A stretch of 41,612 nucleotides of DNA, from sequence record SRR2962707_625. One strand, written 5' to 3'. Below the pieces are notes generated by a model. That model saw nothing but the letters and a program-made list of their open reading frames with translations, searched no databases and was not told the DNA's origin. Positions 1 through 41,612 of the stretch are shown here, one piece after another (positions within the stretch are counted from its first letter, which is position 1; each line of letters begins with the position of its first letter). Made by a program: the position numbers and the translations under genes.

Positions 1-1
1 C

Positions 2-2062
2 TGCCCGATCTGCGGCATGGCGCTGGAGCCGATGGATGGGGTGGCCGACGGCCCCAACCATGAACTGGTTGATTTTACCCGCAGGCTCTGGGTCAGTGCC
101 GGCGCTGCAATCCCGCTGCTGGTGCTGACTATGGCGCCGATGCTGGGGCTTCCCATTCGCGAGTGGCTTGGCGAGACGCTCACACTCTATCTGGAGTTCG
201 CCTTGGCAACGCCTGTGGTTGTCTGGGCTGCCCGGCCATTCTTTCATCGCGGCTGGACCTCGATAAAGACCTGGAATCTGAACATGTGGACGCTGATCAT
301 GATCGGTGTCGGCGCGGCCTATCTCTATTCCACGATCGCGACCTTCCTTCCGCACCTGTTCCCGGCGGGGCTGCAAATGCCCGGCGGGCACATGCCGGTC
401 TATTTCGAGGCGGCGGTGGTAATCATCGCACTGGTGTTTGTCGGCCAGGTGCTTGAACTCAGGGCACGCGAACGCACCGGCGACGCCATTCGTGCGTTGC
501 TTGATCTCGCCCCGAAGACTGCCCGTCGCATCCTGCCTGATGGCGAGGAATATGATGCTCCGCTCGAAAACATTGTTGCCGGAGATCGCCTGCGCGTTCG
601 CCCTGGCGAAGCCGTTCCGGTGGATTCCATCGTCATACAGGGACACACCTCGGTCGACGAAAGCATGCTCACCGGTGAGCCGCTTGCGGTAGCAAAAGCC
701 GAGGGCGACCGGGTCACGGGCGGTACTCTCAACAAGAACGGATCGCTGATTATTGAAGCCGAAAAGGTCGGCGACGAGACCATGCTGGCCCGCATTGTCG
801 CCATGGTGTCATCCGCCCAGAGATCACGTGCGCCCATACAGGGCCTCGCCGACCGGGTTGCCTCCTATTTCGTTCCGGCCGTCGTGATCACCGCCGTTCT
901 GTCATTTGTCATCTGGATGCTGATCGGGCCGGATCCGGCCTTTGTCTTCGCGATCGTTTCGGCTGTTTCGGTTCTCATCATTGCCTGCCCCTGTGCACTG
1001 GGATTGGCCACACCGATGTCGATCATGACGGCCACGGGGCGCGGCGCGCAGGCAGGCGTTCTGATCAAGGACGCCGAAGCGCTGGAGCGGATGGCGAAGG
1101 TCGATGTGCTGGTCGTCGACAAGACCGGCACACTCACCGAAGGCAAACCGACCCTGACCGATGTCGTTACCTTCGGGGAGACTGCTGAAACCGAAATGCT
1201 GGCGCTTGTCCGGGGTCTCGAGTCCGGATCGGAACACCCGTTGGCAGAAGCCATCGTCGAAGGGATTGCCGGGCGCGATATCGCCGCGGCTCCGGTCTCT
1301 GGATTTGAAGCGGTCACCGGGAAAGGCGTGTCGGGCCGCTCAGGTGATGAGGATCTCGCGCTTGGAAATGCAGCGATGATGCAGTTCGCCGGTGTCGACT
1401 GTACGGCTGCAGATCAGCAGGCCGAGGCGCTGCGCTCGGACGGCAAGACCGCAATGTATGTCGCTATCGATGGCAAGCTCGCGGGCCTTATTGCTGTTGC
1501 CGATCCGATCAAGGCAACCGCGCGCGATGCCATCAAGGCTCTGCATGAGGCAGGCCTCAAGATCATCATGGCGACCGGCGACAACGAGACCACGGCCCGC
1601 GCGGTTGCCAATCAACTCGGTATCGACGAGGTCCGCGCCGGCGTCCTTCCTGAGGACAAGAAGGCACTGGTGGATGAGCTGCACAAGGCTGGCCACAAGG
1701 TTGCCATGGCCGGAGACGGCGTCAACGATGCGCCGGCGCTGGCAGCAGCCGAAGTCGGCATCGCCATGGGAACAGGGGCAGATGTGGCTGTCGAGAGTGC
1801 CGGCATTACCCTTCTCAAGGGAGATCTAGGCGGCATCCTGCGGGCGCGGAGACTGTCCGAGGCCACATTGCGCAACATCAAGCAAAACCTGTTTTTTGCC
1901 TTTGCCTACAACAGCCTCGGCGTGCCGGTTGCTGCCGGGCTGCTCTATCCGATCACCGGAACCTTGTTGTCGCCGATGATTGCTGCGGCGGCGATGAGCC
2001 TGTCGTCAGTTTCCGTGATCTCCAATGCGCTGCGTCTTCGGTCGGTCAAGCTTGATGCTTGA
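2..2062 (+). CDS. copA: Copper-translocating P1B-type ATPase (5'-truncated by the window edge)
   Basis: The frame is open from base 2 ([10 protein letters not shown], a heavy-metal-binding motif). It contains the TGEP actuator, the CPC transmembrane motif, the DKTGT phosphorylation site, [14 protein letters not shown], and the Cu(I)-type YN and MSLSS motifs. Confidence 0.95.
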
Positions 2063-2089
2063 CCTTCCAGCAGGTGGAAGCATTATCAA
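2059..2089 (+). promoter_or_regulatory. CueR-type promoter/operator (TTGACC-N19-TATCAA, containing ACCTTCC-N7-GGAAGCA)
   Basis: -35 TTGACC at 2059-2064 overlaps the ATPase stop codon. The dyad is ACCTTCC 2062-2068 / GGAAGCA 2076-2082. The 19-bp spacer is typical of MerR-family promoters, and the site lies directly upstream of cueR. Confidence 0.8.
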
Positions 2090-2131
2090 GTGGCTGAAAT
2101 GCAATTTGGCTTCAAATCAGGGAGGCAGAAC

Positions 2132-2527
2132 ATGAACATCGGCGACGCATCAGAAGCAACCGGCCTGCCTGCCAAGACGGTCCGTTATTACGAGGATATC
2201 GGCCTCATCAAACCGGCTCGCGCTGCCAATGGCTATCGGGATTACGATGACAAGGATGTCCATCGCCTGGCCTTTATCCAGCGCTCAAGAAGCCTCGGGT
2301 TCACAATTGAGGAGTGCCGCTCGCTTCTGTCGCTGTACGAAGACAAGAAGCGCGCCAGTTCCGATGTAAAAGCGCTGGCACTCGACAAGATTCGCGAGAT
2401 TGACCGCAAGCTCGGAGAACTCAAATCCCTGCGCGCCACGCTCAAGACGCTTGCTGAACATTGTCACGGCGACGACCGGCCCGACTGCCCGATTATCGAT
2501 GAGATCGCCGGGGGTGGCCGGGTATGA
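2132..2527 (+). CDS. cueR: Cu(I)-responsive MerR-family transcriptional regulator CueR
   Basis: MNIG...TVRYYEDIGL MerR HTH and a C-terminal CHGDDRPDCP metal-binding loop. RBS GGAGG at 2121-2125 favours the ATG at 2132. Confidence 0.93.
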   Translation: MNIGDASEATGLPAKTVRYYEDIGLIKPARAANGYRDYDDKDVHRLAFIQRSRSLGFTIEECRSLLSLYEDKKRASSDVKALALDKIREIDRKLGELKSLRATLKTLAEHCHGDDRPDCPIIDEIAGGGRV

Positions 2528-2937
2528 ACACACGCAACATTGTGATTGCCGTGGCAATTCTGGGTGCCGGAGTCTTGCTCTATCGCGTGCTCGCGCCGAC
2601 TGGCCCGGTTGCGACCGGCGCGGCATTGGCACATGTTCAGGTCCCGGATCTGTCGCCAGACGCTCAAGACGGTGAAAAGTTGTTCAACCGGTCCTGCGGC
2701 TCTTGCCACGGCACCAACGCAGCCGGGCAGGATGGCATCGCGCCGCCTCTGATCCACAAGATCTATGAACCCAACCACCATGGGGATGCGTCCTTTCACC
2801 TGGCAGCAAAGAATGGCGTGCGCGCGCACCACTGGCAATTCGGCAACATGCCGCCGGTTGAAGGGGTTACCGATCCTGAACTCGACAAAATCGTTTTCTA
2901 TATACGCGAACTGCAGCGCGCCAACGGAGTGCACTGA
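2524..2937 (+). CDS. Membrane-anchored/periplasmic monoheme cytochrome c
   Basis: N-terminal hydrophobic segment, CGSCH heme-binding motif, distal Met in GNMPPV, and an ATGA overlap with cueR. Confidence 0.85.
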   Translation: MNTRNIVIAVAILGAGVLLYRVLAPTGPVATGAALAHVQVPDLSPDAQDGEKLFNRSCGSCHGTNAAGQDGIAPPLIHKIYEPNHHGDASFHLAAKNGVRAHHWQFGNMPPVEGVTDPELDKIVFYIRELQRANGVH

Positions 2938-3039
2938 GTTGATGTCCCGACTGACGCACCGATACCTGGGATATTCTCACCGGTTTGTGAAGGCGCCAGC
3001 ACTTGTCCTGCCCGTTCTGTTGGGGCAACACTGTTCACG

Positions 3040-3444
3040 ATGAAGAAATCCATTCGCCATCTTGCCGGTCGCGGGCATCTGTTTCTGGTGTTGATGCTCG
3101 TATTTGCGAGCATCGTGCCGGGCGCTGTGCATGCTGCTGCGATGGCTGGATCGGCAGCGGTCAACAGCACAGTGCATCACGTCAGTGGACATTCGCCTGC
3201 TGATCATTCGATGATGAACCATCATCAGACTGAGGATACTTACTCTGGTGCCGTCCAGGACCCGATGCAGACAGACCACGGCAACATGACGGACCAGTGC
3301 TGCCCGATATCCTGTTCGTCTGCCCTTTGCTCGGTCGAGCCGCTGAGGGAAGCTATTTTCATTCCCGACAGTTTTGAGATCACACCCCTGCCAGGTTTTG
3401 TCGTCACGGCCATGGCATTGCCGGAACGTCCTCCCCGCGCCTGA
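3040..3444 (+). CDS. His/Met/Cys-rich small protein with C-terminal PERPPR (DUF2946/CopL/CutF-like; candidate copper-responsive leader ORF)
   Basis: N-terminal signal/TM segment, His/Met-rich middle, CCPISC..C cluster and C-terminal ERPP. It sits directly upstream of the TolC/multicopper-oxidase operon. Confidence 0.7.
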   Translation: MKKSIRHLAGRGHLFLVLMLVFASIVPGAVHAAAMAGSAAVNSTVHHVSGHSPADHSMMNHHQTEDTYSGAVQDPMQTDHGNMTDQCCPISCSSALCSVEPLREAIFIPDSFEITPLPGFVVTAMALPERPPRA

Positions 3445-3521
3445 AGTGCATCTGCGCCCGTCACCGGGCACCGTGGCCGGTTCCAATCGGCTGATCGCAC
3501 TTCTATCGCAGTAGGACAATC

Positions 3522-3755
3522 ATGTTTCGTATTCTCTTTGCGGCAGCCATGCCGCTGGCGCTCGCCGCTTGCACGGCTGCGGGCGGGCCTCCCGAATTCA
3601 TGCCGGACAATTCGCCCACCGATCCGGCTATCAGTATTCGCAACGCCCATCATCACACTGTCCTCGACGGATACACGCATCGTGTTGCCGTGGAGCCAAA
3701 ACCCTGGCGGCAGCAAAACGACAGCCAGGCCCCCGGCGTGGGGGCAGGCTCATGA
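3522..3755 (+). CDS. Small lipoprotein of the copper operon
   Basis: Lipobox LAAC, an HHH motif, RBS AGGA at 3513-3516, and an ATGA overlap with the TolC-like gene. Confidence 0.7.
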   Translation: MFRILFAAAMPLALAACTAAGGPPEFMPDNSPTDPAISIRNAHHHTVLDGYTHRVAVEPKPWRQQNDSQAPGVGAGS

Positions 3756-5266
3756 GCGCTTTTCGCAAGTCAAGATCCATCGCTGTCGCGTCTTCCGCGG
3801 CATTGTTTCTGGCAGGCTGTGTCAGCGATCAGGACCTTGCCGGATATTCGGCAAAAGATGCCGGTTTCGGTGCCGTTGCAGCATCTGTCTCCATTGGCAC
3901 AAAAGGCAAGGATACCGTCTGGGTCCAGAGCAAGGGACAGGCGAAGGCCAATTCCGCGCGAATCCACAGCCTGGTGCACAAGAAAACCATCAATGCCGAC
4001 ACTGCGGTGCAGGTGGCGCTTCTGAACAACAAGGGACTTCAGGCGGCCTATGCGGATATCGGAATGACCGCTGCAGAAGCCTGGCAACAAGGCATGTTGG
4101 AGAACCCCAAGGTGTCCGTTGGCCTGCTTGGAATAGGTGCTCCGGAACTGGGGGCGTTCAGGGCCATCGAAGGCATGATAGCCGCGAACATTCTGTCGCT
4201 GGCAACGCGTAAGGCGCGGGTCGATATCGCCGACACCCGTTTCAGGCAATCCCAGATGAGGGCGGTTGACGCAACATTGAAGGTTGCCAATGACACGCGT
4301 CGGATGTGGGTCAACGCGGTTTCTGCATTTGAGACGATTGCCTACCTCAATCAGGCAAGGGTCGCAGCCGACGCCGCATCGGAACTGGCTCAGAAACTGG
4401 GGGAAAGCGGCGCGCTGGCCAAAGGCGGACAAGCGCGTGAACACGCCTTCTATGCCGAACTGACCGGGCAAATGGCTGAAGCGCGGCTGGCGTCACGGCT
4501 GGCCAAGGAAGAGCTCACCCGGATCATGGGACTTTGGGGAAGCGAGGTCGATTACTTCGTGCCCGACAAACTTCCGCGGCTGCCGCGCGGCATCATCAAG
4601 CGCAACCGGATCGAGCAGGAAGCGCTCGAAAACCGGGTCGATCTTCGCGTTGCAAAACTTGAACTGGAAGCTGTCGCGAAAAGCTATGGCCTGACAAAGG
4701 CAACACGCTTTGTCACGGATCTGGAGATCATCTCCGGCGTTGAAGCCGAACGTGAGATCGAGACCGAATACGAGATTGTCGGTGGCAATCTGGAAGAGAG
4801 CAAGACCCGGAAGACGGTGGTTACGCCGCAGCTCGAACTGGAATTCGTGATCCCGATCTTCGACAGGGGCCAGGCCCGGCTGCGCAAGGCTGAGCTCGCC
4901 TATATGCAGGCGGCCAACCAGCTCGCTGAAAAGGCGGTCAACATCCGCTCCGAGGCGCGATCGGCCTATACCGCCTACAGCTCGACGCATGAAATCGCGC
5001 GGCACTACCTCAATGCAGTTGTGCCTTTGCGCACCACGATCGAGGCGGAATCCCTGCTGACTTACAACGGCATGATCTCCAACACGTTCGAACTCCTCGC
5101 CGACACCCGCGCCAAGATCGGAACCCTGATGCTGGCGATCAACGCCAAACGCGAGTTCTGGCTCGCCGATGTCAATCTGTCAGCGGCGATCTATGGCGGC
5201 GGAACCGGAGCAGTTAGCTCAGCTGCTGCACCATCCGTTGGCGACGCCGGCGGCGGCGGCCACTAA
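3752..5266 (+). CDS. TolC/outer-membrane efflux family lipoprotein (copper-resistance associated)
   Basis: Lipobox LAGC, two OEP-like helical repeats (AVQVALLNNKGLQAA; IPIFDRGQARLRKAE) and a C-terminal GGGH. The start at 3752 is coupled to the upstream stop codon. Confidence 0.85.
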   Translation: MSAFRKSRSIAVASSAALFLAGCVSDQDLAGYSAKDAGFGAVAASVSIGTKGKDTVWVQSKGQAKANSARIHSLVHKKTINADTAVQVALLNNKGLQAAYADIGMTAAEAWQQGMLENPKVSVGLLGIGAPELGAFRAIEGMIAANILSLATRKARVDIADTRFRQSQMRAVDATLKVANDTRRMWVNAVSAFETIAYLNQARVAADAASELAQKLGESGALAKGGQAREHAFYAELTGQMAEARLASRLAKEELTRIMGLWGSEVDYFVPDKLPRLPRGIIKRNRIEQEALENRVDLRVAKLELEAVAKSYGLTKATRFVTDLEIISGVEAEREIETEYEIVGGNLEESKTRKTVVTPQLELEFVIPIFDRGQARLRKAELAYMQAANQLAEKAVNIRSEARSAYTAYSSTHEIARHYLNAVVPLRTTIEAESLLTYNGMISNTFELLADTRAKIGTLMLAINAKREFWLADVNLSAAIYGGGTGAVSSAAAPSVGDAGGGGH

Positions 5267-5287
5267 CTTTCCGGAAAGGAAAAGACC

Positions 5288-6655
5288 ATGATGAACAGAC
5301 GTCAATTGCTGGGCGCAAGTGCTGCCGGTGCAGCCCTTGTCTCCTCGACCGCCTGGTCGAAGACGACGAATATGGGGTTGCCGGAAGCGGCCCTTATGGA
5401 AAGCCCGCTGACCCAGGCGCCGCTGATGCCGTCCACCGGACCAGACTACAATCCGGTGGTGACCCTCAACGGCTGGACCTTGCCATTCCGGATGAACAAC
5501 GGGGTCAAGGAATTCCATCTGGTGGCCGAGCCGGTGGAGCGGGAACTGGCCGACGGCATGACGGCTTATCTGTGGGGCTACAATGGCCAGTCCATCGGCC
5601 CGACCATCGAGGCCGTCGAAGGTGACCGTGTCCGGATCTACGTCACCAACAAGCTGCCCGAACACACAACTGTGCACTGGCACGGGCTGATTCTGCCTTC
5701 CGGCATGGACGGCGTTGGTGGCTTGTCCCATCCGGCGATTCCCCCCGGGAAAACCTACCTCTACGAGTTCGACCTGGTGAAGTCGGGGACCTTCATGTAC
5801 CACCCGCACGCCGACGAGATGGTGCAGATGGCGATGGGGATGATGGGGTTTTTCATCGTACATCCGAAAGACCCGGCCTTCATGCCGGTCGATCGCGACT
5901 TCCTGATCATGCTCAACGCCTTCGACATTGATCCCGGCTCCTATGTGCCGAAGATCATGACCATGGCGGACTTCAACCTGTGGACATGGAACAGCCGCAT
6001 CTTCCCCGACATCGATCCGCTTGTCGTGTCGAAGAACGATCGAGTCCGCGTGCGCGTCGGCAACCTGACCATGACCAACCACCCGATCCACATGCACGGC
6101 TATGATTTCGAGGTGACTGGCACGGATGGCGGCTGGGTGCGGCCCGAGGCCCGGTGGCCGGAGGTTTCCATCGACATCCCGGTGGGCGCGATGCGGGTCT
6201 ACGAGTTTGACGCCAAGTATCTGGGCGACTGGGCCATCCACTGCCACAAGTCCCACCACACCATGAACGCGATGGGACATGACGTCCCCACCTTCATCGG
6301 CGTCGACAAGTCCAAGCTCACCAAGAAGATCCGGGTGGTGCAGCCTGAATACATGCCGATGGGAACCGCCGGCATGGCCGACATGGCGGAAATGTCGATG
6401 GAGCTGCCCGACAACACCATACCGATGATGGCCGGCTGGGGCCCCTACGGTCCGCTGGAAATGGGCGGCATGTTCTCCGTCGTCAAGGTCCGTGAGGGTA
6501 TCTCCGCCGGCGATTACAGCGATCCCGGCTGGTACGAAAACCCGCCCGGAACCCAGGCCTATGAGTGGACCGGCGAATTGCCGGAATTCGCCAAGGCAAC
6601 AGACGCAGCAACAACAATCACGCCAGCGCCGGCGAAACCCGGCAGCAACGGCTAA
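5288..6655 (+). CDS. Tat-exported multicopper oxidase (Met-rich)
   Basis: NRRQLL twin-arginine signal; HWHG, YHPH, HPIHMHG and HCHKSHH..M copper motifs; Met-rich C-terminal segment. Confidence 0.92.
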   Translation: MMNRRQLLGASAAGAALVSSTAWSKTTNMGLPEAALMESPLTQAPLMPSTGPDYNPVVTLNGWTLPFRMNNGVKEFHLVAEPVERELADGMTAYLWGYNGQSIGPTIEAVEGDRVRIYVTNKLPEHTTVHWHGLILPSGMDGVGGLSHPAIPPGKTYLYEFDLVKSGTFMYHPHADEMVQMAMGMMGFFIVHPKDPAFMPVDRDFLIMLNAFDIDPGSYVPKIMTMADFNLWTWNSRIFPDIDPLVVSKNDRVRVRVGNLTMTNHPIHMHGYDFEVTGTDGGWVRPEARWPEVSIDIPVGAMRVYEFDAKYLGDWAIHCHKSHHTMNAMGHDVPTFIGVDKSKLTKKIRVVQPEYMPMGTAGMADMAEMSMELPDNTIPMMAGWGPYGPLEMGGMFSVVKVREGISAGDYSDPGWYENPPGTQAYEWTGELPEFAKATDAATTITPAPAKPGSNG

Positions 6656-6694
6656 CCCCTTCGACGAGAAGTGTTCACGAAAGGAACAACACCC

Positions 6695-7180
6695 ATGAAA
6701 ACTCTCCTGATTGCATCCGCATCCTTCCTCGCGATGACAACACTGGCTAGCGCCGCAGGATCTCACTCCGGCGGTCATGACGACATGATGATGGCCGTCG
6801 GCAAACCCGGCAAGGCATCAGAAGTCAGCCGGACAATCGAAGTGATCATGAAGGAAACCGACGACGGCGAAATGATCTTCGAACCCAAGGAAATCAACGT
6901 CGAGAAAGGTGAAACCATCCGCTTCATGGTGATGAACAAGGGCGAACTGGAGCACGAGTTCGTGCTCGATGATCATGACGGCGTGATGGAACACAAGGGG
7001 CTGATGGAGCGCATGCCCGAGATGGAGCATGACGATCCCAATTCCGTGCGTCTCGATCCGGGCATGGATGGCGAAGTCATCTGGAGCTTCGCGAACGCGG
7101 GACCATTCGAGTTCGCCTGCCTGATCCCCGGCCACTACGATTCCGGCATGAAGGGCATGCTCACTGTCACCGGCCACTGA
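6695..7180 (+). CDS. Periplasmic cupredoxin (CopI-like)
   Basis: Signal peptide, His/Met-rich N-terminus, HEF motif, and a C-terminal type-1 Cu site ACLIPGHYDSGM. Confidence 0.88.
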   Translation: MKTLLIASASFLAMTTLASAAGSHSGGHDDMMMAVGKPGKASEVSRTIEVIMKETDDGEMIFEPKEINVEKGETIRFMVMNKGELEHEFVLDDHDGVMEHKGLMERMPEMEHDDPNSVRLDPGMDGEVIWSFANAGPFEFACLIPGHYDSGMKGMLTVTGH

Positions 7181-7219
7181 TCAAACGAACCGTTTCCGAT
7201 AACAACAAAGGTAAAACAA

Positions 7220-7504
7220 ATGCGAAAACTCACGACACTCACGATCGCGGCCATGATCGCCATTTCCGGCAGCTCGGCAGCTTTTGCCACCGAGTTCACC
7301 AAAGGGACTGTCAAGAAGGTCGACATGAAAGCCGGCAAGGTCACCATCATTCATGAGGAGCTGGCCAATCTCGACATGCCTGCCATGACCATGGTGTTCC
7401 GCGCCGCCGATCCGGCAATGCTGGAGAGGATGAAAGCAGGGGCCGACATCGAATTCGTCGCCGACCGGGTGAAGGGCAAACTGACCGTCGTTGAGCTGAA
7501 GTAA
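7220..7504 (+). CDS. cusF: CusF-like periplasmic Cu(I)/Ag(I)-binding protein
   Basis: Signal peptide and an H...MPAMTM.F motif typical of the CusF family. Confidence 0.8.
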   Translation: MRKLTTLTIAAMIAISGSSAAFATEFTKGTVKKVDMKAGKVTIIHEELANLDMPAMTMVFRAADPAMLERMKAGADIEFVADRVKGKLTVVELK

Positions 7505-7513
7505 TCACCGACT

Positions 7514-7551
7514 GGCAAGTGGCGGGAAGTCAAAGCTTCGTGCCACTTGCT
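7514..7551 (+). terminator. Stem-loop after the cusF-like gene (terminator or mRNA-stability element)
   Basis: GCAAGTGGC 7515-7523 pairs with GCCACTTGC 7542-7550. The stem extends via GAAG/CTTC to a CAAA loop. There is no immediate U-tract. Confidence 0.5.
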
Positions 7552-7607
7552 GTCTGCGATCGTTTTTTCAACATCCATGTTCGGGTTGTCTGGCTGAAAG
7601 GTCTCCA

Positions 7608-9008
7608 ATGAATTTTTCCCGTCGTAAAATCCTTGCCGGGTTTTCTTCCGGCGTTCTGGCTTCCCAGTTGCCGAGCCTGTCACTGGCTAAATCATTGGAT
7701 GGCTTCTTTGAGCTCATTGCCGCGCCTTCGAAGCAGCGGCTTTACCTGCCCGGTTCGCCCACGTCGGATCTTTGGACCTACAACGGATCTGCACCCGGAC
7801 CGGAAATCAGGGTGAAAAAGGGTGAGCGTGTCCAGGTGCGCTTCACCAACAAGCTGGACGAGCCGACATCAGTTCACTGGCATGGCATTCGCATCGACAA
7901 CGCAATGGATGGCGTTTCCGGGCTGACCCAGGAACCGGTCGAGCCGGGCGGCTTATTCGTCTATGACTTTGTAGCTCCCGATGCGGGTACCTTCTGGTAC
8001 CACGCCCACAACAAGAGCTGGAACCAGGTCGCACGCGGCCTCTACGGACCTCTCATCATTGATGAGGCTGAACCCGTTTTCGAGCGCTCGAACGATATCA
8101 CCCTGGTACTCGATGATTGGCGGCTGGCAGGCGAAGGCGTGCTCGATGTCGCAAGCCTTGGATCGATGATGGAGTGGACCCACGGTGGACGGTTGGGCAA
8201 CTGGTTGACGGTCAATGGCGAGAGCCGCCCGGTGACTGACCTTGTCCGGGGTCAGACCTATCGGCTCCGGCTCATCAATGCCGCCAATGCGCGTATCTTC
8301 GAAATTGACCCGAACCGTTTTGGCGCAACCCTCATAGGCTTTGATGGTCAGTCATTCGCAGAACCCGTCAAACTCGACTATGCGCCGTTCATGCTGGGGC
8401 CAGCCCAGCGCGTGGATTTGATGGTCGTGGCCAAAAGCGATTTCACCATTGAGGAAGTCTCAGGGGACACGCCTTACCCCATGGCGGGATTCTCTGTTCG
8501 GGATGCTGAGGCCCCGCAACCGGCCAGATCCGCCATCAAGCTGCAGCCCAATGTTTTGCCCGCGCCTGACCTCGCCAACGCCCGTCGCATCCGCGTGGAA
8601 ATGACCGGCGGTGCGATGGGGGGCATGATTGACATCGTCTACAGGGGAAAGAAGCTGCAGGGGGATGACTTTCGCACCGCGAGACAGGTTTGGGCCTTTA
8701 ACGGAGTGGCCAACCTCGCCGAGGAACCGTTTTTCAAGGCCCGGCGGGGTGAAGCCCTACTCATCGAGACAGTCAACAAGACCGCATGGGTTCATGCCAT
8801 GCATGTCCACGGCCATCATTTCCAGGTCCTGAGCAGATCCGGATCTGTTGTTGATGAGGGAAAACCATGGCGGGATACGTTTCTGATCGGCCCGGACCAG
8901 ACAACCGAGATCGCTTTCGTGGCCGACAATCCCGGCAAATGGCTGTTCCATTGCCACATGCTTGAGCACGCGGCAGCAGGCATGAACACCTGGTTTCAGG
9001 TCAGCTGA
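7608..9008 (+). CDS. Second Tat-exported multicopper oxidase (three-domain, CumA/CueO-like)
   Basis: SRRKIL Tat signal; HWHG, WYHAH, HAMHVHGH and HCHMLEHAAAGM motifs. Confidence 0.92.
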   Translation: MNFSRRKILAGFSSGVLASQLPSLSLAKSLDGFFELIAAPSKQRLYLPGSPTSDLWTYNGSAPGPEIRVKKGERVQVRFTNKLDEPTSVHWHGIRIDNAMDGVSGLTQEPVEPGGLFVYDFVAPDAGTFWYHAHNKSWNQVARGLYGPLIIDEAEPVFERSNDITLVLDDWRLAGEGVLDVASLGSMMEWTHGGRLGNWLTVNGESRPVTDLVRGQTYRLRLINAANARIFEIDPNRFGATLIGFDGQSFAEPVKLDYAPFMLGPAQRVDLMVVAKSDFTIEEVSGDTPYPMAGFSVRDAEAPQPARSAIKLQPNVLPAPDLANARRIRVEMTGGAMGGMIDIVYRGKKLQGDDFRTARQVWAFNGVANLAEEPFFKARRGEALLIETVNKTAWVHAMHVHGHHFQVLSRSGSVVDEGKPWRDTFLIGPDQTTEIAFVADNPGKWLFHCHMLEHAAAGMNTWFQVS

Positions 9009-9042
9009 TCCTATCTCGGCCACCACTGCGCAAAGACGCCAG

Positions 9043-9519
9043 TCAATCGGCGTTTGTTCCTACTTGCCGCTGCATAAACCAAATGACGGCAAGAGGGATG
9101 AAAATCCATTGCAGAAGCGGGCTCAACCCTGTTCCGAACGGCGGCACCAGCGGCATGAGATCTGAATAGATCCAGCGCTCCGATATGTTTGTATAGTAAT
9201 ATTCAAAACCGACCGTCAGAGCGATGCCGACCGCGAGGAACAGAAGCGTTTGCCAGGCTTTGGGTGTTTCAAACCAATAGCGAGATCGTGCCGCAGCACT
9301 TGTGACCCAGAACGCAGTCAACGCAAAACCGACATCCCCAAAGGTTGCCGAAGAGCAAAGCTTGATGCCATCCCAGTGGTTCATTTCAATCATGCCGGCA
9401 TAGGTCGGCGCCTGCCAGAACTCCCAGACGAAGTGGAGCAGGAAGGAGAACATGATTAGTGAAAACTCGGGCAGGCGGGTCATTTTATCGGGTCTCGTTT
9501 CAGGAAGCGTGAATTGCAT
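9043..9519 (-). CDS. Uncharacterised integral membrane protein (about 4 TM), probably copper-regulated
   Basis: Hydrophobic helices with HFVWE..Q, C...GD and E...W.Y...MP motifs. The start is placed at ATG 9519 (alternative 9483) because a MerR-type promoter occupies 9566-9536. Confidence 0.7.
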   Translation of the reverse strand: MQFTLPETRPDKMTRLPEFSLIMFSFLLHFVWEFWQAPTYAGMIEMNHWDGIKLCSSATFGDVGFALTAFWVTSAAARSRYWFETPKAWQTLLFLAVGIALTVGFEYYYTNISERWIYSDLMPLVPPFGTGLSPLLQWIFIPLAVIWFMQRQVGTNAD

Positions 9520-9535
9520 GCTTACGCGCCTGAAC

Positions 9536-9566
9536 ACTCTAGCGGTTACTGTAGGGGGAAGGTCAA
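9536..9566 (-). promoter_or_regulatory. MerR/CueR-type promoter TTGACC-N19-TAGAGT
   Basis: The minus strand reads TTGACCTTCCCCCTACAGTAACCGCTAGAGT. It has the same TTGACCTTCC half-site as the cueR promoter, an exact 19-bp spacer and a good -10. The distal half-site is degenerate. Confidence 0.7.
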
Positions 9567-9708
9567 GCCAGCCCGAACATGGCAATGCAGAGCGAAGACC
9601 GCAAAGCCTGCGTGAGTTGGGCACCGCCTTGTCAGAACAAATTCAATGATCAGAAACGCCATGGATTATCAGTCGCCGTCCCTGCTGTGCACTTCACTGG
9701 AAGTATGT

Positions 9709-9775
9709 GCTTTCAGGAAGAGCTACCGCTGCCCTCAATGACCGAATTGAGGGCGCAAAGCAGTCGTTCTGAAGC
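9709..9775. repeat. Nested palindromic (REP-like) intergenic element at the junction between the copper island and the polyamine cluster
   Basis: Perfect 9-bp stem GCCCTCAAT 9731-9739 / ATTGAGGGC 9746-9754, an overlapping imperfect AATGACCG/CAGTCGTT pair, and an outer TTCAG/CTGAA pair. Confidence 0.35.
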
Positions 9776-9827
9776 CTGATTTCATGCCCGGCAGCGGCGT
9801 GATACCGGTTGCGCGCACCCCAGCAAA

Positions 9828-11105
9828 TCAGGATTGTTCCAGTGTTTGCAAAATGCAGCTGGCGGCCTTTTCTGCGCCATTGGCAGCCGTCATGTGCTGC
9901 GAAATCTGCTGCATGCGCTGCTTCAGGTTGTTGTCATTGAGCAGGGTCGTCATCGCATCGCATAGTTGGTGTGCGGTCCATCCGTCGCGCTGCATGTGGA
10001 TGCCGGTGCCGGTTTGCGCCGCGCGCAGGCCGTTGTCGTGTCCGTCCCAGCAATAGGGCATGATCAGCGACGGCACGCCATAATAGAGCGCTTCGCAATA
10101 GCTGTTGTTGCCGCCGTGGTGGATGAAGAGATCGGCCTGGGTGACGATCGAGGGCTGTGGAAACCAGCTGCCGAGATACACATTGTTGGGCACACTCTGG
10201 TAGTGTTCGAGGAAGCCGCCGACATTGACAAAAAAGCGCGCCGGGAAGGTGGCGAAAACACCGATCATGCGGGCAACAAGATCGGTGTCTATGGCCCCCA
10301 GGCTTCCGAAACTGAGATAGACGATGGGGCCGTCATTGACCGGCAGCGGCGGCGGATCGAAGCGGGCTTCCTCGCGCACGCAACCTTCGAGAAAGACAAA
10401 CAGATCCTCGGGCAAGGGATGTTCGCGCTGATGCCGGACCGCCTCGGGTGCGAGCAGCAGGTTGAGATGAGGCGATGTTTCGAGAAACTGGCCTTCCGGC
10501 AGGAGCCCAAGATTATGCCGGTTGCGAAAGGCATTGTAGCGGCTGTGGGCGGAGGCTGTGGACTTGAGATAGGCGGCTTCGAATGCGGGGCGCTCCGGCG
10601 AAGTCGCTGATAGACCCGACAGATAGGGCGGGACGTTGGGGTCCGGGATTTCGGTTTCGGCGCAGGACACCACGCGGATCCACGGCACTCCGGCATTGGC
10701 TATTGCGGGAAACATGATCACGTTGTCGAGCACGATGGCGTCGGGCTTGATCCGCTTGAGGAGGGTATCAAGTCCTCTCTCGGCCTGAATCGCCGTGTCG
10801 ACAATGGTTTCCCAGGTCGGGCGGACATAGGTTTCGAGCTGGGTCAGCGGACCCTGGTTGAAATGCTCGAGATGGGCGGTGATGAAAGCCTGCCAGGTTT
10901 CCTCGGTGCCCTGACTGGCAGCCTTCGATGCCGTGGGCAGCTGGTATTCCTTGAACCCGTACTCGTCAAAGACACCGGTAAACCCCTGATGGCACAGAAA
11001 GACGGGAACAGCGCCTTGACGCTGCAGCTGCTGGGCAATGCCGACGCAATTGAGCGCCGATCCGAAACTCGCCTCCGGAAAGAGGGCGATCACTGGCTTG
11101 GTCAC
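9828..11105 (-). CDS. GT1/UDP-glycosyltransferase-like protein (MGT/UDPGT fold), paralog A
   Basis: YLSFGSLG, WFPQ, FIHHGGNNS..EAL..GVP..IMP nucleotide-sugar-binding signature. Its GTG start overlaps the regulator's stop codon (GTGA). Confidence 0.85.
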   Translation of the reverse strand: MTKPVIALFPEASFGSALNCVGIAQQLQRQGAVPVFLCHQGFTGVFDEYGFKEYQLPTASKAASQGTEETWQAFITAHLEHFNQGPLTQLETYVRPTWETIVDTAIQAERGLDTLLKRIKPDAIVLDNVIMFPAIANAGVPWIRVVSCAETEIPDPNVPPYLSGLSATSPERPAFEAAYLKSTASAHSRYNAFRNRHNLGLLPEGQFLETSPHLNLLLAPEAVRHQREHPLPEDLFVFLEGCVREEARFDPPPLPVNDGPIVYLSFGSLGAIDTDLVARMIGVFATFPARFFVNVGGFLEHYQSVPNNVYLGSWFPQPSIVTQADLFIHHGGNNSYCEALYYGVPSLIMPYCWDGHDNGLRAAQTGTGIHMQRDGWTAHQLCDAMTTLLNDNNLKQRMQQISQHMTAANGAEKAASCILQTLEQS

Positions 11106-12037
11106 GCCATCCCCTTTCGTGCGAGTGGCAGCAATCCGCGGTTGGCGGCTTGCGGTTTGCGGATCTGGGAGCGTCGCAAGTGGAGCACCATCTGGTCTGC
11201 TGCCAGCTGGTGCTGCATCCGTTCGAGGCTGTCAAGGATGTCGAGATGTTCTTCCAGCGATTGCCGAAGCCGAAAATCGGGAATGCTGTTGTTCTTTTGC
11301 GTGGTCAGCCGCAAGCGCTGATGTGCCAGAAGCGCTCCGCAGATAAAGCGATTGCCGGAGCTTTCGGCAATCAGGCTGTGAAAGGCGCAATCGAGATGCA
11401 GGAAGGCGACGGCGCTCATGCTGCCGTCAGGGCGTTTGAGAAAGTCCTCCATCTGCTGGCGGAGCAGACCGGCTTTCAGGCTGTCCATCTCGAAGCCGGG
11501 GGCGGTGATCGCCTGTGGTTCGAGCGCAAGACGGAACGAGAGGCTCTCGGAAACCGCACCTGGCGTGTCCAGCAGGGGTTGGAAAGCCCAGGCGCGACCC
11601 GGCAATTGTGCCACAACCCCGTCAGTACTCAGTATTTTTAGCGCATTTAGTACAGCCGATCGCGGGACCTTGTAGCGGCGAACAAGCGAGCTCACGGATT
11701 GCACGTCGGTTATCCGGCGCTCCGCCCGATCCGACAGAATGCGCGTTGCCAGCGAGCCCTCCAGATCATCAAGTTGTGCTGTGCCGTTGAGGCCGATGTC
11801 TTCAGGCGAGTGATTGAGGAAATAACCTCCCTCTTCACGGCGTTGAACAATATCGTTTGATTCCAGTAACTTAAGTGCAGACCGTATCGGTGTTCGCGAG
11901 ACGCCGCAGGCTTGCGAAAGAGTGGTTTCCGGCAAGTGGTCACCATTCCTCATTCCACGCTCAAGGGCGACTTCAATGATCTTGCGCGCCAGCTTCAGGT
12001 GGTTCTGTCGGGTGTTGCTTCTTGTCCTTATCATCAC
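11102..12037 (-). CDS. GntR-family regulator with two tandem winged-HTH domains plus an FCD domain
   Basis: HTH1 LPETTLSQACGVSRTPIRSAL; HTH2 SVSSLVRRYKVPRSAVLNAL; FCD motifs D.AFH..IAE.SGN and EHL.ILD. Confidence 0.85.
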   Translation of the reverse strand: MMIRTRSNTRQNHLKLARKIIEVALERGMRNGDHLPETTLSQACGVSRTPIRSALKLLESNDIVQRREEGGYFLNHSPEDIGLNGTAQLDDLEGSLATRILSDRAERRITDVQSVSSLVRRYKVPRSAVLNALKILSTDGVVAQLPGRAWAFQPLLDTPGAVSESLSFRLALEPQAITAPGFEMDSLKAGLLRQQMEDFLKRPDGSMSAVAFLHLDCAFHSLIAESSGNRFICGALLAHQRLRLTTQKNNSIPDFRLRQSLEEHLDILDSLERMQHQLAADQMVLHLRRSQIRKPQAANRGLLPLARKGMA

Positions 12038-12114
12038 TCATCCCCCTGGCGGTGGTCGCAACCCCTGCTTCGTGGTGGTTTTGGGCCCAGTCGAGAAAAA
12101 ACTGCAAAAACAAA

Positions 12115-12142
12115 TTGACGTATCTTTTAAGGCATTAATACT
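12115..12142 (+). promoter_or_regulatory. Candidate sigma70 promoter/operator for the potD-like operon
   Basis: TTGACG at 12115-12120 and TAATACT at 12136-12142 lie in the AT-rich divergent intergenic region. GTAT-N14-ATAC forms a weak dyad. Confidence 0.35.
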
Positions 12143-12230
12143 GAACTAGAGGCGATCAACAAGAATCGCAAGTCAAAAGCTGCCGGGCGTCTGTACCGGC
12201 GTCTCAACAACGACCCTGGAGGTGAACTTG

Positions 12231-13295
12231 ATGACCAGACAATCCCCGCGCAGCCGCGTAATCCTGCGCAACACTGTCTTTACAGTCGCAATGGTGGCTG
12301 CGCTTGGCGCGCCGGCCATGGCAGACCCGCTGACCATTTCGAACTGGGACGGCTACATGGCCGCCGATGCGATCGAGAAATTCAATTCGGAATCCGGCAA
12401 TGAAGCGGAACTCGTTCTGCATGCCACAAATGAAGAGATCATGGGCAAGCTCATTGCTTCCAAGGGCGTGGGCTATGACGTGGTCTTTGTGTCCTCGCCA
12501 TTTGCCGAGGTGCTGCACAATCTCGGTCTCGCCGAAGAGCTCGATCATTCCAAGATCCCCAATCTCGCCAATCTCTACAAAGAAGCGACCGAATTGCCGC
12601 ATGATCCGGGCAACTCGTTCTCGCTGCCTTACGCCTGGGGTACGACCGGCCTGTGCTATCGTTCTGACCTTGTCGACGCTCCGTCGTCCTGGAACGATCT
12701 GCTCAAGCCATCCGAGGCAGTTTCGGGAAAGACCACAATGCTGGCAACCGACCGCTGGCTGCTGGCCGCCGGACAGTTGGCGCTGGGCTATTCGGTCAAT
12801 GAAACCGACGCAACGAAGATGGGCGAAGTCCGCGACCTTCTGATCGAAGCCAAGAAGACCTTGCTCGCCTATGACGATACGACCTTCTACGCCAAGCTGG
12901 TGTCCGGCGAAGCCGAACTGGTGCAGGCCTGGGACGGCTGGTGCAACTATGGAATTGGCGAAAACAGCGACATCAAATACGTCATTCCGAGCGAAGGATC
13001 CGATCTCTGGGTCGATACCATGGTGATCCTCAAGGCCTCGGAAAACAAGGATGCGGCCTACGCGTTCGTCAACTACATCCTTGATGCGGACAACCATCGC
13101 TGGGCGGCCGAGAACATTCTCTACAAGGTTCCCAACGAGGCGGCCATGAGCGGCGTCGACGCTTCTCTGATCGAAACCTATCCCAACATGGGTATGAAGC
13201 CTGCCGACATGCTCAAATACGAGCAATTGCTTGATGTCGGGGCTGCACAGCGCGATTACTCGCGTCTCGTGTCGGAGATCAAGGCTGCAAACTGA
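12231..13295 (+). CDS. Polyamine ABC transporter substrate-binding protein (PotD/PotF family)
   Basis: Signal peptide; NWDGY, TNEE, GYDVV, PYAWGTTG, QAWDG and P.EG...WVD motifs. RBS GGAGGT at 12218-12223 favours ATG 12231. Confidence 0.9.
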   Translation: MTRQSPRSRVILRNTVFTVAMVAALGAPAMADPLTISNWDGYMAADAIEKFNSESGNEAELVLHATNEEIMGKLIASKGVGYDVVFVSSPFAEVLHNLGLAEELDHSKIPNLANLYKEATELPHDPGNSFSLPYAWGTTGLCYRSDLVDAPSSWNDLLKPSEAVSGKTTMLATDRWLLAAGQLALGYSVNETDATKMGEVRDLLIEAKKTLLAYDDTTFYAKLVSGEAELVQAWDGWCNYGIGENSDIKYVIPSEGSDLWVDTMVILKASENKDAAYAFVNYILDADNHRWAAENILYKVPNEAAMSGVDASLIETYPNMGMKPADMLKYEQLLDVGAAQRDYSRLVSEIKAAN

Positions 13296-13309
13296 ATTGC
13301 AGTGAGAAA

Positions 13310-13336
13310 CCTCCGGATGCTGTCTGCATCCGGAGG
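13310..13336 (+). terminator. Stem-loop after the SBP gene
   Basis: Perfect 11-bp inverted repeat CCTCCGGATGC-TGTCT-GCATCCGGAGG. Confidence 0.6.
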
Positions 13337-13367
13337 CCTTCCTACCTATTGAACGCCGGTCGAGCCG

Positions 13368-14243
13368 GTGCAGGCCGTGGTGATGACAACCGATCGCAGA
13401 CCCCTTTTATTGATGTCGCCGGCGCTGTTGTGGCTGACCGGTCTGATGGTCATCCCATGTGGCTTGATCCTGGTTCTCGCGTTCTTCAGGCGCGGCATCT
13501 ATGGCGGGATCGAATACACCTTTACGCTGGAAAACATCGCGCTGGTCTTCGACCCGCTGTATTTTCAGATCTTTCTCAAATCGGCTGGAATTGCGGGACT
13601 GTCCGCCGCAATTGCCTGTGTGCTTGGCTATGGTGCTGCCTACGCCATCGCTGCCATGCCGCGTAGCAGGCAACCGATGCTGCTGTTCTTTGCGGTTCTG
13701 CCGTTCTGGTCAAATTATCTGGTGCGAACCTATGCCTGGATCGTGCTTCTCAACCGCGAAGGGCTGATCGTCAATCTGGCCCGCTGGTTGGGGTACACTG
13801 GCGAACTGCCAAGCATGCTTTATACGGAGCAGGCCGTGGTGATCGGGCTGGTCTACAACTATCTGCCCTTCGTGATCCTTGCCTGCTATGCGCCGTTGTC
13901 ACGCCTCAACCCCGAAATCACTGAGGCGTCGCGGGATCTGGGCGCATCGGCCTGGACCACGTTTCGCCGGGTCACGCTGCCGATGACGGTGCCGGGCATT
14001 GCCACCGGGTTCGTGTTCGTCTTCGTGCTTTCAATCGGCAATTTCGTGACGCCGGCGCTGCTGGGCGGCGGTCAGTTCCAGATGATCGGTAACCTGGTCT
14101 ATGCCCAGTTCCTGACCGCCAATGACTGGCCGTTCGGTGCCGCCCTGTCGATGGTGTTGATCGCGGTGATGCTGGGGCTGCTTATGGGGCAGGCGATTGT
14201 TGCCGAGCGGGCGAGTGGCGGGAAGGCGCGGGCAGATGACTGA
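13368..14243 (+). CDS. Polyamine ABC transporter permease (PotB-like)
   Basis: LPFWSNYLVRTYAW, YNYLPF, EASRDLGA (EAA loop) and DWPFGAALS. The start could be 13383. Confidence 0.9.
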   Translation: MQAVVMTTDRRPLLLMSPALLWLTGLMVIPCGLILVLAFFRRGIYGGIEYTFTLENIALVFDPLYFQIFLKSAGIAGLSAAIACVLGYGAAYAIAAMPRSRQPMLLFFAVLPFWSNYLVRTYAWIVLLNREGLIVNLARWLGYTGELPSMLYTEQAVVIGLVYNYLPFVILACYAPLSRLNPEITEASRDLGASAWTTFRRVTLPMTVPGIATGFVFVFVLSIGNFVTPALLGGGQFQMIGNLVYAQFLTANDWPFGAALSMVLIAVMLGLLMGQAIVAERASGGKARADD

Positions 14244-15027
14244 CCGCAAGACCTTCCGCCTCATGCTCATGATCCTCGGTGTCGTGTTCGCGTTCCTGTA
14301 CATACCGATTTCGATTCTCGTCGGTCTGTCGTTCAACGAGGGTGGCCTGCCGACGGCCTGGACCGGCTTTTCGGTCAAGTGGTACGGCGCGCTGCTCGAG
14401 AACGACGATATCCTGAAGGCTGCCGGCAACACGTTGATCGTCGCACTCTTCTCGACAGTGCTCTCCACCACTCTTGGCACCTTGCTGGCTGTCGGCGTTG
14501 AAATCCGCCGCCGCAACGGGAAGTGGCTGGAGACAATCATCTTTGCCCCGATGATCATACCTGACATCGTTCTGGCGATTGCACTTTTGAGCATGTTCTC
14601 GCTGCTCGGGGTCAAAATGGGTTTGCACACCATCATTGTAAGCCATGTGGTGTTCAATCTGGCATTTGTCTGCGCGGTGGTGCGGGCGCGGCTCAAGAGT
14701 TTTGACTGGTCGATCGTCGAGGCGTCGGCTGATCTCGGCGCATCGACCCTGATCACGCTCTACCGTGTCGTCATACCGGTGTTGATGCCGGCGATCGTCG
14801 CAGGCGGGCTGCTGGCCTTCACCCTGTCGGTTGATGAATTCATCATCGCTTTTTTCACCGCTGGTGCGGGCCGGTCGTCAATCACCCTGCCCATGCAGAT
14901 TTTCGCGATGATCCGGTTCGGTGTCACGCCGGAAATCAACGCGCTTGCCACCATCGTCATGTCCGTCTCGGTCGTTGCACTGGCCTTGTCGCAGCGACTG
15001 AACAAGGGAGGGCTTCCCGGCCAATGA
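14236..15027 (+). CDS. Polyamine ABC transporter permease (PotC-like)
   Basis: FLYIPI...SFN, EASADLGA EAA loop, LSVDEF, TLPMQI and TPEINALAT. Confidence 0.9.
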   Translation: MTDRKTFRLMLMILGVVFAFLYIPISILVGLSFNEGGLPTAWTGFSVKWYGALLENDDILKAAGNTLIVALFSTVLSTTLGTLLAVGVEIRRRNGKWLETIIFAPMIIPDIVLAIALLSMFSLLGVKMGLHTIIVSHVVFNLAFVCAVVRARLKSFDWSIVEASADLGASTLITLYRVVIPVLMPAIVAGGLLAFTLSVDEFIIAFFTAGAGRSSITLPMQIFAMIRFGVTPEINALATIVMSVSVVALALSQRLNKGGLPGQ

Positions 15028-16085
15028 CCCAACCGTTTTTAAGCATTCAAAACGTCGAAAAATACTTTGCCACGGTGCGGGCAGTTGCCGGAGTCTCCCT
15101 CGACATCAGGGAAAACGAGTTCTTTGCGCTTCTGGGTGCGTCGGGCAGCGGCAAGACCACGCTGTTGCGGATGCTGGCCGGGTTCGAAGACATCAGCGGC
15201 GGAGACATTCAGATCGAGGGGGCTTCGATTGCCAAGCTGCCGCCGAACCAGCGGCCGGTCAATCTGATGTTTCAATCCTACGCGCTGTTTCCGCACATGA
15301 GCGTTGCCCAAAATATCGGCTACGGACTTGAAATGGAACGGTTGCCAAAGGCCGAGGTGACGGCGCGGGTCGACGAGATCCTCAAGGTCATTCAACTCAG
15401 CCATCTTGCCGGGCGTAAACCGGATCAGCTTTCTGGTGGCCAGCGCCAGAGGGTTGCCCTGGCGCGCGCGCTGGTCAAGCGGCCGAAGGTGCTGCTGCTT
15501 GATGAGCCGCTGGGTGCGCTCGACAAGAAGCTGCGCAGCGAGATGCAACTGGAACTCAAGCGCCTGCAGCATCAGTTCGGGATCACCTTCATCATGGTTA
15601 CGCACGACCAGGAAGAAGCGCTGGTCATGGCCGACCGCATCGCCATCATGAAAGACGGCGCATTGCTTCAGGTCGGGCCGCCCAAGGATATCTACGAATT
15701 GCCGCAGTCGCGCTTTGCAGCCGATTTTATCGGCGTGATGAACTTTCTGCCGGTCACTGCCGATCATATCGGGTTCAGCGCCCGCGACGGCAGCAGGATT
15801 GCCGCTACCCATATCAATAAGGGTGCGGGTTCGGGCGACGCTGTCGCGGCCGTTCGGCCGGAACGGTTGTCGATCGGGCAGGAGGGTGAGAACCGGCTCG
15901 AAGGTACGGTATCAGCCATCGCCTATCACGGTCTCGATCTGCTTCTGCACGTCAGTACCGGGCTGACCGACACCCCGGTGATCGCCCGCATGACGGCCGA
16001 TGTGGCTGACACTCACCATCCGCAAGAAGGCCAGCAGATCGCGCTGAGCTGGTCGGCGCGCGACACGCATGTTTTCCCGGCCTGA
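15024..16085 (+). CDS. Polyamine ABC transporter ATP-binding protein (PotA/PotG-like)
   Basis: Walker A GASGSGKT, LSGGQ, LLLDEPLGALDKKLR, THDQEEA and a C-terminal TOBE-like region. Confidence 0.92.
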   Translation: MTQPFLSIQNVEKYFATVRAVAGVSLDIRENEFFALLGASGSGKTTLLRMLAGFEDISGGDIQIEGASIAKLPPNQRPVNLMFQSYALFPHMSVAQNIGYGLEMERLPKAEVTARVDEILKVIQLSHLAGRKPDQLSGGQRQRVALARALVKRPKVLLLDEPLGALDKKLRSEMQLELKRLQHQFGITFIMVTHDQEEALVMADRIAIMKDGALLQVGPPKDIYELPQSRFAADFIGVMNFLPVTADHIGFSARDGSRIAATHINKGAGSGDAVAAVRPERLSIGQEGENRLEGTVSAIAYHGLDLLLHVSTGLTDTPVIARMTADVADTHHPQEGQQIALSWSARDTHVFPA

Positions 16086-16117
16086 AGGGCCCAACCAGAA
16101 TGACCAGAGGAGACAAC

Positions 16118-17395
16118 ATGGAACAGAAAACCTTCGCTTTTTTCCCCGAGGCCGCGTTTGGCCCTGCCTTGAACTCTGTCGGAATTGCCCAGGCGATCAC
16201 CGCCATGGGGCACAAGGCCGTTTTCCTGTCGGATCCGGGTTTCGTCGAAATCTACGAGGGCTACGGTTTCGAAGCGCATCCTGTCGCACTGTCCGAGCCG
16301 ATGCCGCCCGAACAGATGGCAAAATTCTGGGAAGACTTCATCAACGGCCACATCCCGAATTTCCGCAAGGCGCCGATCGACCAGATCGATAATTACGTCA
16401 AGGAATGCTGGGAGGCCATCGTTGACAGCGCCAAGTGGGCGCAGAAGGATCTGCCCGGTGTTCTGGCCAAAATCAAACCTGATGTGATCGCTGTCGACAA
16501 CGTCATTCTGTTCCCTGCGATCAAGCAATTTGGTGTGCCGTGGGTGCGGATCATTTCCTGCTCGGAGAACGAAATCGAGGACGCGGCAATCCCGCCGCAT
16601 CTGTCGGGCATGTCGGAAAACGACACCGAAGGCCACGCCGCCTTCCGCGCGAAGTTCGAAGAGGTGATCAAGCCGATCCACGAGGACTTCAACGCGTTCC
16701 TGGCCGAGTGCGGGGAAACGCCTTACAAGCTGGGCGAGTTCTTCGAAGCATCGCCCTACATGAACATGATGCTGTATCCGCAGCCGCTGACCTATAAGCG
16801 CGATGTGCCGCTCGATCCGGCCCGGTTCCAGTATCTCGAGGGCTGCGTGCGCGAGGACAAGCCCTACACAGTGCCGGAATTTAAGGCCAACAATGATGGC
16901 CCGCTGCTTTACATTTCCTTCGGGTCACTGGGGGCCGGAGATACCGATCTGCTCAAGCGGCTTATCGAACTTGTCGGCAAATCCCGTTACCGTGCACTGG
17001 TCAATGTTGGGGACTACAAGGACGCCTATTCGGACATTCCGCCCAACGTCATCATTGAGGGCTGGTATCCGCAGCCGTCGGTCATTCCGCAGGTGGATGC
17101 GGTCATCCATCACGGCGGCAACAACTCGTTCACCGAGTGCCTCTATTTCGGCAAGCCGGCCATCATCATGCCCTATGTCTGGGATGGTCATGACAATGCG
17201 ATGCGGGTTCAGGAAACCGGTTACGGTTTCCGCTCGGACCGCTACGAGTGGACCGACGATGAGCTGGTGGCCAAGATTGAAGCCTGCCTGAACGACGCTG
17301 CCATGCAGGAGCGTCTGGCCAGGATCTCCACCCACATGCAGTCATGCGAAGGTCCGTTGAAAGCGGCCAAGCTTCTGGCGGAACTTGCGAAATGA
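16118..17395 (+). CDS. GT1/UDP-glycosyltransferase-like protein, paralog B
   Basis: YISFGSLG, WYPQ, IHHGGNNSFTECL..GKP..IMP. RBS GAGGAG precedes ATG 16118. It is a colinear paralog of 9828-11105. Confidence 0.85.
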   Translation: MEQKTFAFFPEAAFGPALNSVGIAQAITAMGHKAVFLSDPGFVEIYEGYGFEAHPVALSEPMPPEQMAKFWEDFINGHIPNFRKAPIDQIDNYVKECWEAIVDSAKWAQKDLPGVLAKIKPDVIAVDNVILFPAIKQFGVPWVRIISCSENEIEDAAIPPHLSGMSENDTEGHAAFRAKFEEVIKPIHEDFNAFLAECGETPYKLGEFFEASPYMNMMLYPQPLTYKRDVPLDPARFQYLEGCVREDKPYTVPEFKANNDGPLLYISFGSLGAGDTDLLKRLIELVGKSRYRALVNVGDYKDAYSDIPPNVIIEGWYPQPSVIPQVDAVIHHGGNNSFTECLYFGKPAIIMPYVWDGHDNAMRVQETGYGFRSDRYEWTDDELVAKIEACLNDAAMQERLARISTHMQSCEGPLKAAKLLAELAK

Positions 17396-17751
17396 GCAAT
17401 CTCTCTTCAAGCGCGCCACACATTCACGGTGCGAGTGACTTTGACGACCTGGTGGATTGGGGCGCGCAACCGGATGCTTTGGCAGGGACGTCGCATTCCA
17501 CCGGCCGCCTTTTGTACAAGGGACCGGGCAACATTCCCGAAACCGGGGTCTGGGACTGCACGCCGGGACGTTGGCGGCTGTCAGTCCCGCGCGACGAGTT
17601 CTGTCATTTCGTCAAGGGACGAGCGACCTATAGGTCCGATGCCGGCGAGGTGATTGAAGTGGTGGCCGGCACCTGCGTGCTGTTTCCCGCCGGGTGGACC
17701 GGCGAGGCCGAAATCCACGAGACAATCCGCAACATCTACATGCTCAGCTGA
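17392..17751 (+). CDS. Cupin (DUF861/Cupin_3, EutQ-like)
   Basis: GVWDCTPG.W...DEFCHF..G...FPAGW.G motif; ATGA overlap with the glycosyltransferase gene. Confidence 0.8.
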   Translation: MSNLSSSAPHIHGASDFDDLVDWGAQPDALAGTSHSTGRLLYKGPGNIPETGVWDCTPGRWRLSVPRDEFCHFVKGRATYRSDAGEVIEVVAGTCVLFPAGWTGEAEIHETIRNIYMLS

Positions 17752-17761
17752 GGCCAGACTT

Positions 17762-18106
17762 ATGAAAACACCTGTCATGCACAAACCGCTCGAGGTGACC
17801 GAAACCGTAGATTGGGGCGTCATCCCGACCATGATCGAGGGGGAATCGCGCGTCAGCGGCGTGGTTCTGCACAAGGGCCCAGGCGGTCAGTCCGAATGCG
17901 GATTGTGGATCTGCACGCCCGGCAAATGGGACTGTCACGTTACCAGCGACGAATTCTGCCATTTCCTCGAAGGCCGCTGCACCTATGTGCACGAAAGCGG
18001 TGACGTCATCGAGGTCACGCCTGACACGGCGGCATTTTTCCCCAAGGACTGGAAGGGCGTCTGCACCGTTCATGAGACCATCAAGAAGGTCTACATGATC
18101 CGATGA
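17762..18106 (+). CDS. Cupin (DUF861/Cupin_3, EutQ-like)
   Basis: GLWICTPGKW...DEFCHFLEG...FP.DW.G...KKVY; tandem paralog of the upstream cupin. Confidence 0.8.
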   Translation: MKTPVMHKPLEVTETVDWGVIPTMIEGESRVSGVVLHKGPGGQSECGLWICTPGKWDCHVTSDEFCHFLEGRCTYVHESGDVIEVTPDTAAFFPKDWKGVCTVHETIKKVYMIR

Positions 18107-19128
18107 GCATGGCGGGAACCCTTCCACGTCTGGAACCGCCGGCTGCGGTCTTTCTGGCACGGCACGGCCTTTCCGAGGCCGGGCTGGAGCCGTTGCCGAG
18201 CGATGCCTCGCCGCGCAGCTACTGCAGAGTGGTCGGGGAAGGGAAACTGTTGATGGAGGACCGTACCGATCCTGTCGGCTATGGCGCTTTTATCCGCCTT
18301 GCGCGCCATCTCAATTCCCTGGGGCTGAGTGCGCCGCGTATCTATGGCTCGGACCCGGCGGTGGGGCTTGCGCTGATCGAGGATTTTGGCGCTGGCACCT
18401 ACGGCAAGCTTCTTGCAGACGGCCATGACGAGACGGCACTCTACGAGCTGGCAATCGATGCGCTTGTGCGGCTGCACAGTCACCCCGATGCCTGCAACGT
18501 GATGGTGCCTGCCTATGATCTGGATATGCTGATCGAGGAGGTTTCCAGGTTTCCCCACTGGCTTGTGCCCGAGCTCGACGCAAAGATCGATATCGGGGAA
18601 TTCGATGCCGGTTTTTGCGCGCTGTGGCGAAAGGCGCTTGCGCCGCTTGACGACGCGCCGAAAACCCTGGTTCTGCGCGATTTTCATGTCGACAACCTGA
18701 TGCTGCTGGAAGACCGGCCAGGATTTGCCGCCTGCGGTCTGCTCGACTTCCAGGACGGTGTCGCAGGCGCTGCGGAATACGATCTGGCGTCGCTGTTGCA
18801 GGACGCGCGACGCGATCTTGCGCCGGGTCTCGAGCACGCAATGCTGGAGCGGTACCTGGCCGCTGCACCTGCTTTTTGTGGAACGCGGGAAGAGATCCTG
18901 CACCGCTATCACCTGCTTGCCGCACAACGTCACACCAGGCTGATGGGGCAGTTCGTGCGCCTGATGCGGCGTGACGGCAAAGCCGGCTATCTGACCTTCA
19001 TGCCCCGCGTGGCAAGCCAGGTGCAGAAAGCACTGACCGCGGCCGGCCTTGCCGGGATCGCGGATTATCTTGACACCGAGCTGCCCGGATGGCGCGACGC
19101 CGGCCGCAGGCTGGCCACTCTTTCCTGA
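18103..19128 (+). CDS. APH-fold phosphotransferase, AmgK-like (anomeric amino-sugar 1-kinase family)
   Basis: DASPRSY.R, EDFG, RDFHVDNLM, LDFQD, YDLASLLQDAR and QRH...G.F.RL..RDGK..Y motifs. Confidence 0.78.
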   Translation: MSMAGTLPRLEPPAAVFLARHGLSEAGLEPLPSDASPRSYCRVVGEGKLLMEDRTDPVGYGAFIRLARHLNSLGLSAPRIYGSDPAVGLALIEDFGAGTYGKLLADGHDETALYELAIDALVRLHSHPDACNVMVPAYDLDMLIEEVSRFPHWLVPELDAKIDIGEFDAGFCALWRKALAPLDDAPKTLVLRDFHVDNLMLLEDRPGFAACGLLDFQDGVAGAAEYDLASLLQDARRDLAPGLEHAMLERYLAAAPAFCGTREEILHRYHLLAAQRHTRLMGQFVRLMRRDGKAGYLTFMPRVASQVQKALTAAGLAGIADYLDTELPGWRDAGRRLATLS

Positions 19129-19138
19129 AGGAATTGTC

Positions 19139-20644
19139 ATGTTGGACATTCAAAACCCCTGTTATTTTCTGACCCCGGATTTCCTCGCCTCTACGGGGCA
19201 GGGAGAGGGTGTGATAGATCCTGCGACGCTTGATACGGTCGGCATCCGCGGCAGCGTCACGCCAGACGAGATCGAAACGGTTCTCGACCAGGTCAATCAG
19301 GCACAATCGGCCTGGAAGATCGTGGACGCGAAATCGCGCGCGAAGATACTCCACACGCTGGCCAATCGTATCGACGCGGCTGATTTTACCGAGTGCGCCA
19401 TCCTGATGAGCCGCGAGATGGGGAAACCCTATCCGGAGGCCATTGGCGAGATTGCCAATTGCGCACCTATCTTTCGCTACTATGCGGAAATGGCGCGCGA
19501 TGACGCCGGCAAGGTTGCCGGGACGACGCAGGCGGGATCGCTGCAATTCGCCAAATACGAGCCGCTCGGCGTGTCGGTTCACATCATGCCGTTCAACTTC
19601 CCGATCCTGCTGATGTGCTGGACGGTGGCGGCATCGCTGGCGGCCGGCAATGGCTGCGTGATCAAGCCCGCCGAAGCAACGACACTATCGACGCTTTCCT
19701 TCATGGAGATGTTTGCCGACCTGCCCGCGGGGCTCGTTGCCTGCCTGCCAGGCGGCGCTGATGTGGGCAAGGCGCTGGTCGCGAGCCGCAAGACCCATGC
19801 GGTTGCCTTTACCGGTTCGGTTGCGGCCGGGCAGGCGGTTGCCGCTGCGGCTGCTGCCCGGATGAAGCCCTCGGTGATTGAGGCCGGCGGCTCGGATCCG
19901 ATGATCATCACGGCACACGCGCCGATCGAGATAGCTGCCGCGGGGGCGGTGACCGGCGCCTTCCACATGTCGGGCCAGGTCTGCACCTCGACAGAGCGGC
20001 TCTATGTGGTCGATGGCGTCCACGACGCCTTTGTCGACGCCTTCAAGGCGGAGACCTTGCGGCTGCGCATCGGCAACGGGCTGGACAAGTCCGAGATCGG
20101 ACCACTGGTCAGCAAGGCTGCCCGCGACAAGGTGGAACGGCTGGTGGCCGATGCCGTGGCAAAGGGCGCCAAGGTTGTCTGCGGCGGCCGCGTTCCGCCG
20201 GAGCACAATGTCGGCTGGTTTTACGAGCCGACAATCCTGACGGGCTGCACAGCGGAAATGGACATCCTGCATGAGGAGTGCTTCGGGCCGGTCGCAGCGA
20301 TTGTCCGGGTACCCGATTTCGATGCGGCGGTCGCAGGCGCCAATGCATCGGAGTTCGGTCTGGGCGCCAGTGTCTTCACCACGTCGCTGGAAGAGGCGCA
20401 CGAAGCCCATGAACGGCTTGAGGCCGGTATGGTCTGGATCAACAATCCGATGATCGACAACGACGCGCTGCCCTTTGGCGGGTGGAAAAACTCAGGCCAG
20501 GGACGCGAACTTGGACGCATGGGCCTCGATACGTTCCGCCGCTCCAAGATGGTGATCCTCGATCACAAACCGGTTCGTCAGGACTGGTGGTATCCGTATC
20601 CCGACGACTGGTTCCTTGATGCGGGCGGACGCAAGATTTCCTGA
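19139..20644 (+). CDS. NAD(P)-dependent aldehyde dehydrogenase
   Basis: PFNFP, KPAE, FTGS, catalytic E in EAGG, catalytic C in GQVC, EECFGP and PFGGWK.SG.GRE. Confidence 0.9.
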   Translation: MLDIQNPCYFLTPDFLASTGQGEGVIDPATLDTVGIRGSVTPDEIETVLDQVNQAQSAWKIVDAKSRAKILHTLANRIDAADFTECAILMSREMGKPYPEAIGEIANCAPIFRYYAEMARDDAGKVAGTTQAGSLQFAKYEPLGVSVHIMPFNFPILLMCWTVAASLAAGNGCVIKPAEATTLSTLSFMEMFADLPAGLVACLPGGADVGKALVASRKTHAVAFTGSVAAGQAVAAAAAARMKPSVIEAGGSDPMIITAHAPIEIAAAGAVTGAFHMSGQVCTSTERLYVVDGVHDAFVDAFKAETLRLRIGNGLDKSEIGPLVSKAARDKVERLVADAVAKGAKVVCGGRVPPEHNVGWFYEPTILTGCTAEMDILHEECFGPVAAIVRVPDFDAAVAGANASEFGLGASVFTTSLEEAHEAHERLEAGMVWINNPMIDNDALPFGGWKNSGQGRELGRMGLDTFRRSKMVILDHKPVRQDWWYPYPDDWFLDAGGRKIS

Positions 20645-20659
20645 GACTGGAGACCACAG

Positions 20660-22141
20660 ATGCAGACGACGAAGCTTTACATTGATGGCGCGTTCGTCGC
20701 GCCGCGCGCTGGTGGAAGCCTGGAGGCGATCAACCCGGCCACCGAAACGACTTTCGCCCGGATTGCCGCAGGCGCGTCCGAGGATGTCGACCAAGCGGTG
20801 CGTGCCGCCCGACGGGCCTTTGATCTCGGGCCCTGGCCGCACATGCCCGCGGCTGAACGTGCGGCGGCGCTCAGGCGCATCGCTCAGGGCATCACCGACC
20901 GGCTGCCTGAAATCGCCGCAGCAGAAACCCGGGACAACGGCAAGCCGGTGCCTGAATCCGAGTGGGATGTGGGCGACGCTGCCTTCGTGTTCAGCTATTA
21001 CGCAGATCTGGCCGAGAGCCATGAAGCGGAAGGCGCGCAGTCCGTGGATCTTGGCGATGAGGCGTTTTCCAGCACGATCAGTACAGAACCGCTGGGTGTT
21101 GTCGGGGCCATCACGCCGTGGAATTTTCCCTTGCTGATGGCGGTCTGGAAAGTTGCTCCAGCACTGGCGGCGGGCTGCACCATCGTGCTCAAACCGTCTG
21201 AATTCTGTTCTGTCAGTTGCGCCCTGCTGGCTGAAATCATTGATGCCGCGGGCCTTCCTGCCGGCGTGTTCAATCTGGTTACCGGGACTGGGCCCGCGGC
21301 CGGTGCGCCGTTGGCGGATCATCCGCTGGTCGACAAGCTGGCTTTCACCGGCTCGGTGCCGACGGGGCGCAAGGTGATGACGGCGGCTGCAGCAGGCATT
21401 CGCACGGTTTCGCTCGAACTGGGTGGCAAGTCTCCCTTCATCATTTTTGATGATTGCGACATTGAAAAAGCAGTCGAATGGATCCTTTTCGGGGTGTTCT
21501 GGAACAAGGGTGAAGTGTGCTCGGCAACGTCGCGGGTGCTGGTTCAGCGCGGGCTCTACCCCAGGCTGATGGAACGGCTGGTCGAAGCCACTCAAGCAAT
21601 CACCATCGGACCGGGTGATGCCGAAGGCGTCAAGCTCGGGCCGCTGGTGTCGAAACAGCAATATGACAAGGTTCTCGCCGCGATCGAGGCAGGCAAGAAG
21701 ACGAATGCACGTCTGGTGACCGGCGGCGGACGGCCGTCCGGACTTGATACGGGCTATTACGTTGCGCCGACGATCTTTGCCGACGTGCCCACCGATGCTG
21801 CAATCTGGCGCGAGGAAATCTTTGGCCCGGTGGTCTGCGTAAACCCCTTCGACACGGAAGAGGACGCGCTGACGCTGGCCAATGACAGCCCTTATGGGCT
21901 GGCCGGGGCCGTGATGTCGGATGATCTCGAGTGCTGTGAACGGGTGGCTTCGAAACTGCGCGCCGGGATCATCTGGATTAATTGCTCGCAGCCTACCTTC
22001 ACCCAGGTGCCGTGGGGCGGTTACAAATCCTCCGGCATCGGGCGGGAGCTCGGAACATCAGGCTTCATGGGTTTTAGGGAGATCAAGCAGATCACCCGCT
22101 ACGACAATACGCGAAGCTGGGGCTGGTACCTCACATCATGA
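20660..22141 (+). CDS. Aldehyde dehydrogenase, aminoaldehyde/betaine-aldehyde (ALDH10-like) type
   Basis: PWNFP, FTGS, ELGGKSP, FWN.GEVCSATSR, WINCSQP and a C-terminal WGWY, as in ALDH10-family enzymes. Confidence 0.88.
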   Translation: MQTTKLYIDGAFVAPRAGGSLEAINPATETTFARIAAGASEDVDQAVRAARRAFDLGPWPHMPAAERAAALRRIAQGITDRLPEIAAAETRDNGKPVPESEWDVGDAAFVFSYYADLAESHEAEGAQSVDLGDEAFSSTISTEPLGVVGAITPWNFPLLMAVWKVAPALAAGCTIVLKPSEFCSVSCALLAEIIDAAGLPAGVFNLVTGTGPAAGAPLADHPLVDKLAFTGSVPTGRKVMTAAAAGIRTVSLELGGKSPFIIFDDCDIEKAVEWILFGVFWNKGEVCSATSRVLVQRGLYPRLMERLVEATQAITIGPGDAEGVKLGPLVSKQQYDKVLAAIEAGKKTNARLVTGGGRPSGLDTGYYVAPTIFADVPTDAAIWREEIFGPVVCVNPFDTEEDALTLANDSPYGLAGAVMSDDLECCERVASKLRAGIIWINCSQPTFTQVPWGGYKSSGIGRELGTSGFMGFREIKQITRYDNTRSWGWYLTS

Positions 22142-23520
22142 TAGCGGCACTGTCCAACACAATCCCCGAACCCTACTGGAGCAGCGACGTCGAAGCCGCA
22201 CCGGCCTGTGCTGCGCTGGCGTCTGACCTGTCGTGCGATCTGGCGATTGTCGGCGGTGGTTTTACCGGTCTCTGGTCGGCGCTCAAGGCAAAAGAACAAC
22301 AGCCTGATGCGCATATTGTGCTGCTGGAGGCCGGGCGCTGCGGCAAGGATGCCAGCGGCCGCACCGGCGGATTTTGCGCGCCATCGATTTCGCATGGCGT
22401 CTCAAACGCTCTTGACCGGCACCCGGGCGAAGCGGAAACCCTGATCCGTCTCGGTCGGCAAAATCTTGCGGAGTATGAGCGGGATCTGGACGTTCACGGT
22501 CTTGATGCCGGATTCAAATTGTCAGGCAAGCTCAATGTCGCGGCCACCCCATGGCAGGTTCAAGGGCTTGAGGCGATGGCGCGAAACTACGAACGCTTCG
22601 GGATCGAGTGCGAGTTTTTATCGGGCAATGCGCTGAAGGAAAAACTCGACAGTCCGGTATATGTGGCGGGCCTGTTCGAGCCAAATTACGCGTTGATCCA
22701 TCCGGCGAAAACCGTCAATGAATTGCGGCGGGTCTGTCTCGCCAAGGGCGTTGAGATATTTGAAGGCACGCCTGTTTCGGGTCTATCCCGTGACGGGAAG
22801 GGGATTGCATTGCGAACGCCTCAGGCCCGGGTCAAGGCGACCAAGGTGATCCTGGCAACCAATGCTGCCGTGCCTTTGCTGAACAGGCTGAAGTCGGCCT
22901 TCATACCGATTTACGACTATTCGATCGTCACCGAACCTCTCAGTGAAACGCAATGGGCGGGCATCGGCTGGAGCGGGGATTACGGCATCGCTGACAGCGG
23001 CAACCAGTTTCACTATTTCCGCAAGACGCCGGATGGACGGATGCTGTGGGCCGGATACGACGCGATCTATCACTATGGCAGCAATCGCGACGCCGCCAAT
23101 TTGCAACGCGACGAAAGCTTCGAGCGATTGGCCGGCCAGTTTGCAGCAACATTCCCAAGTCTTGGCAATGTTGCATTTTCCCACGCCTGGGGTGGTATCA
23201 TCGATACCTCCGCGCGGACGACATTCTTCGCCGGCACCGCCTATCGCGGACAGCTTGCCTACGCAATGGGGTTCACCGGGCAGGGGGTGTCGGCGAGCCG
23301 CTTTGCCGCACTGACCATGCTGGACCTGCTTGAGGACAGGGACACCGAGCGTACACGGTTGAAAATGCCGCGGCGCTGGCCTGTGCCATTCCCGCCCGAG
23401 CCGGTGCGCAGCCTGGCGGTTCGGATGGCACAGAAGGGTCTTGCGCAAGAAGATCTGACCGGCCGCCGACCGGCCCTTTTACGACTTCTCGATGCGCTGG
23501 GCATCGGCTTTGCCTCCTGA
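22138..23520 (+). CDS. FAD-dependent amine oxidoreductase (PuuB/OrdL-like, DAO/DadA superfamily)
   Basis: GGGFTGLW dinucleotide-binding motif, ASGR.GGF, TEPL, FHYFR.TPD.R, WGG and G.TG.GV.ASRF; polyamine-transporter context. Confidence 0.82.
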   Translation: MIAALSNTIPEPYWSSDVEAAPACAALASDLSCDLAIVGGGFTGLWSALKAKEQQPDAHIVLLEAGRCGKDASGRTGGFCAPSISHGVSNALDRHPGEAETLIRLGRQNLAEYERDLDVHGLDAGFKLSGKLNVAATPWQVQGLEAMARNYERFGIECEFLSGNALKEKLDSPVYVAGLFEPNYALIHPAKTVNELRRVCLAKGVEIFEGTPVSGLSRDGKGIALRTPQARVKATKVILATNAAVPLLNRLKSAFIPIYDYSIVTEPLSETQWAGIGWSGDYGIADSGNQFHYFRKTPDGRMLWAGYDAIYHYGSNRDAANLQRDESFERLAGQFAATFPSLGNVAFSHAWGGIIDTSARTTFFAGTAYRGQLAYAMGFTGQGVSASRFAALTMLDLLEDRDTERTRLKMPRRWPVPFPPEPVRSLAVRMAQKGLAQEDLTGRRPALLRLLDALGIGFAS

Positions 23521-23529
23521 GAGATTCCC

Positions 23530-23910
23530 ATGACAAAATCCACACCTGATCAGCCCGCGCATGTCATTGCCTTTGACACCAGTGGGCCAGCACGCGAGAG
23601 CCGCGTTGATGATCCCGCACTGGTGGACGTGCCCTATACTTCCAGGAGCTGGCGCTGTTTCGGGTCCGCAGATGGCCGCGCGCTGAGCGGTATCTGGGAG
23701 GCGGGGCCGCATCAGGAGAGGTGCAGTTGCGATTTCGATGAGATGTGCCATATCGTTGAAGGGCAGGTGCGCCTGACCGACGCCTCGGGCACCGCGCAAG
23801 TTTTCGGACCAGGCGACAGTTTTGTTGTCGCTGCCGGATTTCAGGGAACCTGGGAAAACCTCAGCTTCGTCCGCAAGGTCTATTTCATTCTAGGCAGCAA
23901 GCCAGAGTAG
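23530..23910 (+). CDS. Cupin (DUF861/Cupin_3)
   Basis: SGIWEA.P...DEMCHIVEG.V...GDSFV..AGF.GTW...RKVY. Confidence 0.8.
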   Translation: MTKSTPDQPAHVIAFDTSGPARESRVDDPALVDVPYTSRSWRCFGSADGRALSGIWEAGPHQERCSCDFDEMCHIVEGQVRLTDASGTAQVFGPGDSFVVAAGFQGTWENLSFVRKVYFILGSKPE

Positions 23911-23917
23911 ACCCTCA

Positions 23918-23943
23918 GCCACTCCGCCTGTGATCGGGGTGGC
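23918..23943 (+). terminator. Stem-loop at the end of the polyamine-type operon
   Basis: GCCACTCCG/CGGGGTGGC 9-bp stem with one G-U pair; no U-tract. Confidence 0.35.
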
Positions 23944-24028
23944 AGCAACAATTTCAGACCTGCAATAATCTTTGAGCCGCATGTCACCCGGAATGACTGC
24001 GGCTGAGCGACGCATAATGTCTGTTTAC

Positions 24029-24051
24029 AAAAATAATATAGTATGATTTTT
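24029..24051. promoter_or_regulatory. Candidate FadR/GntR operator upstream of ytfQ
   Basis: AT-rich dyad AAAAATAATA-TAG-TATGATTTTT (9 of 10 positions symmetric), about 40 bp before the start codon. Confidence 0.4.
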
Positions 24052-24089
24052 TAGAAATCGGGCAGGAGCCCTGATTTTGGGAGGAAAAT

Positions 24090-25052
24090 ATGATTTCGAA
24101 GAAAGCTCTAGTTGGGGCGGGTATACTCGCGTCCATGCTAATGATGTCGTCCAGTGTTCTGGCGCAGACCGTCGGTTTTTCGCAGATCGGATCCGAGTCC
24201 GGATGGCGGGCGGCTGAAACCACTCTGACGCTGCAGCAGGCCAAGGATCGCGGCATTGATCTGAAGTTCGCCGATGCGCAGCAGAAGCAGGAAAACCAGA
24301 TCAAGGCGCTGCGGTCGTTCATTGCGCAGGGCGTCGACGCCATCCTGATTGCACCGGTTGTCGCAACCGGTTGGGACTCCGTGCTGGAAGAAGCCAAGGA
24401 AGCCGAAATTCCGGTGATCCTTCTCGACCGCATGGTGGATTCATCCAAGGATCTGTACCTGACAGCAGTCGGCTCCGACCTGGTTCATGAGGGCAGCGTT
24501 GCCGGCCAGTGGCTGGTTGATGAGCTTGCCGGCAAGGATTGCAATGTTGTCGAGTTGCAGGGCACGACCGGCTCTTCGCCGGCGATCGACCGCAAGAACG
24601 GCTTCGAACAGGCGATCAGCGGCCATGCCAATGTCAAACTGATCCGCAGCCAGACCGGTGATTTCACCCGCACCAAGGGCAAGGAAGTCATGGAAAGCTT
24701 CCTCAAGGCCGAGGACAGCGGCAAGAACATCTGTGCGCTCTATGCGCACAATGATGACATGGCCGTCGGCGCCATCCAGGCGATCAAGGAAGCCGGCCTG
24801 AAGCCGGGTGAAGACATCCTGGTGGTTTCGATCGATGCTGTTCCTGATATCTTCCAGGCAATGGCCGCAGGTGAGGCCAACGCAACGGTTGAACTGACCC
24901 CGAACATGGCCGGTCCGGCATTTGATGCGCTGGCCGCCTACATGAAGGACGGCACCATGCCGCCGAAGTTCATCCAGACAGAGTCCAAGCTCTACACCAA
25001 GGCCGACGATCCGCAGGCCGTGTACGAGCAGAAAAAAGATCTCGGATACTGA
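24090..25052 (+). CDS. ytfQ: Galactofuranose-type sugar ABC transporter substrate-binding protein
   Basis: TVGFSQIGSESGWRAAET, QQKQENQIKA.RSFIAQGVDAI and ELTPNMAGPAFDAL are characteristic of YtfQ. Confidence 0.88.
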   Translation: MISKKALVGAGILASMLMMSSSVLAQTVGFSQIGSESGWRAAETTLTLQQAKDRGIDLKFADAQQKQENQIKALRSFIAQGVDAILIAPVVATGWDSVLEEAKEAEIPVILLDRMVDSSKDLYLTAVGSDLVHEGSVAGQWLVDELAGKDCNVVELQGTTGSSPAIDRKNGFEQAISGHANVKLIRSQTGDFTRTKGKEVMESFLKAEDSGKNICALYAHNDDMAVGAIQAIKEAGLKPGEDILVVSIDAVPDIFQAMAAGEANATVELTPNMAGPAFDALAAYMKDGTMPPKFIQTESKLYTKADDPQAVYEQKKDLGY

Positions 25053-25064
25053 GATCAGTCAAAT

Positions 25065-25095
25065 GGCGGCCGGGGTACTCTCCGGCCGCCTTTTT
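25065..25095 (+). terminator. Rho-independent terminator-like hairpin after ytfQ
   Basis: GGCGGCCGG/CCGGCCGCC stem followed by TTTTT. Confidence 0.7.
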
Positions 25096-25164
25096 GGCTC
25101 TGGACCTGATGTGGCATAGTCTGCGCACAGGGGATGATGATGTCACTTAAATCGGGAGGCCCAG

Positions 25165-26691
25165 ATGCCGCAAAGCGATGCCAGGCAGCCGCTTCTTCGC
25201 GCCCAGGGTGTGCGCAAGATCTTTCCGGGCACAATCGCCCTGGACGGAGTCGATTTTTCGCTTGAGGCTGGTGAAGTCCATGCGCTTCTGGGTGAAAACG
25301 GTGCGGGAAAATCAACACTGATCAAGTGCCTGACTGGCGCCTACCGGCGCGATGGCGGCGATATCCTGCTTGAGGGCGCGAGCATTGATCCCAAGGGGAC
25401 GCTTGATGCGCAGGCCTACGGCATCGGCACGGTCTACCAGGAAGTCAATTTGCTGCCCAATCTGAGCGTGGCCGAAAACCTGTCGCTGGGGCATCAGCCG
25501 ACGCGGTTCGGCATGATCTCGGGGCGACGCATGAATGCAGACGCGCGCACCGTGCTTGCGCAATATGGTCTCGACATCGACGTGACGCGCAATCTCGACA
25601 GCTACTCGGTGGCAGTGCAGCAGGTGATTGCGATTGCACGCGCGGTGACTCTGTCGGGCAAAGTGCTTATTCTTGATGAGCCGACGGCGAGCCTCGATTC
25701 GCACGAGGTGAAGATGCTGTTTGATGTTGTGCGTTCGCTTAAAGAACGCGGGCTTGGCATCGTGTTTATTTCGCATTTCCTCGATCAGATATTCGAGATT
25801 TCCGACAGGCTGACGGTGTTGCGCAACGGGCAACTGGTGGGCACCGAAGTGACGGCCGAGATAGACCGGGTGCGGCTGATCAATATGATGCTGGGCCGGG
25901 AGCTTGAGCAGGAGGTGCGCTCGCACGGCAAGCATCATGCCGCTGCCGGTGAGCCACGGTTGAGCTTCAGCGGCTTTGGCCGCAAGGGCAGCATCGAGCC
26001 GTTTGATTTGTCGATCCATGCAGGCGAGGTGGTTGGTGTCGCTGGACTGTTGGGATCAGGGCGGACTGAAACCGCGGAAGTGCTGTTCGGCGTGGCCCAG
26101 CACGACAGCGGCGAGGCCAGGCAGGATGGGGACGTCCTTTCTCTGATGAATTCTCGCCAGGCGATCAAGGCAGGGTTTGGGTTTTGTCCCGAAGACCGCA
26201 AGACCGATGGCGTGATCGCCGATCTGACCGTTCGCGAGAATATCGCGCTGGCGTTGCAGGCGCGCATCGGCTGGATGCGGCGCATTCCCGACCGGGAGCA
26301 GAAGGCCATGGCGAATGACTATATTCGCAAACTCGATATCCGCACGCCGGACGCGGATAAGCCGGTGGGCCTGCTGTCGGGCGGCAATCAGCAGAAGGTC
26401 ATGCTGGCACGCTGGCTGGTGACGAATCCATCTTTCCTTATTCTCGACGAGCCGACGCGGGGCATAGATGTCGGCGCGCATGCCGAGATCATCCGACTGA
26501 TCGAAGAGCTTTGCGCACAGGGCATGTCGCTGCTGGTGATTTCGTCCGAGCTTGATGAACTCGTTGCCTACAGCCACCGGGTCATCGTTGTGCGGGACCG
26601 GCACCATGTGGCCGAACTGGTTGGCGATGAGATCACCACCGACAATATGGTTCGCGCCATCGCGGCGCCGGAAAGGGAGGCCGTCAATTGA
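25165..26691 (+). CDS. ytfR: Sugar ABC transporter ATP-binding protein (two ABC domains)
   Basis: GENGAGKST, LILDEPT, LSGGNQQK and DEPTRGIDVGA; CUT2-family architecture after ytfQ. Confidence 0.85.
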   Translation: MPQSDARQPLLRAQGVRKIFPGTIALDGVDFSLEAGEVHALLGENGAGKSTLIKCLTGAYRRDGGDILLEGASIDPKGTLDAQAYGIGTVYQEVNLLPNLSVAENLSLGHQPTRFGMISGRRMNADARTVLAQYGLDIDVTRNLDSYSVAVQQVIAIARAVTLSGKVLILDEPTASLDSHEVKMLFDVVRSLKERGLGIVFISHFLDQIFEISDRLTVLRNGQLVGTEVTAEIDRVRLINMMLGRELEQEVRSHGKHHAAAGEPRLSFSGFGRKGSIEPFDLSIHAGEVVGVAGLLGSGRTETAEVLFGVAQHDSGEARQDGDVLSLMNSRQAIKAGFGFCPEDRKTDGVIADLTVRENIALALQARIGWMRRIPDREQKAMANDYIRKLDIRTPDADKPVGLLSGGNQQKVMLARWLVTNPSFLILDEPTRGIDVGAHAEIIRLIEELCAQGMSLLVISSELDELVAYSHRVIVVRDRHHVAELVGDEITTDNMVRAIAAPEREAVN

Positions 26692-27716
26692 CCGGGCTCA
26701 AGCTGTTTTCACGCAGAATTCTGCCGCAACTTATCACGCTGGCGGTGGTCGTCGGACTGATCGCGATCATGTTTCCGGGCTTCTTCGACATTTCGATTGC
26801 CAATGGGCGGCTCTATGGAAGCCCGATCGATATTCTCAATCGCGGTGCGCCGGTGGCTTTGCTGGCAATCGGGATGACACTGGTCATTGCCACTGGAGGG
26901 ATTGATCTTTCCGTCGGCGCCGTCATGGCAATCTGTGGTGCGATGGCCGCGTGGGGCATCACCGAGGGCTATGGTCTCGGCCTGACGCTGATGATGGCGC
27001 TGGCCGCAGGCCTGGCATGTGGGTTGTGGAACGGGGTGCTGGTGGCGGTGCTCGGCATTCAGCCGATCGTGGCAACATTGATCCTGATGGTGGCGGGGCG
27101 CGGCATTGCACAGTTGATCACGGAAGGCGCAATCCTGACCTTCAATCATGAAGGCCTGATTTTCTTCGGTTCCGGTTCACTGTTCACGATCCCGACACCG
27201 ATCATCATCGCGATTGTCAGCGGTGCGCTGATAACATGGATTGTCCGCCGCTCGGCGCTTGGCATGCTGATCGAGGCGATCGGCATCAATCTGCGCGCCA
27301 GCACACTGGCCGGCGTCAACACGCGCGTGCTGCTGATTGCCGTCTACATGGCGTCGGGATTGTGCGCGGCGCTTGCCGGTGTCATCGCAGCCGCTGATAT
27401 TCGAGGAGCGGACGCCAACAATGCCGGGCTGTGGCTCGAGCTTGATGCCATTCTGGCGGTGGTGATCGGCGGAACGTCGCTGCTGGGCGGGCGGTTTTCA
27501 CTGATCGCGTCGCTGATTGGCGCGCTGATCATTCAAGCGATCAACACCGGGATTTTGCTGTCGGGTTTTCCTCCGGAGTTCAATCTGATCATCAAGGCGG
27601 TGATCATCCTGATCATCCTTGTGCTGCAATCGCCGACAATCCGGACCATGGTGATTTACCTTTCTCCGGTTCAGGCGAGCGCGCCAGACAATGAGAAACA
27701 GGCGGTACGCTCATGA
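26688..27716 (+). CDS. ytfT: Sugar ABC transporter permease
   Basis: GRLYGSPIDILNR, GGIDLSVG and ADANNAGLWLELDAILAVVIGG; TTG start overlapping the upstream stop. Confidence 0.82.
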   Translation: MTGLKLFSRRILPQLITLAVVVGLIAIMFPGFFDISIANGRLYGSPIDILNRGAPVALLAIGMTLVIATGGIDLSVGAVMAICGAMAAWGITEGYGLGLTLMMALAAGLACGLWNGVLVAVLGIQPIVATLILMVAGRGIAQLITEGAILTFNHEGLIFFGSGSLFTIPTPIIIAIVSGALITWIVRRSALGMLIEAIGINLRASTLAGVNTRVLLIAVYMASGLCAALAGVIAAADIRGADANNAGLWLELDAILAVVIGGTSLLGGRFSLIASLIGALIIQAINTGILLSGFPPEFNLIIKAVIILIILVLQSPTIRTMVIYLSPVQASAPDNEKQAVRS

Positions 27717-28684
27717 ATGCTCGTCTTCTGCCGCTGTTGGCGACGCTCGTCATTTTCCTCGTGGCCTATGCGATCTGTTACGCGCAGTATCCGGCGATGC
27801 TGTCGACGCGGGTCATCGGCAATCTGCTGACCGACAACGCCTTTCTGGGCATCGTGGCGGTGGGCATGACCTTCGTCATCATTTCCGGCGGCATCGACCT
27901 GTCGGTCGGATCGGTGATCGCCTTTTCAGGGGTCTTCATTGCCGTGATGTTGCGGGATACAGGCCTGCATCCGGTTGTGGTGTTTGCCCTGTTGCTGACG
28001 CTGACAACGCTGTTTGGCGCAGCCATGGGCGGGGTCATCCATTTCCTGGAAATGCCGCCGTTCATCGTCACGTTGGCGGGCATGTTCCTGGCGCGAGGCA
28101 TGGCCTATGTGCTGTCGATCGACGCTGTGCCGATCACCCATGATTTCTATGAGTTCCTGCAGCGCAGCTATTGGCTTATGCCGGGCAAGGGCAGGCTGAC
28201 GTTGATCGGTGGCATGATGCTGATTGTCTTCATTGCCGGGATCATTTTGGCCCAACGCACCCGGTTCGGCACCAATGTGTATGCGGTGGGCGGCGGGGTC
28301 CAGACTGCTGGGCTGATGGGTGTCCCGGTAGGGCAGACAACAATCGGGATTTATGCGCTTTCGGGCTTTCTCGCCGGACTGGCCGGAATCGTGTTTTCCA
28401 TCTACACGTCTGCCGGTTATTCGCTGGCGACGGTGGGTGTGGAGCTCGATGCCATCGCCGCAGTGGTGATCGGCGGCACATTGCTTTCGGGCGGAAGCGG
28501 ATTTGTCGCAGGAACATTGATCGGGGTTCTGATAATGGGACTCATACAAACCTACATCATCTTCGATGGCACGCTGTCGAGCTGGTGGACCAAGATACTG
28601 ATCGGAATGCTTCTGTTCGCGTTCATCGTGCTGCAGAAGGGGCTGGTCTGGACAACAGGCAAGAGACGAATGGCCGGGGGATAA
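27713..28684 (+). CDS. yjfF: Sugar ABC transporter permease
   Basis: NLLTDNAFLGI, GGIDLSVGSV, ELDAIAAVVIGGT and FDGTLSSWWTKI. Confidence 0.82.
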   Translation: MNARLLPLLATLVIFLVAYAICYAQYPAMLSTRVIGNLLTDNAFLGIVAVGMTFVIISGGIDLSVGSVIAFSGVFIAVMLRDTGLHPVVVFALLLTLTTLFGAAMGGVIHFLEMPPFIVTLAGMFLARGMAYVLSIDAVPITHDFYEFLQRSYWLMPGKGRLTLIGGMMLIVFIAGIILAQRTRFGTNVYAVGGGVQTAGLMGVPVGQTTIGIYALSGFLAGLAGIVFSIYTSAGYSLATVGVELDAIAAVVIGGTLLSGGSGFVAGTLIGVLIMGLIQTYIIFDGTLSSWWTKILIGMLLFAFIVLQKGLVWTTGKRRMAGG

Positions 28685-28702
28685 CGGCCGGGGAGAGAAT
28701 AT

Positions 28703-29422
28703 TTGCTCAATACCAGCTTTTCCGAACGCGCAAATCGCAGCCAGCATTCGTTTGTTGTCAACGAGCTTGGCAAGGAGATCGTGAGCGGTCTTTATCCCAG
28801 CGGTTCGCTGCTGCCGGGCGATGCGGAGCTGGTGGAGAAATTCGACGTTTCGCGCACTGTGCTTCGCGAGTCCATGAAGACCCTGACGGCCAAGGGCATG
28901 ATCGTGCCCAAGGCGCGGATCGGAACACGGATCACCGAGCGTTCGAACTGGAACCTTTTTGATGCGGATGTTCTGGTCTGGCACATTGAAACGGGCGTTG
29001 ATGTAGCTTTTCTCAAGCACCTGACCGACATGCGCTTTGCAATCGAGCCGTTTGCTGCCCGGCTGGCGTCACAGCGGGCCAGCAAGGAAGAGATAGAAAT
29101 CCTCTACAGCCATGCCGAGAAGATGAGCAAAGCCGATTCAGACGAGAGCTTTGCGCACGCCGATCTGAAATTTCACCTGGCCCTGCACGCTGCATCAGGC
29201 AACCCGTTCATGCTGTCGGTCGGAAATCTGATTGAAGCAGCGCTGGTGACAAGCTTCAAGATGAGTTCGCCCTATGGCGAACCCGGCAGGCATGTCGCGA
29301 CGGCCAACAAGCACAGGCTTATCGTCGAGGCGATTGAGCGCAAGGACGCCGATGCTGCGTCGGCTGCGATGGAGCAAGTCATCAAGGACGGCTTTGAGAG
29401 AATATCGACAAAGCTTCTCTGA
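28703..29422 (+). CDS. FadR/GntR-family regulator (DgoR-like)
   Basis: wHTH LP...L...FDVSRTVLRE, WNLFD.DVL.W, and FCD D.KFH.AL..ASGN. Confidence 0.85.
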   Translation: MLNTSFSERANRSQHSFVVNELGKEIVSGLYPSGSLLPGDAELVEKFDVSRTVLRESMKTLTAKGMIVPKARIGTRITERSNWNLFDADVLVWHIETGVDVAFLKHLTDMRFAIEPFAARLASQRASKEEIEILYSHAEKMSKADSDESFAHADLKFHLALHAASGNPFMLSVGNLIEAALVTSFKMSSPYGEPGRHVATANKHRLIVEAIERKDADAASAAMEQVIKDGFERISTKLL

Positions 29423-29456
29423 CGCCAAATCGGCTGCTCTGGCTGGTCTCTGAGCC

Positions 29457-30353
29457 TTACAACTTTATCAGAGCGCCACGTTCGGCAATCACACGGGCGG
29501 CCAGCGCAGCGCCTGAGGCCATTGATGCGTCCAGATTTCCGGTTTCGAGATAGGTGGCGAGAAAGCCTGCATTGAAGCTGTCGCCAGCGGCAGTAGTGTC
29601 AACGACATCGGTGACCCCGGGGGGTGTGAAATGGCTCAACTGGCCGTCGCGCAGACATGCGGCTTCGCCTGCGCCATTTTTGACGACAACGAGGGCTGCG
29701 CCGGCATCGGCGTAACGCCGGGCAGCGTCATCCGGCGTTGCATCTCCGAAAAAAGTGGCTTCGTCGTCAAACGAGGGAAGCAGGATGTCACTGACGCCTG
29801 CGGCTGCCATGATCGTTTGCCGCATTGTGTCGTGACTGTCCCACAGCCTTGGCCGCAGGTTGGGGTCAAACACCACTGTGGCGCCGTCTTGTCGTGCGGC
29901 GGCAAGGGCGTCAAACAGCGACAACCGGTGTTGGAGAGGCAAAATCGCCAGCGTGATGCCGGACAAATAGATTACATCTGCGGTCGCAAACGCAGCCTTC
30001 AGCCGGGCAGGGTCGTCGGCCAATCTGCGGGCGGCTGAATCCGAGCGCCAATAGGCAAAACTGCGTTCACCATCGTCCAGCTGGATCAGGTACAGGCCGA
30101 CCGTGCAGCCCGATCGCTTTTGAACAAGGTCAGTCTCGATTCCGGCAGCGGCGATGAAATTCACCATCCGGTCGGATATGGCGTCTTCACCGACAGCTGT
30201 GAGGTAGGACACGCCCCACTCCTGATCAAGAAGCTGACGTGCATACCAGGCCGTATTGAGCGTGTCGCCGGCGAACCCCAGGCTGTAGTCGCCAGCTGCG
30301 GTTGGCGCCATTTCAACCATGCATTCGCCGATCGAGAGGAATCTTCTTTTCAT
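29457..30353 (-). CDS. kdgK: 2-keto-3-deoxygluconate kinase (PfkB family)
   Basis: IGECMVE, GDTLNTAWY, FDPNLRPRLW and DTTAAGDSFNAG; hexuronate context. Confidence 0.88.
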   Translation of the reverse strand: MKRRFLSIGECMVEMAPTAAGDYSLGFAGDTLNTAWYARQLLDQEWGVSYLTAVGEDAISDRMVNFIAAAGIETDLVQKRSGCTVGLYLIQLDDGERSFAYWRSDSAARRLADDPARLKAAFATADVIYLSGITLAILPLQHRLSLFDALAAARQDGATVVFDPNLRPRLWDSHDTMRQTIMAAAGVSDILLPSFDDEATFFGDATPDDAARRYADAGAALVVVKNGAGEAACLRDGQLSHFTPPGVTDVVDTTAAGDSFNAGFLATYLETGNLDASMASGAALAARVIAERGALIKL

Positions 30354-31054
30354 GCCTCGGCCTCATCGGCAAAGTACTGTTGATGATCAGCCCGGATCCG
30401 GACGATCTGCTTCTGAATGCGGGAGAGGTGTTTGCGCATTTGCTGCATGGCCAGGTTTTCGTCGCGCGCCCGTATCGCGTCCATAATTTCCAGGTGATCG
30501 CCGAAAGCGTCCTGCGAGGCAAATGACAGCGAGAGAAACCGGACCCTGTCCATGTGCGCCTTGTTTTCGCGAATGATGTCCCAGGCAAATCCGAGCCCGG
30601 CGCGCTCGCAAATCTCCTTGTGAAACTGGTCGTCAAAGCCATGGAAGCTGACGGGATCCCTGGCTTCCACCGCTTGCCGCTGCTTCTCCAGAATCTGGTC
30701 CAGCGCTGCCAGGTCATCGTCTGTCAGGACCTTGCAGGCGGTGCGCACGGTTTCCGCCTCGATGGCGTTCCGGACAAAGCGCGCCTGGAGTACGGCGGTT
30801 TGGGATATTTGCGACACAAGCGTTGCACGCTGCGGGCGGATCGACAGGAAGCCAAGCTTTGAGAGGCGATAGAACGCATCCCTGACCGGCTGGCGGGAGA
30901 CCCCGAGCGCCTTGGCGACTTCAACTTCAGACATTCGTGTTCCGGGTGGCAATTCCAGCAGCAGGATTTGACTGTGCAATTCGTCAAACACGGTGTCGGC
31001 CACGGACGGGCGGCTCAGGGGTTCGAGTGCCCGCAAGGGGGACGTTACGGACAT
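30350..31054 (-). CDS. GntR-family (FCD) regulator of the hexuronate cluster
   Basis: SEVEVA..LGVSRQPVRDA wHTH and DDQFH FCD; divergent from uxaC. Confidence 0.88.
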   Translation of the reverse strand: MSVTSPLRALEPLSRPSVADTVFDELHSQILLLELPPGTRMSEVEVAKALGVSRQPVRDAFYRLSKLGFLSIRPQRATLVSQISQTAVLQARFVRNAIEAETVRTACKVLTDDDLAALDQILEKQRQAVEARDPVSFHGFDDQFHKEICERAGLGFAWDIIRENKAHMDRVRFLSLSFASQDAFGDHLEIMDAIRARDENLAMQQMRKHLSRIQKQIVRIRADHQQYFADEAEA

Positions 31055-31065
31055 GCTTCACTCCG

Positions 31066-31106
31066 TTGACTTGATGTGCATACTAGCATATTACATTACT
31101 AGACTA
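31066..31106. promoter_or_regulatory. Divergent promoter region with two TACTAG boxes (candidate GntR operators)
   Basis: TTGACT at 31066-31071; TACTAG at 31081-31086 and 31097-31102. CTAG appears scarce elsewhere in the window. Confidence 0.45.
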
Positions 31107-31150
31107 ATGGGAAGGCCCGTCAAAAACGGACGGACTTGGGGAGGATTAGG

Positions 31151-32557
31151 GTGACAATGTTGATCCCTGACAGATTGTTTCCGGTAGAACCGCAGACACG
31201 CGGAATCGCACGCGAACTCTATCAGAGTGTTGCCGATAAGCCGATCATCAGTCCCCACGGCCATACCGACCCGCGCTGGTACGCGGAAAACCAGCCGTTT
31301 CCTGATCCGGCTCAATTGTTCATTACGCCCGACCATTATGTTTTCAGGATGCTGTTCTCGCAGGGCGTCAGCCTTGAAAGTCTTGGTGTTCCGCGGGTCG
31401 ATGGCGGGCCGACCGAAACCGATGGCCGCAAGATCTGGCGGCTGTTTGCCGAGAACTATCACCTGTTTCGCGGCACGCCTTCGCGGCTTTGGCTGGACCA
31501 TGCCTTTGAAGATGTGTTCGGCATGACAACGCAGGTATCGAAGGCTACCGCGGATGAGACCTATGATCACATCGCAGATTGCCTGACAAAGCCGGAATTC
31601 CTGCCGCGCGCGCTGTTCGAGCGGTTCAACATCGAGGCGATCGCCACCACCGAAAGCCCGCTTGATGATTTGCGCTGGCACCGGATGATCCGCGACAGCG
31701 GCTGGAAGGGCAAGGTTGTCACAGCCTACCGTCCGGATGCGGTGGTTGATCCCGAATTTGCGGGCTTTGCTGATAATGTCGAGCAGTTTGGTGAGCTGAC
31801 CGGGGAGGATACCTCGACCTGGGAGGGCTATCTGCAGGCCCATCGCATCCGGCGGGCTTATTTCAAGGAATTCGGGGCGACATCTACCGATCACGGCCAT
31901 CCGACGGGCCGCACCGAGAATCTCTCGACCGGTGAGGCTGCGGCGCTGTATGCAAAGGCGCTCAAGGGTGCCTGCACGGCGGATGAGGCCGATGCCTTCC
32001 GGGGGCACATGCTGACTGAAATGGCGCGCATGAGCCTTGAAGATGGTCTGGTGCTGCAAATCCATCCAGGCAGCTATCGCAACCATTCCGATCCGATCAT
32101 GTCAGCCTTCGGGCGCGACAAGGGCTTCGATATCCCCACCCGGACCGATTATGTGCGCGCGCTCAAGCCGCTGCTGGATGCGGTGGGCCTCGAAAAGGAC
32201 CTTGCGATCATCGTCTTCACGCTGGACGAGACCAGCTATGCGCGGGAACTGGCGCCGCTGGCGGGCGCCTATCCGGCACTGAAGCTCGGTCCCGCCTGGT
32301 GGTATTATGACAGCCCCGAAGGCATGCGCCGCTTTCGCGAGATGACGACGGAAACCGCAGGATTCTACAACACCGTGGGTTTCAATGATGACACCCGCGC
32401 ATTCTGTTCCATCCCCGCCCGTCATGATGTGGCCCGGCGGGTGGATTGCGGCTTTCTCGCTACGCTGGTCGCCACCGGGCGACTGTCTGAGGAGGATGCA
32501 TACGAGGTCGCAAATGACCTCGCTTATCGGCTTGCCAAGCAAGCTTACCGGCTCTGA
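31151..32557 (+). CDS. uxaC: Uronate (glucuronate/galacturonate) isomerase
   Basis: [30 protein letters not shown] and [26 protein letters not shown] favours GTG 31151. Confidence 0.93.
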
Positions 32558-32583
32558 GAGCCATTTCTGGGAGGAAATCTAAC

Positions 32584-33564
32584 ATGAAACTGATGAAAAC
32601 AATAACCGGCGTGCTGCTGGCAACCGCTGCCATGGTAATAACGGCCGCAGCCTGCGAAACCTCACTCAAGTCATCCGACACGCATCCCGACGGCTACCCG
32701 ACTGTCGAGGCCGTCAAGGCAATGGGCAAGATGCTCGAAGAGAGCACCGGTGGCCGGCTTTGCATCGAAATCTATGCTTCGGCTCAGTTGGGCGAGGAAA
32801 AGGACACCATCGAGCAGACCCAGTTCGGCGCGATTGACCTGAACCGCGTGAGCCTTGGACCCTTCAACAACATCATTGAAGAGACCCAGATCCCGTCGCT
32901 GCCTTACATCTTCCGCTCGGTTGATCACATGCACAAGGTGATGGACGGCCCGATTGGCCAGGAAATCCTGGACGCGTTTGCGGACCACGACCTGATTGGC
33001 CTGGGTTTCTACGATGGCGGTTCGCGCAGCTTCTACAACAAGGAAAAGCCGATCAAGTCGATGGAAGACCTGAAGGGCATGAAGTTCCGCGTCATGCAGT
33101 CCGACATGTTCGTCGACATGGTCAGCGCGCTGGGCGCCAATGCCACGCCGCTGCCTTACGGCGAAGTCTACTCGTCAATCCAGACCGGTGTCATCGACGG
33201 TGCTGAAAACAACTGGCCGTCCTACGACACTTCAGGGCACTTCGAAGTGGCAAAATACTACACGCTCGACCAGCACCTGATCGTGCCGGAAGTTCTGGTG
33301 ATGTCAAAGAAGAGCTGGGACAAGCTGAGCGCCGAAGATCAAGCCGCCGTTCGTGAAGCCGCAAAGGCTTCCGTACCGGTGATGCGTGAACTCTGGGTCG
33401 CGCAGGAAAAGAAGTCTGAAGACAAGGTTCGCGCTGCGGGCAGTGAAATCATCACAGACATCGACAAGACCCCGTTCATCGAAGCGATGAAGCCGGTCTA
33501 TGAGAAGTACGTCAAATCCGACAAGCTCAAGGACATGGTCGCCCGTATCCAGGCAACCGAATAG
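32584..33564 (+). CDS. dctP: TRAP transporter substrate-binding protein (DctP family)
   Basis: [21 protein letters not shown] and [16 protein letters not shown]. Confidence 0.9.
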
Positions 33565-33574
33565 TCTGAAAGCC

Positions 33575-33607
33575 GGCCCGCGGGAGTAGTCTCGCGGGCC
33601 ATTTTTT
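33575..33607 (+). terminator. Rho-independent terminator-like hairpin after dctP
   Basis: GGCCCGCGGGA-GTAG-TCTCGCGGGCC followed by ATTTTTT. Confidence 0.7.
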
Positions 33608-33622
33608 AACGGAGTGGACGAC

Positions 33623-34144
33623 GTGCAAAGCCGGATGAAGAGTGTGGCGCGGGGAACCAGCGTCCTGGCGCGGGCAGCGCTGTGGGTTTCGGGAACCGGG
33701 CTGGTGCTGATGACAGCGCTGATCGCCTGCCAGGTTTTCTGGCGGTATGTTCTCAATGACAGTATTTCATGGACCGAGCCTGCCTCGGTGATGATCATGG
33801 GCTGGTTCATTTTTCTCGGCGCGGCCGTCGGTATCCGCGAGGGCTACCATCTGTCCTTCGATATCGTCCAGCACCTGGTGTCCGACCGGGTGAAGCGGGG
33901 AATGCAGACGGTTTCCGATCTGGTGGTGATCGCCTTTGGCGGCGGCATGGTGGTCTATGGCACGCAACTGGCGGTTAATGCGGCTCCCAACGTGCTCCCG
34001 AGCCTCGGGATTTCAGGGGCATTTGATTTTCTTCCGATTGTTGCCGGTGGTGTGCTGATCGTCCTGTTTTCGCTGGAGCGGATTGCACGGCGTCTGGCGG
34101 GCTTGCCGACCGCGCTTTTCGGCGAAACAGCGTTGGAGGAGTAG
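33623..34144 (+). CDS. dctQ: TRAP transporter small permease (DctQ)
   Basis: QVFWRYVLN.SISWTE and FLGAA...REG.H; 4 TM. The start is 33623 (RBS GGAG) or 33614. Confidence 0.85.
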   Translation: MQSRMKSVARGTSVLARAALWVSGTGLVLMTALIACQVFWRYVLNDSISWTEPASVMIMGWFIFLGAAVGIREGYHLSFDIVQHLVSDRVKRGMQTVSDLVVIAFGGGMVVYGTQLAVNAAPNVLPSLGISGAFDFLPIVAGGVLIVLFSLERIARRLAGLPTALFGETALEE

Positions 34145-34147
34145 ACA

Positions 34148-35428
34148 ATGGAACTTTGGGTGCTTTTCGGTTCGTTTGTCGTGCTCCTGCTGATCGGAAC
34201 GCCGGTGGCGTTCTGTCTCGGTGTGTCGAGCTTTGCGACGATTGCCTATATGGGATTGCCGCCGGTGGTGGTGTTCCAGCGTATGAATTCCGGGGTCTCG
34301 GTGTTCGCGCTGATGGCGATCCCGTTCTTCATCTTTGCCGGCGACCTGATGGTGCGCGGCGACATTGCCCGGCGGCTGGTGGCCTTGGCCGGAGCCATGG
34401 TCGGGCATCTGCGTGGCGGGCTGGGGCAGGTGAACATCTTTGCCAGCATCATGTTCGGTGGTGTTTCGGGCTCGGCCGCCGCTGACGCCAGCGCCGTTGG
34501 CGGCCTGATGGTGCCGCAGATGAAAGCGCGTGGCTATGATGTCGACTACGCGGTCAACATCACCGTGGTGGGCTCGATCATCGCGCTGATGATCCCGCCA
34601 TCGCACAACATGATCATCTATTCGATTTCGGCCGGCGGGCGGATCTCGATTGCGGATCTGTTCACGGCCGGCATTATTCCCGGCCTGGTGCTGGCCCTGT
34701 CGCTGATGGTGGCGGCCTGGTTCGTGGCCAAAAGTCGCGGATATCCCACCGAAGCGTTCCCGGGATTCAGGGCGCTGCTCAATCTGTTTGCCAATGCGAT
34801 GCCTGGTCTCATTCTGGTCGCCATCATCTTCGGCGGTGTGCGTTCGGGTATCTTCACCGCATCTGAATCGTCGAACATCGCCGTGGTCTATGCGATGTTT
34901 GTCACATTCTTCGTCTACCGGTCGTTGAGCTGGTCCGACTTCGTTGCCGCTACATTTGCGGCGGTCCGGACCACGGCGATGGTTCTGATGGTGATCGGAT
35001 GCGCCGGCGCCTTCGGCTGGCTTCTGGCCTATACAAGGGTGCCGGCCTCGATGGTCGCGGTGCTCAAGGAAGTCTCCGATAATCCGATCGTCATTCTATT
35101 GCTGATGAACGTCGTGCTGCTCATCCTCGGCACCTTCATGGACATGTCGCCGCTGATCGTGATCACGACGCCGATCTTCCTGCCGGTGGCGGTCGCCTTC
35201 GGAGTGGATCCGGTGCATTTCGGCGTGATCCTGATCCTCAATCTGGGCATCGGGCTGTGTACACCTCCGGTTGGTGCGGTGCTGTTTGTCGGCTGCGCGG
35301 TGGGCAAGATCCCGATCTCGCAGGCCATGCGCACCATTTGGCCGTTCTATGGCGCGGCCTTCGCCACGCTGATGCTTGTGACCTACATTCCCCAGCTGTC
35401 ACTCTGGCTCCCATCCATGTTCCACTGA
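34148..35428 (+). CDS. dctM: TRAP transporter large permease (DctM)
   Basis: AIPFF, GGVSGSAAADA, IPPS, GVDPVHFG and TPPVG. Confidence 0.92.
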   Translation: MELWVLFGSFVVLLLIGTPVAFCLGVSSFATIAYMGLPPVVVFQRMNSGVSVFALMAIPFFIFAGDLMVRGDIARRLVALAGAMVGHLRGGLGQVNIFASIMFGGVSGSAAADASAVGGLMVPQMKARGYDVDYAVNITVVGSIIALMIPPSHNMIIYSISAGGRISIADLFTAGIIPGLVLALSLMVAAWFVAKSRGYPTEAFPGFRALLNLFANAMPGLILVAIIFGGVRSGIFTASESSNIAVVYAMFVTFFVYRSLSWSDFVAATFAAVRTTAMVLMVIGCAGAFGWLLAYTRVPASMVAVLKEVSDNPIVILLLMNVVLLILGTFMDMSPLIVITTPIFLPVAVAFGVDPVHFGVILILNLGIGLCTPPVGAVLFVGCAVGKIPISQAMRTIWPFYGAAFATLMLVTYIPQLSLWLPSMFH

Positions 35429-35435
35429 GGTTCCC

Positions 35436-35762
35436 ATGATCAAGCATTTCCCCGAAGTTCAGGCCGATGCCGGTGTGAAGCGGCAGGTCCTGAGTGATAG
35501 TCCGGAGCTGATGGTTGTTGCCTTCCGGTTCGATGCCGAGGGCGCTGAAGGCAAATTGCACAACCATCCGCATGTGCAATCAACCTATGTCGAATCCGGG
35601 CGGTTCGTCTTCTCGGTTGCCGGTGAGAGTTTTGAAGTTTCGCCGGGGGACAGTTTCGTCATCCCCTCGAATGCGGTGCACGGCTGCAAATGCCTTGAGC
35701 CCGGAACCCTGATCGACACGTTTGCGCCGCGGCGCGATGATTTTCTGACGCCTAACCCTTGA
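35436..35762 (+). CDS. kdgF: Cupin, KdgF-like (unsaturated uronate processing)
   Basis: HNHPH.Q..YV.SG and GDSF.IP....HG...G.LID.F.PRR.DF; located directly before kduI. Confidence 0.7.
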   Translation: MIKHFPEVQADAGVKRQVLSDSPELMVVAFRFDAEGAEGKLHNHPHVQSTYVESGRFVFSVAGESFEVSPGDSFVIPSNAVHGCKCLEPGTLIDTFAPRRDDFLTPNP

Positions 35763-35776
35763 AAGGGAGACTTTCC

Positions 35777-36601
35777 ATGCTGACCGTTGAAACCCGGCAC
35801 GCCATTGATCCGGCCACCGCCAAAGGCCTCGACACTTCGGGACTGCGTTCGCATTTCCATGCCAGCGGGATTTTTGCCGATGGTGAGATCCGCCTCGTCT
35901 ACACACATTACGACCGTTTGATCCTTGGCGGCGCGGTCCCCGCTGGCGGCAAACTGACCCTCGACCATGTCAAGGAATGCGGCACTGCCTCCATTCTCGA
36001 CCGGCGGGAAATGGGCATTCTGAATATTGGCGACACCGGCACCGTTTCCGCTGGCGGAACCGATTACACGGTCAACAAGGGCGATGTGCTTTATCTGGGC
36101 ATGGGTTCTGGGCCGGTGACATTTGCGGGCAACGGCAGGTTTTATGTTCTCTCGGCACCGGCGCACAGAAGCTGCCCGAGCAAGCTGATCCGCATCGAGG
36201 ATGCGCGACGGGTGGAAATGGGCTCTGCGGAGACGTCCAACGAGCGCGTCATCCTGCAGTTCCTGCACCCCGAGGTGGCCGACAGCTGCCAGCTGCTGAT
36301 GGGATACACCCAGTTTGCTTCCGGCTCGGTCTGGAACACCATGCCGGCGCATCTGCATGACCGGCGGATGGAAGCCTATCTCTATTTCGAGCTTGGGCCT
36401 GAACAGCGGGTCTTCCACATCATGGGCCAGCCTGATGAAACCCGTCATATCGTGATGGCCAACGAGGAGGCTGTTATTTCTCCACCCTGGTCAATCCATT
36501 GCGGTGCGGGAACCGGCGCCTATACCTTCTGCTGGGCCATGGCCGGCGACAATGTCGATTTCACCGACATGGACATGGTGGCGATGGGAGACCTTCGGTG
36601 A
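35777..36601 (+). CDS. kduI: 5-dehydro-4-deoxy-D-glucuronate (DKI) isomerase
   Basis: YTHYDR, RREMG..NIG, WNTMPAHLHDRRME.YLYF, SPPWSIH and WAMAGDN. Confidence 0.93.
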   Translation: MLTVETRHAIDPATAKGLDTSGLRSHFHASGIFADGEIRLVYTHYDRLILGGAVPAGGKLTLDHVKECGTASILDRREMGILNIGDTGTVSAGGTDYTVNKGDVLYLGMGSGPVTFAGNGRFYVLSAPAHRSCPSKLIRIEDARRVEMGSAETSNERVILQFLHPEVADSCQLLMGYTQFASGSVWNTMPAHLHDRRMEAYLYFELGPEQRVFHIMGQPDETRHIVMANEEAVISPPWSIHCGAGTGAYTFCWAMAGDNVDFTDMDMVAMGDLR

Positions 36602-37326
36602 ATCCATTTTCGCTTGCTGGCAAGACAGCGCTGGTGACCGGTGCCAATACGGGTATCGGCCAGGCTATTGCCGTGGCCATGGGCCGGGCGGGGGCGCATG
36701 TTGTCTGCGCAGGGCGTCAATCCTGCGCCGAGACTGTCAGCCAGATAGCTGGCAGTCGCGAGCTCATCCTGGATTTCGCCGACCCCATGGCGGCGCGTGA
36801 CGTGTTCGCAAACGACAAGATCGATATTCTGGTCAACAATGCCGGTATTATCCGGCGCGATGATGCCGTCGATTTCAGCGAGAGTGACTGGGACGATGTG
36901 CTGAATGTGAACCTGAAGGCGGTGTTCTTCACCTGTCAGGCATTCGCCAGTGCGGTGTTTGACCGCAACGGGACTGGCAGCATTGTCAACATTGCTTCGC
37001 TGCTGGCAGTGCAGGGCGGGATACGAGTGCCCTCCTACACTGCATCCAAACATGGTGTTGCGGGGATTACCAAATCGCTGGCCAATGAGTGGGCGGTGAA
37101 AGGCATCAACGTCAACGCCATCGCGCCTGGCTACATTGCCACCAACAACACCGCAGACCTGATCAAGGACGAGGCCCGCAACAAGGCGATCCTGGAGCGT
37201 ATCCCCGCCGGCCGGTGGGGAGAGCCCGAAGACATCGGCGAGACGGCGGTGTTTCTGGCCTCACCAGCGGCGAAATACATTCATGGAACAGTTCTCAATG
37301 TTGATGGAGGCTGGCTTGCCCGCTGA
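36598..37326 (+). CDS. kduD: 2-dehydro-3-deoxy-D-gluconate 5-dehydrogenase (SDR)
   Basis: TGANTGIG, NNAGIIRR, QGGIRVPSYTASK and VDGGWLAR; GTGA overlap with kduI. Confidence 0.92.
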   Translation: MNPFSLAGKTALVTGANTGIGQAIAVAMGRAGAHVVCAGRQSCAETVSQIAGSRELILDFADPMAARDVFANDKIDILVNNAGIIRRDDAVDFSESDWDDVLNVNLKAVFFTCQAFASAVFDRNGTGSIVNIASLLAVQGGIRVPSYTASKHGVAGITKSLANEWAVKGINVNAIAPGYIATNNTADLIKDEARNKAILERIPAGRWGEPEDIGETAVFLASPAAKYIHGTVLNVDGGWLAR

Positions 37327-38764
37327 CACGCAAAGGCTTGAGCGGTCCGGAGCTGCAACAGCTGCGCCCGGGATCGTGCATCTCGGTCTGGGGGCATTCT
37401 TCCGGGCCTTCGGGGCCGTCTATGTAGAGGATGCCGTCAGGATTTCCGGCGGTGACTGGGGCATCATCGGCGTCAGCCTGCAAAGCCCAGGGACGCGGGA
37501 CAGGCTTGCGCCACAGGATTCCGTCTACACGGTCGTGACGCAGAACCCCGATGGCGGGGAAACCTTCCGCAAGGTCGAGATTGTTCAGAATGTGCTCGTT
37601 GCGCCTGAAGATCCGGAGGCCGTGCTGGCCGCAATGTCCAGCCCGGCGATCCGTCTTGTTACGCTGACAGTCACCGAGAAAGGCTACTGTCATGATCCAG
37701 CGACGGGCGCGCTGAACTTTGCCCATCCTGACATTGTCCATGACCTGGAAAATGCACTGCCGAGATCAGCTCCGGGCTTTCTGGTGCGGGCGCTGCAGCG
37801 GCGGCGTGATGCGGGACATCCACCTTTCACCGTGCTGACCTGTGACAATCTCCCCGAGAACGGCAAGCTGGTTCGCCGGGCGGTGCTGGACCTTGCGCGG
37901 AAGATTGATCCGCCGCTTGCCGACTGGATCGCAACCGAAGGGCGGTTTCCCTCGACAATGGTTGACCGGATTACACCGGCCACCAAGCCTGAAGATATCG
38001 ATCGGCTGGCGCAAAAAATCGGCTACCGGGATGAAGCGCCGGTGTTGTGCGAGCCGTTCCGGCAATGGGTGGTGGAGGATGATTTTGTTCCTGCCTATGG
38101 CACGGATGCGCGGCCGGATCTGGCTGCTGCCGGCGCGGAGATGGTTTCTGACGTCACACCTTATGAAAACATGAAGCTTCGGATGCTCAACGGCACTCAC
38201 TCTTCGCTTGCCTACCTGGGGTATCTTGCAGGCCATGAAAGCATCGCGGAAACCGTGGCTGATCCGGTTTTTGCAGCATACGTCAAGCAGTTGTGGCGGG
38301 AGGAAATCATACCATCCTTCACGCCTGCAGAGGGCGTCGATCTCGGGGCCTATGCCGATGCTCTTTTCGAGCGGTATTCCAATCCTGCCATCAGACATCG
38401 CACCTGGCAGATCGCCATGGACGGCAGTCAGAAACTGCCGCAGCGCATTCTTGCAACGATTGGAGACAATCTGGCTGCGGGGCGGAAGTGTCCTGGGCTG
38501 ATGCTCGCGGTTGCTGGATGGATGCACTACGTCGCCGGGATTGACGAGAAGGGCCAGCCGATCGACGTTAAGGACCCCTTGGCGCAACGCTTGCGCGAGC
38601 TGTCTGATGCAGCAGCCACACCGCAGCAAAAGGTGGCGGCCTTGCTGGCTGTGCGCGAGGTGTTCAGCGCCGGACTGGCGGCTGACCTGTCAGCACCGGT
38701 TACTGAAGCATACGGTTCAATGGGCGAGCTTGGTGCACGCAAAGCGATAGGGGAAATTCTGTGA
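37316..38764 (+). CDS. uxuB: D-mannonate oxidoreductase (mannitol dehydrogenase family)
   Basis: IVHLGLGAF.RA, TVTEKGY, CDNL, MVDRITP, KLRMLNG.H and QIAMDGSQKLPQR. The start is uncertain (TTG 37316 after GGAGG, or ATG 37304/37283). Confidence 0.85.
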   Translation: MPADTQRLERSGAATAAPGIVHLGLGAFFRAFGAVYVEDAVRISGGDWGIIGVSLQSPGTRDRLAPQDSVYTVVTQNPDGGETFRKVEIVQNVLVAPEDPEAVLAAMSSPAIRLVTLTVTEKGYCHDPATGALNFAHPDIVHDLENALPRSAPGFLVRALQRRRDAGHPPFTVLTCDNLPENGKLVRRAVLDLARKIDPPLADWIATEGRFPSTMVDRITPATKPEDIDRLAQKIGYRDEAPVLCEPFRQWVVEDDFVPAYGTDARPDLAAAGAEMVSDVTPYENMKLRMLNGTHSSLAYLGYLAGHESIAETVADPVFAAYVKQLWREEIIPSFTPAEGVDLGAYADALFERYSNPAIRHRTWQIAMDGSQKLPQRILATIGDNLAAGRKCPGLMLAVAGWMHYVAGIDEKGQPIDVKDPLAQRLRELSDAAATPQQKVAALLAVREVFSAGLAADLSAPVTEAYGSMGELGARKAIGEIL

Positions 38765-39948
38765 AGGAAAGCTGGCGTTGGTACGGGCCGCTCGACAAGA
38801 TTGCCCTCAGTGAGGTTTCGCAGACCGGGGCGTCGGGTATTGTTACGGCCCTTCACGAGGTTCCTTACGGCGAAATCTGGAACCGCGAGACGATCGCGGA
38901 CCGCAAAGCCGAAATCCGCTCCGCAGGCTTTGACTGGGTGGTGGTGGAGAGTTTGCCGATTCACGAACGGATCAAGCGCAACGATGGGGATCTGAGCGCG
39001 CTTTTTGCCAATTACCGGCAGTCCATGGCCAACCTTGCGGCTGAGGGTATCCATACGATCTGCTACAATTTCATGCCGCTGCTGGACTGGACCAGAACCG
39101 ACCTCGCCGCTCCGGTTAAGCGCGGCGGCAGTTGTCTGCGGTTCTCTGCGCCAAAAATGGCGGCTTTGGAACTCTATGTGATCGGCCGTGACCAAGCGCG
39201 CGCTGACTATCCGCCCGAAGTTATTGCGCAGGCCGAAAAATGGTACCAGGCCTCATCCGATGATGACCGGGCCGAGCTGATGCATTCGGTGATGTCCGGG
39301 CTGCCTGGCGCATACGACCGGTATGATGCGGACGGCTTGAAAGCCGCGCTGCAACTGTATCATGGCATCGACAGATCGGCCTTGCGGAGCCACCTGAGGC
39401 AGTTTCTCGACGAGGTGGTGCCTGCAGCCGAGGAACTCGGCATGCGCTTTTGCGTGCATCCCGATGATCCGCCGCGCGATATTCTGGGGCTGCCGCGGAT
39501 CGTCTCGGATGCCGACGACATCGCCTGGCTGCTTGGTGCCGTTGACAGCCCGGCCAATGGTCTGACGCTTTGCGCGGGCTCGCTGGGAGCCAATCCGAAG
39601 AACGACGTTCCGGCGATCGCCCACAGGTTCGCCGACAAAATTCATTTCGCTCATTTGCGCAATGTTCGAAAGGATCCGGACGGGTCGTTCGAGGAAGCGG
39701 CCCATCTCACCGGTGATACGGACATGGTCGAACTGGTGTCGGTGTTGCTGCAAGAAGAGCGGCGGCGACGCGATGGCGGGGTCGAACCATGGGAGATCCC
39801 GTTTCGTCCCGACCATGGGCACGAGCTTCTCGATGATGCGAGCCGCAATACGCATCCGGGCTATCCCTTGATCGGCCGCATGCGGGGACTTGCCGAATTG
39901 CGTGGCGTGATTGCCGGTCTTTCGTGGACCGGGACTTCGACCGGCTGA
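38761..39948 (+). CDS. uxuA: Mannonate dehydratase
   Basis: WRWYGP.D, VVES.P.HE.IK, CYNFMP..DW.RT, HPDDPP, HLRN, RPDHG and PGY..IGR. Confidence 0.93.
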   Translation: MKESWRWYGPLDKIALSEVSQTGASGIVTALHEVPYGEIWNRETIADRKAEIRSAGFDWVVVESLPIHERIKRNDGDLSALFANYRQSMANLAAEGIHTICYNFMPLLDWTRTDLAAPVKRGGSCLRFSAPKMAALELYVIGRDQARADYPPEVIAQAEKWYQASSDDDRAELMHSVMSGLPGAYDRYDADGLKAALQLYHGIDRSALRSHLRQFLDEVVPAAEELGMRFCVHPDDPPRDILGLPRIVSDADDIAWLLGAVDSPANGLTLCAGSLGANPKNDVPAIAHRFADKIHFAHLRNVRKDPDGSFEEAAHLTGDTDMVELVSVLLQEERRRRDGGVEPWEIPFRPDHGHELLDDASRNTHPGYPLIGRMRGLAELRGVIAGLSWTGTSTG

Positions 39949-40005
39949 TTTCGCCGTCACTTGCTCCTACGTTGATGTCTGTATTCGCCGTGGTGCTGGC
40001 AAGCG

Positions 40006-40476
40006 TCAGTTCCTAAGCTCGATCATGCTTGTTTCCTTGACCGATTCCATGACGGCGAAGGAATGGGTCTGCATCACGGAGGGCAGTTGGCTTATGCGTT
40101 CGCCAAGCAGTTCCCTGAACTCGTTGATGTTGCGGGTGCGGACTTTCAACATGTAATCAAACGGACCGGCAATCATCAGGCAGCTCTGCACTTCGGGGAT
40201 CAACCGGACTGCACGGTTGAAATCCTCAAGCGAGCTGTCGCTGGTTTTTGCCAGATTTACATGGACAATCATGACGTGGCCCATATCCACTTCCGTGGGG
40301 TCAATTTCCGCGCTGTATCCGGAAATAACGCCGTCACGCTCAAGTCGTTTCACCCGTTCGGAACACGGGGTTTTGGTTAAATGCACACGGTCGGCAAGAT
40401 CAACAATCGACATTCTGCCGTGCGCCTGCAATTCGTTGAGAATGCGACGATCAATAGGGTCCAAAATCCTTTTCAT
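40006..40476 (-). CDS. Lrp/AsnC-family transcriptional regulator
   Basis: LD.IDRRIL.ELQ..GR...LA..V.L..TPC..RVKRLE..G.I.GY; C-terminal RAM domain G.FDYMLKV. Confidence 0.92.
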   Translation of the reverse strand: MKRILDPIDRRILNELQAHGRMSIVDLADRVHLTKTPCSERVKRLERDGVISGYSAEIDPTEVDMGHVMIVHVNLAKTSDSSLEDFNRAVRLIPEVQSCLMIAGPFDYMLKVRTRNINEFRELLGERISQLPSVMQTHSFAVMESVKETSMIELRN

Positions 40477-40695
40477 CTGGTCTTTTTTCCTTGCATTTCC
40501 TGTTTTTTGGCCGATTGTTTTGAATGTAGACCAATAAAAGGTCCATAGACTAGTCTTTTCGACTAAAATTGTTGAGCGGGGTAACCCGATTTATATTCGT
40601 GTTTCGATGTCGGATTTGAATTTTGAATTGGTCGTATTGAGTTTTGTTTCCGGCAACGGGCATGTTTTTGAAAAGCAATAAGAGAGGGACTTGAA

Positions 40696-41133
40696 ATGAC
40701 AACAAAACTGGTTGTTGGCCTGGATGGCCACGGGTCAGGTGAACGCGCCTTGGCCTATGCGGAGCGACTGGCAAAGCTCATCGGGGATTGCGAACTGATG
40801 ATCGTCTATGTGGTGGAATGGTCGCCCTATTCGTTCCAGACGGCGGAAGAGAACGCCCAGCGTCACAAGCGCCGTGAAGAAGAGATCTCAACGGCTACGC
40901 AACGGGTCATCGATCCGGCTGTCACCAAGGTGCAGGCGGCCGGGCTCAAGGCGACGGGCAAGGTTCGGCATGGCGATGTTGCGTCAATCCTGATGGCTGT
41001 GGCGGAAGAAGAAAAGGCCGAACAGATCATTGTCAGCCGGTCTTCGGAAGGCGGTTTTGCCAAACGTTTCTTCGGCAGCGCGACCTCCAATCTTGTGATG
41101 CACGCAGGCGTGCCGGTCACCGTTGTCAATTGA
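40696..41133 (+). CDS. Universal stress protein (UspA family)
   Basis: LVVGLDG...ERAL..A, HGD and FFGS....LV.HA.VPVTVV. Confidence 0.88.
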   Translation: MTTKLVVGLDGHGSGERALAYAERLAKLIGDCELMIVYVVEWSPYSFQTAEENAQRHKRREEEISTATQRVIDPAVTKVQAAGLKATGKVRHGDVASILMAVAEEEKAEQIIVSRSSEGGFAKRFFGSATSNLVMHAGVPVTVVN

Positions 41134-41144
41134 GGGTTTTTGTC

Positions 41145-41612
41145 ATGACACTATTTAGAACAATGATGTTGTCTGCGATTGCGGCAACAGGGATGAGCAG
41201 TGCTGCGGTCGCGCAGGAAGCCATGACGCTCGACCAGAAGGTCAACGAGATCTTCGCGGCCGTCACCGGCCCGTTTGTCAGCCTTATCTTTGCGCCGCTT
41301 CCGGGCACCAGCTTTCCCTGGATCGTGATGTGGCTGGTGATTGCTGCTTCCATTTTCACGATCTATTTCGGCTTCGTGCAGTTCCGTTTCTTTGGTCACG
41401 CCATCGGGCTGGTGAAGGGCGATTATTCGGATCCCAACGATGCGGGTGAGGTCAGCCACTTCCAGGCGCTGGCAACAGCGCTGTCGGGTACCGTCGGTCT
41501 CGGCAATATCGCAGGTGTTGCGGTTGCCGTTGGCATCGGCGGACCCGGGGCTACGTTCTGGATGATCCTGGCAGGCTTGCTGGGCATGGCGTCCAAATTC
41601 ACCGAATGTACG
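41145..41612 (+). CDS. Alanine/glycine:cation symporter (AGCS family), 3'-truncated by the window edge
   Basis: Absent from the ORF track because it has no stop codon in the window. Manual translation from ATG 41145 gives ...SHFQALATALSGTVGLGNIAGVAVAVGIGGPGATFWM..AGLLGMASKF.EC, the AGCS signature. Confidence 0.9.
   Translation, partial: MTLFRTMMLSAIAATGMSSAAVAQEAMTLDQKVNEIFAAVTGPFVSLIFAPLPGTSFPWIVMWLVIAASIFTIYFGFVQFRFFGHAIGLVKGDYSDPNDAGEVSHFQALATALSGTVGLGNIAGVAVAVGIGGPGATFWMILAGLLGMASKFTECT

What the first reader, a model, noticed from the sequence alone, without database searches (positions are those of the whole stretch)
9828..23910. Candidate undescribed amine-catabolic system: polyamine-type uptake and oxidation coupled to glycosyltransferases and an anomeric sugar kinase instead of gamma-glutamylation
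Seen: one regulator-controlled locus with several ATGA/GTGA overlaps encodes a PotDBCA-type ABC transporter, a GT1-like enzyme, two cupins, an AmgK-like kinase, two ALDHs, a PuuB-like FAD oxidoreductase and a third cupin. A second GT1 sits on the divergent arm. Established: PuuB/PauB oxidases and PuuC/PauC dehydrogenases normally work with a gamma-glutamyl ligase (PuuA/PauA, glutamine-synthetase fold) and a hydrolase (PuuD/PauD). These cap one amine so the aminoaldehyde cannot cyclise. Neither of these, nor an aminotransferase or acetyltransferase, is in the locus; sugar-transfer enzymes are present instead. Inference: the locus either (a) caps a di/polyamine by N-glycosylation before oxidising the other end, or (b) imports a naturally glycosylated amine, removes the sugar by a reverse GT reaction and salvages it with the kinase. 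I do not know of a described pathway with this composition.
Basis: partly seen in the sequence, partly recalled or inferred. Interest (0 to 1): 0.85.

Follow-up and report, generated by a model that had tools for sequence, protein, structure and literature searches.

The report
Conserved glycosyltransferase-linked amine breakdown operon
This is a real, widely shared but uncharacterised bacterial operon that joins amine uptake and oxidation genes to unusual sugar-transfer enzymes, hinting at a way of breaking down amines that has not been described.

Summary
All 14 genes are at the stated coordinates, and six junctions overlap (five by 4 nt, one by 8 nt). The gene order recurs in Alpha- and Gammaproteobacteria and on Rhizobiaceae plasmids, and its core also sits on haloarchaeal plasmids.

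Of 61 related loci with enough flanking DNA:
- 57 keep the Pot-type binding protein.
- 60 keep a Cupin_3 gene next to the first glycosyltransferase (GT_A).
- 59 keep the first aldehyde dehydrogenase (ALDH1).
- 55 keep the second glycosyltransferase (GT_B) and the GntR regulator.

The oxidase (45 of 61), the AmgK-like kinase (41), ALDH2 (26) and the third cupin (23) are accessories. The invariant unit is therefore GT_A + Cupin_3 + ALDH1.

All 163 GTs examined lack the catalytic His of GT1 but keep the nucleotide-binding motif. Fourteen loci add a stand-alone GlmU-type uridylyltransferase. The archaeal copy instead has a ROK kinase and a GlmM-like mutase. The sugar is therefore probably a hexosamine.

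PuuA- and PuuD-like genes are missing from the window and rare in related loci (4 and 1 of 83).

My searches found no description of this cluster. The mechanism is still open. I favour a recyclable UDP-HexNAc cap on an amine (about 0.35) over import of a natural amino-glycoside (about 0.25).

The parts
9828..11105 (-). GT_B: GT1/MGT-type glycosyltransferase paralogue, 42% identical to GT_A. Its GTG start overlaps the GntR stop codon (GTGA).
   Evidence: Pfam; NCBIfam; pairwise comparison; junction. Present in 55 of 61 loci. Absent genome-wide in 5 of 5 genomes whose locus lacks it.
11102..12037 (-). GntR/FCD regulator, 311 aa, with a second HTH-like stretch at residues 114-149.
   Evidence: Pfam GntR 54 bits, FCD 47 bits and a TrmB hit below its cut-off. 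Present in 55 of 61 loci.
12038..12221 (.). Divergent intergenic region with one sigma-70-like site at 12115-12142 (+).
   Evidence: The number of promoter-like sites in the scanned region is no higher than in shuffled sequence (4 against a mean of 4.8), so this is only a candidate.
12222..13295 (+). PotD/PotF-family periplasmic binding protein.
   Evidence: Pfam. NCBIfam PotD 128 bits, below the 582 cut-off. PDB PotD-type hits at E 2e-40 to 1e-35; residue mapping. Present in 57 of 61 loci.
13368..14243 (+). ABC permease 1.
   Evidence: Pfam BPD_transp_1. Present in 57 of 61 loci.
14236..15027 (+). ABC permease 2. The ORF opens at 14197; the likely start is ATG 14236, which overlaps permease 1 by 8 nt.
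   Evidence: Pfam; junction. Present in 57 of 61 loci.
15024..16085 (+). ABC ATPase with a TOBE_2 domain.
   Evidence: Pfam; ATGA overlap. Present in 58 of 61 loci.
16100..17395 (+). GT_A: GT1/MGT-type glycosyltransferase that lacks the catalytic His. Orthologues start at the Met encoded at 16118.
17392..17751 (+). Cup1: Cupin_3 (DUF861), 119 aa. Its start overlaps the GT_A stop (ATGA).
   Evidence: Pfam 58.6 bits; alignment; junction. Present in 53 of 61 loci.
17762..18106 (+). Cup2: Cupin_3 (DUF861), 114 aa. It is the most constant partner of GT_A.
   Evidence: Pfam 60.7 bits. Present in 60 of 61 loci. Model pLDDT 92.1. Best structural matches are DUF861 proteins of unknown function.
18103..19128 (+). 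APH-family kinase most like the anomeric GlcNAc/MurNAc kinase AmgK.
   Evidence: Pfam APH. NCBIfam AmgK 223 bits, below the 500 cut-off. Present in 41 of 61 loci. A 39% paralogue lies elsewhere in the closest held genome.
19139..20644 (+). ALDH1: the aldehyde dehydrogenase of the conserved core. The ORF opens at 19049; the probable start is 19139.
   Evidence: Pfam; NCBIfam; junction. Present in 59 of 61 loci. 61% identical to the haloarchaeal copy.
20660..22141 (+). ALDH2: aldehyde dehydrogenase nearest to the betaine/aminoaldehyde type.
   Evidence: NCBIfam BADH 522 bits, below the 668.6 cut-off. 38% identical to E. coli PuuC. Present in 26 of 61 loci.
22138..23520 (+). DAO-family FAD oxidoreductase, a distant relative of PuuB and of the phosphonate-cluster amine oxidoreductases.
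   Evidence: Pfam DAO. TIGR03329 239.5 bits, below the 632.8 cut-off. 28% identical to PuuB. No PDB sequence match. Present in 45 of 61 loci.
23530..23910 (+). Cup3: third Cupin_3. It follows the oxidase and lacks the C-terminal His-Glu of Cup1 and Cup2.
   Evidence: Pfam; alignment. Present in 23 of 61 loci.

Best explanation
The locus is a horizontally spread catabolic operon for a cationic amine. Its heart is GT_A, a Cupin_3 protein and ALDH1.

Most likely mechanism (inferred, not shown):
1. The Pot-type ABC system imports an amine.
2. The His-less GT1 enzyme(s) transfer a hexosamine, probably GlcNAc from UDP-GlcNAc, onto it as a temporary cap.
3. The far end of the capped molecule is turned into an aldehyde by a variable enzyme. 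Here that is the DAO oxidoreductase. Elsewhere it is a saccharopine-dehydrogenase-like enzyme, another DAO-type enzyme, or a transaminase encoded elsewhere.
4. ALDH1 oxidises the capped aldehyde to the acid.
5. A cupin removes the cap as free sugar.
6. The AmgK-like kinase, with a GlmU-type uridylyltransferase (in the operon in 14 loci, housekeeping GlmU here), rebuilds the UDP-sugar.

In this scheme GT, ALDH1 and cupin play the parts of PuuA, PuuC and PuuD. GT_B is co-transcribed with the GntR regulator. It may cap a second site or make the inducer.

Shown: the gene families, the conserved linkage, the loss of the catalytic His and the hexosamine flavour of the accessory genes. Inferred: the acceptor, the direction of the GT reaction, the role of the cupins and the identity of the substrate.
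For: **Linkage.** Of 61 loci with enough flank (out of 80 kept from 396 confirmed relatives):
- Cup2 is present in 60, ALDH1 in 59, the binding protein in 57, GT_B and GntR in 55 each.
- DAO is present in 45 and the kinase in 41.

The same trio, at 57%, 50% and 61% identity, sits on Natrialba magadii pNMAG01.

**Ties to amine catabolism.**
- Pot-type ABC genes accompany the GT in most loci.
- PuuA- and PuuD-like genes flank the GT in L083.
- A glutamine-synthetase-family gene and a type-1 glutamine amidotransferase gene flank it in N. magadii.
- An APH-aminotransferase fusion and a DAO gene lie beside it in L096.
- An amine-oxidase gene lies in L073.

**Sugar reactivation, recruited in two non-orthologous forms.**
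- Bacteria: an AmgK-like kinase plus a stand-alone GlmU N-domain in 14 loci, all 14 of which also have the kinase and DAO.
- Archaeon: a ROK kinase plus a GlmM-like mutase.
- The stand-alone enzyme keeps every GlmU residue that I recall as contacting UDP-GlcNAc (the residue roles are recalled, not tested).

**The GTs.**
- They keep the HHGG...S...E and D-x-x-D-N nucleotide-sugar motif.
- The catalytic-His position holds P, A or S in 163 of 163 sequences, while E17 and D133 are invariant.
- This fits an acceptor that is not a hydroxyl, and the N-terminal domain is rich in invariant acidic residues.

**Variable aldehyde-forming step.** This mirrors the oxidase-or-transaminase choice known in polyamine catabolism.
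Against: - No enzyme activity is known for any protein in this clade.
- In 14 of 61 loci neither DAO nor the kinase is present. In 5 of 5 such genomes no DAO orthologue exists at all, the best match being 29-32% identical. In those genomes the source of the aldehyde is unexplained.
- N-glycosides of aliphatic amines are labile, and I know of no GT1 that makes them (own knowledge).
- The cupins show no tie to any hydrolase. E. coli AllE shares only the Pfam family through its N-terminal domain and has no pairwise similarity. The structural neighbours are proteins of unknown function.
- One locus (L073) replaces the ABC system with a glycoside-type MFS_2 carrier. That fits an imported glycoside better.
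- An anomeric kinase plus a uridylyltransferase can also be a purely catabolic route for HexNAc, as in the bifidobacterial GNB/LNB pathway (recalled).
- The binding protein has lost three of the PotD residues that hold polyamine nitrogens.
Confidence: 0.35

Rival explanations
1. The operon imports a natural cationic glycoside: an amine that already carries a HexNAc or similar sugar. The GT(s) run in reverse (glycoside + UDP -> UDP-sugar + aglycone) or otherwise detach the sugar. The aglycone is converted through an aldehyde to an acid by the cupins, DAO and ALDHs. The kinase and uridylyltransferase feed released sugar into sugar-1-phosphate and UDP-sugar pools.
For: - In L073 an MFS_2 (glycoside-pentoside-hexuronide type) carrier replaces the ABC system inside the cluster, and a TonB-dependent receptor lies upstream.
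- The binding protein keeps the aromatic box and the equivalent of D257 but has lost E36, D168 and E171 of PotD. Its ligand is therefore not an ordinary polyamine.
- A ROK kinase plus a GlmM-like mutase in N. magadii can run from sugar-1-P to sugar-6-P.
- The core works without the oxidase. This is easier to explain if the aglycone breaks down to an aldehyde by itself.
Against: - I know of no catabolic pathway that uses a GT1 in reverse (own knowledge).
- If the GT yields UDP-sugar directly, an anomeric kinase is not needed.
- No candidate natural substrate is known that is shared by marine Alphaproteobacteria, Halomonadaceae, soil Rhizobiaceae and haloarchaea.
- The MFS_2 evidence rests on one locus.
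Confidence: 0.25
2. GT_A, the cupin and ALDH1 carry out other sugar-nucleotide-dependent chemistry on the imported compound. One option is activation of a carboxylate or another non-hydroxyl group as a glycosyl ester that the ALDH-type enzyme then processes. Another is conjugation for detoxification or storage. In either case amine oxidation is only a side branch.
For: - The missing catalytic His would also suit an anionic acceptor such as a carboxylate.
- GT_A plus a cupin occurs alone, without ABC, ALDH1 or DAO genes, in L066, L081, L097 and L099.
- FCD-type GntR regulators usually sense carboxylates (own knowledge).
Against: - Across distant lineages the recurring neighbours are amine-catabolic genes: Pot-type ABC, DAO, PuuA- and PuuD-like genes, and aminotransferases.
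- The invariant acidic residues of the GT N-terminal domain argue for a cationic acceptor rather than an anionic one.
Confidence: 0.25
3. The operon is an ordinary polyamine uptake and oxidation locus, and the glycosyltransferases are unrelated passengers, for example envelope or antibiotic-modifying enzymes.
For: The GTs score best against macrolide-type GT models, and the kinase belongs to the APH family. Both families include resistance enzymes.
Against: - GT_A is the most conserved gene of the cluster, 78-97% identical across classes.
- It lies inside the operon with overlapping stop and start codons.
- It keeps its cupin and ALDH1 partners in archaea.
- The kinase scores as AmgK-like, not as an antibiotic kinase.
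Confidence: 0.05

Closest known systems
Gamma-glutamyl (Puu/Pau) pathway of putrescine and polyamine catabolism (E. coli puuPADRCBE)
   Same: An importer, a DAO-family amine oxidase, an aldehyde dehydrogenase and a local repressor lie together. The logic of cap, oxidise and uncap would be the same if the capping model holds.
   Different: - The window has no glutamine-synthetase-type ligase and no GATase hydrolase, and these are rare in relatives: 4 and 1 of 83 loci.
- The oxidase is only 28% identical to PuuB, and the ALDHs are 33% and 38% identical to PuuC.
- The oxidase is dispensable.
- GT1-type enzymes and Cupin_3 proteins take the conserved positions.
AmgK-MurU anomeric kinase / uridylyltransferase salvage of MurNAc and GlcNAc (Pseudomonas; recalled), and the NahK route of bifidobacteria (recalled)
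   Same: An APH-family kinase scores best against the AmgK models. In 14 loci it is paired with a sugar-1-phosphate uridylyltransferase.
   Different: - The kinase falls below the AmgK cut-off (223 against 500 bits) and is only 39% identical to the second AmgK-like gene of the closest genome.
- The transferase is a stand-alone GlmU N-domain, not MurU.
- The pair sits in an amine-catabolic operon, not a cell-wall recycling one.
GT1 UDP-glycosyltransferases: spider-mite UGT203A2/UGT202A2 (PDB 7lvy, 6pnt) and the macrolide GTs OleD/MGT
   Same: GT-B fold. The closest solved relatives are 7lvy (E 7.6e-61) and 6pnt (E 2.1e-31). The C-terminal nucleotide-sugar motif is conserved.
   Different: - The catalytic His in the mite 'FGHVNA' stretch is P, A or S in all 163 members examined.
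- The Q of the sugar-binding DQ pair is G in 162 of the 163; the Streptomyces sequence keeps Q.
- The proteins fall below the MGT cut-off.
- They sit in a catabolic context with a cupin partner.
PotABCD / PotFGHI polyamine ABC importers
   Same: Same four-component architecture. The binding protein hits PotD and PotF structures. It keeps W34, Y37, S83, W229, W255, D257 and Y293 of PotD.
   Different: T35, E36, Y85, D168 and E171 of PotD are D, G, P, T and W here. The score is 128 bits against a cut-off of 582. The ligand is probably not putrescine or spermidine bound in the classical way.
DUF861 / Cupin_3 proteins (3bcw, 3es4, 3myx; EutQ; N-domain of ureidoglycine aminohydrolase AllE)
   Same: Pfam Cupin_3 above its cut-off. 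The Cup2 model matches 3bcw with TM-score 0.86.
   Different: The nearest structures have no known function. Cup2 has no pairwise similarity to AllE. EutQ matches only at TM-score 0.64-0.65.

Membership tests
Puu/Pau gamma-glutamyl polyamine pathway | A glutamine-synthetase-fold gamma-glutamyl ligase (PuuA/PauA) in the locus | tested here: not met
   tblastn with E. coli PuuA gives no hit in the window and hits in 4 of 83 related loci. Pfam on the window ORFs shows no Gln-synt domain.
Puu/Pau gamma-glutamyl polyamine pathway | A class-I glutamine-amidotransferase-type hydrolase (PuuD/PauD) in the locus | tested here: not met
   tblastn with E. coli PuuD gives no hit in the window and a hit in 1 of 83 loci, L083.
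Puu/Pau gamma-glutamyl polyamine pathway | A PuuB-type FAD oxidase and a PuuC-type aldehyde dehydrogenase | tested here: inconclusive
   The Pfam families are the same, but identity is only 28% (DAO against PuuB) and 33% and 38% (ALDH1 and ALDH2 against PuuC). Substrate specificity cannot be tested here.
GT1 / MGT (macrolide-type) UDP-glycosyltransferases | A GT-B C-terminal nucleotide-sugar binding motif | tested here: met
   Pfam EryCIII-like_C, UDPGT and Glyco_tran_28_C. The H-[HQT]-GG, [ST] and E positions and the D-x-x-D-N motif are kept in all 163 sequences; HHGG is exact in 161.
GT1 / MGT (macrolide-type) UDP-glycosyltransferases | A catalytic His near the N-terminus acting as general base | tested here: not met
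   Aligned to the His of UGT203A2 are P (GT_A) and S (GT_B). Across 163 sequences the position holds P in 97, A in 47, S in 19 and H in none.
GT1 / MGT (macrolide-type) UDP-glycosyltransferases | A score above the NCBIfam TIGR01426 cut-off | tested here: not met
   126.2 bits (GT_B) and 109.1 bits (GT_A) against a cut-off of 260.
AmgK anomeric GlcNAc/MurNAc kinase | A score above the NCBIfam equivalog cut-off | tested here: not met
   223.4 bits against 500 (NF045698) and 107.5 bits against 550 (NF045759). AmgK is still the best-scoring family by far.
AmgK anomeric GlcNAc/MurNAc kinase | Phosphorylation of the anomeric hydroxyl of an N-acetylhexosamine | not testable with these tools
   Only indirect support exists. 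A GlmU-type uridylyltransferase follows in 14 loci.
PotD/PotF polyamine-binding proteins | Conserved ligand-contact residues of E. coli PotD (residue list recalled) | tested here: inconclusive
   7 of 12 mapped positions are kept: W34, Y37, S83, W229, W255, D257 and Y293. Five are changed: T35D, E36G, Y85P, D168T and E171W.
Cupin_3 / DUF861 | A Pfam PF05899 score above the gathering cut-off | tested here: met
   58.6, 60.7 and 68.8 bits for Cup1, Cup2 and Cup3 against a cut-off of 23.5.
GlmU uridylyltransferase domain (stand-alone, in 14 related loci, not in the window) | UDP-GlcNAc contact residues of E. coli GlmU (residue list recalled) | tested here: met
   L11-G14, R18, K25, Q76, G81, T82, Y103, D105, G140, E154, N169 and N227 are invariant in 6 of 6 stand-alone proteins aligned. 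I aligned 6 of the 14. NF010933 gives 265.6 bits over the N-terminal half only.

The most novel reading that the evidence does not exclude
The operon may be a sixth route of bacterial and archaeal amine/polyamine catabolism that uses a recyclable sugar instead of glutamate or acetate as the protecting group.
- A His-less clade of GT1 enzymes N-glycosylates an aliphatic amine with GlcNAc from UDP-GlcNAc.
- The capped aminoaldehyde is oxidised by ALDH1.
- A DUF861 cupin releases the sugar.
- An AmgK-like kinase and a GlmU-type uridylyltransferase close the cycle.

If true, this would give DUF861 its first biochemical role in this setting. It would also define the first GT1 acting on aliphatic amines in primary catabolism.
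Probability: 0.3. Interest if true: 0.85.

Novelty: new variant of a known kind. Interest (0 to 1): 0.7.

Why it matters
**Ecology.** Polyamines and related amines are a major part of marine dissolved organic nitrogen. Their uptake proteins are among the most abundant in surface seawater (abstract of PMC8437039, seen in the listing).

**State of knowledge.** A 2022 review lists five bacterial polyamine utilisation routes and never uses the word stems 'glycosyl' or 'glucosyl' (passages of PMC9397018).

**Spread.** The cluster occurs in:
- about 4-5% of sampled alphaproteobacterial species genomes (20 of 401 and 13 of 301)
- a few Gammaproteobacteria (3 of 401)
- Rhizobiaceae plasmids and haloarchaeal plasmids

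GT_A is 78-88% identical across bacterial classes. This points to strong constraint and to horizontal spread.

**What solving it would give.**
- A function for a large His-less GT1 clade whose nearest solved relatives are spider-mite detoxification UGTs.
- A function for DUF861 cupins.
- The identity of an unknown nitrogen-containing substrate used by bacteria associated with plants and algae.

Tried and rejected
- **Co-folding of GT_A with Cup2**. The verdict was 'no answer' (score 0.02 against a mark of 0.34). It counts neither for nor against binding.
- **Earlier notes of this scan**. Nothing on this genome; one unrelated hit.
- **ESM Atlas for Cup2**. Only 'cupin domain-containing protein' clusters came back.
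- **PDB by sequence for the oxidase**. No match at E <= 1e-5.
- **Cup3 paralogues in five genomes**. Nothing informative.
- **Cupins as relatives of ureidoglycine aminohydrolase.** AllE's N-terminal domain is Cupin_3 by Pfam, but there is no pairwise similarity. I dropped this as support.
- **Fold search of the Cup2 model**. The best hits have no known function. The PpnP nucleoside phosphorylase (TM-score 0.61) and a cupin hydroxynitrile lyase (0.62) match only at the general cupin level.
- **Promoter and terminator scan**. Counts were no higher than in shuffled sequence.
- **Literature**. No paper on this cluster, on glycosylated polyamine catabolism, or on DUF861 with polyamines. Only full texts were searched. 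Supplementary gene tables, such as polyamine transcriptomes or transposon fitness sets, could not be seen and may list these genes.
- **Substrates considered and set aside for lack of any supporting gene.** Opines and Amadori compounds, rhizopine, aminophosphonates, cyanogenic glycosides, glycosylated hydroxylysine and chitosan oligomers.
- **An apparent stop in the L035 GT_A gene**. It lies upstream of the start codon, so the gene is intact.

Full report
**1. What is in the window**

- On the minus strand lie a GT1-type glycosyltransferase (GT_B, 9828-11105) and a GntR/FCD regulator (11102-12037).
- The plus strand carries, in order:
  - a PotD-family binding protein, two permeases and an ATPase
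  - a second GT1 (GT_A, 16100-17395)
  - two Cupin_3 genes
  - an APH-family kinase
  - two aldehyde dehydrogenases
  - a DAO-family flavoenzyme
  - a third Cupin_3

Junctions:
- The stop and start codons overlap as GTGA at GntR/GT_B.
- They overlap as ATGA at Perm2/ATPase, GT_A/Cup1, Cup2/kinase and ALDH2/DAO.
- Perm2 probably overlaps Perm1 by 8 nt.

All best NCBIfam hits fall below their curated cut-offs:
- MGT 126 and 109 bits against 260
- PotD 128 against 582
- AmgK 223 against 500
- BADH 363 and 522 against 668.6
- Phn_aa_oxid 239.5 against 632.8

The names are therefore family likenesses. The oxidase is 28% identical to E. coli PuuB. The ALDHs are 33% and 38% identical to PuuC.

The rest of the window holds copper-resistance genes upstream and sugar and hexuronate genes downstream. 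It holds no glutamine-synthetase-like, amidotransferase, aminotransferase or acetyltransferase gene.

**2. Is the gene set conserved?**

Sequence conservation:
- GT_A is very strongly conserved. The 120 best database hits are 78-88% identical. Their sources name Roseobacter, Shimia, Maritimibacter, Ancylobacter, Aidingimonas, Franzmannia, Marinomonas and others.
- The best hit is a Hoeflea MAG at 97%, so the window probably comes from Hoeflea.

Method of the linkage count:
- I compared all 14 window proteins with these loci by tblastn.
- I counted only the 61 of 80 loci with at least 6.5 kb upstream and 7.5 kb downstream. The other 19 were dropped because they lie on short contigs or at contig ends.
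- A hit had to cover at least 60% of the query at 40% identity or more.

| Gene | Present in (of 61) |
|---|---|
| Cup2 | 60 |
| ALDH1 | 59 |
| ATPase | 58 |
| Binding protein | 57 |
| GT_B | 55 |
| GntR | 55 |
| Cup1 | 53 |
| DAO | 45 |
| Kinase | 41 |
| ALDH2 | 26 |
| Cup3 | 23 |

- DAO and the kinase go together: both in 39 loci, neither in 14, DAO alone in 6, kinase alone in 2.
- Three Rhizobiaceae plasmids show the same order.

**3. Core and accessories**

- Eleven loci hold only GT_B, GntR, the ABC genes, GT_A, Cup1, Cup2 and ALDH1.
- In five genomes with such minimal loci the best DAO match anywhere is 29-32% identical. The oxidase is therefore truly absent there.
- In five genomes whose locus lacks GT_B there is no GT_B elsewhere.
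- More distant orthologues (51-68% identity, nine loci) still show ABC + GT_A + cupin(s) + ALDH1 + another DAO-type gene in four cases (L100-L103). Three (L096, L097, L099) show just GT_A + cupin.
- On Natrialba magadii plasmid pNMAG01 a GT (57% to GT_A), a cupin (about 50%) and an ALDH (61% to ALDH1) lie in a row.

The invariant unit is GT_A + Cupin_3 + ALDH1.

**4. Extra genes that point to the sugar**

- I clustered 1,582 unassigned ORFs from the 83 loci. Only one family recurred in more than five loci.
- It is a protein of about 252 aa between ALDH2 and DAO, found in 14 loci. All 14 also carry the kinase and DAO.
- It is a stand-alone N-terminal (uridylyltransferase) half of GlmU: 265.6 bits over profile positions 2-242 of 453.
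- In an alignment with E. coli GlmU, six of the 14 were tested. They keep every residue I recall as touching UDP-GlcNAc (the roles are recalled).
- The window lacks this gene. The closest held genome has only the full-length GlmU (39% identity) and a second AmgK-like kinase (39%).
- In N. magadii the trio is followed instead by a ROK-family kinase and a mutase that scores best as archaeal GlmM (288 bits, below the 439 cut-off).

Two unrelated gene pairs that both lead towards a hexosamine-1-phosphate or UDP-hexosamine have thus been recruited to the same trio. This makes GlcNAc or a close relative the likely sugar.

**5. Ties to amine catabolism**

Besides the Pot-type importer and the DAO enzyme:
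- Four loci lacking DAO carry a saccharopine-dehydrogenase-like gene after ALDH1.
- In L083 the GT is divergent from PuuD- and PuuA-like genes and heads another Pot-type ABC operon.
- In N. magadii the trio adjoins an ABC system with a PotD-like binding protein. Next to it lie a GS-family gene (gamma-glutamylputrescine synthetase model, 250 bits, below cut-off), a type-1 amidotransferase, two DAO-type genes and a class-III aminotransferase.
- In a small-genome alphaproteobacterium (L096) the GT and cupin lie next to an APH-aminotransferase fusion and a DAO gene.
- In a Halieaceae MAG (L073) an MFS_2 carrier replaces the ABC system, and an amine-oxidase gene lies upstream.
- PuuA-, PuuD- and PuuE-like genes occur in only 4, 1 and 4 of 83 loci.

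**6. The enzymes themselves**

Glycosyltransferases:
- GT_A and GT_B are 42% identical paralogues.
- Their nearest solved relatives are the spider-mite UGT203A2 (7lvy, E 7.6e-61) and UGT202A2 (6pnt).
- The mite enzyme has the catalytic His in 'FGHVNA'. GT_A has Pro and GT_B has Ser at that position.
- Over 163 GT_A/GT_B-type sequences in all held loci, including the archaeal and a Streptomyces one, this position is P in 97, A in 47, S in 19 and never H.
- The preceding Glu (E17), the Asp that usually pairs with the His (D133) and the nucleotide-sugar motif are kept. The Q of the DQ sugar-contact pair is G in 162 of the 163; the Streptomyces sequence keeps Q.

Binding protein, aligned to E. coli PotD (residue roles recalled):
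- Kept: W34, Y37, S83, W229, W255, D257 and Y293.
- Changed: T35D, E36G, Y85P, D168T and E171W.
- This suggests a ligand with one PotD-like amine end and a different remainder.

Cupins:
- The three share a DE-x-C-H motif. Cup1 and Cup2 have an extra His-Glu that Cup3 lacks.
- A confident Cup2 model (pLDDT 92.1) matches DUF861 structures of unknown function best: 3bcw at TM-score 0.86, then 3es4 and 3myx. EutQ follows at 0.64-0.65.

**7. Mechanism**

Facts any model must explain:
- An imported cation.
- A nucleotide-sugar enzyme without the base needed for hydroxyl acceptors.
- A cupin always at its side.
- An aldehyde dehydrogenase.
- A variable aldehyde-forming enzyme.
- Optional genes that turn a free hexosamine into its UDP form.

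The model that uses every part is a sugar cap:
1. GT + UDP-HexNAc caps one amine.
2. DAO, or its substitutes, makes the aldehyde at the other end.
3. ALDH1 makes the acid.
4. A cupin removes the sugar.
5. The kinase and uridylyltransferase recycle it.

I put this at about 0.35. Its weak points are:
- the minimal loci without any oxidase
- the chemical lability of alkyl glycosylamines
- the lack of any evidence for the cupins' activity

Alternatives:
- Import of a natural amino-glycoside with reverse or other sugar removal, about 0.25. This is favoured by the MFS_2 replacement, the altered binding pocket and the oxidase-free core.
- Other sugar-nucleotide chemistry, about 0.25.
- GTs as mere passengers, about 0.05. 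This is contradicted by the synteny and the overlapping codons.

**8. Novelty and spread**

- None of my searches found a paper on this cluster.
- A 2022 review gives five polyamine routes: acetylation, gamma-glutamylation, aminotransferase, direct oxidation and spermidine dehydrogenase. The stems 'glycosyl' and 'glucosyl' occur nowhere in its text (passages only).
- Supplementary tables were not available.
- GT_A-type genes were found in:
  - 20 of 401 sampled genomes of the class of the Hoeflea relative
  - 13 of 301 of the order of Celeribacter, 12 of them with a GT_B about 6 kb away
  - 3 of 401 of the class of the Halieaceae MAG
- Those three counts include the centre genomes themselves.
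- The trait is patchy, often plasmid-borne and shared across domains, so it spreads horizontally.

I rate it a new variant of a known kind (a capped or conjugate-based amine catabolic operon). The biochemistry is open, and I score interest at 0.7.

Noticed in passing
window 17-9008: A copper-resistance block lies upstream of the finding. It holds a P-type ATPase (17-2062), an outer-membrane efflux protein (3569-5266), two multicopper oxidases (5288-6655 and 7608-9008) and a cupredoxin (6671-7180).
   Followed up: no
window 24090-39948: Downstream lie several sugar-related gene sets:
- a ribose-type sugar ABC system (24090-28684)
- two GntR/FCD regulators and a PfkB kinase (28703-31054)
- a TRAP transporter (32584-35428)
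- an SDR, a mannitol-dehydrogenase-family gene and UxuA (36499-39948)

The last three look like a hexuronate set. None of these genes is conserved next to the cluster in other loci.
   Followed up: partly
window 16100-17395; PDB 7lvy and 6pnt: The nearest solved relatives of this bacterial GT clade are UDP-glycosyltransferases of the spider mite Tetranychus urticae (E 7.6e-61 and 2.1e-31). I recall these being proposed to have come from bacteria by gene transfer. The mite enzymes keep the catalytic His that this clade lacks.
   Followed up: partly
window 11102-12037: At 311 aa the GntR regulator is longer than usual for FCD-type members. It has a second HTH-like stretch (TrmB hit at residues 114-149, below cut-off) between the GntR and FCD domains.
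   Followed up: no
L105 (Natrialba magadii pNMAG01), 1-19550 in locus coordinates: A haloarchaeal plasmid carries the GT-cupin-ALDH trio next to a Puu-type gene set and beside hut genes. ALDH1 matched at the nucleotide level (72% identity) to this plasmid and to a Natronorubrum plasmid. This suggests transfer between bacteria and archaea.
   Followed up: partly
L081 / G012: The record title calls this MAG 'uncultured Flavobacteriaceae bacterium'. Yet its genome was drawn among the class of the Hoeflea relative. Its GT_A is 79-80% identical to the window's. The label or the binning may be wrong.
   Followed up: no
L096 4491-6905: An 804-aa fusion of an APH-family kinase with a class-III aminotransferase lies two genes upstream of GT_A, in a genome with a 1.6-Mb contig and 48% GC. 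I recall this architecture from amino-alcohol kinase / phospho-lyase systems.
   Followed up: no
L073 5757-9979: In the Halieaceae locus a TPR-sulfotransferase, a flavin amine oxidase and a PhyH-type dioxygenase precede GT_A, and a TonB-dependent receptor lies further upstream. Whether they belong to the same pathway is unknown.
   Followed up: no

Follow-up and report, generated by a model that had tools for sequence, protein, structure and literature searches.

The window analysed here, that is, the whole 41,612-nucleotide stretch of SRR2962707_625, carries two paralogous glycosyltransferase genes, designated GT_A (16118..17395, + strand) and GT_B (9828..11105, - strand), whose products are 42% identical over 422 aligned residues. 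The GT_A frame is open over 16100-17395 (+). Translation likely starts at ATG 16118 rather than at the frame opening at 16100, since a Shine-Dalgarno-like AGAGGAGA lies at 16106-16113, ahead of this ATG. Residue numbers of GT_A are counted from 16100 (431 aa), and numbers for the 425-aa protein are obtained by subtracting 6. The two genes and their motifs are as follows.

16118..17395, + strand: GT_A, GT1/UGT-like glycosyltransferase without the catalytic His (Pfam domains, structure model, fold match, ribosome-binding site)
16139-16177, + strand: GT_A N-terminal loop motif FFPEAAFGPALNS (translation)
16163..16165, + strand: codon of GT_A Pro22, at the GT1 catalytic His position (HMMER/profile alignments, translation)
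16496..16498, + strand: codon of GT_A Asp133, matching the Asp partner in the His-Asp dyad, kept (end of strand 129-133 in the model)
16556..16573, + strand: GT_A SCSENE loop after strand N-beta-5, with Cys154, Glu156 and Glu158 (translation, ortholog alignment)
17108..17128, + strand: GT_A HHGGNNS nucleotide-phosphate binding motif, intact (translation, ortholog alignment)
17171-17197, + strand: GT_A donor-sugar motif PYVWDGHDN (translation)
17186..17188, + strand: codon of GT_A Gly363, at the position of the last donor-motif Gln (HMMER alignment, translation)
9828..11105, - strand: GT_B, paralogous GT1 without the His (Ser16 for His, Gly355 for Gln; Pfam, pairwise alignment, translation)
11046-11084, - strand: GT_B N-terminal loop motif LFPEASFGSALNC (translation)
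11058-11060, - strand: codon of GT_B Ser16, at the catalytic His position (alignment, translation)
10650-10667, - strand: GT_B SCAETE (translation)
10032-10058, - strand: GT_B donor-sugar motif PYCWDGHDN (translation)
10041-10043, - strand: codon of GT_B Gly355, at the position of the last donor-motif Gln (alignment, translation)

Both proteins scored above the Pfam cut-offs for PF00201 (UDPGT; 45.8 bits for GT_A and 51.4 bits for GT_B, cut-off 19.5), PF06722 (EryCIII-like_C; 62.8 and 70.4 bits, cut-off 31.7) and, likewise, Glyco_tran_28_C. The AlphaFold model of GT_A (pLDDT 95.7) shows the two Rossmann domains of the GT-B fold and matched UGT203A2 (7lvy) with a TM of 0.89 and an rmsd of 2.6 A over 429 columns, as well as UGT202A2 with UDP-glucose (TM 0.82); a search of the ESM Atlas returned generic glycosyltransferase names only. 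The top-scoring NCBIfam model was TIGR01426 (MGT), although GT_A and GT_B (109.1 and 126.2 bits) remained below its cut-off of 260.

Residue equivalences were based on HMMER alignments together with secondary-structure positions. HMMER aligned FFPEAAFGP of GT_A with FIPMDAFGH of UGT203A2 (7lvy, E 7.6e-61) and PYVWDGHDN with PLFGDQHDN of the same protein, while the family profile, with the consensus lpidavGHvnaci, was aligned to AYGHVNPT of YjiC from Bacillus. In the GT_A model, F20-G21-P22 opens helix 20-35 and forms the N-terminus of N-alpha-1. The catalytic His expected there is replaced by Pro22 in GT_A and Ser16 in GT_B, and residues 14-37 contain no His at all. Of the D/E-Q pair of the donor motif, Asp362 is present and the Gln is Gly363 in GT_A and Gly355 in GT_B. 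The Asp of the dyad, after strand N-beta-4, is retained as Asp133 (GT_A) and Asp127 (GT_B) and is invariant. The original prediction that both paralogs lack the GT1 His and read DG instead of DQ within PY(V/C)WDGHDN was thus borne out by the translations and the HMMER and profile alignments, and its equation of these residues with the GT1 motifs agrees with the helix start in the model.

The ORFs of 82 related loci yielded 79 GT_A-type and 59 GT_B-type orthologs (138 in total). Pro occupies position 22 in 79/79 GT_A-type orthologs, the His position of GT_B-type orthologs is taken by Ala in 39 and by Ser in 19 (together 58/59), the remaining one having a gap, and Gly fills position 363 in all 79 and all 59 members of the two groups. 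PEAA[F/Y]GPALNS, SCSENE and WDGHDN were each found in 120/120 of the best 120 database relatives of GT_A (78-88% identity). Outside the clade, sampled by full-length 50%-identity representatives with a residue at the His position (n=40), His was present in 33/40 and absent in 7/40, and 32 of the 33 His-bearing representatives carry Gln at the last donor-motif position. The replacements of His and Gln are fixed and not due to chance. At the position of Asp133, Asp was found in 79/79 and 59/59 orthologs and in 7/7 and 32/33 representatives without and with the His, respectively.

The residues of nucleotide binding are also maintained. All 79 + 59 orthologs carry the nucleotide-binding signature (aromatic residue, Gln, H-G-G-N-N-S/T, Glu), and Trp322, Gln325, His338, Ser343, Glu346 and Asp362, which are invariant in the 138 orthologs, correspond to motif positions to which a review assigns contacts with uracil, ribose, phosphate and sugar (PMC10641439). 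The His-less proteins are monophyletic (10 tips, SH-like support 0.972). Glu158, Arg150 and Arg234 are invariant throughout this clade, Arg150, Arg234 and Arg381 are invariant and clade-specific, and Glu156 stands where 32/33 His-bearing representatives have Pro. GT_A keeps 78-88% identity from Rhodobacterales and Hyphomicrobiales to Gammaproteobacteria, and its median identity (83%, tied with one permease) is the highest among the cluster genes, compared with 63% for GT_B. Judged from these comparisons, the His-less clade is under strong purifying selection. A scan of a one-genome-per-species collection found 464 relatives, and exactly two copies were found in each of three related genomes checked.

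GT_A and GT_B are core genes of a syntenic amine-type uptake and oxidation operon. Synteny was counted over 80 genome loci (64-97% identity across the 80 genomes), with GT_B present in 57/80, and the names of the permeases and the ATPase were taken from the annotation of related plasmids. The remaining genes of the operon are listed below.

11102..12037, - strand: GntR/FCD-family regulator, transcribed ahead of GT_B (Pfam GntR and FCD; 54/80 loci)
12222..13295, + strand: PotD/PotF-like periplasmic substrate-binding protein (Pfam SBP_bac_8; PDB PotD 1pot, E 1.8e-35; 61/80 loci)
13368..16085, + strand: two ABC permeases (13368-14243 and 14197-15027) and an ATPase (15024-16085) (ORFs; 65-70 of 80 loci)
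17392..17751, + strand: Cupin_3 protein A (Pfam PF05899; 63/80 loci)
17762..18106, + strand: Cupin_3 protein B (Pfam PF05899; model pLDDT 96.8; 74/80 loci)
18103..19128, + strand: APH-fold kinase, AmgK-like (Pfam APH; PDB 3csv, E 1e-42; 43/80 loci)
19139..20644, + strand: aldehyde dehydrogenase 1 (Pfam Aldedh; 63/80 loci; start 19139 chosen, frame opens at 19049)
20660..22141, + strand: aldehyde dehydrogenase 2, betaine/aminoaldehyde-dehydrogenase-like (NCBIfam BADH, 522 bits, cut-off 669; 28/80 loci)
22138..23520, + strand: FAD-dependent (DAO-family) oxidoreductase (Pfam DAO; NCBIfam TIGR03329, 240 bits, cut-off 633; 38/80 loci)
23530..23910, + strand: Cupin_3 protein C (Pfam PF05899; 20/80 loci)

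The start of GT_B overlaps the stop of the GntR gene, and ATGA overlaps join the GT_A stop codon to the ATG of cupin A and the cupin B stop codon to the ATG of the kinase. One or both transferases might be non-catalytic and serve, for instance, as a binding partner for a ligand or nucleotide, or as a sensor that produces or retains the GntR effector. In favour of this, GT_B is co-transcribed with the regulator and less conserved than GT_A, and both lack the canonical base. We consider such a role very unlikely, however, because neither group varies at any nucleotide-binding residue or at the Asp that binds the sugar, because sequences are very strongly conserved from one bacterial class to another, and because GT_A is translationally coupled to downstream enzymes.

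The operon likewise bears on how relatives have been named. These are annotated as 'MGT family glycosyltransferase' or 'UDP:flavonoid glycosyltransferase YjiC', which, together with the top rank of TIGR01426, would suggest MGT-type transferases that inactivate macrolides or xenobiotics in resistance or detoxification. At 109 and 126 bits, however, the proteins fall far short of the cut-off, the catalytic His of that group is missing, and the genes hold a fixed place in a nutrient-uptake operon over 80 genomes at 64-97% identity, in which they differ from promiscuous detoxifiers. A macrolide or xenobiotic resistance enzyme was rejected on these grounds as extremely improbable, and the 'MGT' and 'flavonoid glycosyltransferase' annotations are probably misleading.

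An amine-type context, invoked in the original prediction as a polyamine setting, is upheld by Pfam, NCBIfam and synteny, as the operon pairs PotD-like import with oxidation genes. The binding protein itself scored below both NCBIfam cut-offs (PotD, 128 bits vs 582; PotF, 120 bits vs 636). The ligand residues of PotD include Glu36, Tyr85, Asp168, Glu171 and Asp257. In the alignment with PotD, the aromatic residues and Asp257 have counterparts in the binding protein, but Glu36 is replaced by Gly, Asp168 by Thr and Glu171 by Trp. Since these three acidic positions are not kept, the ligand of the importer may be something other than a classical polyamine.

Such a pocket, with small or non-acidic residues at the positions of PotD Glu36, Tyr85 and Glu171, could accommodate a ligand that is bulkier and less cationic. 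This would be in line with transferases working in reverse, stripping the sugar of an imported (N-)glycoside of an amine onto UDP so that the amine is freed for oxidation and the UDP-sugar is saved. The catabolic setting, with its importer and GntR regulator, fits this direction. GT1 reactions are reversible, and reverse glycosylation is the subject of a 2026 paper (PMC12984077). Microscopic reversibility implies the same catalytic residues, however, so that the loss of His is not explained by direction alone, and the need for two paralogs is not obvious. We know of no natural substrate of the amine-glycoside kind, and we regard the reverse reaction as quite unlikely.

The suggestion that the Gly replacing Gln could accommodate an N-acetyl- or lactyl-substituted sugar, in keeping with the adjacent AmgK-like kinase, was not supported: the kinase scored below both NCBIfam AmgK cut-offs (NF045698, 223 bits vs 500; NF045759, 107.5 bits vs 550) and occurs in just over half of the loci, which leaves adjacency alone as its basis. 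PDB sequence searches matched only unannotated 3csv for the kinase and only unannotated 3bcw for cupin B, and gave no match at E<=1e-10 for the FAD oxidase. The nearest fold to the cupin B model is the DUF861 protein 3bcw, and the fold search returned DUF861 proteins without a known function and EutQ, with the cupin-fold nucleoside phosphorylase PpnP as a weaker match (TM about 0.6); these matches to a predicted model are too unspecific for role assignment. A look through the neighbour clusters, though not every unlabelled one, brought up neither a conserved gene for UDP-sugar supply nor an obvious deglycosylase. A saccharopine-dehydrogenase-like gene was found in 8/82 loci, and the FAD oxidase was present in 0 of those 8.

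The absence of the His has a mechanistic counterpart in the literature. In agreement with the original prediction that N-glycosylation can proceed without the His base, the review states, where it treats this point, that the His is not needed for N- and S-glycosylation by GT1 enzymes, that the His19 mutant of UGT72B1 retained N-transfer and that H26A made PtUGT1 N-selective (PMC10641439). The assignment of the last two donor-motif residues to contacts with sugar hydroxyls matches a statement of the same text (PMC10641439). Both paralog groups invariably carry the FPE Glu and SCxExE, which had been proposed to bind a cationic acceptor; a purely cationic acceptor fits poorly with the three invariant Arg residues. 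Arg150, Arg234 and Arg381 instead suggest an anionic group on the substrate, which simple polyamines do not have. An amine acceptor for GT_A and GT_B is plausible.

Conservation of carboxylates, with Asp133 kept in 138/138 orthologs, Glu158 invariant clade-wide and Glu156 in this subgroup in place of the Pro of His-bearing relatives, makes a carboxylate base for O-glycosylation possible, and from the alignments Asp133 or Glu158 could be that base. Asp serves as base in some bacterial GT1 enzymes, such as the vancomycin-group Gtf enzymes and UrdGT2. With Asp133, or Glu158/Glu156, in this role, GT_A and GT_B would be O- or ester-forming glycosyltransferases acting on the hydroxyl or carboxylate of a zwitterionic compound (amino alcohol, hydroxy-amine or amino acid), the anionic group of which the three Arg residues would fit. 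The His is, however, kept in 33/40 representatives, and its loss is easier to explain if a base is unneeded; furthermore, the chemistry of the operon is nitrogen-centred (DAO-type oxidase, aminoaldehyde-type dehydrogenases, PotD-type importer). We therefore consider O- or ester-type transfer unlikely, while giving it appreciable weight.

Our preferred reading, which we hold tentatively, is that GT_A and GT_B may be intact, active UDP-sugar-dependent GT1 enzymes that, within the import-oxidation operon, attach a sugar to a nitrogen belonging either to the amine taken up or to an intermediate. It starts from what was directly established: the fold, the substitutions and their fixation, the existence of the clade, and the synteny. 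Catalytic activity, the UDP-sugar donor, the nitrogen acceptor atom and the order of steps we infer. The PotD-like ABC system would import a small amine-type compound, and the sugar would then go onto that nitrogen, which as a nucleophile can do without a His base, to give a transient glycoconjugate. This would next be handled by the FAD oxidase (in some lineages by the saccharopine-dehydrogenase-like enzyme) and the aldehyde dehydrogenases, and the kinase and cupins might deal with the sugar part. About half of the loci lack the kinase, and about half the FAD oxidase; this counts against the reading, as does the chemical lability of N-alkyl glycosylamines, and we know of no precedent for sugar transfer to amines in bacterial catabolism.

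A more specific version, which we regard as doubtful, would make the sugar a tag in amine catabolism. A UDP-sugar would N-glycosylate the imported primary amine to a secondary amine, the alkyl side of which would be cut by the DAO-type FAD oxidase or the saccharopine-dehydrogenase-like enzyme, with the resulting aldehyde passing to the aldehyde dehydrogenases. The nitrogen would stay with the sugar, giving a glycosylamine or an amino sugar, and the APH-fold kinase would salvage the sugar, together with the cupins here or with an SIS protein in Actinobacteria.

GT1 enzymes are usually viewed as natural-product or detoxifying transferases that work via a His-Asp dyad, whereas here the His has been lost for good in a large clade whose genes belong to operons for nutrient-type uptake and oxidation of amines in marine and rhizosphere bacteria. 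Literature searches found no characterisation of the His-less clade or of the operon. If the enzymes do act on nitrogen, theirs would be the first sugar-nucleotide-dependent step of bacterial amine catabolism. Even with conventional chemistry, they offer natural examples of a GT1 active site lacking its base, which would be useful for engineering N-selective glycosyltransferases.

The P0128-type sister group, with at least 8000 database proteins, is distant (38% identity) and has no His, yet it keeps the Gln (WDQYDN); the loss of His and the change of Gln to Gly are thus separable. A PotD-like ABC system adjoins the P0128-type gene in 6/38 metagenome loci of >= 7 kb, with a binding protein up to 59% identical to that of the window, and some of these importer-linked loci also carry an FAD oxidase, aldehyde dehydrogenase or Cupin_3 gene; in the other 32/38 loci of this length no such importer was found nearby. 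Six scanned P0128-type loci adjoin P450, LuxR-type or 2-oxoacid dehydrogenase genes. Across 401 genomes, all from the class of genome G001, a search aimed at true P0128 orthologs yielded GT_A-type genes only, at 37-40% identity and in 20/401.

In metagenome loci L107, L135 and L146, an SIS gene adjoins the P0128-type His-less transferase; the middle ORF of L146 has an APH domain, and the L135 transferase is also His-less (FPE..YGPT.NC). Judging by gene order, these loci appear to be the actinobacterial trio of GT1, glucosamine kinase and SIS genes for which the role of the transferase was called unknown (Manso et al. 2019, PMC6520443). In the trio-like loci, as in the window operon, an APH-fold kinase accompanies a His-less GT1; sugar-tagging logic, if true, would also account for the orphan trio. 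The trio is defined by three adjacent genes with a maltokinase-like GlcN kinase; Pfam found no SIS domain in the window proteins scanned, and BLASTP detected no similarity between the window kinase and the L146 kinase (E 0.41), so that the transferase clade alone is shared. The sister group further differs from GT_A and GT_B in keeping D-Q.

The Puu/Pau gamma-glutamylation route of putrescine and polyamine catabolism tags the amine, oxidises it with an FAD enzyme, passes the product to an aldehyde dehydrogenase and removes the tag. The window, with its DAO-family oxidase and aldehyde dehydrogenases, may follow an analogous logic, which we use as a working analogy only. Pfam and NCBIfam found no glutamine-synthetase-like ligase or gamma-glutamyl hydrolase among the window genes, and the tag would here be a sugar.

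Macrolide-type GT1 enzymes (MGT, OleD, OleI, YjiC) have the same Pfam domains as GT_A and GT_B, and the family profile matches YjiC (1.5e-52) and OleI (5e-41; TM 0.72 to the GT_A model). GT_A and GT_B differ from YjiC in lacking the G-H-x-N-P histidine, and their setting is catabolic, not one of resistance or natural-product synthesis as for macrolide-type enzymes.

Mite UGT genes are of bacterial origin, and the nearest solved relatives of GT_A are UGT203A2 (7lvy/7mco; E 7.6e-61) and UGT202A2 (6pnt, 8sfy; E 2.1e-31) of Tetranychus urticae, with fold TM values of 0.89 and 0.82-0.84, respectively. They have in common with GT_A their length, the GT-B architecture, HGGNN and the D-x-x-D-N donor signature, but differ in having G-H in the N-terminal loop, Pro at the position of Glu156 and a D-Q donor motif; according to the structure titles, UGT202A2 was crystallised with flavonoids. 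The plant N/O-bifunctional enzymes UGT72B1 and PtUGT1, which are remote from GT_A (plant UGTs, E 1e-4 to 1e-5), provide the mechanistic precedent, as their His-to-Ala/Asn variants keep or favour N-glycosylation in the account given by the review (PMC10641439). In these plant enzymes the His is naturally present and the substrates are aromatic amines, whereas in GT_A and GT_B its loss is natural and fixed.

We examined two GT1/UGT-like glycosyltransferases, GT_A and its paralog GT_B, with GT_A residues numbered from position 16100. Every motif string behind the original prediction was reproduced by translating the window:

GT_A open reading frame: 16100–17395, + strand, likely ATG start at 16118 (also the start chosen originally)
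GT_A N-terminal loop FFPEAAFGPALNS: 16139–16177, + strand
GT_A SCSENE: 16556–16573, + strand
GT_A PYVWDGHDN: 17171–17197, + strand
GT_B open reading frame, paralog of GT_A: 9828–11105, – strand
GT_B N-terminal loop LFPEASFGSALNC: 11046–11084, – strand
GT_B SCAETE: 10650–10667, – strand
GT_B PYCWDGHDN: 10032–10058, – strand

The ATG at 16118 was favoured because a Shine-Dalgarno-like AGAGGAGA lies at 16106–16113. GT_A and GT_B were 42% identical over 422 residues, and both passed the Pfam thresholds for UDPGT, EryCIII-like_C and Glyco_tran_28_C; against the NCBIfam macrolide-family glycosyltransferase they scored 109 and 126 bits, well under the cut-off of 260. The nearest solved structures by sequence were spider-mite UGT203A2 (7lvy, E 7.6e-61) and then UGT202A2 (6pnt, E 2.1e-31), with OleI, YjiC and the CalG enzymes ranking after them. 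An AlphaFold model, built for GT_A only from a 57-sequence alignment (mean pLDDT 95.7, pTM 0.93), matched 7lvy at a TM of 0.89 (rmsd 2.6 Å, 429 columns), UGT202A2 with UDP-glucose (8sfy) at a TM of 0.82 and OleI at a TM of 0.72. Overall, GT_A and GT_B are intact family-1 proteins of the GT-B type whose nucleotide site is complete.

OleD reads G-H-x-N-P, a motif seen here for YjiC only. In the HMMER alignment to UGT203A2, FFPEAAFGP of GT_A faced FIPMDAFGH and PYVWDGHDN faced PLFGDQHDN; the family profile consensus lpidavGHvnaci paired with AYGHVNPT of YjiC. In the GT_A model, a strand (11–16) is followed by a helix (20–35) beginning F20-G21-P22; a review places the catalytic His at the N-terminus of N-alpha-1 (PMC10641439). 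Based on these alignments and the helix position, Pro22 of GT_A and Ser16 of GT_B stand for His, which bears out the claim that both paralogs lack the GT1 catalytic residue. Counted from the phosphate-binding His338, Glu346, Asp362 and Gly363 are motif positions 27, 43 and 44, and the same review states that positions 43 and 44 (D/E, Q) touch the sugar hydroxyls (PMC10641439). The HMMER alignment and this count place Gly363 (GT_A) and Gly355 (GT_B) at the Gln position, so the predicted DG for DQ also held.

Both replacements are fixed and under strong selection. The best 120 database relatives (78–88% identical; Rhodobacterales, Ancylobacter, Halomonadaceae, Marinomonas and others) all carried PEAA[F/Y]GPALNS, SCSENE and WDGHDN. 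Among orthologs (79 GT_A-type and 59 GT_B-type ORFs out of 82 related loci), position 22 was Pro in 79/79 GT_A-type ORFs and Ala (39) or Ser (19) in 58/59 GT_B-type ORFs, with one gap, and position 363 was Gly in 138/138. Asp133, equivalent to the Asp of the canonical His-Asp dyad, was retained in all 138, as were Trp322, Gln325, His338, Glu346 and Asp362; Ser343 was Ser in 136 and Thr in 2.

Searching 1.84 billion representatives clustered at 50% identity returned 11089 matches at E ≤ 0.001, 225 of them at E ≤ 1e-30, and 59 representatives of 380–500 residues were aligned with the two window proteins. Outside the query-nearest group, 33 had G-H at the position, seven did not (P0143, P0157, P0158, P0178, P0186, P0254 and P0268) and the others were missing the N-terminus; the count of His in 33/33 holds by construction, because the seven were set aside beforehand. 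In a FastTree tree of 50 sequences, from which 11 had been removed for a gap at either key column, GT_A, GT_B, P0121, P0126, P0128, P0129, P0131, P0132, P0139 and P0237 formed one clade (SH-like support 0.972; 0.997 for the clade including P0143), every member of which had His replaced by Pro, Ser, Ala or Gln. Asn25, Arg150, Glu158 and Arg234 were invariant in the 138 orthologs and in 7/7 His-less representatives and differed in the 33 His-bearing ones, 24 of which had Asp or Glu at the Arg234 position; Cys154, Trp361 and Arg381 were kept in 6/7 His-less representatives. Glu156, in place of a Pro found in 32/33 His-bearing representatives, was confined to the DG subgroup. Loss of His and the change of Gln to Gly can each occur alone: D-Q persists in P0128, P0131 and P0139, all members of the His-less clade, and P0238 combines D-G with His. 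Three longer proteins, P0127, P0198 and P0206 (791, 804 and 887 residues), matched the entire 431-residue query at 31–32% identity, P0127 in three stretches, and could represent fusions or tandem versions of such transferases.

Both transferase genes belong to the core of an operon for amine-type uptake and oxidation. A one-genome-per-species scan found 464 relatives, and the best 80 loci were analysed, mostly from Rhodobacterales and Hyphomicrobiales, a smaller number from Gammaproteobacteria, and one each from Rubrobacter and a Candidatus Fonsibacter contig; the window itself was 97% identical to a Hoeflea genome. Gene order was near-constant, with GT_B and GntR divergent from a run of binding protein, two permeases, ATPase, GT_A, cupin A, cupin B, (kinase), aldehyde dehydrogenase 1, (dehydrogenase 2), (FAD oxidase) and (cupin C). 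As many of the 80 contigs were short, counts are also given for the 52 loci with full flanks.

Occurrence of neighbouring genes (best 80 loci; 52 full-flank loci)
Cupin B: 74/80; 49/52
ATPase: 70/80; 47/52
Cupin A: 63/80; 42/52
Aldehyde dehydrogenase 1: 63/80; 44/52
Binding protein: 61/80; 46/52
GT_B: 57/80; 42/52
GntR: 54/80; 40/52
Kinase: 43/80; 31/52
FAD oxidase: 38/80; 31/52
Aldehyde dehydrogenase 2: 28/80; 19/52
Cupin C: 20/80; 17/52

Median identity was 83% for GT_A, top of the cluster and tied with one permease, and 63% for GT_B. GT_A and cupin A overlap by ATGA, as do cupin B and the kinase; the GntR stop is overlapped by the GT_B start, and the three genomes checked each had exactly two transferase copies. 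Rhizobium and Pararhizobium plasmids carried the same core with a saccharopine-dehydrogenase-like gene behind dehydrogenase 1; this gene occurred in 8/82 loci, 7 of them from one lineage, and FAD oxidase in none of the 8. In a Halieaceae MAG (L054, 3184–12720), a TonB-dependent receptor replaced the ABC system ahead of GT_A, accompanied by a flavin amine oxidase, a PhyH-type dioxygenase and a TPR-sulfotransferase. Neither a gene for UDP-sugar supply nor a deglycosylase was conspicuous in the conserved clusters of neighbours, and one unlabelled cluster that we inspected was an antisense ORF. A 5.7 kb contig of the freshwater, SAR11-type Candidatus Fonsibacter ubiquis (MAG, L056) carried a GT_A (77–78% identical) followed by cupin B, a pair unexpected for such a streamlined genome.

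The binding protein is PotD/PotF-like and scored far under the family cut-offs. Relative to E. coli PotD, Trp34, Tyr37, Ser83, Trp229, Trp255, Asp257 and Tyr293 were kept, and Thr35, Glu36, Tyr85, Asp168 and Glu171 were replaced by Asp, Gly, Pro, Thr and Trp. Since these positions, which we take to be ligand residues, are partly kept and partly replaced, the ligand is probably an amine, not necessarily a classical polyamine. The GntR/FCD regulator (11102–12037, – strand) is long (311 aa), with a weak, below-cut-off winged-helix-like TrmB match at residues 114–149, between the GntR and FCD domains. The window encodes three paralogous Cupin_3 proteins, two at 17392–18106 and one at 23530–23910. 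The cupin B model (pLDDT 96.8) had as fold neighbours DUF861 proteins without known function, EutQ and, weakly, the cupin-fold nucleoside phosphorylase PpnP (TM ~0.6). Classical cupin metal sites are multi-His motifs; in cupin B, a D-E-F-C-H-F..G-R stretch that has only one His is among the near-invariant residues, and such a site may therefore be missing.

Other parts of the window flank this operon. A copper-handling block occupies 2–9008:

17–2062: P-type ATPase (E1-E2_ATPase/Hydrolase)
3569–5266: outer-membrane efflux protein
5288–6655 and 7608–9008: two multicopper oxidases

The interval separating GT_B from the copper genes contains an ORF of 193 residues with hydrophobic segments (9043–9624, – strand); it had no Pfam/NCBIfam match and, at 60% coverage, no counterpart in the related loci. 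Positions 24090–39948 encode an ABC system of the sugar type (Peripla_BP_4 binding protein, double ABC ATPase) and then a hexuronate block, the latter comprising two GntR/FCD regulators, PfkB kinase, UxaC, a TRAP transporter (DctP, DctM), KduI, a short-chain dehydrogenase, a mannitol-dehydrogenase-family enzyme and UxuA.

The sister group is represented by P0128, which shares 38% identity with GT_A and carries FPEGAFGPTNNC and WDQYDN. It is very large (at least 8000 proteins at E ≤ 1e-40), and its named members are Chloroflexota, e.g. Limnocylindrales. Among 80 metagenome loci of this type, 38 were at least 7 kb long; a PotD-like ABC system adjoined the transferase in 6 of these, with a binding protein up to 59% identical to that of the window and, in some, a FAD oxidase, aldehyde dehydrogenase or Cupin_3 gene close by. 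The other 32 had no PotD-like importer beside the transferase, and six P0128-type loci that were scanned had P450, LuxR-type or 2-oxoacid dehydrogenase neighbours. In L108, a 2OG-Fe(II) oxygenase (9289–10239) directly follows a His-less transferase that has a PotD-like ABC system beside it.

GT_A and GT_B are putatively active UDP-sugar transferases, and we infer that their nucleophile needs no His. According to the review PMC10641439, N- and S-glycosylation run without deprotonation by His, a His19 variant of UGT72B1 loses little N-transfer and PtUGT1 H26A is exclusively N-selective. Because of these His-free precedents and the nitrogen-centred operon enzymes, our best single guess, a tentative one held at somewhat under even chances, is that the imported amine, or an intermediate, is glycosylated on nitrogen. 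The original interpretation, with an amine as acceptor, is partly supported. Counting against it, a carboxylate base may come from Asp133, still in place, and from the new loop with Glu158/Glu156, and the invariant arginines suggest an anionic group. N-alkyl glycosylamines are, moreover, labile. A hypothetical sugar-tagging scheme for amine breakdown would fit all conserved parts, and we consider it unlikely: a sugar added to a primary amine would yield a secondary amine, to be cleaved by the FAD oxidase or the saccharopine-dehydrogenase-like enzyme; the aldehyde would pass to the aldehyde dehydrogenases and the nitrogen-bearing sugar to the kinase and cupins or, in Actinobacteria, to the SIS protein. 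Against N-glycosylation in this pathway, kinase and oxidase are each missing in about half of the loci, the importer is absent at most P0128-type loci, and the conserved neighbours include no conspicuous UDP-sugar supply gene or deglycosylase.

We found no literature study of the His-less clade or of the operon; the case is one of a GT1 clade that sits in a catabolic setting and in which the lack of His has become fixed. A Pfam scan covering 66/232 ORFs neighbouring P0128-type transferases placed a SIS gene next to the transferase in three loci (L107, L135, whose transferase is His-less, and L146), and in L146 the ORF between the two has an APH domain (E 2.4e-6), with no detectable similarity between this kinase and that of the window. 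Actinobacteria have a GT1/glucosamine-kinase/SIS trio with an uncharacterised transferase (PMC6520443), and the gene order of the P0128-type SIS loci matches that of this trio.
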